This document shows, one piece after another, positions 1-64,000 of a DNA stretch of 64,000 bases. A model generated the notes under the pieces. It searched no databases. It saw only the letters and a list, made by a program, of their open reading frames with translations, and had not been told where the DNA came from. The stretch's first letter is position 1; each line of letters starts with the position of its first letter. The DNA is taken from contig JASVEC010000001.1 of the NCBI GenBank assembly GCA_030770535.1, positions 1,550,001 to 1,614,000 on the forward strand, in the 5' to 3' direction. The position numbers and the translations under genes were made by a program. The DNA is from Batkoa obscura (taxonomy: Eukaryota).

Positions 1-57
1 TTGATTTAATTATATTAAATATAAAAGTATAAAAAAGTACAAACTTAATTTTGTAGA

Positions 58-521
58 TGTAGAATATTGCTTTATTAGCTCTTGGATTGATTATAACACA
101 ACAATCACTTAAGTTGCTGTGTTCTCAAGTTCAAGCACAATCAAGTCAGAGTCCCTTACTTTGATTTGCTGCGGGAATTACTAACTTCATATTGCAAAGA
201 ATATTATCTTCTCGTTTTAATATCCATACTTATTGAAGTATAAAAGAGATTCTTCAACATGATAACTCGATGCTTTTTAACTGAATTATTCCCTGATATC
301 GTACTTTTAATAAAGCCACTAAGTTTTTCTGATAATATCTTACATAGATTTTACAGTAGTATTTTCTATTCTATTTGTTTTACATAGTTCGTAACTTATT
401 ACGTATTATTCTTATTCATTTAAGTCTATCTTAGTTATATAAACTAAGACCTTTCGACTCAAGGCAAGTTAATCAACCAAGAACTGCTTTTAACTCCTAC
501 CACTGAGTACCAACTTTCACA
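58..521 (-). mobile_element. Solo LTR-like element, copy 1
   Basis: Family consensus TGTGAAAGTTG..AATAAAGCAATATTTCACA; TSD not clear. Confidence 0.85.
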
Positions 522-1113
522 AATATTATAAAGCATAAATACTCACATTTATCAGCATTAATAATATTAATAACTGAAAAGTTAATAGATTTTTTTAAAG
601 ATTTAGCTTGCCCAGGAATTTATTATAATTATATCCACTTTTATTTATAAAGATATCTTTTTTTTTATTTCTTTTTTTTAATTGCAAATTTATAGCAAAA
701 GTAATTTTTTTGTTTTTAACCTTTAATAAATTAAGTATTTTTTACCAGAATTAATTTTTTTAAAGTAATTATTAATTTGTTATTAATATATAAGGATATA
801 TTTTTTTGTTTAAAAATTTTATCAATTTTTTATATTTAAATAGTGTTTAAAAAATTAAAAAAATGACAAAACTCAAAAAAACACTTATATTTTTAAATTA
901 TAAATAAACTTATGTTTATTAAAGCAATGACTAGTAAATGTTTTTATAATTTTTTTTATATTTGATCTAGTATCAAAATATTATTATTGTTTTATTATTT
1001 AATATCTTTTTTAAAAACTATAATGTTTATTATTAATTTTAGTGCTTTTTTTACTATTATAAAGTTTATACTTATATCTGCCTTTATTTTTATAACATTT
1101 AATAATATTATAT

Positions 1114-1212
1114 AGGGATGTTTTTTTTGGTTTCATCACTTTTTCCATTTTTTAAGTGCTATTTGAGCGGAAAGATTGTTAGTAAAATTCTTAAACAAAA
1201 AGATACATCCTC
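1114..1212 (+). mobile_element. ~100-bp MITE (degenerate inverted copy at ~792-890)
   Basis: Family consensus GGGGGTGTTTTTTTTGG..AAGCGCTATTTGAGCGG..AAAATACATCCCC; TSD ATAT. Confidence 0.85.
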
Positions 1213-1243
1213 ATATACAGTTTGTATAATAAAATCATATCTT

Positions 1244-1742
1244 TGTGAAAGTTGGTACTTAGTGGTAGGAGTTAAAAGCAGTTCTTGGTTGATTAACTTG
1301 CCTTGAGTCGAAAGGTCTTAGTTTATATAACTAAGATAGACTTAAATGAATAAGAATAATACGTAATAAGTTACGAACTATGTAAAACAAATAGAATAGA
1401 AAATACTACTGTAAAATCTATGTAAGATGTTGTCAGAAGATTTAGTGAGTTTATTAATGATACATTATCAGGAGAGTAATTCAATTAAAAAAAGCCTCGA
1501 GTTATCATGTTGAAGAATCTCTTTTATACTCCAACAAGCACGGATATCAAAATGAGAGGATATCATTCTTGGCAATATGAAGTTAGAAATCCTCACAACA
1601 AATCAAAACAAGGAACTCTGTATTGATTATACCACATGGTTCACGGTTAAATTGATTACAAGACTACAACTAGTTTTGTAAACAAGTTCAATGATTATTA
1701 TTTTATAATTAATACGAGAGTTAAATAAAGCAATATTTCACA
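1244..1742 (+). mobile_element. Solo LTR-like element, copy 2
   Basis: TGT..ACA ends, TSD TCTT. Confidence 0.9.
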
Positions 1743-2671
1743 TCTTACTAATAAAGATTTAAGACTTTTAAATCCATTTAAATAATCTATAACTAAATTA
1801 TAATGTATTGTGGAATTTGTTTTATGCTTAAATCCTTTAATAGCTTGAGATTGATTTAACATTATAAAATAAAAAAATAAAAAATGGAAATAAATAAAAA
1901 TTAATATATTTATTATTAACTTTGATTAGATATTTTGATTATATTATAAGTTTATATCATTTTATTATAATTTTTAGATAATAAGTTTTATGTAATAATT
2001 ATCAACTTGGTAAGTTTTTTAATTTTGAAATTAACAATTTCATTGGTAGTTTTCTTTAATTGAAAAATGAAACTAACTCCAATTACTAATATAAATTCAC
2101 CAATATAAATGAAAAATGTTATATTAAAATTACTAAAACTTTTAAATAAACTTTTTTTGTTTATCATATCAAATAAAACTTACATTTTTATAAGTTCAAG
2201 TATACTATTTCAACTTTGTAATTTTTATTTTTATTTTTATTTTTAATTGTTTACTATTAAAAATATTTGTGTAAATCTACTTTGATTTTGTAATTAAAAA
2301 AAAAAATAATACCTAAGTCATTTATAAAAGCTTTATAGCAATTTAGTTCAACTATAGCCATTACACTAACTTATAAAATCATCCGGGAGCTTGAAGGTGA
2401 TTCTATTTAAAGCTTCCCAACTCTTTGAAAATAAGTGGTTACTAAACTTTATCCCTTCGTCAAATTAGTCTGCTAGTGATGTAATTTATTAAAGTGATGT
2501 AGTTTATTAGAATAACTGATTTTAGCACTTATTATCTTATTATAGTAAACAAAACATTTAAAGCTTATAATTTCAAGAGTAAAAAACAATAATAAAAACA
2601 ATTAACATTTACATTTGATTATAATCATGATTAAATTTTTATGATATTTTTGTTAGTAAGAGGAAATGTTC

Positions 2672-3145
2672 TTAATTTGAAGAGATGGAATTTGATCGTT
2701 TAGATTTTTGGCGTCTATTTTGAAACCAAATCTGGACAGTACGGGGTTTTAACTTAAGAGATTTAGCTAATTTCAGTCTTAAGCTTCGATTAGGGAAAGG
2801 AGTAATCGTATAAGTTCTTTCTAAAGAATCTACTTGATGTAAAGATTTTCTAACTCTCATCCCTGGGAACTCTAGAAACAAATTTTCATTCGAATATACT
2901 GAATTACATGATAATTCATTATATACACTAGATCCGTTACACTTATGATAGGGCATTGGTGAAATATGATTGTTTAAAAGGGACCAGTCTATCAAGTCCG
3001 ACACACTAGGTAATTTTTTGAAAGATTCATCATCGTAGGTTGAATTTTTTAATTCGGGTAATTTGATATCAGAATATAAAGCATTGGGATAATCAAAGTA
3101 GGAATAAATTTTATGGCTTAAAGAGAATTGATCCAAATAGTTCAT
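2672..3145 (-). CDS. Homeodomain transcription factor HD-A (157 aa, intronless)
   Basis: C-terminal homeodomain RVRKSLHQVDSLERTY..FPNRSLRLKLAKSLKLKPRTVQIWFQNRRQK; LPSVSDL motif; TATA-like element about 50 bp upstream. Confidence 0.95.
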   Translation of the reverse strand: MNYLDQFSLSHKIYSYFDYPNALYSDIKLPELKNSTYDDESFKKLPSVSDLIDWSLLNNHISPMPYHKCNGSSVYNELSCNSVYSNENLFLEFPGMRVRKSLHQVDSLERTYTITPFPNRSLRLKLAKSLKLKPRTVQIWFQNRRQKSKRSNSISSN

Positions 3146-3195
3146 TGTTAATTTTTTTACAATACAATTAAAATTTGATATTTGATTATTTACTC

Positions 3196-3209
3196 TCTTA
3201 TATACTTTT
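3196..3209 (-). promoter_or_regulatory. TATA box of HD-A
   Basis: AAAAGTATATAAGA about 50 bp upstream of ATG. Confidence 0.5.
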
Positions 3210-6042
3210 TAGTCGTAACTTTAAACAATTAAAACTAGTAAAATTTTCAAATAAGCTTACAACTTTTTTTAGCTCCTTAACTTAAGCAATTGAGATGAGT
3301 TTTTCCCCTATATGGCTATATCTTCTGAATTTTATTATCCCCTTTTCTATTTGAAATAATTATAATGCAGGTTTAGATTCAGGGTTAATACTTAATTAAA
3401 CCCTATTTTTGTAGAACAAGTAATATATTGTTTATTGGTTTATAAGCTTATTAAAAGCAAATATGTGACTATTTGTTAATTCTCATGGGTGTCAAGTTAG
3501 CTTAGTTTGTAATTTATATTTACGTTTAGTAATTGTAAATAGAGTGTACGCTTAATTATTAAACCATAATAACTTTTCTCCTTAGATTTTTATAAAACAA
3601 TTTTTTTCATTAAATGATCAACTTAATCAAAAGTCAGAAATTAAGGAATTAATCTTTATAATTTATAATATTATCAATTTATAGCAAGAAAATTATTAAA
3701 GTTTCATAGCTAAGAGTGAAAGTAATGATCTAATGAGGAATATGTTAATTGACGGGATTATTTTTATATGGGTTTTATATAATGATATATATAATCGAAA
3801 AAATAAAAGTAAAAGATAAAAGATAAAAGATAAAATTCATTTTATAATAATTCTTTATAGAATCTAGCGATAATATTAAGGTAATGTAAGTTTCTGTAGT
3901 AAATGTATTTATTTAGACTACAATAAATACATTATTCTTCTAGGATATAAATTAATTAACCAAAATTCTTTTCACCCTTGATTCAATACATTATAGTGCT
4001 AGAATTACTTAATAAACATATCTTTTAAAATATATTATATAGGTAAATTTTGTTAACATACCAACATTTATTTACTTTATTTGTACCCCAATTTATGGAA
4101 CAATTCTATGCAGTCAAAATCCTTAAAGTCCAATTTTAATTTGTTTTAACTCCAGATTACTAAGCTTATTTTCATGGAACTATACCAAATTGACTTTTAT
4201 TTGTTTCAATTTATTTAGCTATTTTTATTGGAGCCACCCCATTTCGTAGCATATTAATTGCAATTTATATTTATTTTGACCACTCTAGACTCTTTATTCA
4301 ATATGAAATGATAGTTAAATAGGTCTTTTTTCATTTGGTATAGTTAAATATTATCGCCGTTATATTTGTATAAGACAAACAAAATTATTAAAATTTATGA
4401 AATCATACCCTAAGTTATGGATTTATTAGATTTTAAATCGATCTTATTTTTTTGTTATTAAGTATGATATTACTTTTTAATTGCATGTTTGTGTAAATCC
4501 CATACTATGCTAAGACTATTTCGAAGAGTAGACTTCCTTTTATGCCTTAAGATTTAATATAAGTAAAAAAAATTATTGGCTAATAAAGGGAGAGTTTATT
4601 TTTTTGAGAAATTTTCACAATCTAATTGAATTAAAGAAGCTTGAAATAAATTAAAATAAATTGGGCTAATATTAATTTATTACAAACGTTTAAAAAACGT
4701 TGAGTTTGAATTAAAATGAGAATGATTTAACAATTTTAATAAAAAAAATAGTGTTATCATATATATTTATAAATTTAATAGCTAAAAAATTAATTAAAAT
4801 TTAAAAATGAAACAATTGAATTAAATATGTAGCTTTTATTACAATTATTGTATGGGCAATATTTATTATATTTAATTTATATTCAATACAATAGTGTGGA
4901 TAGGTAGTAAAATTTAATTAACATTCGAGGTTAATTTTAACAATTTTTTTAAAAAGTTGTAATGTTATAGCTCAGTTTATGGTTAACTTTTGCATTCTTA
5001 CTTAAATCACCTGAATTTGCCCCTTAAAATACTAACCTGTTTAAGGATAGTTTTATATTTTTTTCTATTATTTATTTTTAACTTATTTTTAGTTTATTTA
5101 CTTTTATTTATTTTAAGATAATGTTTTATTTTGTTTTAACAATATTAAAATTGTTGATAAAATAATACTAATAATACTAATGCTAGTAATTTAGTTTTAT
5201 AAATTTTTATATTGATCTTTTATTTCATTTTTTATCTTTATTAAAGTTAATTTAAAAAATTTAGAATTAATTAAGTTTAAGCCAATCAATTTTTATTTTT
5301 CTATTATTGCCTTTTTTTTCATATAATTTCTCCAATCTATTTAACTTGTCAATATATTTTAAATATTTCTCCACTTTCTTATTTAATAGTTATAATATAG
5401 CCCATTAATTATAATAAATTACTTACAAATTATTACTATCAATGTTTTATTGTATATTGTTTGAATTTGAAGTAAATAGATTTAAAGATTTCATTATAAT
5501 AAGTTTTGAAATATAGAAAGTACATGTACATTTAGTTAATAAATGTCAATGATATAATAAGATATTTGAAATAAATTACAATGATAACTACCCTGTACGT
5601 TATAAAGGATTAGATAAAAATAAACAAAGTTAATCAAATAATAATGATCTAAAATTTAATTAACCCCGGTTAAAATTTTAAATTTTACAAATGTTGTAAT
5701 CATAACACTGTAACACTTTTTAGAAGTTATACGATAAATGATATTTAAAAAAGTTATAATTTTATATTATTATTAGGCTATTTAAAAAAATAAAGTTATT
5801 AAATAAACAAATTATTAAGATTAAATAATGTTACCATAATAAATGATTAATTAGAATAATTTTTAACAATTTTTAATAATTAAGATTAAGTTCAAACTAC
5901 AAAAATTAACAATAAACATCAAAAGTCCTATAAATTACAGTGATTTAGTATAATTTTTTTAAAAAGTAGAAGAAAAAGTGTAGAATGTTTCTGACTGATG
6001 AAATATCATAAAACAGTTATAAGGATTTTTTAAAGAACTGTA

Positions 6043-6525
6043 TTAGCTTCGTAATTTTTGACGCTTATTTTGAAACCAAATTTGAATGTTTCTTTGGTCA
6101 AGGTTTAATAGGTTAGCTAGACAAACCCTTAGTTTACGATCTGGGAATTGGTTAGCTGAAAATACTTGAGCAAGTACATGGGTTTGATAGTCTGATTTAC
6201 GAAGTCTAGGTTTATACGGTTTTCCTATCTTATTTGCTACTGGGTTACTATAATCGTTATAATATTTCATACTACTATTTTCATTGCTTGGGTAATTACT
6301 TTCAAACTCAGAACTACTTGATTTAAATTTAGTAGGAGTATCAATACAAGACATATCACTTATTGGTTTTAGTTCTGATTCTTTAAATAACTCAGAGATG
6401 CTTGGTAATTTAATAGACCCTTTACAACGACGATTAGAGTTTGAATAGGAATTAATGTATGAAATTTCATTTGCAGAAGAGTGAGAATTATAATGATAAC
6501 AATGTATTCCTTCTGTCATGTTCAT
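6043..6525 (-). CDS. Homeodomain transcription factor HD-B (160 aa, intronless)
   Basis: PRLRKSDYQTHVLAQVF..FPDRKLRVCLANLLNLDQRNIQIWFQNKRQK; LPSISEL motif. Confidence 0.95.
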   Translation of the reverse strand: MNMTEGIHCYHYNSHSSANEISYINSYSNSNRRCKGSIKLPSISELFKESELKPISDMSCIDTPTKFKSSSSEFESNYPSNENSSMKYYNDYSNPVANKIGKPYKPRLRKSDYQTHVLAQVFSANQFPDRKLRVCLANLLNLDQRNIQIWFQNKRQKLRS

Positions 6526-7805
6526 AATATTACCCTCAAGTATTGAATTTTCAATCTTTTAATGTTTAAAAAGTTAGATTTAATATAAGCTAGTGAGTAT
6601 CTTTTTATAGGGTTGCTATATAGAAAATTGTGATTTCTACCTAATGATACTTTACACTATTTATTAGCATTTATATTTACATATTAAGAATAAACAGAAA
6701 ATTTCAAACTCATGGTTCACCCCTTAATCACATATCCTATTGAGTTTCATAAAAGTAAAAGTATTTCAAATTTTGCTACTTGAAATTATATCATTGGGTT
6801 AGATGGGCATAACATCATAAATTTATAATTCATTAAAGTATTATTCCAGTTTGTTTTTGCCCTTAAAAGTTGTAAAAATAAAATATATTTTTACTTAGCT
6901 TTTGTAATATAAACTTGAGGTAGCATTTTTTCACTAAGGGTTATTGACCCGCTCTCAGATCAAACTATTGAACCTATTTTTCATACTCCCTTATTATCTT
7001 TAAAAATAGTAATAGTATAAACTTAAGTAATATAAAACAAGATAAAATTTTTTAATATGAAATCATTTCTAGATTAAATTTGATAAAAAAAAAAGTTTAT
7101 TAATATTTTAAAGTATTGATTTGTTGCTTTATTTTATGTATAATTTTATATTTTATTCACTATTATATCTTTTAACTTTATTATATTTGATTGTTGAACT
7201 CCACTTCCATACATTTGAAATGGATCACTATTATATTTCAATATTATATTATAACAATACATCATTTATTAACTTAATTTAGTAATACTTTAATCCATGA
7301 AATCATGGCTTTATTAAAAAGTAGCTAGATCATTTAATTTAATAATACTATTAATATGTCACTACTTTGTTACTCTTTTTATCACTATAGATAGTATATC
7401 TTAAAATTTATTTAGTACTAATTGAAAATAATTAAAGGATACCTCAATTTGGTTTAAAGCCGATAATCGATTAGTGGTACTTATATTGATTTAGTTGTAA
7501 AGTTATCGATATTAATTTTGATTTTAAAACTAAAAATAATGGAGTTATGATTTTTTACCCTTATATTTATTTTTACAAAAAAAATTCTTGAACAACTACT
7601 CAGACCTGAAAACTCTTTATAGATTGAGTGATATAAGTTATAGTATATCTTTTTGAAAAATGTTTTATCCACCGAGATTGAACATTTGCAAAGCAAAAAT
7701 TCAACAGGATAATCAAATTTGTAGTATTTTGTTAAGTTTTTATTAAGTTTTTTTGCTTGGAATTACCAACCATTGGAGTTCTATATATTTTTTAAAATGG
7801 TATAT

Positions 7806-7904
7806 GGGAATATATTTTTTTGTTTAAGAATTTTACTAACAATCTTTCCACTCAAATAGCGCTTAAAAAATGGAAAAAATAATGAAACCAAAAAAAACAC
7901 CCTC
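7806..7904 (-). mobile_element. ~100-bp MITE
   Basis: Family match, TSD ATAT. Confidence 0.85.
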
Positions 7905-8612
7905 ATATAACATTATATTTTTAAATTTTTGAAGGGGGAATATACTTTAAAGGATGTAGCCGCTAAAAGCCAACACGTAATGTTTTGAAAGCATAAAGGA
8001 GAGAGGCTACTTAATCCCGTTATAAGCCTGGTTTGCTTAAATTAGAAGCTGTAACTGACTTATAATATTTTTTAATTATAAATTTTTAATTATAAATTTT
8101 TAATGTTCTAATGTAAAGTGTTGAAAATAATAACTTTATAAACTACAGTATTTAAGTTTTTTTTATTATATATAAAAGTTTAGTTTCAAATTATAGTTTT
8201 CATAAAAGAAACCTTTATAGATAAAGAAGCTATTTATAAAGGATAATATAATATAGTTTGTAGTTTAATATTAGTATATTTATTTTTAACTAAATTACAA
8301 TTATGCCTTTTTATAATAATGTTAGATTTTATTATTAAGTTCTTGTAAAATTAGCTTAAGTATAAATATAGAAGCGTGTATTTAGTTTGAACCATTGGCA
8401 TTAAAATATACAATGATAATAAATAGTTATTCAATAATTCTAAATGTCGATATTATCAAAAAAATTAATAAACAACAAAAGTATAACTGTACATTTTAGA
8501 CTGTCCCAAAAAAGTGTCCAATTCAAAGCATATTTTAATACAATTTTTATTTTGTTTATTTTTATATTAGCTTAAAATTTAAAAAATTCAATAAAACCTT
8601 AAAAGAGATATT

Positions 8613-8710
8613 GGGGGTGTTTTTTTTAGTTTCGTTGTTTTTCCATTTTTTAAGCGCTATTTGAGCGGAGAAATTGTTAGTAAAATTGTCAAACAAAAAA
8701 ACACATCCCT
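8613..8710 (+). mobile_element. ~100-bp MITE
   Basis: Family match. Confidence 0.85.
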
Positions 8711-8913
8711 AATGTTAATTAAGCTTTAAAGTAGTTTATTATTAAATATTTTTAAGGGTTTTTTTTAGGCAAATTTTAATTATAAAAACTGTAAAATTAA
8801 GACAAAAATTAGTTTTTGATTTAAACTTTAATATTTATAATTAAAACAAATTATAAACAAAAAGACAAATTTAAATTAAATAAAAATTAAAGCACTTTTA
8901 AATTAGTTTATAT

Positions 8914-9012
8914 GGGGCTGTTTTTTTTGGCTTCATTACTTTTTCCATTTTTTAAGCGCTATTTGAGTGGAAAAATTGTTAGTGAAATTCTTAAACACAA
9001 AAATACATCTCC
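8914..9012 (+). mobile_element. ~100-bp MITE
   Basis: Family match, TSD ATAT. Confidence 0.85.
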
Positions 9013-9195
9013 ATATAGGTTAATCGTTTTATATTAAAGATTTTTGTATAATTTTAAAAATTAGTTAAAAGTATAGCTATAATAAATTAGAAAATTTAAC
9101 TAAGTATTATATAATTATCAATTTTATATTAGATTTTATATAATCATTAGTTTTATATTAAAAATTAATTTATCAGTTTTATTTAAAATTATAGT

Positions 9196-9718
9196 TGTGA
9201 AATATTGCTTTATCAGCTCTATAATTGATTATCATGTAATAATCACTTAACTTGTTTACAAAACTAGTTGTAGCCTTGTATTCAATTTGATCGTGATTTA
9301 TGTGATATAGTCAATCCAGAATTCCTACTGCCTAGTCATGAAGGATTTATTGTCTACGTTTTAATGCATATACTTAGTAATTATAATAAGGAATAACTGT
9401 CATCGTGTTTCTTATATATAGTCACCCAGTTGGAGTATAAAACAGATTCCTCAACATGATAACTCGAGGCTTTTTAACTGAATTACTCCCTGATATCATA
9501 TCATTGATAAAGCCACTAAGTCTTTCTGACAACATCTTACGTAGATTTTACACTAGTATTGTCTATTCTATTTGTTTTACATAGTCCGTAGTTTATTACG
9601 TATTATTCTTATTAGTTTAAGTCTATCTTAGTTACATAAACTAAGACCGTTCGACTCAAGGTAAGTTAATTAACCAAGAACTGCTTTTAACTCCAATCAC
9701 TGAGTACCAACTTCCACA
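9196..9718 (-). mobile_element. Solo LTR-like element, copy 3
   Basis: TGT..ACA ends, TSD TAGT/TAAT. Confidence 0.88.
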
Positions 9719-10206
9719 TAATATTGGATATTACAGTTATTTTTATTAAAAGTAGATAATTTATTATAAAACTAAATTTTAAACTTTATTTAAATTTTCA
9801 GCTTTTTATTATAAACTATTTTGTGTTTTTTTTTAGCTGTATTGAATAATATTTTAATATAAATATTTATGTTATTTGTTTATTTATTTATTTATTATTA
9901 TTGTTATCATAATTTTATATTTTACTAAATAAATTTTTTAATATTTTGCATATTTTTTTAATAAGCTATTCCAAACTTTTTTTAAATTCTCAGCTTTTTA
10001 TAACTAATATAAAGCAATTAAGCTTTAAATATTAAATTTTATAACTCCAAATAAAATAAATAAAACTAAATAGATAGATAAACTGAAAGTTAATCTAAAT
10101 TAAAAAGTAAAAAATTATTATATGAAAAAAACAAAATAAAGAATATTAGTTTATATAAAATTTTAACTAATTTTCAGTTAATTGAATTAAATTAATAATT
10201 AGCAAA

Positions 10207-10685
10207 TGTAAAATATCGATTCATTAGCTCTAGGATTGATTATAATATGATAATCAATTCAGTTCCTTATATAGATTTGCTGTGAGAATTTCTACCACCT
10301 AACTATGAAGAACTTATTGTCCACGTTTTAATGTCCATAATTGGCAACTATAATAAGGAATAACTATTATAATATTCCTTATATATAGCCACCCAGTTGG
10401 AGTATAAAAGAGATTCTTCAACATACTAACTTGAGGCTTTTTAATTAAATTACTCCCTGATATCATATTATTAATAAAGCTACTAAATTTTTCTAACAAC
10501 ATCTTACGTAGATTTTACAGTAGTATCTTCTATTATATTTGTTTTACATAATTCGTAGCTTATTACGTATTATTCCTATTAAGTTAAGTCTATCTTAGTC
10601 ACATAAACTAAGACCGTTCGACTCAAGGCAAGTTAATTAAGCAAGGACTGCTTTTGACTCCAACCATTGAGTATCAACCTTCACA
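10207..10685 (-). mobile_element. Solo LTR-like element, copy 4
   Basis: TSD CAAA. Confidence 0.9.
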
Positions 10686-10812
10686 CAAATCAATGATTTG
10701 ATCTAAATAATTGGTTAAAAATGTGATATAAAATTTTAACAAATTTAATTAAATAAAAAACCAAAATATTATTATTTTTTAAATTATACATGCTGGTAAA
10801 TTAAATAATATA

Positions 10813-10885
10813 TAAGGATATATTTTTATGTTTAAGAATTTTACTAACAATCTTTCGCTGAAACAACGCTTAAAAAAACATCCTT
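10813..10885 (-). mobile_element. MITE, internally deleted and degenerate
   Basis: TTTAAGAATTTTACTAACAATCTTTC core. Confidence 0.7.
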
Positions 10886-11088
10886 AAATATAAACATTCT
10901 AAATTAAAAAATATTAATATTTTATAAACTTTATTTTAAATTTAAAGTTTTAAAAATAATAATATTGATTTAAAGATAAAGCTTTTAAAATTTATTAAAG
11001 TTAGAAAATAAAAACAATGAAAATAGCATTATAATTAAAAAAAAGTATTTGGTTTAGTAAATGCTATTAATTAGTTTAAAAAATATCA

Positions 11089-11681
11089 TGTGAAAGTTGA
11101 TACTTAGTGGTCGAAGTTAAAAGCTACTCTTGCTTAATTAACTTGCCTTGAGTCGAACGATCTTAGTTTATGTAACTAAGATAGACTTAACTTAATAAGA
11201 ATAGTATGCAATAGGCTATACGAAAGCCGGTACTCAGTAGTAGAGGTTAAAAGCTACTCTTGCTTAATTAACTTGCCTTGAGTCGAACGGTCTTAGTTTA
11301 TGTAACTAAGATAGACTTAACTTAATAGAAATAGTACGTAATAAGCTACGAATTATGTAAACAAATACAATGGAAGATACTACTATAAAATCTATATCAG
11401 ATGTTGTCAGAAAGACTTAGTGACTTTATTAATGATACGTTATCAGGGAGTAATCCAATTAAAAAGCGTCGAGTTATCATATTGAAGAATCTCTTTTATA
11501 CTCCAACAAGTATGGATATTAAAACGAGAGGATAATATTGTTTGTAATATTAAGTTATAAATTCTCGCAGCAAATCAAAATAAGGGACTCTGACTTGATT
11601 GTGTTTGAACTTGAGAACACAACAACTTAAGTGATTGTTGTGTTATAACCAATTCGAGAGCTAATAAACCAATATTTCACA
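11089..11681 (+). mobile_element. Solo LTR-like element, copy 5, with duplicated first ~130 bp
   Basis: TSD ATCA around the whole unit; head repeated from about 11219. Confidence 0.88.
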
Positions 11682-13180
11682 ATCAATAAAAAAATTATAT
11701 AAAAAATGATAAATTAATATTATAATAAAAAAATTAAGCTATTTAAAGTTTTTATTTAAAAAAACTTATTAAAATGATATTAATATTTACACTAATAATA
11801 GTTATATTTGTATATTTATTGAATATAGTTTTATAGTAATAACACATAAGCTAGTAATTTAAATATAAATAAAATTTATAAAGCTTAATTATAATATATA
11901 ATTTTTAAAATTATTAATATTTTTTTTTGTATTAACAGTTAAAAATAAAATTTTAATTAAAAACTAAGCTAGGTTTAAAAATTAATTACTTGTATAACAA
12001 TATTATAATTAATTTTTAATGCCTGATCTTTATGCAATGGTTTTTGATTATTAATTACTAAAAAATGATTGTTCAAAGTTAATATTTTAATTTTTAAAGC
12101 AATTTTTTAAAATCTTGTATTTTAATTAAATTTAATTGATTTTTTTTAAATAAGCATTTAAAAAAGCTATAAAAAAGCAGCAGCAGCTATAAATAAATTT
12201 ATTTTTATAATAGTATTAAATTAGTTTTTATACAATTTAAAAAAATGAAATAATTTTAGGATTAATATATATATTTTTATATTATAATTTTATAAAAAAA
12301 TGTAATATAAGACTCAAAATTAACAAAAATCGATATAAAATAACCTATATTTTATTATTATCAAGTTTTATATTAATTATATTCTAGAATTATAGTATAT
12401 CAAAAACACATGTACTAATTTTATATTCATGCTATTTTCTTGAACTGTATAAAAACTAATTTGGTGTCTGTATTATAATGAATTTATATAAAAGAATAGA
12501 ATATTTAAAATTTCGATTCAAATGATCAAAAAAGTCAAATTGTTGGTGTTGTGTTATTTTGTCTATAATTTTAAATTATATCAAAGGTATTATTATAATA
12601 AGCAAATATATTAATCTTTATAATGAAATAGGATAAGGACATTGTTATTTCATAAAACAGGTTGTATTATATAATATTAGTATATATATAGTAGTTATTT
12701 AGTATTATAATACTTTTATTACGCTGCTGAGATTAAAATTGATAAAATTTAATTACCCCACCCTTAACTCACATCGATTACAAAGTTAAATCAAACTTGA
12801 CTAATCCTAAAAAAATATTATAAAAAAGCCATCTTTTTTGGACCATATTATAGCCAACTGCTCAAAAACCAGCCAGTTTAAAAAGAAAATTATGCTTTAC
12901 TAAATATATTAAAGCACCCAAAGTAAAAAAATAACTAAAATTTAAAACATATTAATGGGGAAAAAGAAGCAATCAAAAAGATTTCGTTACAAATTTAAAA
13001 TTAGATCGCATTCTTCAAACGATTGAAACTAAGCTTTTGAGATTTGGGGAAACTCACGTGGGGTTTACAAATGGTGTATTATATTAACAGATAGTCGAGT
13101 ATAAATAAAAAAACAAAGATGTATATAAATATACTAAAACTTGATATAAAAATAAAGCTCAATTAATACAATCAAAAGCC

Positions 13181-13906
13181 ATGAATTTATTCCGCTACTT
13201 TTTACTAATAGCTCCGATTGTAAGTCTACCAAATTTAACAAAAAGGCAAAATATGGCGTGTAGTGGTTGGACAGAAGAATTTGGTAATGGTATGGGTATG
13301 TTTAGCGCAGAAGGACAAACTATGGTCCAAGACGGTAAACTGTTTTTAAAGATAAGCCCGGGAAATACACAAAATCAAACGTCTGGGATAACAATAGGAT
13401 ATGGTGCGAAAGTGATGAGTAATACCAAGATATTATATGGTAGCTTAAATGCGAGAATAAAGTCAGCGAGAGTAGGAGGGGTAGTTAGTGCTTTCGTATT
13501 GATGTCAAATGAAAAGGATGAAGTAGACTGGGAATGGGTAGGTAAAGATGAATATAGTTCTCAAACAAATTACTATTATCGTGGGGAATTAGATTACACA
13601 AAAGGGGTTTATATTCCTAATTCATATAATACTTATCAAGAGTTTCACGATTATGGAATCAACTGGACTCAAGATGAATTAAGCTGGCTAATTGATGGAA
13701 AGGTTGTCCGTACGGTAAAGAAGAGTGAAACAGGAGAAAAGTTTCCTAATACTCCTACAAATATCTATTTCTCGATCTGGGATGGAGGTGCAAGCGCAGC
13801 AGGGACAAGAGATTGGGCAGGTGGTCAAATTAATTGGCAAGATAGTGAAATAGTTAAAAATGGATATATAGCTATGGAAGTAGAATCAATTACATACTCA
13901 TGTTAA
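13181..13906 (+). CDS. Secreted GH16 (Crh/Utr2-like) glucanase/chitin transglycosylase
   Basis: Signal peptide, KR dibasic site, catalytic ExDxE (DEVDWEW), FHDYGINWT, WLIDGKVVR, SIWDGG..GTRDWAGG; no Ser/Thr-rich or GPI tail. Confidence 0.93.
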   Translation: MNLFRYFLLIAPIVSLPNLTKRQNMACSGWTEEFGNGMGMFSAEGQTMVQDGKLFLKISPGNTQNQTSGITIGYGAKVMSNTKILYGSLNARIKSARVGGVVSAFVLMSNEKDEVDWEWVGKDEYSSQTNYYYRGELDYTKGVYIPNSYNTYQEFHDYGINWTQDELSWLIDGKVVRTVKKSETGEKFPNTPTNIYFSIWDGGASAAGTRDWAGGQINWQDSEIVKNGYIAMEVESITYSC

Positions 13907-13965
13907 ATAATAACTTTATAATAACAAGCTTTATTTTTTAAAATAATAAAAAGGATTAAATTAAT

Positions 13966-14409
13966 TTATTTTTTACCGAATCTCTTCTTTTGGCGTTGAT
14001 TTTGAAACCAGATCTGTACCGATCTTGGTGGTAAACCTAATATTTTAGCAAGATAATGACGCATTTGTCGGGTAGGAAATTCAGTAATTTTATATACTGA
14101 ATTTAATATTAAGGTTTGACTTGGTAAGATACGTGATCTAGGTTGATGATAGTTGACCATTGGGTATCCTATTGTACGTACTATGGCTTCGACCCTTCTT
14201 ATTACTGGGGATAATCTTTCTCTCTCTGCTCTCTCATCCCTTTCTTCGTTTTCTTCATAGTTATAGACTTGTTGATGTAACAGTTCAGTGATACTTGGTA
14301 GACGAACGTGTTGGTCTGTGTATTTTGGATGAAGCTTCTCTGATTCCTCAATAAGATTAAAATTAATCAAGCTAATTGACAATTTATGTTTTAATAATTT
14401 GGACAACAT
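13966..14409 (-). CDS. Homeodomain transcription factor HD-C (147 aa, intronless)
   Basis: PRSRILPSQTLILNSVY..FPTRQMRHYLAKILGLPPRSVQIWFQNQRQK; LPSITEL motif. Confidence 0.95.
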   Translation of the reverse strand: MLSKLLKHKLSISLINFNLIEESEKLHPKYTDQHVRLPSITELLHQQVYNYEENEERDERAERERLSPVIRRVEAIVRTIGYPMVNYHQPRSRILPSQTLILNSVYKITEFPTRQMRHYLAKILGLPPRSVQIWFQNQRQKKRFGKK

Positions 14410-15613
14410 ATTTTAAAGTTAAAAATAATTTAAAGATTGAAATCGAAGTTTATATATGCCGTGTTTATTTGAGGGTCATAAACTATTATCAAATAATTAT
14501 TGCTTAATATTTTATTATTTTTTATTCAATCACCTCTTTTTGTTTTATATCCCTGTTTTAGATGATTCATACAGCCAATAATTTGGAGTAATTTTCCACT
14601 TTTTTTGTATTTTTATTAAATTTCTTAAATTAGCTTGTCCAGCTTGGTTTTAAAATGGTTTCAGATCTAGAAGTCTACTTAATTTAGCTATATGTTTCCA
14701 TGTTATGGAGTTGTCCTTTTTGAGCTCGTTGTTTTTTGTAAAAAAATAGAATATATTTGTATTAATAATATAAACTAATAAAAAAGCATAGAGAAGACAT
14801 TATCAATGATGTTTTGAGTGGATAAACCAGGCTTACAATGTTTTAATTTTTATTCTTTACTTCCAAGAATACGTACCATAGCTTGGGATCATTTATTTTA
14901 AAGCAGGATTCTAAATTAACATCCCATTAAGTAATTTATAAGATTAATTGAAATCAAGCTACAAATTATTTATCCGATAATTATATTGGGGTATAAAAAT
15001 AGAATGCTATAAAAAACATAGGTCTTATTTTAAAGGAATTATATTGATCGAATTTAAATGCAAGAGATAAATTTAACTAAAATTAGTTAATACTAACCGG
15101 TTGCTGTTGTTTGTTGAAATAGAAACTTAAATCATTATCTTTTGTAGCTATAACTATTGTCAATACAAGATTTAGTTTAAGGCTAATCTCCTTTAAGTAA
15201 TAAAAAATGAAACGGTCGATTATACATAGTTGACATTTTTAAACACTTTTTATTTTTTAAAAGATATACATTTACCTCAATTCCATCAATTAGTTGTTTT
15301 TATTTCCTACATAAACCTAATGAAATTTAATGTAAATAGTATTTTAAATATAATAAGTCTTATATTTTGAAACAAAGATATCTCGGGTTTAAAATGCTTT
15401 TATGGTATTCAATATTAAATACATTGTCACTTTTATTAAATTTAAAATCATAAGATTAATTACTTTTCAATATTAATCAATTGATAAAGATGGAAATTTA
15501 ATATAAATTGACCTCAGAGTTCAGGTTTAATAAATAACAAAGTATGTAAAACTAAAGTAGAACATTTCAAATTAATCTGTTTATTCTTAATGTATTTGTT
15601 TGATTCAATATTT

Positions 15614-15711
15614 AGGAGTATTTTTTTTTGTTTCATTACTTTTTCCATTTTTTAAGCACTATTTGAGTGCAAAGACTATCGTAAAATTCTTGAACAAAAA
15701 AATATATCCTC
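15614..15711 (+). mobile_element. ~100-bp MITE
   Basis: Family match, TSD ATTT. Confidence 0.85.
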
Positions 15712-16231
15712 ATTTATTAGATACTGATATTTTAGTATTAATACTTCAAATTGTTTAACTTGAGAATTTCGTTTTCAAAAATAGATTTTATCCTAATATA
15801 ATGTATATAATAAATAAAATAAGTTTTTAAGGGTCAAATTATCAATAACTAAATATAAAACATCATCAAAAGTCATATTTGATGTCATCAATGGCAGGAA
15901 GATTAAAAATCTAGTATTGAATTTAAAGGTTATAAAATTAAGGGGAGAGTTTTAGAAATCTAAACAATTATCCTTACATTATAACTGAATTAAAGTTAAA
16001 TGGTCTCAGTTAAGTACAAATATTTCAATTGACTAATTAATTAGTGATATTTCACTTTGTAAAACTAATTTAAACTTTTTTTCCTTCTGAATAATCAAAG
16101 TATGATAAGCTTTTGAATACTCTTATTTTTTTACTCTAAATTTATTCTGATACTATTATAGTATAGGAATTTAGGTTCCATTTTATTAAAATTTATTTAT
16201 AATAGTCAAATTTTCATTTTAAATATGCTAT

Positions 16232-16328
16232 GGGGGTGCTTTTTTTGGCTTCATTATACTTTCCTTTTTTTAAGCACTATTTAAGTAGAAGTTGTTAGTA
16301 AAATTCTTAAACAAAAAAATACATCCCC
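16232..16328 (+). mobile_element. ~100-bp MITE
   Basis: Family match, flanks CTAT/ATAT. Confidence 0.85.
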
Positions 16329-16682
16329 ATATAATATATAGCTTAAATTAGCAACAATTTAATCCAAACTAAATTAATAAGCTCCATCTGAATTTTAATA
16401 GCAAACATAGATCATTTGTGAATGGCTATATTATTTAGTAAAATAGGATACAGTATTTAAATGTAAAAATAAGATTAAAACAGGTCAAGCCTAAAACATT
16501 CTGTTAAATTATTTATTCTTATTTTTATTTTTATACATTTTGATGGTGCCAAATTATTTTTCTAAAAGTCTCAAAACTCTAAATTCATATTTAAACACTG
16601 CAAAGTGGATGAGCCAATAAAATAGAATGATTAAATTATTATACTACAAAACAATTTTTTCTAATATTTAGCTTCTTTAAAC

Positions 16683-18871
16683 ATGAAAAACAATAGTTCA
16701 AGAATAGATAGGAGGCTTAGTGACTCAAATGGAGATCTTAATGAGAATGGAATTTCAGAGCCTAACATTAGTGAAATTAGACATGGATTAGAAGTCTTGG
16801 ATGGTTTAATGGTAATTCTGAAATATGTAACTAAATTAATACTAATTGATATTTAGAATAAATACATTCAAGTAGGGGGGAATAAAATCAAAAATACAAC
16901 GATTCAAAGTTTAAATAAAAAATCAGCTTCAGTAAATAAAGAATCTACCAGAAAAAGTGGAGATGCTACGACAACTACATATAAAAGAAATTTAAATGAA
17001 GAATATATACCGGGAGGAGAGATAAATAAAAGCCAAAATAAGTACAACGGTAGAAGAGCGTCAAGTAGAAACAGTAATGAAAAATTGGAAAAAAAAGAAT
17101 ACAATCAATTTCACCACAGTGAATTATCTAAAGAAATGCGGAAAAAGAAGGTGAAAAGTGATGATGTCTTGGAAGCTGTTAAATATAATGAAAAAAGTTT
17201 TGGGCTATCAAAAAGTAAATTTCGATTGAGTGAAGCAGAATCAACAATAGTAGATGGAGGATCTAGCCTAAAGTTGAATAAGGATAATGCCAATCGTTCA
17301 ACATTTAGTGAAGAGGAGCCTTCAATTTTACTTGATAGAAGTTTTGATAAGGATAATTCATTAAACTTAGACGATGACATCACGTTCAGTAAAATGGAAT
17401 CGATATTAATTGAACCTCAAAAAAAAATGGAGTCAGTTTATCAAAAGCCAAGCTTGATTCAAGTAGATAAAAAGATTAAACAAGATAGAGGTGAATTATC
17501 TACTAGTTTTTTAGAAGGAATGAGTAATGTTAGGGAAAATAGCATTGATGATTTAAATGAAATTACATTTGATAATCATTTAAATAATAATAAATTAGAT
17601 ATCAGGTTAGAAGATGATATATTGCACAATTTAAGTTTACCAGAAAAATTGTTCAAATTCAATTTATCAAGTAACAGCGGCGAAGCGTTTGATGTTTTAG
17701 AGAATAAAGAAACAGACCGAATGTTTTATAACAAATCAGAAACGGAGTTATTAACTACAAATCGTAAAAAAGAAGGAATAAACCAAAGTCAAGTCAAACT
17801 GACTGCAGCACAAAAACTAAAAGTGGAATTACAAAACATTGAGTTAGAAACTAAGAAAGTTAATATTGATAGAATACTTAATAAAAATTATTATGGGAGC
17901 TATAATGCCCAACATAGTACTCCGCTTTCTAATAAAAGAAACTATACTAGTAATGATAAAATCGGATTTGGTGGTAAATATGATTAACTATGCTTTAAGA
18001 AATAATTACTAAATATTACAGATTTAAACATTGGAAAAGAAATAAAGGCTAAACTAATTAAACTTGACTTTTACAAAAAAGTAGAGGTAAATTATATTCA
18101 AACACTGTTTAATGATAAATCAATGTATTTACTTTTATTTAGGATAATTATATGGTTGATTATACAGAATTAATTCAACTTGGATTTTCAGTTGAACTAC
18201 GATCAACAATGATAGGTAATTTAGCTACTTTATGTAATAAACTAAAATTGCCTAAGGACGTATTGTTTGAATCTGTACATCATATGGATCGATTTTTAAC
18301 TTATCATAAATTAGTTAAGCATGAACATATAATTTATACTTCTCAATTATGCTTTTATTTTGCAATGTATCTATTTAACTCAGAGTGTATCCCATTCAAT
18401 GAGTTTTTAAATATATGTAATGTTGATTTAAATCGTTATAAAGTATCTCGGTATTTTAAGCGAATTAATTATTTTATCATGAATAACTATCGAACATACA
18501 TTCCAATTAATGATTACATAGAGTTATTCGTATCTGAGCAAAAGGGCTGTTTAAATCCGTTGTTTAAGCAAATAGTTAAGTATTTAATGGAAGTAACTTT
18601 ATACAATGAAAAGTTTTATGAATATAAAAAAAGTTTGATAATCACCAGTTTAGTCCAGGTTACAAAAGAGATGTTGCATATTAAAGGATTAATTTTCAAT
18701 AGTCATACATTAAATAAAGAGAAAGAAACAGAATTGAAATTAACCCAGCAGCTTTTGAAGCATTCTATCAAAGCTATCCCAAATTATCCCAGCGATCATA
18801 CTTATTCGAAAGAGTACAAACATGTGCTTTTTATTGTTAAATCTTATTATGGGTTGACTGAAACTAATTAA
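16683..18871 (+). CDS. Divergent cyclin (A/B-type-like fold) with long disordered N-terminus, 4 exons
   Basis: Exons 16683-16811, 16857-17973, 18022-18086, 18143-18871 splice in frame via GT..AG introns; cyclin-box-like NYM..LRSTMIGNL..LFESVHHMDRFL and KYLMEVTL..F..YKKSLI. Confidence 0.85.
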
Positions 18872-21800
18872 GTTATACTGATCAATTTTTATTTAACTTA
18901 ATTTTTTAAAGTAATTAATTTTAACAGGATCTGGAAGGGTTTTTCATCTATTATTTTGTGAATAAAATCTAGGGGTACATTTTTTGCTTAAAGATTGGTT
19001 GCTATTTTTTTAGAAGTTTAGTTCCATAAAAACGGACAAAACACTATAAATAGATATTTTAAAGTGTTAACTTAAATTCAATTTGGCTTTTTATTTAATT
19101 GTGTTAATATATTCTACTTTATTTTGTTTAAAGTTACGTACCTGAGGCACTGTTTATTTAAATAGCTTTGTAAATTTTAGCTGGAATCAGAATTAGACCC
19201 TTTGACTAATAATGTGAAACATATCTTATTCAAACTACAAGAAAATGAATAACGACCAGAACAAACTGACAATACATACTATATAACTCTACAGGCTATT
19301 GGTTGTAAGTACAAGGCTTGGAGGTGTACTTCATAGGTTTATCTCAGAATCAAAACCCCAACCCCTCAGTAAAGGTAGCCAATGGTGGTATCCTACCTTA
19401 TTGTTATTGTAAAAATTCAACTATAGTATTTATACGATGCCCTGTTATTTAATCTAGTTTTATATTATTAATAAAGCTGTCCCTTAGGAGCCCATCTCCT
19501 TCAAGCTAAAAATTTATATCTATGCAATAATATCAATCATTTAATAAACTTAACTATCATCATGGTTATGAAATTTAAAAAAATTCTACTAATTTACTTT
19601 CGATAGCAATATAAAGCTTTCATAAAAGAGGACACTTATTTTGGGACAGTGGTACTAGAAAATAAGATTGATCAGAGTTCGAAGTATATTTGGGCAAATC
19701 CAAAGTTTGTAATAGGGTTTACTTTATTTCTAGCTACTACTGGTTTAAATTAAACGTGGATTGAGCATTTTTAATTTAACAATCTGTCCCATGCTATGTT
19801 TAAATTCAGTAAATACAAACAAAAAGGGCTAATCCACATTCAACTCAAACTAGTAGTATTATTTATATTTATATATAAATATAATGAAATCTACTTTACT
19901 TTTATTTGTATTATAAAGTACTGTATGATACAAAAATTAAGTGAGCTGTTAAACTATTTTACTAATGTTCTATAAATATAAGCTATACACTATTAATTCC
20001 ATTAATACAAACTGATCAGTTGTTTTGAATCCATCCTACTATTAAAATACTATTTATAGCAAGTTATTTATTAAAACATGCTTTAATAATCTATACGGGT
20101 TTTATTTTGAAAGAGGATCATTTTTATCCCCTATCATTAATAAAGGTAAATCAATTCTTAATGAAAAGACAAAATTGGTAAAGGCAGACTTTAATTTATC
20201 CAAATCTACCTGTAGTATGGACCCCCTAACCTGAAAAATGTACATCAAAATAGCATCTGGTTGTGCTTCATTAAATCATAGTTTGACACAAGGCTTTTGT
20301 TTTAGTATCAATTAAATAGCAATACGGTTTGAGTAGTCGATTCACTTTGGAAATGGTAAAAAAATTGAAACATCAGCTTTTATTTTTTCTTGTTTTAAGA
20401 TGCATACAGTAGTTCGTCGCTGTAATTACTTATTTTGATAATGTTACGGTTGTTTTTAATTCATTAAAATTTATAGATATAATAAACGGAAAAAATTCTT
20501 GTTTTTACATAACTATACCTTTTTAAAAAACATTAAAAATAATAATTGAATATTGGTATTATAAATATTACAGGAAATATTATTTGTGTATTTGTCATAC
20601 TTTTAAGCTTACTCAAAATTAAATTTTTAAGTTAAAAATCATTTTCCGCTTATTCATATAAATAGTTTTACATTGGAGTTTATCATACCACAAATACCTT
20701 TAATGATTTCCATGTTTTAAAATATAAAGGTAATTTAAGTAAATCGTCGATAAAAAACCATGTTATAAAAATGTTATTAACTTCGGAGTGTAGATACATA
20801 TTCAAATAGAACAAGGGATAGAAAATTTTGTGATATTAAAAATTTATTAAATTTATTGCAATTTGTGATATCTTTATAGTTTCATATTCTTGTCAAATTT
20901 ACCTATTTTTAACTATAATATAACTCATGACATGAATTCTTGAAAAGTATTTTTTAAAGTATACTTTTCTATTGCATTATTTAATTAGCATTTTATATAG
21001 CAATAACGTAGGTATAATATTTAATATTGTAGTCATCCTGTAGTGCAACTATATAATAGCTCAAAAATAACCTAAACTGAAACTCAAAGTTCAATTCTTT
21101 ATTGTATAATTAGTTAGATAAAAGAAACTACTTTAAACGCCATTTTATCTAGAATCAAATCATATTGTAAAAATTAATTCAGCTACGATCAGTATCTTCT
21201 ATTAGAAATATTTTGGAAGTATAATTTGATAATTATTAAGATTGACTTTTAAGATGCTTTCCGCCATTCATGACTAGGTTTAGGGGATAAGATTAAACGA
21301 GTTTATTATGCTGAAAATGATTCTAATTTTTAAAAAAAAGTATTTATTCAAAATTATTAAGTTTATAAACAAAGTGATTGGTTAAAAACTAGTTTAATAA
21401 TCTTGGTTAATATTTACTTGTTAGGGGAGTTGTTTTATTTTAAAATATTTAAAATTGTATAATAGCTTATCATTTTAATGAAATTTTCAAAAAGGCTACT
21501 TTTATTACCAATCATTATTTGTATGTGTCTACTCTAAAGTTCATATAATTATAAGTTGAGAACAATATTGTAAATATTTTTATCAAATTTGTTTAAATCA
21601 ATATTTAATAATCTATATCAAAATATAGATTTATGATTTATAGAAGAATATAGATACATAACTAATGGAAATATAAGCCTAAAATAGGTGTTTTTTGACA
21701 TTTTTAGTTTGAACTTATTACAATGTACAAGACATCTTATAAAGTTTATTTGATTCACAGCATTATCTAAAAAAAACAGTGTAATATTTTATTAATTTTG

Positions 21801-22124
21801 TTTGGACAATTTGAGTTGTACTAATTTCTTATATCAAGCTTTATATAAATTACTTATATTTATAATTGATAGAGGAAACAACGTATTGAAGATAGTTAAA
21901 AAAAACCTGACATTATTAGTTAATAATCTAAAAAATGATACATGAATAAATTTGAGTAAAACCCAAAACTTTTATTGATAAAAAAATGTTTTAAAGCCAA
22001 AAGATATATACAAAGCTTGATAAAACGCAATAGAATTAATGATATACTGTTGTAGTAAAAGATAATCGAGTATTTTTGGGGATAGCTAGATCTTCAAAAT
22101 GAGCATATGAATAAAAAGAATAGG

Positions 22125-22568
22125 TCAAAGTTTAAAGTAACCAAGGTATGCATTATGGCCATAGTAAGCTGAGCTACGAGTAATACTCAAAGCCTGGCGC
22201 TTATTTTGGAACCAAATTTGGATCGCCCTTGGAGTCATTTTTAATCGTTCAGCCAGCTGAATTCTATCAAGAGTTGAGGGAAAAGAGTTAATTTTGAATA
22301 CTTGCTCTAAAATTCGAGTTTGGGTATTATCAGCTCTTTTACGTTTAGGCTTAAGGTTCTTCGCATTATATGGTAAATGCTCATAATATTTATCTCTCAT
22401 CGATGAAGGAGCACATGTATTGATTGGAGCCAAACACAAAGGGGATTCAGACGAAAGTGGGGTAATGTCTGAAAATGCTTTCCTCTCAGGGTATTCTATA
22501 AGATCCTTTTCAGATGATTCAGAGTTCAAAATGAAGTTAAGGCTAAAATAGGCACTCTTTTCACTCAT
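22125..22568 (-). CDS. Homeodomain transcription factor HD-D (147 aa, intronless)
   Basis: KPKRKRADNTQTRILEQVF..FPSTLDRIQLAERLKMTPRAIQIWFQNKRQA; N-terminal FSLNFILN. Confidence 0.95.
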   Translation of the reverse strand: MSEKSAYFSLNFILNSESSEKDLIEYPERKAFSDITPLSSESPLCLAPINTCAPSSMRDKYYEHLPYNAKNLKPKRKRADNTQTRILEQVFKINSFPSTLDRIQLAERLKMTPRAIQIWFQNKRQALSITRSSAYYGHNAYLGYFKL

Positions 22569-22608
22569 AATAGCTTAAAGATATTTAAAATTTTAAGGAA
22601 AATGTATT

Positions 22609-22622
22609 CTTTATATACTTTT
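22609..22622 (-). promoter_or_regulatory. TATA box of HD-D
   Basis: AAAAGTATATAAAG about 40 bp upstream of ATG. Confidence 0.5.
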
Positions 22623-23411
22623 CAAATCTTTATTTTTTGCATCTGAGCTCACTCTTATAATAAACAGGATATAATGCATTATTAATAATTACAACCATGG
22701 TGGTATTATTACTTTTTAAAGAAGATTTTTATTTATAAGGGAGAATGTAAATTTATGAAAAGGTTTATATATAAAAAGAACAGCCGAAATGTTCAGCTGT
22801 AGACAAGCTAACCAAATGAAACTATGAACTTATTAGAGCTAAGTATTACGTCCTTAGATTCCCTCGAAATAACCTACTGATAGTGACTATTAAATTGGAT
22901 GGTAATAAAAGGTTGTATAGTTTTAATTAAAAAAGGAATAGAAAGAAATGGGTGTTGTTTTTTTTATTATAAAAAGTATCATCAAATTAACAAAAATGAA
23001 AAGCTTACATAGCAGGTTTTTATATCTACTATTGTTTTGCAAAACCTGAATAAAATATGATTTTGATTTTGATTTTTAAAATTAAATAAAATGCAAACCA
23101 ATAAAAAACATGCCTATACAAACATGACTAAGACCTTTGCAGGTTATTTATGTTTAAATCAAAACAAATCGCTTTTTAAAAAAAAATTACTCTAAAAGAT
23201 CTTTTTAACAAAAGTGTTTGTACAAAATTTTTGCAAGTTCAAGTAAATCAAAATATTATTTATAAGTAATAGAGTATTATAATTGGAAACATTTATACTT
23301 TAAATAATTTTGTTTATATATATTGAATATCATTATATTTACTATTTTTATAATATGATTTTTATATAATTTTTAAAATTAATCATTTTTACCAACTTAA
23401 ATTATTTATAT

Positions 23412-23511
23412 AGGGGTGTTTTTTTTTGGTTTCATCACTTTTTCCATCTTTTAAGCACTATTTGAGCGGAAAAACTGTTAATAAAACCCTTAAACATAAA
23501 AACACATCCCC
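23412..23511 (+). mobile_element. ~100-bp MITE
   Basis: Family match, TSD ATAT. Confidence 0.85.
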
Positions 23512-23854
23512 ATATACAATTTTTATTTTGAAAATATTAAATTTTGTTCTAACTTTAGCTGCTATGATTATATTAAAATACTAGTAAATATTTTTTAACT
23601 TTTTTAATTACAATTATGAATTGTTTTTTTTACATTTAGTTAATATTTCAATTTTTTTTATTAAAACATATATATTAATAAATTGATTTACAATAAATAA
23701 ATAATATTCAAACTGCAATTTTTTAAATAATAATATTAAAAACTAAACTTTGTTTTTTATTAAAATACTTTATAATTTATATTAAGTTTTCATAACGACA
23801 TTTTTAAATAAAAGTACTTGTTATTGCAGTTTTATTGAAAAATAAATAATATAT

Positions 23855-23953
23855 GGGGATGTCTTTTTTTATTTAAGAATTTTACTAACAATCTTTCCAC
23901 TTAAATAGCGCTTAAAAAATGGAAAAAATAATGAAATCAAAAAAAACACCCCC
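23855..23953 (-). mobile_element. ~100-bp MITE
   Basis: Family match, TSD ATAT. Confidence 0.85.
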
Positions 23954-24766
23954 ATATAGTGATAAGTACCATTGCTTTAATCTTTATTTTATAAAAGATC
24001 AAAGTAATGTAGTTTATAACTATTATATTAAATTTTGATTTTTTTATTTAAGCAAACATTCAAAAACTGATTGGCTCTAAGTATTTTAAAACACCATAAA
24101 TAATACATTCAGAAGCGAATTTTAGTCAGTAATTAAACTTTCGAAAGAGTACTTTAAGAAATCCTAGATATGTGAATAAAGCTTTATTTTATAGAGTCAA
24201 ACGCTTATAGTGTAGCCATACACTACATCAGAGTGTATGTAAAATGTGAATTATGAAATTGTAAAAAGGTATGGGAGCGCCTTTTTTGTTTTGATGCTTA
24301 GCCGATTTGGTTGAGGTCTTAGAGAATTGGTATTATAACAGCCTCCTGGAAATTATATATATAAATGAAAGCCAACCAAAAAACGCCAATTAAACAAAAA
24401 AATAGCTACAATGATTCTAAATATACCAATCTTAACCCTAACTCTAACCTAATCTTCATTTTACTTTAATCGATTTGTATAAGTAAAAGCAATATAATAC
24501 TTTAATTTATGTTTTAAAATTTATCAGCAGTTTTTCGTTTGGGTTCATCAACTGTCTTTATCGAAATTTTTTAAATTTTTAATGATACCAGTTCTTTAAG
24601 ACCTTGATTACTGATTTTTGTCTTTGTAAGAATAGACAAAAAAATGAAATTAAAAAAGATATTTCAGTGTGCCAACTTTTTATTACAGTCAATTTAACTA
24701 ACATATATAATAAAAAATTAGAAATAAATTAAATGATAAAATTTAAATGGTTATTTAAGATTAATT

Positions 24767-25796
24767 CTACATTAGTTTTGGGGAAGCTTTGAAATAGGCA
24801 ATAGGTAGGTCACAAGAGTTAGTCCCATCTAAAGACTCCGTTTCAGATTTATCAAAGGCATTTGTCTCTGGAGCAGAGTTTGGAAAATAAAAGCTGGAGT
24901 CATCTAGAATATCAGGAATGTAATCTTTAGGTTTCTTGTTTTCCTTAGTTAAATCTTTACTAACAAAGTTAGGCGATTCAACTTCCATCCTTTTCTTTGC
25001 TTCCCTTTTTTCATCCTTTTCGCCGTTAGAACCAGTAACGTAATCCATTAATTGTTTGTACTGCTCTGGAGGAATAGTCCAATAGACAGGCTCTAACATA
25101 CTATTGTAAGTCGATAAATCTAAAGAATCAGATCAAAATTTAAAACAATAACAGTTATCTATTACTCATTATTTTGTCTTCTTTCACAATAGTTTTGTAT
25201 AAAGTTGATATTAATTCACTATGATGATATAGACTTAAAATATTAGAAAATCACGTATTGAAAATATCAAGTAATACCCATAATCTTTCGAAATATTTTC
25301 ACAATAACTCAGAACACTATCATCAAATGATAAATTCACTTCCTTTTCATTTCCTGTTACTTTCTCCTTTTCCTTTGATTGTAATATTTTAAGTTTGTCA
25401 ATAATCAATATGCATGCTGAGCCAAACTTGAATTCATACCTTCTTTTATTGTATCTTTTTAGCTCCACCGAATAACTTTTCTCAAATTGGTTATCCCAAG
25501 AAGTAAGAATGCAGACAACGCTGTAAACATCAGATCTAAAAAGCGCAACAAATATGTCCTTTTCATTACTACTATTGACTTTTAACATTTTTGTTTCCTT
25601 TTTGTTAATTAGTCCTACTTTATAATTCAATTTGTGTACCTATTATTCATTAAAAGATTAAATCAACTTAAATTTATATTACTTCTTCTATGATTCCTTT
25701 TCTACTCTTTTTACACCATTCTTGTGACTCATTACTTTTTTCCAACAATTCATGGGATACCATTGTGTTTTCTAACCATCCTTTTTCCTCCCCCAT
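24767..25796 (-). CDS. Hypothetical protein, about 298 aa, 4 exons
   Basis: Exons 25796-25683, 25639-25278, 25233-25166, 25119-24767 join in frame via three 43-46 nt GT..AG introns, linking the ORF-track pieces 25235..25630 and 24767..25099. Confidence 0.75.
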
Positions 25797-25861
25797 TTTT
25801 TAAAAAGAAGTTAGATGTTTTTATTTATATAATGAAATATTTGGAAAAAATGAATTGTAAA

Positions 25862-26360
25862 GGATTCCAAAGCAATTTTAGATTTGTATAAAATGGCTCG
25901 GATTTTTGTAAAATTACTTCAGCTTTTGATTAGCTAGATCTGGACAAGCTAAAAAATCGCTTAAAATGTTTGTTAGTGTAATTTCAAACTAAAAATCAAA
26001 ACTATTGAGATATTAGTATAACTATTAATACATGTTCAAATAAATAACAATTTATAGACAGATATCTTTAAATAATATGATCAAGTCAAAATAAATACTC
26101 TTGTTATTATATACAACTAAATTCTTATTAAAAGTTAAAAAAATCGATAATTTGATAATTTTAAATTTAAATTCACCTAACCTATACTTGAGCTAATATA
26201 TTTTTGTCCAAAATTTACTTTGACATAATTTAGTTTGAAATTACACTAACAAACATTTTAAGCGATTTTTTAGCTTGTCCAGATCTAGCTAATCAAAAGC
26301 TGAAGTAATTTTACAAAAATCCGAGCCATTTTATACAAATCTAAAATTGCTTTGGAACCC
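25862..26360. mobile_element. Foldback / long-TIR non-autonomous element
   Basis: Arms 25862-25993 and 26229-26360 are reverse complements with one mismatch in 132 bp; no clear TSD. Confidence 0.75.
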
Positions 26361-26431
26361 TATATAACGAGTTTTGCTTTTTTTCGTAAATTATGTGCAA
26401 TTAAAAATTATAATAAATAAAAACAAAGGAT

Positions 26432-28537
26432 TTATTTGATAAATTTCTTTTCAGATAAAATTGAATTAATCAATAGAATACAAAGCGAGGAATCAATAGT
26501 AAAAGCAACGCAAAGGTTATTAATAGAAAAAAGCAATTCCTTACCTTTTTTGATTTGGTTAATTAAATCAGTTTTATAGTTTTGATTAAAATTTGGATAC
26601 TGATCTATAAGGAAAAAGAGACAAATAGTTAATACTGGACACCTTGAAGCAAAATATTTGTTAGTATTGAATATTTGCTCCTCAATATTAAAGATTTCTT
26701 TGCATATTTCTAAACCCAGCTCTACATATTTATTGTGTATTTTTGCATTTGGATATTTTAGCAACGCTTTATTGTGGTACATAAAACCAGATGACAATTT
26801 ATAAACATTTGATTTTAGCTCATCAACAGTTATATCAGTATTTTCTCTACAGCACGAATAACTTGTTTTAAAGGGTATAGTAATAACTGGTATTAAATTA
26901 GGATTTGGTAAAGGTATTTCAAAATCAATATAGAATACTAACTGAATAATTTTCAAGAATGCACATAATGAATGTAAAGATACATAACCTAAGACTGCAA
27001 ATATTGGACGCCACAAAGACTCTCGATCAATAGGTAGTAAGCCCGGCTTAGGAAGGTATGGGCCCAAGTTAGTAATCAAATTATACTGGAAATTTACTTG
27101 TACTTTACGTATTTCTATTAATAGCCAAGAGATACTTTCTATCAATTCGCTACTATTCAAGCTACCATTTAAAACGTTATTTCTAGTAAAACATATGTAG
27201 CTCATTACCCTAGATAAATGTAATAAAGTGCTGCTTATTAACAGCGAACAAGTATTACCAAAGAATGAATTAATGTCCTCTGGATGAAGATTGGTATGTG
27301 AAAACAAAATATTTGGATGAAACTGAAGCTCTTTTTTCTTGAAATAGTATATTACAGAGTAAAATGTGCATGGAACGTTCATTCCTAGAGCTGATAATGC
27401 TTCAAAGTAAATGATTCGATTATATGCCATCCTTCTCTCAATTTTGATCTTGACATTCAGCTTTTTTGGATACTTTTTTTGATGTAATCCTAAACAGTGA
27501 GATATTTCCAGCATCATGCCATAATTGAATTTAATTGGTGATGTACCCCAGTTATAATGTTGTAAACCATGTATGGTAATTAGGATTGCTTGTAAAGAAT
27601 CTAGGCTTGGGTGAATATATGTGCTTCTTAATCCAATATAAACTTGATAATGCAAGTATTTTAATAAGGTTTGATCCTGCTCTTCAGTCGGTAACAGATG
27701 GATTCCGCAAGCCCATAACGCGGATAGTAAGAATACCGATCTTTCTTGTCTCTTGAAGCCACTTTCAAGGAACAGCGGCAGAAATCTATTTACACAATCA
27801 AAATATATTTTTTCAGCTTTCAAAATAATACATTGATGTTTCTCTATCACTTGGTAAAAAGTAGACTTAAAAAAATAAGGTAAAGTTGCTAACGATGAAT
27901 AATCTGCTTTTGATATATCTGGAAGTTGGGCCTTTTTACTTAAATTTAAGAAGCTTTCTAAACCTGGAGTCTTTTTGTCCTGATATAAAGGAAAATTAAA
28001 TAACACTTGAAGAAAACTTATCCAGCCTCCCCTTGGACTATTGAAATTTATGAGCTTGAAAGATTCATTCCATTTATTCAAACTATGAAACGATGTGATT
28101 GTGAAATCTTTCTTTTGAACGTATTTATCGTTTGATTTTTGGCTCTCAATAAATGTAACTCTTGTTTTGAATTTGTCCATAAGTCCCCATTTTTCTACTT
28201 TAAACTCAATACCATCCTGTTGTTTGCTATTCCCATTTTGATCTAATTCTACCTCTCTGAGCGTTTTTGAGCTATCGCAAACTGAGGTAGATTTTGGTAG
28301 TCTTAATAATATATTATGTGTAATAGTTTCTCTTACACTATTTTTTTTTCTACCTGATTTCCTTTGATAGCTGCATTCTTTTTTCCTTATAGTACATGGT
28401 TTACAAGTTGGGTAGGTTCTATCACATTTTCTTTTTCGTTTGTAGCAGTCATTACATGATTGGAATTGAATCTGCTCGATCTTTGAACTACAAGATATTG
28501 AATTAGTGCCTCGTTTTTGAATATCCTTTGAATCCAT
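26432..28537 (-). CDS. Zn(II)2Cys6 (Gal4-type) transcription factor with middle homology region
   Basis: CNDCYKRKRKCDRTYPTCKPCTIRKKEC = CX2CX6CX6CX2CX6C; Fungal_trans-like YFDCVNRFLP, SLDSLQAIL, LGLH..IERRMAY. Confidence 0.95.
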   Translation of the reverse strand: MDSKDIQKRGTNSISCSSKIEQIQFQSCNDCYKRKRKCDRTYPTCKPCTIRKKECSYQRKSGRKKNSVRETITHNILLRLPKSTSVCDSSKTLREVELDQNGNSKQQDGIEFKVEKWGLMDKFKTRVTFIESQKSNDKYVQKKDFTITSFHSLNKWNESFKLINFNSPRGGWISFLQVLFNFPLYQDKKTPGLESFLNLSKKAQLPDISKADYSSLATLPYFFKSTFYQVIEKHQCIILKAEKIYFDCVNRFLPLFLESGFKRQERSVFLLSALWACGIHLLPTEEQDQTLLKYLHYQVYIGLRSTYIHPSLDSLQAILITIHGLQHYNWGTSPIKFNYGMMLEISHCLGLHQKKYPKKLNVKIKIERRMAYNRIIYFEALSALGMNVPCTFYSVIYYFKKKELQFHPNILFSHTNLHPEDINSFFGNTCSLLISSTLLHLSRVMSYICFTRNNVLNGSLNSSELIESISWLLIEIRKVQVNFQYNLITNLGPYLPKPGLLPIDRESLWRPIFAVLGYVSLHSLCAFLKIIQLVFYIDFEIPLPNPNLIPVITIPFKTSYSCCRENTDITVDELKSNVYKLSSGFMYHNKALLKYPNAKIHNKYVELGLEICKEIFNIEEQIFNTNKYFASRCPVLTICLFFLIDQYPNFNQNYKTDLINQIKKGKELLFSINNLCVAFTIDSSLCILLINSILSEKKFIK

Positions 28538-29439
28538 GGTTACAGTTTTGGCTTAACTAACAACTAGATATATGAATAGTTTAATAAAATTTTGTTAATA
28601 AAAATTTTGATCCTTTTATTAATTAATACTTAGAAGAGAGTTTGTCCCACACACCTCCAAATAAGTCAAAAAGTACTAAAAATATTTTAGCACGAAAGCA
28701 TTGTTATTAACAAAATATTGTATTTGTCACAATATATTTTTTACTATCTGTGCTTGACATTAGCCTTTTTAAGACATTTTAATCCCAAGTTCTTTGGTCA
28801 CTTTAGCTTTAATACAGTTCATAATTTTTGAGGGTGGTGCTTAAAAATTTAAGGTAAAAGATGCTAGCTTAAAAAAGTTGTTTGAAAGAAAGTTTAAATA
28901 ATTATATAGAGTTTAAAGGCCAATATGCTAATTAGAATCTGATTGTAATACAATGGCTTAATTAAAAGTATTTCAAAGTTTAATATATAATAGTTCAAAC
29001 ATATTTCTAAACTATTTATTTTTAGGCAATTATTAAACCAAATTACAACACTCTAGATTTCCTTAGCTACAGTCTTTACCTTTAAATTTTATTATTTACT
29101 ACCATCATCTGATATTTGGTTCTTTAATTCTATCACCTGATCAATAATGGTAAAGCCTGGCACATACTATGGTGCTACGCATAACTTTCTTTTAGCAAAT
29201 GTATATTTAGATATAAAATGTTTGATGCTGAGTATTAAATTATATGCTGTATGTATAGATACCGCATATATCTGTTACGTTGAAGTTTATTATTCAATTG
29301 GATTTTCGTAGCAATTTTATTTGGAGTTTACAAGAATGACATGTAAGAATCAATGAATGAAGTAATTTTTAAGAATGTTTAAAAAATGCCAATTTTATAA
29401 GATTCTTTTAAAGTTACCAAAGTTATTTTTTTATCAAAA

Positions 29440-31002
29440 ATGGGACAATCTAATAGTGTTATTTCAGAAGAGAGTAATATTAAGAGCGAAATTCCAAACA
29501 AAGAGATGCTAAAGATAAATCACAGTTTAAGTAAGACCTTTAAAAAGGATACAATGACTTACAATGATTTTAAGGTAAGTGAAATTTCATCTTTAAAGAT
29601 TTAGAATAAATGAAATTAAACTTATTTCAATCAGGATGCTTTAAAGAGAGAATACTTAAATGATGAAATGATTAGGCTGTATTTTATCTTTTTTTTAAAC
29701 CTTGCCAACAAAAGCATTACATCCCAAAATGAAAATGAAAATGACAATGAAAATATGATACTTCACAAAAGGTGGATCATAGCGGGATTACCAACATTAC
29801 TAGGAGGTTTAAGAGACAATAATTTAAGCAAGCAAGGCTTAAGCTTTCTTAAAGGGTTATCAACAGTTGAGGAAGCGGAAATTTTAGGAAGGAGGGAAAT
29901 TGTGAATAGAATTTCAAAGAAGCTTACAGTACTACTTTTGAAAGGTCTGAAAGGCTACATAAGGTTTGTCCTTAAAGAAAGTAGCGTTTTAGAGGATAAG
30001 AACAGCATAAACAATTTGGATAGTTATATTGACGATATGATTTTACTTATAGAAGATTTATATTCTAACACTAATTTAATTCCTGTAAATAATATCAACA
30101 AGCTCTTGCAAAATAACTTCATAAATTGGTTTATTTTATTAGACTCATTAAATAGCAAAGTATTTTCGGATCCAGTAACAAATGAATCGATTTCAAGGTC
30201 ACTTAGTGAAGCAGAAACCATCCCAAATATCGATAGCCCTAGTGAAATTTTAACAAATAGTGACATACTATTTTTAGCTTTATCAATTATCCCCATTCAT
30301 CGTGAGCCTAATTGCAAGCAACATAGGAACGAACTTCGACTATTGTTTCGAACAAGTACTAATGGGTTTAGTACTAATAGATTTGAAACTCATTGTTTTA
30401 TGTACCCAGGGCCAACGTTAACGTTGTTTAGGTCATTATACGGAAAAAAAGAAGAAGAAGTAATTTTAGCTCTTTATTCAGAAGATCCTTGGAAAAGATC
30501 TTCGACCCCATTTTCTAAAGGAAATATAAAGCTTATAGAGCTTTTCCCTAGCCGACGTATATTTATTCCGAAAGAACCTGTAAGTAATAACGACCCTGGT
30601 TTACTTCTATATCACCCAACCAAAGGAATATTGATCGGCAGTCCACCTTTAGTTAAATTAAATAAGGATATGCATAGTTTGTCATATGATATAAGTCAGA
30701 ACTATAGTACTAAAGCACTGTACACTCATATCCCTAAAATCTCATTAGATCCTTACGAACCATTAGAAAATATGGAATTAATCGAGATGGAGGTTTATGG
30801 GTTAGGAGGTAAAAAAGCCAAAGAGGAGCAAAACAAAGAGTGGGAGTTTGAAAAACAAGAGCAAATGAATAGAACAAAAGTGTCTGTGTTATCAGACCCT
30901 CATAATCCTGAAAATAGGATAGTTTTAGAAATGGCCGGCTTAGTTTCAGACAGTCAAAGTATTAATCATTTAAGAGGAACATCTAAAGAAGAAATGAATT
31001 AA
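29440..31002 (+). CDS. RTC5: N-myristoylated TLDc-domain protein (Rtc5/MEAK7 family), 2 exons
   Basis: Exons 29440-29574 and 29635-31002 in frame; MGQSNS myristoylation motif; TLDc LLFRTSTNGFSTNRF..YPGPTL, EMEVYGLGG; C-terminal LEMAGL. Confidence 0.85.
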
Positions 31003-31724
31003 CGTTTTGTGCATTAAGGCTATTTAAATTTCATTTACTACTTTGTAATATCATTGCTGCTAATTTATTGGCAATAATTTCTATGGCACATATTAAGTTA
31101 ACTTTAAATACATAAACAATATAAGCATATATTGCCTTTCTATTAAGCTATGGAAATTAAATTTTAAACATATTTATTTTATTTAAATAAATCAGTAAAA
31201 TGACGAATACTATGCTTTTCAGCATATAATTTAAGGATGTTAATTGCTTTAAATAAATATATGTTAAACCTTTATAAGGTGAATTTTTGAACTAAATAAA
31301 TGATATTATAACAAAAAACTATAATTCGTAATACTTTTCTGTCTGGAAAAAAAAGTTTGGTTGAAAATGCATGCAAGTAAAAAAAACGGCAACAAACTAT
31401 GCTAGTTTTCTAAAATCTATTAGTGTAAGTTTTAGATTTTAAATTTTTTGAGAACATGACTATTAAATCTCAATTGTGCAGTGGTTAATTGCTTATTCTA
31501 AAATTAAAGTGGAAAACAATCTGTAAGTCATAACAATTAGCAAACTATTAGTTATAAAAATCACCGCTAGGAATGCACAATTAAACTTTAACAGCCTAAA
31601 ATCAAGTTTAATTATAAAAATCAAATTTAAAACCATATAATGTACTATTTTGATTTAACAGAATATCTTTAACATTAGAAATAATAGTAAGATCAATTTT
31701 AAATATTTGGGGGAGTTTTTATAT

Positions 31725-31823
31725 GGGGATGTATTTCTATGTTTAAGAATTTTACTAACAATCTTTCCGCTCAAATAGCGCTTAAAAGAAGGAAAAAGTG
31801 ATGAAGTCAAAAAAAACACCCCC
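31725..31823 (-). mobile_element. ~100-bp MITE
   Basis: Family match, TSD ATAT. Confidence 0.85.
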
Positions 31824-32289
31824 ATATATCTTTTAAATTTCTTTTTTAAATTGTTTTTTTTTAATATAAAAGCTTATAATTGTTTTTTATTAATTTTTAT
31901 ATATTAGATTATATAATATTAAAAAATCAAAAACATAAAATTTGATTTTTGAATAATAGTTTATTAAATAAATTTATTACTGCATTAACTAAGTTATCAA
32001 TATTATAATAATTTTTTTGTATTTTAAAAACTAAACAAAATTAAATAAATATAAAATTAAAATATTTATATTTAAATTACTAAAAAACTAATTAAAAAAA
32101 TTAATATTAATACCAAATATAAAATATATAAAAAACTTTTTACTATAATAGCCTTTTTTCAAAATTTTATTATATTTAGTTTTAATAAACTTATTTTATT
32201 TGTGCTATTTTATGTTATTTTTTTATATGATTTTTATTGGTATAAATTATATTTTTGTTTATTTTGAATAACTTGCTTAATTATTATAT

Positions 32290-32387
32290 GGGGATATGTT
32301 TTTTGTTTAAGAATTTTACTAACAATTTTTCCAATCAAATAACGCTTAAAAAATAGAAAAAGTAGTGAAACCAAAAAAAACACCCCC
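32290..32387 (-). mobile_element. ~100-bp MITE
   Basis: Family match, TSD ATAT. Confidence 0.85.
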
Positions 32388-33232
32388 ATATATTATTTTT
32401 TTATTTATAAATTTATTACAAATAGTCAATTAAAAAGCTTTTACCGCTTTTTTCTTAAGCGTTAAATTTTATATTTAATGCTTATAACTGGAAAAGTTTT
32501 TATAATTACATTAATGGCTTTATATTTCTTTTAAAAAATTACTATTAAAACTATTTAATAAGTTTAATATAGATTATCAGATAATACTTATTATGTTTTA
32601 TATTTAATAGTATTTAATAAAATTTTTATGTAGCTAATTTTTAAAACTATTAGAAAAACTAACAATGTTTTTAATATTATTAATTTAACTATTTTATTTC
32701 AAATTTTTTATAATATAGTTAGCATATTTTGTTTAATGTACACAATTTTAGTTTAACTGATTTCTATCTCAAAAAATTAATTTTCAATTGATTTATTAAG
32801 TTTAACTAAAAATTAAATAATATTATCAGCTATAATATATATAAACTTAGTTAAAAAAGTTAAGCTTTAAATTTAGCTTTTTAAGGATAGCATTACTTTT
32901 TATTTTAAAATTAACAAACTTTTAAACAAGATTAATTACTTTTTCAAAAAAATTGAAAAAACTATCAATAAAAAAATCAAACTATTAATGATAAAATTAA
33001 AATTGTTTTTGATAAACTTGATTTTTTATTATTTGTATATTATAAAAACTTTAGTAACTGTTTAGCTTATATTAAATAAACAACTTTTTCTGCTTTTATA
33101 ATAATAATAAAGTTTATAAATTAAAATGAAATTTAATTACTTATAATTAAATTATTAGATAATCAATCATAATTAACTATTTGATCATTTTTAATAATAA
33201 CTTAAAAAAATAAATTAAAATTAATAATAAAC

Positions 33233-33696
33233 TATGAAATATTGCTTTATTAGCTCTCGGATTAATTATAACACAACAATCACTTAAGTTGCTGTGTTCT
33301 TAAGTTCAAACACAATCAAGTCAGAGTCCCTTATTTTGATTTGCTGCGAAAACTTCCAACTTCACATTGCAAAGAATATTATCTTCTCATTTTAATATCT
33401 ATACTTATTGGAGTATAAAACAGATCCTTCAACATGATAACTCGAGGCTTTTTAACTGAACTACTCCCTGATATCGTACCATCAATAAAGCCATTAAGTC
33501 TTTCTGACAATATCTTACGTAGATTTTACAGTAGTAATATCTATTTTATTTGCTTTACATAGTTCATAGCCTATTGCGCACTATTCTTACTAATTTAAGT
33601 CTATCTTAGTTATAAAAACTAAGACTGTTCGACTCAAGGCAAGCTAATCAACCAAGAACTGCTTTTAACTCCTACCACTGGGTACCAACTTTCACA
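33233..33696 (-). mobile_element. Solo LTR-like element, copy 6
   Basis: Near-exact reverse complement of copy 7; no own TSD. Confidence 0.9.
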
Positions 33697-33750
33697 CTAT
33701 TTGAATAGAAAAATTATTAGTAAAATTCTTAAACACAAAAATACATCCTT
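33697..33750 (+). mobile_element. Half MITE abutting LTR copy 6
   Basis: CTATTTG..AGTAAAATTCTTAAACACAAAAATACATCC. Confidence 0.7.
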
Positions 33751-34176
33751 ATCTTTTTTTATAAATTTTATCATATTTAATTTCAATGAACCTATTTTAT
33801 TTTTTAATTGTTTTATTTTTTACTAGTTTTTTATATAATTTATTATTAATACAAATTATATCTTTATATAATTTATATAATTTATTTATTATTGTATATT
33901 ACTTTTTTGTTTATGAACTAATTTCAACTGTTAAAATTAGAATCTTTTAATTTATATAAGTAGTTAACTAAAAAACTTTTATAGCTTTTTTTAAATACTA
34001 AATTTTATATTTATATTAAATTATATCCTTATATTATTTTTATTAAATATCATAAAAATTTATAGTAAATCTTATGTTAAAAAAATTATTTAATAAATAT
34101 AAAATAATAATAGCTTATAAAACTACTTTTTATCTTATAATTTTTATAATATTTAAAATGTTTATTAAGTAAATAG

Positions 34177-34640
34177 TGTGAAAGTTGGTACCCAGTGGTA
34201 GGAGTTAAAAGCAGTTCTTGGTTGATTAGCTTGCCTTGAGTCGAACAGTCTTAGTTTTTATAACTAAGATAGACTTAAATTAGTAAGAATAGTGCGCAAT
34301 AGGCTATGAACTATGTAAAGCAAATAAAATAGATATTACTACTGTAAAATCTACGTAAGATATTGTCAGAAAGACTTAATGGCTTTATTGATGGTACGAT
34401 ATCAGGGAGTAGTTCAGTTAAAAAGCCTCGAGTTATCATGTTGAAGGATCTGTTTTATACTCCAATAAGTATAGATATTAAAATGAGAAGATAATATTCT
34501 TTGCAATGTGAAGTTGGAAGTTTTCGCAGCAAATCAAAATAAGGGACTCTGACTTGATTGTGTTTGAACTTAAGAACACAGCAACTTAAGTGATTGTTGT
34601 GTTATAATTAATCCGAGAGCTAATAAAGCAATATTTCACA
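34177..34640 (+). mobile_element. Solo LTR-like element, copy 7
   Basis: TSD ATAG. Confidence 0.9.
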
Positions 34641-34687
34641 ATAGCAAATTAACAATAATTTATATAATGATTTATTATAGATTATAT

Positions 34688-34786
34688 GTGGGTGTTTTTT
34701 TTGGGTTCATCACTTTTTCCATTTTTTAAGCGCTATTTGAGTAGAATAGTTGTTAATAGAATTCTTAAACAAAAAAATACATCCCC
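34688..34786 (+). mobile_element. ~100-bp MITE
   Basis: Family match, TSD ATAT. Confidence 0.85.
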
Positions 34787-35497
34787 ATATACTTTAATTT
34801 TGATTTTATATATTATTGAATTTAAAAAAATATAATAAAACAGATTATACATTTTTATTAATATTATTTTTTATAATAATAGTGAATTTATTAGTTATCT
34901 TTTTTATAAATTATCATGTTATTTATATATTTGCTATATTTTAAAGTTATTATAAAAAAACTATTATTTTTATAAATAATTAATTTATATTTTGATTTAA
35001 TTTTAACTTACATAAATAAAATTAATTTATATTTATAATTTTAAAGCTCAATAATAATATATTTAAATTAAAATTGTAATTAATACTAATATTAGTTAAA
35101 TTTTAATATGAACCTTTATTTATATATATTTTAATAGCACAGCTAAATAAAACTTTTTTATTAAAATATCATATGCTTTATTTTACTACTTTTTCCATTT
35201 GAATATTTTTTAAACCTTGAAAATAAAATTTTCTAAATGTTTTAGTAATAAAATAGTAGTTAAGTGAGGAAAGCTGATATAAAATCAAATCCTAAACATA
35301 AGCTCAAGCATTTTTTTGCTTGTTTTATAAAAAGATAAAATAAAAACAAAAAAATTTATTTTTATTCTAAGCAAAATTTATAATATAAAAAGCAATGTAA
35401 ATGATGCTATTAAAAAAGCTGAAGGGCTGTATGATAAAAATCTTGTATAATAAAATAGATAGTCTGTGGTTAAAACATTTAATAGCTCTGAAATTAT

Positions 35498-35593
35498 TGG
35501 GATGTATTTTTTTGTTTTAAGAATTTTATCAACAATTATTCTACTCAAATAGCGCTTAAAAAGTGGAAAAAGTGAAACCAAAAAAACATCCCC
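35498..35593 (-). mobile_element. ~100-bp MITE
   Basis: Family match. Confidence 0.85.
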
Positions 35594-38500
35594 ATTGTTT
35601 TACTTTTAGTACTATAATTTAATATTTAAATTTACAACATAACTCAAAGTTTAATCTAATCTTTTTGAAACCTATAAACATGTCGATAATTATAAGCCAC
35701 TATTTTATAAAATTATATTCTAAAATACTTTATAACTTTATTATTAGGCCAACCATCGTTTATTCGAGAAATTTTAGATACTTAATTATAAAAATATAAT
35801 AAGAAACCTCTAAATAATATTAAAGGGTATCTACAAAATTATAAGCATATAAAAAAATTAAAGTTGTTTTATAAATAATTACTATCTATCATCACTTAAA
35901 TTTGTGAAATTCAATACCTTTTGAGTTACAAAATCTATTATTTTGATAATAATAAAGTGGGGTTAGGAATATTTGTTAAGTTGTATAGTAGTTTCTGTGA
36001 ATTTTTACAATACGTTAGTTAAGGTTAATACTATGCTAGTATTTATTGAACTGACTATTTAATCAAAAATTAAGCCAATATTAATAATAGTATATTATTC
36101 CGCTGTTACTATTTTTTATTTACACCGATTACCATTCCAGTTTACTATGAAATATTACAATTTTTAATAAAATGTATCCGAATTACCCGTAATAATTCGT
36201 TTAATATAACAAAAAAGTAAAACAGAGCTTTAACATAAATTAAAGCGAACTCAAGCTTAATAAGTAAAGTAGAGTTCATAACGTAAATAGAGCATAAATA
36301 AAAAGACGATATGTATAGGATTTGGATTAAATTCTTGGAGGATTTTCATCCTGGGAGCTAGTAATTAAGATACATTCAATCAATTAGAAACCAATAAATA
36401 ACAGGTAGAGTATAATAACAGTTCTTTTAATGGTTTGAGTGTGAATTAACGCTGAAGTAAGTGTAGCGGATTTCTTATTCTTAAAGAATATGAATATTAA
36501 AATAAATAATTTAAGACGATAGAATTAGTTTGAGGATATTTATGCATACAATTAGTCCTGATATTAAAAATCCTAGACTTTATGCTTATTTAGCAAATTA
36601 TTGTATATAATGGAAATGGCTGGAATATAACTATTGTAAATAGAAACAAGGAATCAGTTGGCTCGGCTATTATTGTAAAATAGTTGATTTTTTGATATAG
36701 GCTCAAAAAGGTAATTAGTAAATTCATAAAAAATACCTGGGAATAATGTAAACACCTTGAATAGTATACGTGTAACACATTATACATTTTTTAGATTCAC
36801 TGTAGCTCTTTATATCCTTCCTCTATATGATAATTGGTGGCATTCTATATAATACTCCAAATGTATCTTTTAAAAATTCAATCATAGTTTTAAACAGATG
36901 TTAAGTCATTGCCTTATACTGCTTTTATTTGAGCTATGATGAAATACAGTGATTAAAGCAGAGTTACTAATATCATTATAATGACACATTTTGGCAGACG
37001 AGTTACCTATAGCCGAAATATTAAAAAATAGTTACACTTTAAACTGTGCTTTTTTAAGAAGCTATAATAATTTAAGCTTTAAAAAAATTAAAAAATAAGG
37101 CTAGAATGTCATTGAACTAAATAGCTACTTTAACTTATGTTGATTTTTATTTTTAAAATGTGAAATGAAGCTAATAAAGCTTTATTACTTTTATGCTTTC
37201 ATTGCTAATAGTAATTTTATATGTACATAATATCTGTATTTATGACAGAATATAATATATTATATAAAAAGGTATAAATTGGCTATTCAAAATTGGGTAA
37301 ATATCAAGGAAAAACTGCTCAAACTTGCGAGCATTTATTGAAGTAATATTTTTACAAATATCAGGTCGCTTAAATAAGATAGGTAGAAAATATTTAGCCC
37401 AAATATCGGTAAAAAGATCAAAAGTAGGGTTAAGCAATATTTTTAATATGTTTATTTAATTATTGGCTTGATTTTTAATTTTATTTATCTGTTTATATAT
37501 TAAAACTTTTTGGATTAACTTAAATATAGATTGTAAAGTTACTTTGATTTATAAGAAATTAATAATCAGGCCACAATCAGTTTCCTTTTATATTAGTTTT
37601 TCCATTTTGATACTGTGCTAGAATATATCTTGAAAATTTAATATTTGGATAACATGACCCTATATTTTAAGATAGAACCAGATGAGGTTGCTAATAATAA
37701 ACCATTTAATTTTTTAATTTAAGTCTTGTATTTGTCAAATTATCGTTTTTTTTTTAAATCAACATTGAAATTTATAAATTAAAGATGCAGACCTCTATAT
37801 AATGAACTTAATAGCTATATGCTTAATAGGTTGGAATAAATTGGTTGATAGATAATATTTTAAAACCCGGAATCAAAGGAAAGGGATGGCATTCCTGAAG
37901 GAATAGCCTCAATAGCTTACTAACGATCATAAAGTAATATAATACGGGTAAATTTATACTATTTACTTTGCTATTGAATTTACAGCACATTTTTCTTTAC
38001 ATGTTCCCAAAATCCTATACGCAAGTAAGGTAAAATACGTTTATAGAGCGAAAACATTTATCCTTCTTCCCCTATAATTATTAGGGAATTATGTGAATTC
38101 AGTTAGTTTCTTAGTCATGACTATTTAACTACCACTATTATTATAATGACATTCTATTTTTTATAATTCGACTCTTCGGTTAAATTTTATGCTCTCCTTT
38201 TCGTCATGACACTCCAATATTACAACTGAACCAGGCTATCACTTTCAATTTAGATAAATCTTTATTGCTAGATATTCGATGATATATTTAAAATACTAGT
38301 TGTAACCAGCATTTCACGTTGAGTTCTAAACAAAACTATTTTTCTATCAAATGTATATGGAAATTTGGAGTATAAAGTGTCTGCTTACTTTTTTTCTCAA
38401 AAGGTATTGCAATATTAGTCAAAACTATACTTAGATAAACTGTATCTGTTTGTTTACTTTCAATGACCTTTAAACAACTATTGAAGCTAACCCCGTTAAG

Positions 38501-39355
38501 CTAAGGGTTTAATATATAGGTCAATAGAAGACAGGCGTTTTTTATTAATGAGAAAAGGCTTATATAATTAAGATAGTATATGCTTCTGAAAAATTAATTT
38601 AAGTTAGTGGTGTCCTAATAAATTTATTAATGAGGTTACTTTATTGTATATTAGTAAGTTATTTTATTTAAATGATCTATTAAATAGCATCATTTAAACA
38701 GATGTAATTTGAGCGTTTTATCATAATATATTTAATAATTTAATATGGAGATCAAATTTTATAAAAGTATAAAGTCAAGGGTAGGTTAAATTCAGATTTG
38801 CATAGAATAATGTTATTATATCCTGTTTTTTTATTTAGCTTAATCTATATTAATTACGAGCTAACTGTAACTTACTATATACTTGCTTTAATAAATTCAT
38901 ATCTTTATTAGATTATTATATTTATATTTATATTACGTTAATATATTTTTTAATCAATGATTTAATTATAATAAAATAAAGTGTTTGTAAGCATTGTAAA
39001 TATTTTAATATAAATTGCCTAATTTGGTTTTTTGTTTTTCATTAAATGATTTTAATAATAAAAATTACTTTTTATTCTTAACTAAGATCATTCAAAGTTA
39101 AAAAATTACAAAATGTTTTTTGCTTAATTATTCTTTATTAGAATTAAATTTATTATCAATTCATTACATTTTAATTGAACTATAATAATATTTTAATAAA
39201 TATAGTAATTACCCTAATTAACCTTATACTAATATTAGCTCTAATAAATTCAATGTGTTATTATATCATTTACTTTAACCTAACCGTTACAGTATTTAAA
39301 TAGAAAGGATAGAAAAAAAATCAAAATTAAAAAAAATCAAAATTAATTAAATTAA

Positions 39356-39856
39356 ATGACATCCTCATCTTGTAGTATAAATTTCATGCTAAATCCAATT
39401 AGCGAAAGTATTACCCAAAGTGACTATCAAGACCAGCTAGAAGCATCACCTAATAGTATGAACAGTAGCCTATCTGAGATACTTCAGGATCAAAGTAAAT
39501 GGGCTTTTTTAAGTGATTTGGCTTTTAGTGACAATAGTAGTATAGTACCGATCAAACCAAAAAGAAAGAGAGCCTCGGCCTGGCAAATAGAGTTTTTGGA
39601 GAAGGTGTGGGAATATACTTCTTTCCCATCGACATACCAAAGAATCAAGATAGGAATGAAATTAAATATGGCACCAAGAGCGGTGCAAATTTGGTTTCAA
39701 AACAAGAGAAAAGCTCTAAATGTTAGGAGGAACAATAAAAGGAAGGATTTATTGATTAACACTAAAGACTTATCTGGATCAAGTTCAAGCTACCAAACTC
39801 CGCTCAACTCTCCATCTACTTTACAGCCTACAATTAAGAATATTCTAAACGAGTAG
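39356..39856 (+). CDS. Homeodomain transcription factor HD-E (166 aa, intronless)
   Basis: KPKRKRASAWQIEFLEKVW..FPSTYQRIKIGMKLNMAPRAVQIWFQNKRKA; CSINFMLNP at N-terminus and PTIKNILNE at C-terminus. Confidence 0.95.
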   Translation: MTSSSCSINFMLNPISESITQSDYQDQLEASPNSMNSSLSEILQDQSKWAFLSDLAFSDNSSIVPIKPKRKRASAWQIEFLEKVWEYTSFPSTYQRIKIGMKLNMAPRAVQIWFQNKRKALNVRRNNKRKDLLINTKDLSGSSSSYQTPLNSPSTLQPTIKNILNE

Positions 39857-42800
39857 TTTTTGTATAATACTTTTTCTTTTCGCCCTCAACTTATATTAAT
39901 TCATCACCTTATCTTTCTACCATCTATAAATTTAAAATCATTTTAACATTTAATAAATTGAGTTTTCTGTAATGAATTGTATATTGTTTTATGTTTTCCA
40001 TTTCCTACCTTCTACAAATTTCATTTTGCTAGTTAATTTTAATTTTAATTTTATAACATTTAAATGGAATTCTAAATCTTAAAAAAGGTCTAGGCTAAAA
40101 GATTGTATTAAGAAAAAGAATTAATCAAAATAGAAATAATGGAATTTAGGATAAATTCCAATATATAATCTTATATTATACAAAACAAGATAGAAACTGA
40201 AGAATAATCCCGTTATAATTTTAAAATGCTTTTTATAGCAGTTTTCCGCTAGGTGAATCTATAAATTTTTGGACCTGTCTTCTATTTAGGATTTAAGTGT
40301 GTGCTTCAGGCTCTTTAATAGCTCCTTTAATTAATTTACTATAAAATACTCACTATAAAAATTCAATTTCAAAGTTAAATGACATTATTAATGAATTGAA
40401 GCGATATTTAACCACTCTCCTTATAAGTAATCTTGAATTTAATAATTTTGAGCTTAGCCATATATTTTATTAATAAAAACTGCATTATAACAATCAGTTA
40501 AAAAAAATACGGGTTTTAAAGTTTACAGTAAATAAGCGATGCTTATATTTTATTAATAAAATATAAATAATCTTAGTTACTGGATATACAAAAAAACAAT
40601 GATTTCGTATTAAATCAGTACCTTCTGTTGCTGATTCTCTTTAATTCCACTTTATAATATTTTCTGCGTTTATCATCGTTTTTTTCAAATGAACCTTTGT
40701 TTTGGTGTTGTTTTATAAATATATCTTAATAGCTCCTTACTTCTTTCATAATATAAACACTGTCATATATTGTATGCTAATAAGCATTTTACTTATAGTG
40801 AATTTATGATAATTAGTATGATTAATAAGTTGCTGTCAGATTTCATCAGATAATATATTATTTAGTTTAACATTTTTATTTATTAATAAATTTGTAAGTG
40901 TCGAATCAACACATTCTAATCATTATATTTATAATATAGAACAATATATCTCTTTACTGTTTTGAAACAAGATGTAGTCTCTAATATGGTGAAATGAATT
41001 AAAATTTGTAGTTAGCTTACGAATAATTTTCAGCGAACTCTATTGATAAAAATGATCGAAAATATTTTAGATGTAAATTATTCAACATAAGACTAAATCG
41101 CCTTTTATTTTATTTATTTCCTAATACGTTATTCAAGTACCATAGTGAGGTAAAAATGGTAGTAAACAAAGGGTTAGGGATGAAATATTGAGGTTCTTTG
41201 TATATTCTTTGTTATTGAAACTAGAAGGAATTTCTTCATTATAAGATAAAGTCAGCTAATAACTATTTTAGTAAGGATCAAACACTACATCCTTGAAGCA
41301 TTCAAGTTGTTATGAAAGTCAGTGGCTATTGTAATTAAACTTTTTTATAAATAATGATATCAATACTTTCTAAACTCACTTACAGATATAAAATTCAACG
41401 TTCGATGATTATGTATAATTTGAGAATATGCTACTATTACACATCATTCTCGCTTTAATTAGAATCTAGAATAGTCTTTATTCGGATAAATTTATATTAA
41501 AAATATGAATAAATTCTTGTTAAATTAATTATTTTAATATTTCATTTTTAGGAATTACTTTGCTATATATTCTTTGATTTATAAAAATTATAAAATTTTA
41601 TGCTTCAAAAAATCGAAGTTACATGTATATCCGTTTGTTTACTAAAATGTATAACATCTGCTTTTATTTTTATATTTGTTGTAGGGAGAAGAATAAACAA
41701 ATCGAATGTTAAGAAAACCAGGTTAAAAATTAAAGTTCTAAAAAATTAAGATTTCGAAGAGTAATTGGTTATCAATGTATAGAGTTTTAATTATGTAGTT
41801 GGCTTGCACCTTAATTCTTTGAAAAATATTATTATTAACGTAATTCATTTTTCTTTGTGCTTAATGATAAATCAAATTAAAACTATCAAAAACTGTGATT
41901 TCGAAGCACAACAAATGTTCACTCTTGGTACTCATACTGTCATCTATTTTGCTTTATACAAAATACAAGTGAGCTATAATCTTTAGACAAAACTCTCTAT
42001 CTTAAAACTGTAAATTATTTTAAGTACATAAAGTTCTAATCCCACTTTTATTATGTTTTGATTCAAACCCTGGTTTCATAAAAAAACCTAAATAATATAA
42101 TTATATAGATTACTGTAAGTTTGTTTTCCCTACTGCTTTTAACATTTTAAAGAAAACAGTTTAAATACATAAAATCTTAAAAATCTGGTATTACTATTTT
42201 AATTTCATAAAGTAGCACTTCAACTTCAACTTCAAATAGCAAGTTCAAGTGTTAATGGTTTATAAGAAATAGGTTTTAAAGGTCAAAAATAACATTAATG
42301 TTGACGTTGTATCTATGAAGTAATACTAATCCCTATAAATGTATTTCATTGATATTTAGGCAGATTCAATTAAATAGTGAAGATGAATGAAATCATTATT
42401 AATCAGTGAGTTTTAAAAATAACTAAAGGGTAACAGGTAATTAAAATTTATAATAAAAACATACAACAGTTGATTCTAACTATAAAAAAGGAAAGATATT
42501 TTTTTAAATATTAAAGGAATTAATGTTCTGCTTTGGATTTGCCTAGACCATATCATTAGATACATAATAAACATAAAGTGCCAATTTCCTAATAAACATT
42601 CGAACCTTATTGAATCTAGAGTTTATATCGGGTAAATAATTTTCATCAAATAAAGAAATTAAAGTTATTATGGAAGCCAAATCATTGATGATAGATCATT
42701 TTGTTTATAGTCATTGTGGCGCTGAATATTCTTTTCTAAATATTGGACCCGTTAAGGCTAGTAGTCCTGTATTAAAAACTATTAAAACACTAAATTTAAA

Positions 42801-44546
42801 CATTAACACTGTAGACTTGATTGAAACTTTAATACCAGGATATTTCGTTCCTTTGTAGATTCTATTAAATTATACCTTTGTATAGAATGTGATGTTTTAA
42901 TAAACAAATAACAACACAAGGGTGACATAGGATTAAACTAAGGTTTTAGGTGATTCAATAACCATATAAGCTTACTTTGAAAATATAATAAATGTAATAT
43001 CATATCACATTTTTTGGATCTATATGAGTTTTTATTACATAATTTAAAATACTTCGAAGCATACGATTTAATCACCTCCGTCTATTTATAATGTTAAGGT
43101 TGATTGACTTACTTTTTAGGATCTTTTAACTCTATTTAAAGTCAACTATCTCTTGTCAAGACCTTAAATTCAATTAATTTATAACTTAATTTTAGCCTAA
43201 ACCCAATATATTAACAATAAAAGCTTACTGAATATTATAATTATAATTCAACTTAGAAAACAATGGATGTTATTTTTTGAGTGAAAACCTTAGATTTGAT
43301 TAAACCATAGCTATTTTTATAACGCTATTAAATTAAATATCAGTTTTGAAATCCATTTTACATAGCCAAGTCATTACATGGATTACTTTTTACTAATTTA
43401 AGCATATTCTACCAACCATAACGATACCTATGCATAATAGAATTAATAGATTCTATTGTAACTTTATTATTGTTGAAATTTACATAAATAAAGCTATAAA
43501 AAGTGATAAAGGTTGAACCTTGGTGTTTGTTATAATATAATCATTATATATTTTTAACACCACAACATATAAATATGTATAGTAAATGCCCTTTCAAGAA
43601 TAAAGCTGAAGCATCTATTGTATGAGACTAATTTCAAAGTAGTTTTTTTAAGTTTCTAATCAATTTGATTACTTTACTCTTTAATTCACGAGCCTTGGTA
43701 GCGATGCTAATGTTTCAAAAATCACTTGGTGCCAGGATATTTTCTTTATGTCAGATCTTTCGTTTTTTGTTCAAACTCTTAACTTCCTTTACAAGTTGTC
43801 TATATTATTTGGATAAATCATTAGTAATATTGTAAACGCCTTTAGTTCCCAATCCAGGCTTTTCACACTTTAAATCATCGTTCTAAATGCAAAGCATTTT
43901 TAACTAGAGTCTTTTTCCTTTCCCCTCTCTAAATAGACTAGCTTAAAAAGAGGAAAAGCATCTTATGGAAGTTCTCTCTGGTTCATTCGCTTCTATTACC
44001 GCTAACAATCTGACCTTTTAGTATTATTTTAAATTTGGTATTTTAATTCAAAAACAATACCATTAGCAAGTATTCTCTATAAATAAACTCTTTAAACTAA
44101 GATACTAAAGGAAAGTTCTACATTTCAAACTGGTTTTTTTACTCTCTCTAAATACATAGGCGTCATGCGTTTTATTTAAAATAAAGAAAGATTGAACACT
44201 CTTGAGACTGGTGTAAGAAACATTGGTTATTAATAGGTTACTTATGGAAGAGTATAAATTGTATCCAAAGTGTTTATACTTTTGAAAGAAGCTTAGAGTC
44301 ATAGTAAAGTCTATATTACTTTTACTTTCTAAAAAGTTACCTGTTAGCTTTAAATAAAAGAGTTTGAAAACACAAGTGAGAAAAAAAGCTGGGTAGTCAA
44401 ATTGAAGAGTCATAAAACTTTTATATAAAATTCAAAATTTTTTATATGATATCAAAGCTTGGGAAAGTGTGTCAAGTATTTTGAAAATTAGAGCATTTTT
44501 ACAACAATTAAAAAAATGTAGTAGTTATATAAAAAAGATTAAATTT

Positions 44547-44610
44547 GGGGATGTATTTTTGTGTTTAAGGATTTTGCAAACAATCTTTCCACTGAAATAG
44601 GGCTTAAAAA
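44547..44610 (-). mobile_element. Truncated MITE
   Basis: GGGGATGTATTTTT end present, other end missing. Confidence 0.75.
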
Positions 44611-44629
44611 GTAAAGTTTTTTTAAATTT

Positions 44630-45048
44630 TGTGAAAGTTGATACTCAGTGGTCGGAGTTAAAAGCTACTCTTGCTTAATTAACCTGCCTTGAGTCGAACG
44701 GTCTTAGTTTATATAACTAAGATAGACTTAATACTATAAAATCTATGTAAGATGTCGTCAGAAAGACTTAGTGACTTTATTAATGATACGTTATCAGGGA
44801 GTAGTTCAATTAAAAAAGCCTCGAGTTAGTATGTTGAAGAATCTCTTTTATACTCCAACTGGGTGGCTATATAAGAAACATTATAACAGTTATTCCTTAT
44901 TATAGTTGGCAAGTATGGACATTAAAATGTGGACAATAAATTCTTCATAGTTAGGTGGTAGCAATTCTCACAACAAATCTATACAAGGAACTCTGAATTG
45001 ATTATCATATTATAATCAATCCTAGAGCTAATGAACCGATATTTCACA
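44630..45048 (+). mobile_element. Solo LTR-like element, copy 8
   Basis: TSD ATTT; internal deletion shared with copy 11. Confidence 0.9.
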
Positions 45049-45292
45049 ATTTAAAGAATAATTTTATAAACTAGAAATAAAAAAATTAAGCTAAAATATT
45101 AATATATTTTTCTTAATTTACAGCTTTATTAGTTATTAAAATTAGCTTAAAGTTATTAACCCAAAAACAGTTTTAAATTATTGTTTTATTTTATAAATTA
45201 TATCTTTTTTATGAAAATATTTTCAAAACATTAACTATTTTACTATTTTTATTATAATTGATAATAATAAAATAAAATTTATTTAATTATAT

Positions 45293-45390
45293 GGGGATGT
45301 ATTTTTGTGTTTAAGAATTTTGCAAACAATTTTTCCGCTCAAATAGCGCTTAAAAAATGGAAAAAATAATGAAACCAAAAAAAATACCCT
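45293..45390 (-). mobile_element. ~100-bp MITE
   Basis: Family match; shares TTTGCAAACAAT variant with the copy at 44547. Confidence 0.85.
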
Positions 45391-47902
45391 ATATAATGTT
45401 TTGCTCTTATCTTATTTATTTATCTGATATAATCCTAAGCTTAATATAATTTTATATATATAGCTTATTTAAATAAAGCTTATAAACTGCTTTATATAAT
45501 TTAAAACTTATTAATATTGAATTATTTATTAAAATATTTTTATAAACATAAATATTTATATTATAAAATTAAAAATTTAATTAAAAATTTAATTAAAAAT
45601 AATAATAATTTCCTTTTTACCAGCTTCATGATTTTTTTAAATGCTTTGATATGTGGTAAAAGCAAAAAATTACTTATAATATTAATTTTAATAACAATAC
45701 TTTATATTATCAAGTATGGTATATTAATAGCTTTTATTATATTATTTAAAAAACATATTAATACTTTTTAATAATGCAATTTACATAAAGGTTATAAGTT
45801 AAAGTTTGATAATCTGAGCTTACAATGTTGATCAATTATTAAAAATAGAAAAAACATTTTTTTTTTTACAGGGGTATAAAAATTAATTTGGTATAGTTAC
45901 ATATGTCTGGGATTTGTAATTTTAAAATTAATATAATGCAGGTTTGTCAAAAATTATATGCACAAAAATTTAATAAAATTGAAAAATATTACTAATTTGT
46001 AATGATTTAATATAGCTCAAGTAGCTTTATATGGTTTATTGATTTTTGCTTTATTTTTCTAAGTTGACTGCTTTGATTTGTATTTTTCTTCGACTTTTAT
46101 ATAACATACAAATTAATTGTTTGATCCTTTTAATCATTTGATCCTGGATTTTGAACATCCTTGCATGAAGTTAAATAAAATAACAGTAAGAATATTTAGT
46201 AAAAAATCTTTACTACCAAAAAATAAAGCTATAGAGCATAGCTATTTAACGTATATAATATAATATAATATAATATTGTATAGTGTTTTGATTTTAACTC
46301 TAATTTTTATAATGTGCTTAATTTCTGAAATATTCATTTTTAAATAACTTCAATTCTACAAAATCTTGCCGTTTTTGACCAATTATGGCTGAATTTCAAA
46401 ACGGTTCTAACAGCGACTAACAGCGAGTATTTAAACTATAAATATAGTTTTTCTAAAATCAATAATACTTTTTTATTTTTTGTTTATGTTTAAACATTAA
46501 CATTATGCCAATTTACCAGCTTAATTTTATTAAAATTTTCGGTTTTCAGTAAAACTCATTAAATTTAACAGTACGGATCAAACAAATATTGACATCAAAC
46601 GACTAATTTGTACGTTATTATATTAGTACATGATTTTAAAATAAACTTGGACTACTTTTGTGTCAAGGAAACAAAAATAACAACTCAACTTTTATTTAAA
46701 TAATTTGCTATTTTTTCAATGATGTAATAATATTAAATAATGTAAAGCTGCTCAGATTGATATATAAAGTATACCATAATAATTATATTAGTTAAGTAGA
46801 GTTGCAAATCAAATAACTTTTAGAATATGATTTGTTATTTTGAAGAAAAGTACAAGATGTGTTATGTTTTTTATAGTTTATTTAAAATAACCATACTCAT
46901 CGAAAATGTACTTATAAACTATAGTTAAAATATCTTCATAAAAGAAATTAAAAAATATTTGAAAGGGAAAATCAATATTTTGATTGTCGCTCTTGTTACA
47001 TTATGCTTGCTTCAAAAGGTATTTTTATAAAAATGAATTTGAATTACAATAAAGCAAAAGCTAATATTGTGGATACCATCATTTTAAGAAAAATTTACAT
47101 TCGAGCTTAAATAAAGTTTGATTTTTATGTATAACAGAATTGAAAGCTCTTTAGTATATTAGTGTAATGGGAAATATATTATTGCAATTGCTATACTTTG
47201 AGTTAAGAAAAATTATGTAAGTTATAACAGATAATCTTTAAAATAAATTAAATGGTAACGTTGAATTTAATAAAGAATTAATTTAATAGCTTAGTACAAA
47301 ACGTTAAATGAAATAGTGCTTAAAGTACAAAAGTTAAAACAACAATATCATGTGATTAAATAAAAATAAAAATAAATTTTCTTAAAAGATAAGTTTCATC
47401 TGAATTTGAATGTAAAGTCCTCTCCTCTATCCTTACAACCGTTTCAAAACTTAAGTGATGATTTTAGTTTTGTTCTATGGCGGAGTAAATCCATTAATAG
47501 TCAATTTTAATATCTGAGTTTGAAATTATAATCCCGTTTGTTCTATTTTCACTTACAAGCTATGTTTAAAACTTAATAATGTATCTTTAACTTTAATGTT
47601 TTGAAATGGTCCAAGTTTTATAAAAATAAATATATCGATCTTTAATCAGAACTATTTAAATGATTTATTTATCTATTTTTGATTCAAATAATTATTTAAG
47701 AGATCAAATTAAATTTCATTAAAAGTAGTAATTTTTATCCAATTTCTTTAATATTATGTTATAAATTTTCAAACAATCATAAAAGTAAAAATCATGAAAT
47801 AAGTTTAATAACGGAAATCAATTTATTTGGTTCTAAGGAATAACAAATGATATTTACACACAATAAGTTACATCATTTGTAAGATGATAACAATAGACTC
47901 GA

Positions 47903-48598
47903 TTATATTCTATACTTGTAATTTCTTTGACTAATAGAGTCAATTGGGGAATTTAAAACATCACTTTTATTATAAAATGATGATGTAGGGGAAGCAATAG
48001 ATAGTGCAGAAGATGTTGAACATTGAGTTAAAGCGGAGCCTTTTAATATTTTCTCAATTCCTGGACTAACTCTTTCATGTACTTTGTTTGTTTTTCTAAA
48101 TGCTGATCTTTTATTTTGGAACCAGATCTGGACTGAACGTTCAGTCATGTTTAACTCGTCAGCAAGTCTCATACGTGTTGATGTGGTAGGGAAAAAATTG
48201 GATTTGAATACGTCTTCTAAAAGTTGTCTTTGTTCTGGGGCTGCTTTCTTTCTTCTAGGAATTGTAGTATTAATGCTTTTAGACTTAGCTCTTCTAGGCG
48301 ACTTAACCAGGTAACCTATAATCGAGTTCTTAGTGTATGAGGTAGAGGTGTTATCACCGTAATTTTCATCAAGGCCGTCTGTATTTAATAGACCTAATTC
48401 ACCAATAGAAGGAAGTGAGACACTAGTAGAAAAGGCCCTATGGTTGTGGCTTGGAGGAGCATAATTGCTCAAAGGAATATAACTATTTTCAAAAGTGTTG
48501 ATATCAGATAAACTATTGCTATTTAAAGAGGGAAGATCATGACTGAAGTTTGGCATGTAAAGGGTTTGGGTATCAGTGATAGAATAACTTTGATACAT
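47903..48598 (-). CDS. Homeodomain transcription factor HD-F (231 aa, intronless)
   Basis: PRRKKAAPEQRQLLEDVF..FPTTSTRMRLADELNMTERSVQIWFQNKRSA; LPSIGEL motif. Confidence 0.95.
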   Translation of the reverse strand: MYQSYSITDTQTLYMPNFSHDLPSLNSNSLSDINTFENSYIPLSNYAPPSHNHRAFSTSVSLPSIGELGLLNTDGLDENYGDNTSTSYTKNSIIGYLVKSPRRAKSKSINTTIPRRKKAAPEQRQLLEDVFKSNFFPTTSTRMRLADELNMTERSVQIWFQNKRSAFRKTNKVHERVSPGIEKILKGSALTQCSTSSALSIASPTSSFYNKSDVLNSPIDSISQRNYKYRI

Positions 48599-48660
48599 TC
48601 TAAAATTTTAAGATTTAGAAATGAAAAATAAGAATAAGAAATTAAATCTAATCATTAAGG

Positions 48661-48671
48661 CTTTATATACC
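48661..48671 (-). promoter_or_regulatory. TATA box of HD-F
   Basis: GGTATATAAAG about 60 bp upstream of ATG. Confidence 0.5.
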
Positions 48672-49814
48672 CTAATTTTCACTAATTTAAAATCAAAGCA
48701 TTAAGTTCAATATATCAAACCATATAAAAAAGGAATACTATTTCAATTTTCAATTAATGCAAGGTTTATTCGCTAAAACTGGTTACAAAGTTTTATATAA
48801 AAAATAAAGCAAATTAAACGTTATGAAACTTCGTTTTAATAAAAATTAGCTGAGTCTAAAATAGTTTATGCTTCTGTGACTAATCATTCAATTTTATAGT
48901 TAAAACTATTTTTAATTAAAAGTCCAGAATAAGTTACTACTAACTTATTTTAAACGTGGATTGAGTATTTTTTATATTTTCTGAATTTAACCTCAGGATT
49001 TTCTATTTTTGTATTAGCAAAAGCAAAATAGAAATGCCCAATCTACCTTTAAAGTATCAGAAATATCAATTAAAATATAATTAAGGCAAAAACTACAAAA
49101 AATAATTCCTAGTCCCAGGATTTGATAAAATTAATACCAATATTATATTTGTAATTGCCAAAGATTAGAATATAGAAAAATGTACAAAAATAGTAATCTC
49201 ATAAAAACCATGTGGAGCTTTATTTCAAATAACAAAGTAGAACACAAGGTAGCTGTAATCTTTGCGGTTACCAAATATACATTATTAATATAGCTATTAA
49301 AAATAAACATACATAACAAAACATCTGGTAGACCTGAATATACATTAAGTGTATAGCTTTAAGTAGAATCTTATTATTTAATAAGTATATATTTAACTTA
49401 TTAAAGCTATTGAGTTTTATTTCAGGTAACTTTAAGGGAGATAATTTAATATATTAAATATAAATTGCTAAACTCAATAATAATTCATATTTTATTAAGA
49501 ATAGATTTTATAATTCTTATGGCAATTTGAAATTATTAATTTTCTATATCAAACAAATTTAAAAAATGTCACAGTAGATTTTGTGTAAGGCTACTTCATT
49601 AGTAATAAAGCAAAATTAATATAAACTGTAACTATTGCTATCTTATCGATTCTGTATTAAATATCGTGCATGCTTTTAATAAAAAACTAATTTATAGATG
49701 AGAACAAAACCATCAAGTTTTACTTAATCTTGAATTATCATAAAATAAAATAACTTTAATATTATAATTACATTATTAATATATTACTGAGTTAATAGAT
49801 AGCTGAGTGGGAGG

Positions 49815-50273
49815 TGTGAAGTATTGCTTCATCAGCTCCATAATTGATTATCACATAATAATCACTTAGCTTGTTTACAAAACTAGTTATAGCCTTGTAT
49901 TCAATTTGACCGTGATTCATGTGGTACAATCAACTCAGAGTTCCTTGCTTTGATTTGCTGTGAGAATTTCTAACTTAACATTGCAAAGAATATAAAAGAG
50001 ATTCTTCAACATGATAGCTCGAGGCTTTTTAACTGAATTATTCCCTGATATCGTACTATTAATAAAGCCACTAAGTCTTTCTGACAACGTCTTACGTAGA
50101 TTTTACAGTAGTATTGTCTATTCTATTTGTTTTACATAGTTCGTAACTTATTACGTATTATTCTTATTCATTTAAGTCTATCTTAGTTATATAAACTAAG
50201 ACCGTTCGACTCAAGGCAAGTTAATCAAGCAAGAACTGCTTTTAACTCCTACCACTGATTACCAACTTTCACA
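49815..50273 (-). mobile_element. LTR-like element, copy 9
   Basis: Family match; no TSD; purine-rich tracts abut both ends. Confidence 0.85.
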
Positions 50274-50720
50274 CTTCCACTCTTTAACTTTCTTCCACTT
50301 TAAATACATTAACTTCTATAACTTTTACATAGAACAAAAGCACGAAAGTTAAAGACATTTAGTTGTTTAACAGTGAGGCTATCATATAATTTAAATTTGT
50401 ATTTAACATTTAACATTTAACATTTTGGCTGATATAAGCAAAAAGCTGTATATTAATAGAAAATTTATCTTTTACCTTTAAATAATTTTTTTTTAAAGCT
50501 TTAAAACAAATTAGAATTCAGATATACTATTTTTTAAAGTTTAGTTTAAAAGTCTTACTATTAAAAGCTAACTTTCTACTTGTAGATCGTGGTTTTTTAT
50601 AGAAAACATATAAAGAACACATTAATTAAGTAAAAAATTATAAAATTATTATAAAAAATAAAAATAAATTGCTAGATTAAATCAATTAGAACGTTTTAGT
50701 TTTTTGATGATAAATTAAAT

Positions 50721-50888
50721 TTGAATAGTATAAAAAAATTTATTAGATAATATAATAATTTTAAGCTTTAGGCTATTTATTAATATTTATTTAATATAGC
50801 TAAAGAACAATTTTATAAGTGGCTTGATAAATAGCCTAAAGCCTGGAAATTATTCATTTTTAATAATATCATTTTTGGTACTATTTAG
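50721..50888. repeat. Degenerate inverted repeat with ~70-bp arms
   Basis: GCTTTAGGCTATTTAT / ATAAATAGCCTAAAGC core with extending partial match. Confidence 0.6.
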
Positions 50889-51527
50889 GTTATAAATAAT
50901 AATATAAAATATTTAAAGAATTTTGGCATTACTATGTGAATTCATAAATAGTCAAAAAATAAATAAATGATAATGGCAAGGTTATTGGTTACAACGGTAA
51001 TTTTAATTATTCAGTTTCTTATACAAAATATTTATTGATTAAAATTTATTTTATTTAAGGATGTAGTATTTCTAATAATACTTTTTTTTATTGCGAATAT
51101 ATACTCCTGGCAGTTTTTAAAAAATGTTGCAGCTATTTACAAAGTCCTTAATCCAAATTTTGACCAATAAAAGGTGGATTGATCAAAATATCTTTTATCC
51201 TAAAAAAACAAAAAGTGGAAAAAGCTTATCTCTCATCAACTTTGGCTTCATTGAATTGTTTTACTCTAGCTTTCTTATAATATTTAATTAAATAAAACGC
51301 TACCCTTTTCAGCTAAGGACCAAAGATAATTATAATAAAAAATCGATACCTCAATAAGTTTAACCCGTTGCTTTTTGAAATCAAAACCATTCAAGGGGAA
51401 ATGTAATGAACCATAAATTTGTTAGAGGTTGATATAAAACAATGATTTTTTCTTGAAAGATCTTATTGCATATATAATAACATATATATAAAGATAATCT
51501 GGAAAATTTCAAATAGAAAATTTATAT

Positions 51528-52220
51528 ATGGATTCCACTACTTTAAATAAGGCTTATGATTCATCTAATTACTTTGAAATATATCGCTTAATAGTTGCTT
51601 TTTTATTTATTGTAATTGGATTATTTATCTTGATAATGGTAAGACGAAGAGATATCACAAAATTTATCTATTTCATTAGTACATTTTTATTACTTTATTA
51701 TGCTATAAATCAACTATACTCCATGATAGTATATCTGGCTGATTTTGAGATATCCTCAAGCACTGATAATTATCTTTTGATTCCATTCTCAATTATTCCC
51801 TTACTTTTTGCATTACTTGCACTGCATAAGCAAAGCTTTGGCTATCATTCAACAGCTGGATTAGCTGGATCCTTAATTTGGAGTTTGTTTTCGGTATTTT
51901 TAACAGCAAATGCAAAATACTTCAAATTTATTATAAGCTTTCCATTTATTATCATGGGACTTATTTATTTCACTTACCATAATAGTAAAAGTGTTTTTAA
52001 TATATTAAGTTATTGGATTGGAACTTGTTTGTTAATTCAAGGCATTCAAGATGTTTTACTTATTTCTATTTTCCTAGCTGGTAAATTGGACATTTTAGAT
52101 ATTGTCACTTTGGTATGTCACATTTCAACTATTTTTATAAAAATTAGTCTGTTTGCTTATATTGATATAAAGATAAAGCTAATGGAACTTACAAGTAAAA
52201 ACAATCAGGCCATTAATTAG
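51528..52220 (+). CDS. Multi-pass (about 7 TM) membrane protein, DUF4203/TMEM198-like
   Basis: About seven hydrophobic segments; family-like patterns IVIGLFIL, G..STAGLAGSLI, LSYWIGTCLLIQGIQ (family assignment by eye). Confidence 0.65.
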   Translation: MDSTTLNKAYDSSNYFEIYRLIVAFLFIVIGLFILIMVRRRDITKFIYFISTFLLLYYAINQLYSMIVYLADFEISSSTDNYLLIPFSIIPLLFALLALHKQSFGYHSTAGLAGSLIWSLFSVFLTANAKYFKFIISFPFIIMGLIYFTYHNSKSVFNILSYWIGTCLLIQGIQDVLLISIFLAGKLDILDIVTLVCHISTIFIKISLFAYIDIKIKLMELTSKNNQAIN

Positions 52221-52423
52221 TTCAACATCTTTTTATCCGAACTTATTTGATATTATTAACAAATAGGCTCCCATAAGGCTAAAAGGTTTTATCTCTATCT
52301 CTTTATTTAACTAATTTTTAACTCAAATCATCAATAAATCATTTAGATGTATAAATTTTATTTAGTTTTTACTATTTGGCTGTAAACACATTTAATTATT
52401 GTTTGTTTTCTAATTGAACATAT

Positions 52424-52519
52424 GGGGGTGTTTTTTGGTTTCATTATTTTTTCCATTTTTAAGCGCTATTTAAGTGGAAAAGCTATTAATAAAATTATTA
52501 AACAAAAAAATACATACCC
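52424..52519 (+). mobile_element. ~100-bp MITE
   Basis: Family match, TSD ATAT. Confidence 0.85.
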
Positions 52520-53584
52520 ATATATGACAGTGACTCTGAGTGTTTTATAAAGGATTCTTTAAGTTAACAAAATGGCAGGTATTGGATAAAAAGATGTCTT
52601 TTTAACACTAACAAATGCCACCTTTTGCCCTTAACTAAACTATAATAATAACCATTAGCTTAATATAAACAACGCTAAATATGTACTATTTTAGATTTAA
52701 TACTATCCTTAACATCGAGTTTTCATTTGTTAATAACCGCTACTATAAAGATAATCCGCTTAAGAATGGCCATTAGGATTATTGACATCAATTTACGGGT
52801 CATTATTAGGATAGTAAAAAGCAGATTGGAAATTGCACTTATTAAGTTTTAGAGGCTCTTTATTTCTTAAGCTTTCATAATCTTGTTAAGGTACTCAGCA
52901 TTGTAATATTGGTTTTCAGCATTCAGGTTCTTTTAATTTTCAGTGACCCTTTTACCATTAATTACTCAAGTAGCAATAGAATTTAAAACTCTAATATCTT
53001 AATTTTTATAATGTATAAGCATAATTCCTATTTAAAAAAACATATGACATTTTATGAAACTTTCAACAGAAATAACTTTATAATAAGTTGGAGTTTTAAA
53101 ATTTTTAAGGTTTTTAAAGATATATATATAATAATAAAGCATATGAAAGTTCCTAGCATTTTTAATTTTTGAAAAAAAATAGTTGTAATTAACTTGTTAT
53201 TTCCAAATAATTTAGCAAATTTAAGAACTTTAAACTTGAAATTCTAAACATTTGAAATATTATTTCAAATGCTTTAATAATATTAAATATAAATAAACAA
53301 AATAAAAAATAAAAAATAAAAGTAAAAAAAGGTATAAAAAAGTAAAAATAACATAAAAATAACATAAAAAATTAATTGAATAAATAAAAAAAAGTACTTG
53401 AATTTAAATACTTGCTTTTAAAACTATAACACTTTTTTGTTAAGTTTATTATAGAATTTTAGCTAAAGTAGAAATAAAAGTAAATCTTAACTTATTAAAG
53501 TTAGGTTTAAAGTTAAAAAAGTTAAAGTCAAAGTTAGAAATATTTAAATTAAAGTTAAAAATATCAAAATCAAAGTTATAATTA

Positions 53585-53680
53585 GTGGATGTTTTTTCGG
53601 TTTCATTACTTTTTCCACTTTTTTAAGCGCTATTTAGTGGAAGGATTGTTTAAAATTCTTAAACAAAAAAATACATCCCC
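53585..53680 (+). mobile_element. ~100-bp MITE
   Basis: Family match, TSD ATTA. Confidence 0.85.
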
Positions 53681-54047
53681 ATTATAATAATTAAAATTAG
53701 TTTTATTTTAAAAATGTAATTGAAAATTATTTAATACGTTTATATTTTTAAAGCCTGAAATCTAAATTAAACTTTAAACTTAATTATAAATTTAATAAAA
53801 AGATAGTTTTAATAAATTTTATTTTTAGTTTATATAAAAATTTAAAATATTAAAAAAAGTATATATATAAAAGTAAGAATAAAAATAAAAATAAAGCTTT
53901 AAAAAGTAATGATATAGAATTTAATTAAATTTTATAATTTAGTTATAATTTGGTTATAATTTTAAAAAAAATCAAAATAAATAATTTAATATTAGCTTTT
54001 TTATTATTATTAATATTATTAATATTATTAATTATTATATAAAGGTG

Positions 54048-54507
54048 TGTGAAAGTTAGTAATCAGTCGTTGGAGTCAAAAGCAGTTCTTGCTTGATTAA
54101 CTTGCCTTGAGTTGAACGGTCTTAGTTTATATAACTAAGATAGACTTAAATTAGTAAGAATAGTGCGCAATAAGCTACGAACTATGTGAAACAAATATAA
54201 TAGAAGACATCACTGTAAAATCTACGTAAAATAGTACAAGGCTTAGTGGCTTTATTAATAGTACGATATCAGGGAATAATTCAGTTAAAAAGCCTCGAGC
54301 TATCATGTTGAAGAATCTCTTTTATACTCCAACAAGTATGGATATCAAAACGAGAAGATAATATTGTTTGCAATATGAAGTTATAAATTCTCGCAGCAAA
54401 TCAAAATAAGGGACTCTGACTTGATTGTGTTTGAACTTGAGAACACAGCAACTTAAGTGATTGTTGCGTTATAATCAATCCGAGAGCTGATAAAGCAATA
54501 TTTCACA
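54048..54507 (+). mobile_element. Solo LTR-like element, copy 10, inserted into a MITE terminus
   Basis: TSD GGTG, which is part of the MITE TIR. Confidence 0.9.
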
Positions 54508-54603
54508 GGTGTTTTTTTTGGTTTCATCGTTTTTTCCATCTTTTAAGCGCTATTTGAGTGGAAAATTTGGTAGTAAAATTCTTAAACACAAAAATACCTC
54601 CCC
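54508..54603 (+). mobile_element. MITE body (left tip at 54041-54047, split off by LTR copy 10)
   Basis: Family match. Confidence 0.85.
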
Positions 54604-54654
54604 AGATTGTTATTTGAAAAGAAAAAAATTTATATAGTATTAAAATATAAACAT

Positions 54655-54752
54655 AAATATATATTTTTGTATTTAAGAATCTTACTACCAAATTTTCCAC
54701 TCAAATAGCGTTTAAAAGATAGAAAAAGTGATAAAGCTAAAAGAAACACTTT
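54655..54752 (-). mobile_element. Degenerate MITE, inverted partner of 54508-54603
   Basis: Family core intact, G/C-rich ends eroded to A/T. Confidence 0.75.
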
Positions 54753-55763
54753 TATAAATTATTGTAACTTTTAATTTAATAATTTTTTTTACTTTCTGTT
54801 TTATTTATTTTAATATAAAAAAGCTTAATAATTATTTAACTGGTAAATATACTAGTTTTTTAATCTAGAATTTATTTGATATTTTTTTAATCAAAAAAAT
54901 AAAATATTATATTTTTATTATCAGTATTTTATTTACTATTATTAAGCTGTCTATTATATTAAACATAATTTTAAAAAAACTTCTAACATAATATGCTATT
55001 AAATTACATCAAATTTTATTCGTTAATTTAAAAAGTTTAAAATATTATACTTAGTTTTATTTTATTAACTAGTAAATTTAATACTTATAATATCATCTGG
55101 TTAATATTTAATATTTTGATTGTTTTTATAAAGATTGCTTTATATTAAAAGTCAAAATAATAAGCCAGTCTATAATTTAACTGATTTTTTTTAAATCTGA
55201 ATTTATCTAATAAACATTAATAAAACAATTGATAAAACTTTAATAATTTTTAATATCTTTATTTTTTTTAATAAATTTCAAATTTCTTGCAATTAATAAA
55301 GCATATAAATGTATAAGCTTTTAAGGTTTTTAATTATATATTTATAAACACATTCCACTATCATTCTATTTACTCATTACAAAATAATGATAGTAAAGGT
55401 ATGTGTTTAAAAATAATACTATAAAATAATAATAATAATTAATTATAGATATGATAAAGTATATTGAAAAAAGAGACTATTACTAAAAAACTTTAAAAAT
55501 AGGCTTCATCCAACTTATTTTATTTCATTTCTCTAAAAAAAATTTAATTTATTACCCATAAATTTCACTATGCTGAGATTTTCAAAAAAGGCCTCATTTA
55601 TAAAAGCCCAACATTAATACTAGATAAAAGATAGTAATAATCTATTTTTAATAATAACAAGGAACAATGCTTTCTGTTTAACTAAAATCAAAAAGAATTG
55701 CTAGTTTAATTACAGCTATGATTTTAATATAAATTATTTTACTTATTAGTATACCTTTGAAGT

Positions 55764-56183
55764 TGTGAAAGTTGATACTCAGTGGTCGGAGTTAAAAGCT
55801 ACTCTTGCTTAATTAACTTGCCTTGAGTCGAACGGTCTTAGTTTATATAACTAAGATAGACTTAATACTATAAAATCTATGTAAGATATCGTCAGAAAGA
55901 CTTAGTGACTTTATTAATGATACGTTATCAGGGAGTAATCCAATCAAAAAGCCTCGAGCTAGTATGTTGAAGAATCTCTTTTATACTCCAACTGGGTGGG
56001 TATATATAAGGAACATTATAACAGTTATTCCTTATTATAGTTGGCAAGTATGGACATTAAAACGTGGGCAATAAGTTCTTCGTGATCAGGTGGTAGCAAT
56101 TCTCACAACAAATCTATATAAGGAACTCTGAATTGATTATCATATTATAATCAATCCTAGAGCTAATGAACCGATATTTTACA
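55764..56183 (+). mobile_element. Solo LTR-like element, copy 11
   Basis: TSD AAGT. Confidence 0.9.
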
Positions 56184-56234
56184 AAGTCCATCTTTTAAAA
56201 AAAATCAATAGCTTTTGACGTAAAGATGATTGAC

Positions 56235-56670
56235 TTAAAGTAGGCCACTTAAATAATTAGGTTCAATTTGAGAGTGACTATTGGATAATAAGAAGCTAAA
56301 TTGATTATCACACTTATTAAACTTTGAGAACTCACCATTTTTTCTAGCTTTTACAGTCTTACTGAAATCTGCAACAGCATAACGTTGGCCTTTGGTATTT
56401 GGATTCGTTTGTTTTTCATAGAACCTTTTATTGCTAATCACTCAAGTCCCGATGGCTTTAGTATACTTATAGCTTGAGTTTCCATAATACTCTCTTCTAT
56501 AATTAGCACATAGCTTACCATAAAGGCTTTTAGTGGAATTTGAGGTAATATGTATATTAAGTTTTGTAAATTTTGGCTTAATTTTAGCATCAGTGCTAGA
56601 ATTAGGATAAGGTAAGGTAGAGTTTGCCAAAGCAGTAATTAAAGTAGTGATAGTAAAAGATCTCTATGTT
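56235..56670 (-). pseudogene. Probable pseudogene of a small secreted protein
   Basis: Two same-frame ORFs separated by one TGA; upstream signal-peptide-like RSFTITTLITALANSTL lacks an intact ATG; solo LTR just downstream. Confidence 0.4.
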
Positions 56671-57158
56671 ACTCAAGGGCTTTATTTTTTTACTTTTATA
56701 GTCAGGATGTTCTTCTATTTAATAAATGAAATAATGATTTTAAAATCATTGCTCTATTTAACATTATTCCAGAATTTAGCTAGTTGTCAAACAGATGTAA
56801 CTTTGACATATTAAATAATCTAATAATTTACAGTTTAATAAGATGTTATGATCTATAAGTCATTACTGTATCCAATGTAGATTATGGTGATAATAACCAA
56901 ATAAATTGAACATTACAAAGGTAACTACCAGATTTAAATTAAAAGCTAAAAATAAAACATAATATTAAGTAGTCTAGAAGTACGATAAGTGGTATATCTA
57001 CTACACTTTTAAGACACATTATGGCTAAAAAATAAAAATATAGCTGAAACTTAAAAAGATGAGCCTTAACTTAGTACGTTTAAAAAAAATCTTAGTCCCA
57101 ATAAGGCCAAGTGTGTTTTTATTAAATAAAAAAGTGAATTGGGGGAGTTTTAACAAAT

Positions 57159-57258
57159 GAGGATGTTTTTTTTGGTTCCATCACTTTTTCCATTTTTTTA
57201 AGCGCTATTTGAGCGGAAAGGTTATTAGTAAAATTCTTAAATAAAAAAATACATCCCC
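57159..57258 (+). mobile_element. ~100-bp MITE
   Basis: Family match, TSD AAAT. Confidence 0.85.
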
Positions 57259-59010
57259 AAATCAAGTAAGCATTAATGCCGTGGTTTGACATATTGACGA
57301 GAAATAGACATTTTTAAAAGGGCATTATTAGAGTATCTAATTAGCGAAAGTAGCAATATATTAAATGACATTATATATATCAATAATTTTAAAGAGCAAT
57401 ATCTTAATAATGATAGTAATGAGTTCCAGCTCTTGTTCAAAGATACACTAATTTTATTCTTTTAAAAAACTTAGGTAAGTAATAATTCAACCATTAGTTT
57501 TAGTCGCTATTATTGAAATTATTGAAATGAAATTACGGTCTAATGATATCTTAAATTCCTTGAATAAATGATTATAAAAAAATACATAACTAACAAGATG
57601 CAATTAAATTTTAGCAACACTTAATCCAAATAAGCTAGCATTGTTCCACTGTTTAGGCATACTATTAATTTATTTTAATAAAAAATCAACAAAAGTTCTA
57701 AATTTTTACGATTTCTCCCAGAATAAAATATAAATACAATGCTTGCCAGCAAAGCTTTTTAAGTTGTGTATAAGATTATGTAAATGTTCACTAGATTTTA
57801 ATTCAAGGTAATCTAAACTTAGTGAGATTACATCAAAAGTTTCCTTGTAGTCGTAAAAAAAGATTGATAATTGTTAAACCATTTTTAAGGTAATACGGGT
57901 AGTATATGATTTACTTTGTAAACAAGATTAAGGGTATTTGATACTATAATTTAAAGTTAAAGTTTCACTTTAAAAGTCAAAGAGAGATATACATCAGGTA
58001 CATTATAAAGTATGCCAAATATCTTTCTAGTATTCCGCTTAAAGTGGTGGTTACTTAAAAAAAGGTGAATTTTTTTTAATTAAACCTTAGTTTTAAATGG
58101 ACTTTTATTGAGGGTTTGTTAATTCAAACATTGTACTTTTTATAAAATATAAAATATAAAACATCAAAATTAGTATTAATTTTTAAAAATATATAAAGTG
58201 ATTACATAGTTTGATAAAAATCGGCTGTTTTTTGTTTACAGCAATATACTCATTGTATAATAGGTCAAAAGCAGTGATAAAGTGATGATTGTTGACAAAA
58301 TTATTGATGTATTGATTATAAAGTCTAGATTTATGATTATGTAATTAAAAATATCCTCAAAATTCAAAATTAATTACAAAAATTAATATAGAACCAACAT
58401 AAAAATCTAGATTTTAATATTACAATACTTTTTAATGATAAACTCTTCCACTTCTTAACGATTAAATAGAGTAGTATTTGAATTTTCATAGATGAGATCA
58501 TATTAAAAAACAAGCAGATGCGTTTAGTTTAACATGACTTAACTAAGTAATTTTATACTTTATTTAACTAAATCTTTTTCAAAAAAAATTATATCATCTT
58601 GCATATTTTAATATTCCAAATATTTTACAATCTTTTGCTTTAATATTAAATAAAATTGATGAAATAATAATATCATTGCAACGTGATTTTAACTAACAAA
58701 GGTCAAATGGAATTTGTGAAAAAATATATAAATCTACTTGTTTGCTACCCTCAACGATTTAGGGTAATGAAACCAAGCATTATAGAAATTTATTAAAAAT
58801 TTTGGAACTTAAAAAAAGACGGCTAAAAAGGATATTATAATACTAACTAACAAATTCATTCATTTAGCTAAATAAAAATAGAACATTTATTTGAAATTCA
58901 ATTTATAATTTATTCAATACTACCTTTTTTTTTCTCCACTTTTAAATAAACTCAATCTAGACTCTCCCTTTTCTAAAATCAACATTGAGATTTATAACCG
59001 ATCCGAGTAT

Positions 59011-59024
59011 AAAAGTATATAAGA
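59011..59024 (+). promoter_or_regulatory. TATA box of HD-G
   Basis: AAAAGTATATAAGA, identical to the HD-A element, about 145 bp upstream of ATG. Confidence 0.45.
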
Positions 59025-59168
59025 ACAATTTAAGTAAATAAAAAAAGTTATTGAATATTATTTTATATTGAAAATTTAATTTTTGTTTCTTTATTTATTT
59101 ACATAATTAATTTAACTAATAATATCCCATTTAACAAAGCTGGTATTTGTATATTATACAATTTAAAT

Positions 59169-59753
59169 ATGGAATCACAATACAGTTTTATACCCGTCAA
59201 TAATACATTCAATAATACTACCATTACCCCTAATAGTAGTGTAACGAATACTACTGATGTAAGTGAGTATAGATTTATAGATGAAAACAATATGAATCGA
59301 TTTCCAAAATATAGTTATTCCGTACCCAATGTGAATGTCAAATTAGAAGTACCAATTCGAAGGAAACAAATTAATATACGTTTACCTTCTTTAAAAGATT
59401 TAAATTTAATACCTATTGCATATAAAGAAGTCGAAGTAAGTGCGAATGATCATTTGACTAGTCCAATACAAACTCAAAGTGAACCTAACTTACATGAATC
59501 AAATCCAAAATTTATAATTATTCATGAAAATCAACATGATAGTCCACTACCTAATCAAAGATGGAAAGTTACTAAAGAACAGGCTAAATTATTAAATTCA
59601 ATATTAAAAAGAAATTATTATCCTAATACACAATTAAGAAATAAATTAGCTAAAGAATTAGCTTTGTCTCCAAGGACAATTCAAATTTGGTTTCAAAATA
59701 AACGACAAGCTTATAAGTATAAGTTTGGTACTAATCCTCCACATTCCAATTAA
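59169..59753 (+). CDS. Homeodomain transcription factor HD-G (194 aa, intronless)
   Basis: QRWKVTKEQAKLLNSIL..YPNTQLRNKLAKELALSPRTIQIWFQNKRQA; LPSLKDL motif. Confidence 0.95.
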   Translation: MESQYSFIPVNNTFNNTTITPNSSVTNTTDVSEYRFIDENNMNRFPKYSYSVPNVNVKLEVPIRRKQINIRLPSLKDLNLIPIAYKEVEVSANDHLTSPIQTQSEPNLHESNPKFIIIHENQHDSPLPNQRWKVTKEQAKLLNSILKRNYYPNTQLRNKLAKELALSPRTIQIWFQNKRQAYKYKFGTNPPHSN

Positions 59754-61342
59754 TTGAATCATATTTAATCTTCCTTGCTCCTTTTTTTACTTTTTCTTGT
59801 GCTCCGTTTGAGTTTTTATTTATTTTAGGTTTTTTAATTAATCTTCTATTTTTATTTATTTATTTCAATTAATAAACCCTCCTTTTAATCTTATTAAGTT
59901 GTACTTTTAATTTATTTAATAATCTAAATTCCCTTATAACTCAAATAAAGTTTGATTTTATGTATATAAATATTATAATTAGATAGATTACATTAAAATA
60001 GAACTTATCTATTTATCAAATAAATGCTAGATTAAGGGAGGAGTTTAAAAAAATACCCCAATAAAACTAAATTGAGGTAACTAAAATCAAGTATCCAATA
60101 ATATTTGTCAAACTAAGGACTCTTGTAAGGATATTTAATTAGCTAATTTGAGGTTTTGTAGTCAAATTTTAATATATTTTTTTAGGATATTTGTAATGAA
60201 CTATTTTTAACTAGATGAATTTGAATGCTACGTTAAAATTTGAAATATGTTAACTTTCAGTTTGAATGCAGGTTTCAACTAAATAAAAAAATCAAATAAA
60301 ATAATTATAGAATTCGGTTTCTAGGTTTTAATTTTTTAGTTTTTAAATACTTTAAAGTTTTAATTAATTTTATTAGATTTATTTAATATTAAAAAGCATA
60401 TATTTAATTACTAATGTTTTTCTCGATACACTTTTTTTATAACTAAATTAAAAGTCGGAAAATGATTATATCTTGGGTTGATTTCAACCCAATATTGTAA
60501 TCTATTTGGTTTTATATAAAAAATGCTTTAAGGTAATAATTAACATATTGATAAGAATTAATTAAAATTGAAATCTTTGGAGTTAATACTTTAATATTAT
60601 TATCTCTTATTCAAATGAGTTAATTTTTTTCTGTTTTTAATACAAATTAATCACTTTAGTATTAAAAGTAAGCTATATTTGCGTATAATTTAAATAATAA
60701 TCAAATTAAAAATTGCTAATATTATTATACTATTTACATAAGATAAAAAATAATCTAAGCTTTTATATAATCATCTTTATTAATACACATTTAAAAACCA
60801 TTTTTAATGCGATATTTAATTAAATATTAAATAAAGAATGTTGGATTCTATAAGAAAATGCATTATAGTTGCTAAATCATTATATAATCATTTTTAAATT
60901 AATTCTTTATCTCAAATGCATTATAATATAATGCTAACATTACTATTATTATAAGCAATCCGACTAGTATAAATATGCTAAAAAACCATTGTCAAATAAA
61001 TAACTTTTATTTATATTCGAGTATAACATTGTTTTATGTTTAAGTCCCTTGCTAAGAAAATAAAATTAAAAGACTAAAGGATGGTATTGAGGCTACCCAA
61101 TTTGAACTAGAATCTTATAAGTTGAAATTTAAGCAAAGTAAATCAACTTTTCAACAAAAACAGATTTAATTTATTCAAAACAAAATCCATTTATTTGAAA
61201 CAATTGCAAATAAAACTTCCAAATGAAGCAACTGCGATTAAAGTGAATTTATCTTTTAATTAAATTTGATAATAGAAGATAAAGTATAGAATAAACCAAA
61301 CCTAGTCCAATACCCCAACAGCCCAACAGCCCAACAAAAAAA

Positions 61343-62966
61343 ATGCGTTTTACTCCAATAACCTTCAACACACTCGTCAACCCCTTACGCTACAATCCAG
61401 GTACTCGAAGTATTAACTGGTTTCCAGGACATATGGCCAAAGGTATTCGAGAGATTGAAACCCGACTTAAGCAAATTGATGTTATTCTTGAAATACGAGA
61501 CTGTCGAATACCATTAAGTTCTATTAACCCTAGATTTGAACAGATGATCAAAAATGAAAGGATGAGGAATAGGGATGGTAGCAATGATATTCAAAGAGTG
61601 ATTGTGTATAATAAAAGGGATTTGATAGAGGATAAAGAAGTTAAGGTAAATTAATAGGTTTATTATTAATTTTTTGAGTAGTAGCTAATACAATGATTTT
61701 AGTTGATTAAATATGGATTCAAAAAATATACTTCTGATAAATTATTATTTACTGATAAAAATGAAAATCAAACAGTAGAAAGATTATTAAATGTTATTAA
61801 AGGTAAACATACAAATTTTATAATATAATAAGAATAACAATAATCTTAAAAGGTGACATCAAAAACCAACCTTTACGTTATCCATTTCTTAATGTTATGG
61901 TAGTGGGTATGCCTAATGTTGGTAAATCAAGTATTATTAATTCATTAAGAAGAGTAGGGGTTAATAAAGGTAATTGGATTAAAAAGAATCTATAGAAATC
62001 TTTATGAAAATTGATAAAATAATCAGGTAAAGCTTTAACGACTGGCGGACAACCAGGAATTACTAGAAATATTTCTTCTTCTATTAAAGTAGCTGATAAT
62101 CCAGCTATTTATTTATATGATACTCCAGGTAAGTTTGAAATATTATTATATAATTTATTTGAATTGAATTTATATTTATGTTCTTAATTAGGTGTTATGA
62201 TACCTCATATACCGGATCCATTAATATCTTTAAAAGTAGCATTATCAGGTAATATTAACTATTAAAATAAATTGTAATTATGTGTTAATAGTATTAATAT
62301 TATATTCTAGGTGGTATTCATGATCATTTGGCGGATGAAATTATATTAAGTGATTATTTATTATGGGAACTAAATCAACGTAATGAAAGAAATTACCATC
62401 AATTGTATTTAAAAAATAACGACAATAATATAGAAAATAACGATAATAATAATATAAATAATATAGATGATATCAATGAATTATTAACTAAAATAGCACA
62501 TAAAGCAGGTATATTAAATAAAGGAGGAGTAGTTAATTTAAATGAAGCAGCAAAATATTTTTTAAAAAGATATCGATTAGGTAAATTAGGTAAATTTGTA
62601 TTAGATGATATTACAGAATTAGGATTTCAACATTATTTTAATTATTTAAATGCAGTTAATGATATGAATTTTAAAAATAAAAAAATTCATGTGATTAATA
62701 AAAAGGATTTAAGTAATAGTAATAATTATGAAAATGAGAGTGTTGTTGATAGTAGTAGGGGTAATGAAAAGAATATGAGGGATAATAATAAGGATAAATT
62801 AAAGAATAAAGAGAATATGGATATAAATAATACAAATAATATATACAATATTAATCCTAATTATCAAATAATACCATCTAAACAGTTAAAATTAAAAATG
62901 AAAAAACAAATAAGATTAGATAAAATTAATAAGAAAAAAGCAATGATGCCAGGATTAAAATTTTAA
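61343..62966 (+). CDS. MTG1: Mitochondrial ribosome-assembly GTPase (RbgA/YlqF family), 6 exons
   Basis: WFPGHMAK, EIRDCRIPLSSINP, circularly permuted NKRD / GMPNVGKS / PGITR / DTPG; exons 61343-61645, 61703-61802, 61853-61969, 62027-62128, 62192-62248, 62311-62966. Confidence 0.95.
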
Positions 62967-64000
62967 TTAAGATAAATCAAATTTACTCAAAATAGAATCC
63001 CTTGTATAGAAATATACTTCATTTAATGAATTACCTTTCATAGATAATATAGGATCTAAATCATCAATTAAAATTTCGGAATTATAATGGAGTTTTAAGG
63101 TATTGTTGATAGAAGTGGAATTCAATTCAAATTGTGAAACTGTACCATCATCTAAAATAGAATAAAAATAGAATATAAATTAATAAATTATATAAATAAA
63201 AAGTAAAAATAAGTAAATAAATAATTATATTTAATTTAAACTTACCAAAACTTAATAATAATTGATTATTTATAATTAATGATTGTATTAAACTTTTTAA
63301 TTTATTAAATTGAATTTTATATAGTTCAATTAATTCCAAATTTGATAAATTAATTTGTATTAATTCAATAACTCCATCAATATTACTTTTAATTATATAA
63401 TATTGATTATTATAAAGTATTAATTGACTATTTTCTATTTTATTATTAAATTCAATCTTTTTAATTATATTTTTATCTTCTAAACTAATAAAATTAATTT
63501 CTTTAATTGTAATAACAACCAGTATTTTATCTAATAATCCAAATTCTTCTAAATTGTTATTATCTCCTTCAATTCCCCTCTTTCCATCCAACTTGACCGT
63601 TCCCACACTTAAAATCTCATCCTTCAACTTCCAATCAAACAACACTTTTTCTAAAGCAACATTCCATAATGATACCATTCTATCTTTTCCAACAGTAATA
63701 ATATTTCTTCCCTTTTCAATAATATTTAAATCAAATACTCTTTGTGAATGTGCTTTTAAACTTCTAGCAATATAATCTTTTTCTTGTAATGATATAACTT
63801 TACTAGTTAAATCATCAGAACCAGTTAAGATCACTTGATCACTTGGAAAATGTAATACTTTATAAATCGTACCAAAATGAGCTGTAATAGATTGAACACA
63901 AGTTAAATCAAAGGTAGAGTATTCGACAAGGTAACCATCGGCAGCAGCAAGGATTAATTTTGATGAATTTGAACTTAATGACATGGATTTATGGCCCTAA
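62967..64000 (-). CDS. RPN14: WD40 proteasome chaperone Rpn14/PAAF1, 3' part (5' exons beyond window)
   Basis: FPSDQVILTGSDDL..LKAH..VFDLNIIEKGRNIITVGKD..LWN resembles PAAF1; intron 63245-63152; last exon 63151-62967 ends DLDPILSM..YTRDSILSKFDLS*. Confidence 0.8.

What the first reader, a model, noticed from the sequence alone, without database searches (positions are those of the whole stretch)
2672..59753. Cluster of seven homeobox genes in a fungal genome
Seen: seven intact, intronless 147-231 aa ORFs (2672, 6043, 13966, 22125, 39356, 47903, 59169), each with a typical non-TALE homeodomain. They are 7 of the 13 intact genes in this 57-kb span, and outside the homeodomain they are nearly unalignable, so the duplications look old and retained. 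Known: physically linked homeobox arrays are characteristic of animals (Hox, ParaHox, NK); model fungi have few, scattered homeobox genes apart from HD1/HD2 mating-type pairs. Inference: an independently evolved fungal homeobox cluster that may control developmental or host-stage switches. It may extend left of the window.
Basis: partly seen in the sequence, partly recalled or inferred. Interest (0 to 1): 0.92.

Follow-up and report, generated by a model that had tools for sequence, protein, structure and literature searches.

The report
Seven linked homeobox genes, insect fungus
Seven intact homeobox (DNA-binding regulator) genes lie within 57 kb in an insect-infecting fungus, far denser than chance; they are likely old local copies of a common fungal repressor family, and whether the grouping is conserved or co-regulated like animal Hox clusters is untested.

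Summary
Confirmed: seven intronless ORFs each carry a typical homeodomain with intact DNA-reading residues, among 13-15 genes. The host is Neoconidiobolus thromboides or a very close relative. Strain FSU 785 has counterparts of H1, H2, H4 and the GH16 gene on what appears to be one contig. H1-H4 are likely transcribed; H5-H7 are untested. Random placement is excluded.

Seven of ten zygomycetes have 27-51 homeobox genes (Conidiobolus coronatus 27). Six genes fall in the widespread Yox1/Yhp1-like group. All seven carry an upstream hydrophobic motif also found in 60 of 84 homologues. They never form one clade, but the test is marginal (p-AU 0.04 and 0.12).

Best reading: an old, lineage-restricted array of likely repressors, built by local duplication, closer to Rhox/Obox than to Hox. 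Linkage beyond the species and ordered expression could not be tested. I found no paper on a fungal homeobox array, and the scan has no look-alike.

The parts
2672..3145 (-). H1, 157-aa homeodomain protein (domain about 2696-2857; upstream motif LPSVSDL); fast-evolving subgroup
   Evidence: PF00046 E 1.7e-16; 86% identical to FSU 785 KAI9296339.1; covered by a contig of run X2
6043..6525 (-). H2, 160-aa homeodomain protein (domain about 6049-6213; motif LPSISEL); fast-evolving subgroup
   Evidence: PF00046 E 6.4e-16; 92% identical to KAI9296338.1, with 1 of 58 differences in the domain against 12 of 100 outside; covered in X2 and X7
13181..13906 (+). Intervening GH16 (Crh-type) cell-wall glycosidase gene; anchor for taxon and linkage
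   Evidence: PF00722 E 2e-41; 193 of 194 aa identical to KAI9296337.1
13966..14409 (-). H3, 147-aa homeodomain protein (domain about 13981-14142; motif LPSITEL); tail to tail with GH16
   Evidence: PF00046 E 1.2e-15; covered in X2 and X7
16857..18871 (+). Intervening cyclin-box ORF with an upstream low-complexity ORF, possibly one spliced gene (junction not resolved)
   Evidence: Cyclin_N and Cyclin_C; X7 contigs run on unlike at 17972 and 18141
22125..22568 (-). H4, 147-aa Yox1/Yhp1-like homeodomain protein (domain about 22194-22352; N-terminal motif FSLNFILN)
   Evidence: PF00046 E 8e-16; 58-aa domain identical to P0170, on a contig of the same length as the H1, H2 and GH16 records; covered in X2 and X7
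24767..25639 (-). One or two intervening ORFs of unknown family
   Evidence: no Pfam family at its cut-off
26432..28537 (-). Intervening Zn2Cys6 transcription factor gene, 701 aa
   Evidence: PF00172 E 6e-5, above cut-off
29668..31002 (+).
   Evidence: PF07534 E 6e-14
39356..39856 (+). H5, 166-aa Yox1/Yhp1-like homeodomain protein (domain about 39554-39709; motif SINFMLN; K54)
   Evidence: PF00046 E 2.3e-13; 57% identical to H4 in the domain; groups with H4 and E. muscae P0230 at 87/89 in one tree
47903..48598 (-). H6, 231-aa homeodomain protein (domain about 48092-48256; motif LPSIGEL; S54); falls outside the Yox1-like group in both trees
   Evidence: PF00046 E 1e-15; branches 95/93* and 96/94* separate it; mean 49% identity to both groups
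51528..52220 (+). Intervening 230-aa hydrophobic, probably multi-pass membrane protein of unknown family
   Evidence: no Pfam family at cut-off; hydrophobic segments
59169..59753 (+). H7, 194-aa homeodomain protein (domain about 59556-59717; motif LPSLKDL); fast-evolving subgroup
   Evidence: PF00046 E 4.4e-14; joins H1-H3 at 98/81* and 83/83
4..57276 (.). Dispersed short repeats in the spacers, several with inverted ends (MITE-like); about 20% of the window
   Evidence: depth of thousands in DNA runs shows high genome-wide copy number

Best explanation
This is an array of seven intact, short homeodomain genes that likely arose by repeated local duplication of Yox1/Yhp1-like genes in the entomophthoralean lineage, and whose products are predicted to act as separate DNA-binding repressors rather than as one co-ordinated Hox-like unit. 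Shown: ORFs, domains, recognition residues, motif, non-random density, and the linkage of four genes in a second strain (by proxy). Inferred: each protein binds TAAT-core sites through I47/Q50/N51 (established homeodomain code, recalled) and recruits a Tup1-type co-repressor through the upstream amphipathic motif. Copies were then shuffled by inversions and insertions in a repeat-rich region (five on -, two on +, 2.9-16.8 kb apart, other genes between). H1, H2, H3 and H7 form a fast-evolving offshoot, H4 and H5 are a conservative pair with an Entomophthora relative, and H6 is either a divergent copy or a gene of a second class. The linkage is probably mostly a legacy of duplication.
For: Family: 95 of the 120 listed hits carry a single homeodomain, and nearly all named ones are fungal, including one named YOX1/YHP1; the other 25 carry two, named double-homeobox where named. 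H4 and H5 average 58% identity to that group. Motif: LP[SP][IVL]xx[LI] in 5 of 7 and S[IL]NF[IM]LN in the other 2, each with shuffle probability about 0.005 or less; a looser form occurs in 60 of 84 homologues against 0.5 expected. Tup1 binds an IxIxxLL motif of MATalpha2 (PMC4943189 section 6; PMC4901127), and yeast Yox1 is a repressor that binds Sin3, Cyc8 and Tup1 (PMC10163088). Turnover background: 27-51 homeobox genes in 7 of 10 zygomycetes, PF00046 depleted in core orthogroups, homeobox among species-unique families of C. obscurus. Rapid change: long branches for H1, H2, H3 and H7; H1 differs from the other strain at 8 of 60 domain residues. A conservative Yox1-like paralogue lies on another contig (P0152). 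Constraint: H2 1 of 58 against 12 of 100 (P=0.03); H4 0 of 58; no gaps in 6 of 7 listed X2/X7 contig pieces over H1-H4, while intergenic DNA pieces carry 4-54 gaps.
Against: The seven are not one clade in either tree (0% of 200 bootstrap trees; p-AU 0.042 and 0.116), so a single-founder tandem history is doubtful, and co-location of different lineages is what an older or selected cluster would give. Copies saturated at synonymous sites have stayed linked, which neutral decay might not allow. Only H3 fits the strict fungal Tup motif [VI]xx[IL][LM] (read off the sequences), and the mapped repression domain of yeast Yox1 lies after its homeodomain (aa 220-280), not before. My motif patterns were drawn up after seeing the sequences. 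No yeast Yox1 sequence was compared directly. Trees rest on 57 columns, long branches meet, and only two other entomophthoralean homeodomains were available.
Confidence: 0.58

Rival explanations
1. An old homeobox cluster held together by selection (shared enhancers or chromatin domain), made of at least two homeodomain lineages and switching life-cycle stages in sequence: a fungal analogue of Hox/NK clusters.
For: Old divergence with retained linkage. Mixed lineages in one region. E. muscae has a likely counterpart of H4/H5 with the same N-terminal motif type. Homeobox genes are up-regulated at conidiation in C. obscurus.
Against: Mixed orientation, six or more unrelated genes and about 20% repeats inside the span. 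Fast evolution of four members. The E. muscae H4/H5 relative and GH16 orthologue lie on contigs of different length (833,177 and 882,727), which is weak evidence given a 1.03-Gb genome with N50 330 kb. No ordered-expression data.
Confidence: 0.15
2. One of several such patches: the species has a very large homeobox family, and repeat-rich, gene-poor regions collect lineage-specific regulators (homeobox, Zn2Cys6) from different places, so the region is a sink rather than a duplication array.
For: Non-monophyly. A Zn2Cys6 gene lies in the span, and both PF00046 and PF00172 are depleted in core orthogroups. The broad HTH/homeodomain-like class counts 85, 112 and 250 in C. coronatus, Z. radicans and E. 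maimaiga. An Atlas cluster of 61 short homeodomain proteins, mostly Zoopagomycota where the phylum is known (7 members), is a near hit at 0.85-0.86, a lead only.
Against: Random placement fails even at 400 genes. H1, H2, H3 and H7, and separately H4 and H5, group together in the larger tree, which fits local duplication. No repeat family brackets the genes tightly.
Confidence: 0.2
3. A mating-type or self-recognition locus with divergent homeodomain alleles.
For: H1 and H2 differ by 14% and 8% from FSU 785 while GH16 differs by 0.5%. Homeodomain genes determine mating type in other fungi (recalled).
Against: No TALE (HD1) partner and no head-to-head HD1/HD2 pair. The H2 and H4 domains are nearly invariant between strains. 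Neighbouring non-homeobox DNA also differs by several percent between runs.
Confidence: 0.04
4. Decaying copies or an assembly artefact.
For: H1 shows no excess constraint in its domain between strains (8 of 60 against 14 of 97). H5-H7 expression is unknown.
Against: All frames and core residues are intact, copies are only 33-57% alike, a second assembly has counterparts, and two DNA runs cover all 30 bins of 2620-22600.
Confidence: 0.03

Closest known systems
Fungal Yox1/Yhp1-like homeodomain repressors (zygomycete members such as Apophysomyces KAF7730135.1, N. thromboides KAI9296632.1, E. muscae KAJ9055443.1)
   Same: Single typical homeodomain with I47/Q50/N51 and mostly Q54, the same upstream LP[SP]I- or SIxxLLN-type motif, short low-complexity proteins.
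   Different: Seven copies within 57 kb. Four have domains only 42-46% identical to the group, and H6 falls outside it. Each of 80 metagenome loci fetched held one homeobox, but most are short.
Young, fast-evolving animal homeobox arrays (mouse Rhox and Obox, Dux; extra Hox-derived genes of moths)
   Same: Lineage-specific expansion by duplication with rapid divergence, clustered in the case of Rhox (PMC4901127 section 21).
   Different: Unrelated homeodomain class, fungal host, interleaved with other genes, synonymous sites saturated.
Hox, ParaHox and NK clusters of animals
   Same: Several diverged, linked homeobox genes with a shared recognition helix; NK-like genes also carry an N-terminal EH1 co-repressor motif.
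   Different: Not ANTP class, no hexapeptide, mixed strands, intervening genes; deep conservation and colinear expression not shown.
Basidiomycete HD1/HD2 mating-type loci (recalled)
   Same: Linked homeobox genes in a fungus.
   Different: No TALE partner and no divergently transcribed HD1/HD2 pair.

Membership tests
Typical (non-TALE) homeodomain, PF00046 | Pfam score above the gathering cut-off; W48, F49, N51, R53; no three-residue loop extension | tested here: met
   7 of 7
Yox1/Yhp1-like fungal homeodomain proteins | Homeodomain groups with fungal Yox1/Yhp1-type sequences | tested here: inconclusive
   H1-H5 and H7 lie inside the starred group containing the JGI-named YOX1/YHP1 protein, H6 outside; 57 columns, long branches, yeast Yox1 itself not in the tree
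Yox1/Yhp1-like fungal homeodomain proteins | Upstream hydrophobic motif shared by zygomycete members | tested here: met
   7 of 7 here; 60 of 84 homologues against 0.5 expected; pattern defined after inspection
Yox1/Yhp1-like fungal homeodomain proteins | Repression through Tup1/Cyc8/Sin3 and partnership with Mcm1 | not testable with these tools
   Known for yeast Yox1; no assay here
Hox/ParaHox/NK clusters | ANTP-class homeodomains, hexapeptide in Hox genes | tested here: not met
   Closest single-domain hits are fungal; no YPWM-type motif in the sequences
Hox-like functional cluster (analogy) | Linkage conserved across distant species | tested here: inconclusive
   Seen only in a second strain, through contig length and consecutive accessions; E. 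muscae relatives on different contigs of a fragmented genome
Hox-like functional cluster (analogy) | Colinear or co-ordinated expression | not testable with these tools
   Only assembled contigs were available; they cannot rank genes
Single-founder tandem array | Members form one clade | tested here: inconclusive
   Not a clade in either tree; p-AU 0.042 (44 rows, mixture model) and 0.116 (24 rows, LG+G4); six without H6 p-AU 0.184
HD1/HD2 mating-type locus | A TALE HD1 gene paired head to head with an HD2 gene | tested here: not met
   No TALE gene in the window; Homeobox_KN below cut-off in all seven

The most novel reading that the evidence does not exclude
The first developmental homeobox cluster outside animals: an old array of at least two homeodomain lineages, each gene with an EH1-like Tup1-recruiting motif as in NK genes, kept linked across Entomophthorales and expressed in order through spore, host-invasion and sporulation stages.
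Probability: 0.12. Interest if true: 0.88.

Novelty: new variant of a known kind. Interest (0 to 1): 0.52.

Why it matters
Homeobox clusters are described from animals, and my searches found no description of one in a fungus. Even as a duplication array, this shows that early-diverging fungi build Rhox-like batteries of diverged homeodomain regulators. Gene models miss this easily: the H4 record is a 58-residue fragment. It gives a natural test of why homeobox genes stay clustered, by selection or by inertia, in a lineage with no body axis. It also names candidate regulators for stage switches in insect-killing fungi, for which few regulators are known (my assessment).

Tried and rejected
No whole genome is held, so the genome-wide count and map were not possible. 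A single-protein search with H6 gave 3 hits among 188 candidates. None of 10 window proteins is in the collection exactly. The profile search of representatives was swamped by multi-homeodomain proteins; I looked up 9 of the best 150. The last protein search listed 120 of 2,061 hits, with only three entomophthoralean rows (P0170, P0028, P0230), so it cannot count paralogues. The metagenome scan gave 80 loci, each with one homeobox; 5 of 80 are under 35% GC, and I did not assign them to a taxon. No RNA holder is listed on record; X2 and X7 are guessed RNA. Reads on H5-H7 were not obtained. dN/dS between paralogues is meaningless at saturation. No Rfam or tRNA hits. PDB hits are generic animal homeodomains. 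Atlas hits are all under 0.9. Supplements of PMC11105155 and PMC5954228 had no homeobox rows, that of PMC10079182 only uninformative ones, and the text of PMC8778642 had none. No structure or complex was predicted: the fold is routine and no Tup1 sequence was at hand. Transposon-borne movement was considered, but no repeat pair brackets a gene closely. Retroposition was considered, but other genes here are also intronless and retrocopies would scatter (inference). Earlier notes of the scan: none for this genome, none by sequence.


Full report
Observation. The window is 18-29% GC and holds seven single-exon ORFs with a WFQNxR helix at the coordinates given; H5 and H7 are on +, the others on -. 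All seven, of 19 ORFs scanned, pass Pfam's cut-off for PF00046, and none passes the TALE model. Core and DNA-contacting residues are intact. Position 54 is Q in five, K in H5 and S in H6. No further or decayed homeobox was found in the window. The domains are 33-57% identical and synonymous sites are near saturation, so these are old copies and not a collapsed repeat. Between them lie GH16, cyclin, Zn2Cys6, TLDc, a membrane protein and one or two unknown ORFs, giving 13-15 genes in the span. About 20% of the window is dispersed repeat, several with inverted ends.

Host and linkage. The GH16 protein differs at 1 of 194 residues from a record of Neoconidiobolus thromboides FSU 785, a generalist entomophthoralean with 8,867 predicted genes (PMC11105155, passages). 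FSU 785 records KAI9296337.1 (GH16), KAI9296338.1 (H2 counterpart, 92%) and KAI9296339.1 (H1 counterpart, 86%) are consecutive and share contig length 128,731. This is a proxy for linkage; I did not see the contig. The window is therefore another strain, haplotype or very close species. Counterparts of H3, H5, H6 and H7 were not among the listed hits. Another N. thromboides homeobox gene lies on a different contig (KAI9296632.1).

More than chance. With 27, 51, 100, 200 or 400 homeobox genes among 8,867, the genome-wide chance of at least 7 in 13 neighbours is 1.6e-11, 2e-9, 2.7e-7, 3.6e-5 or 4e-3. That excludes random placement, but not ordinary local duplication, which is the proper null. 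The genome's own count could not be obtained.

Background. A review states that fungi usually have fewer than a dozen homeobox genes (PMC4901127, passages). A supplementary table of PMC5415576 gives IPR001356 counts of 29, 51, 31, 40, 27, 11, 27, 10, 38 and 28 for its ten zygomycete columns, with C. coronatus at 27, against 1-18 in ascomycetes. The broader HTH/homeodomain-like class counts 85, 250 and 112 in C. coronatus, E. maimaiga and Z. radicans (PMC12638772, supplement row). PF00046 is under-represented in core orthogroups of four entomophthoraleans. In C. obscurus, homeobox domains are enriched among unique families, and two genes labelled 'Homeobox phx1' rise at conidiation (PMC9026835, passages and supplement rows). 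Homeobox is also listed among the most dynamic transcription-factor families in early fungi (PMC10406608, passages). The family is large and turns over fast in this lineage.

Family. A profile of the seven domains returned 2,061 proteins, of which 120 were listed. Twenty-five have two domains, named double-homeobox where named, and score by repetition. The rest are single-domain proteins; the named ones are from Mucoromycota, Kickxellales, Dimargaris, Basidiobolus, Rhizophagus, basidiomycetes, Geotrichum and Entomophthorales, and one is named YOX1/YHP1. H4 and H5 average 58% identity to this group, H1, H2, H3 and H7 42-46%, and H6 49%. Five window proteins carry LP[SP][IVL]xx[LI] before the domain and H4 and H5 carry S[IL]NF[IM]LN. 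A looser pattern occurs in 60 of 84 full-length single-domain homologues, against 0.5 expected after shuffling (13 short or partial and 25 multi-domain rows of 122 were dropped). The patterns were written after seeing the sequences.

Trees. Two trees on 57 columns used hand-picked rows: 37 stored proteins and 17. Both split the seven into three places. H1, H2, H3 and H7 group together (98/81*, 83/83), on long branches that the program flags. H4 and H5 join E. muscae KAJ9055443.1 and one mucoralean row (87/89) in the larger tree and are unresolved in the smaller. H6 falls outside the Yox1-like group (95/93*, 96/94*), beside three unnamed proteins that I labelled Phx1-like from recall. No bootstrap tree of 200 had the seven together, yet the AU test gave 0.042 and 0.116. 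Single origin is doubtful, not rejected.

Expression and constraint. I laid 4 of 12 listed runs on 2620-22600, covering four of the seven genes. X2 and X7, from two studies, are guessed to be RNA. They drop to depth 0-1.3 over 19295-21295, where the DNA runs X5 and X6 hold 38-72, and their listed pieces fall almost all on genes. X2 has pieces on H1-H4. X7 has pieces on H2-H4 and depth in the H1 bin. H1-H4 are therefore likely transcribed, although contigs cannot give level or timing. Six of those seven pieces have no gap, whereas intergenic DNA pieces have 4-54. Against FSU 785, H2 differs at 1 of 58 domain residues and 12 of 100 others (P=0.03), H4 at 0 of 58, but H1 at 8 of 60 and 14 of 97, with no excess constraint. 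H5-H7 remain untested.

Mechanism. I infer seven separate TAAT-core-binding regulators (recognition code recalled), most likely repressors. MATalpha2 binds Tup1 through an IxIxxLL motif, and [VI]xx[IL][LM] is weakly enriched in Tup-interacting factors of fission yeast (PMC4943189, passages and section 6). Yeast Yox1 represses through Sin3, Cyc8 and Tup1 (PMC10163088, passages). Against this, only H3 fits that strict motif, and Yox1's mapped repression domain follows its homeodomain. The array likely grew by local duplication from one or two Yox1-like founders and was then reshuffled. Mixed strands, intervening genes and repeats argue against tight shared control but do not exclude it. The E. 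muscae H4/H5 relative and GH16 orthologue are on contigs of different length, which says little in a 1.03-Gb assembly with N50 330 kb.

Comparison and novelty. The section on genomic clusters in PMC4901127 (read whole) lists only animal clusters, including young, fast-evolving ones (Rhox, Obox, Dux) that this array resembles more than Hox. Searches showed no paper, by title or abstract start, on a fungal homeobox array; one search returned none. The library lacks most subscription journals. The scan's notes hold nothing similar by place or sequence. Verdict: a real and apparently undescribed arrangement of a known, expanded gene family; new variant of a known kind; interest 0.52. The Hox-like reading stays open at about 0.12.

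Noticed in passing
window 1086-1227, 7783-7930, 15605-15740, 16215-16350, 23370-23992, 57149-57276 and others: A repeat of about 130 bp with short, imperfect inverted ends (MITE-like), about 20 self-matches in the window and very high depth in DNA runs.
   Followed up: partly
window 33210-34663 and 25855-26367: Long inverted pairs: arms of 510 nt at 96% and 139 nt at 98%; probably non-autonomous DNA transposons or two copies in opposite orientation.
   Followed up: no
window 51528-52220 (+): Intronless 230-aa hydrophobic protein with no Pfam family; possibly a lineage-specific receptor-like membrane protein.
   Followed up: partly
window 16857-18871 (+): A cyclin-box ORF with an upstream low-complexity ORF inside the array. 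RNA-like contigs suggest splicing, but the plain GT-AG join I read does not keep the frame, so a small exon may be missing. A cyclin beside Yox1-like genes may be coincidence.
   Followed up: partly
window 3245-7844, runs X5 and X6: Both DNA runs give two distinct contig versions of the same intergenic stretches, each about 3-11% from the window; this suggests strong heterozygosity or mixed strains in a group usually thought haploid.
   Followed up: no
window 2672-3145 (H1): H1 differs from its FSU 785 counterpart at 8 of 60 homeodomain residues, while H2 and H4 differ at 1 and 0 and GH16 at 1 of 194: relaxed or positive selection on H1 is possible.
   Followed up: partly
   Followed up: no
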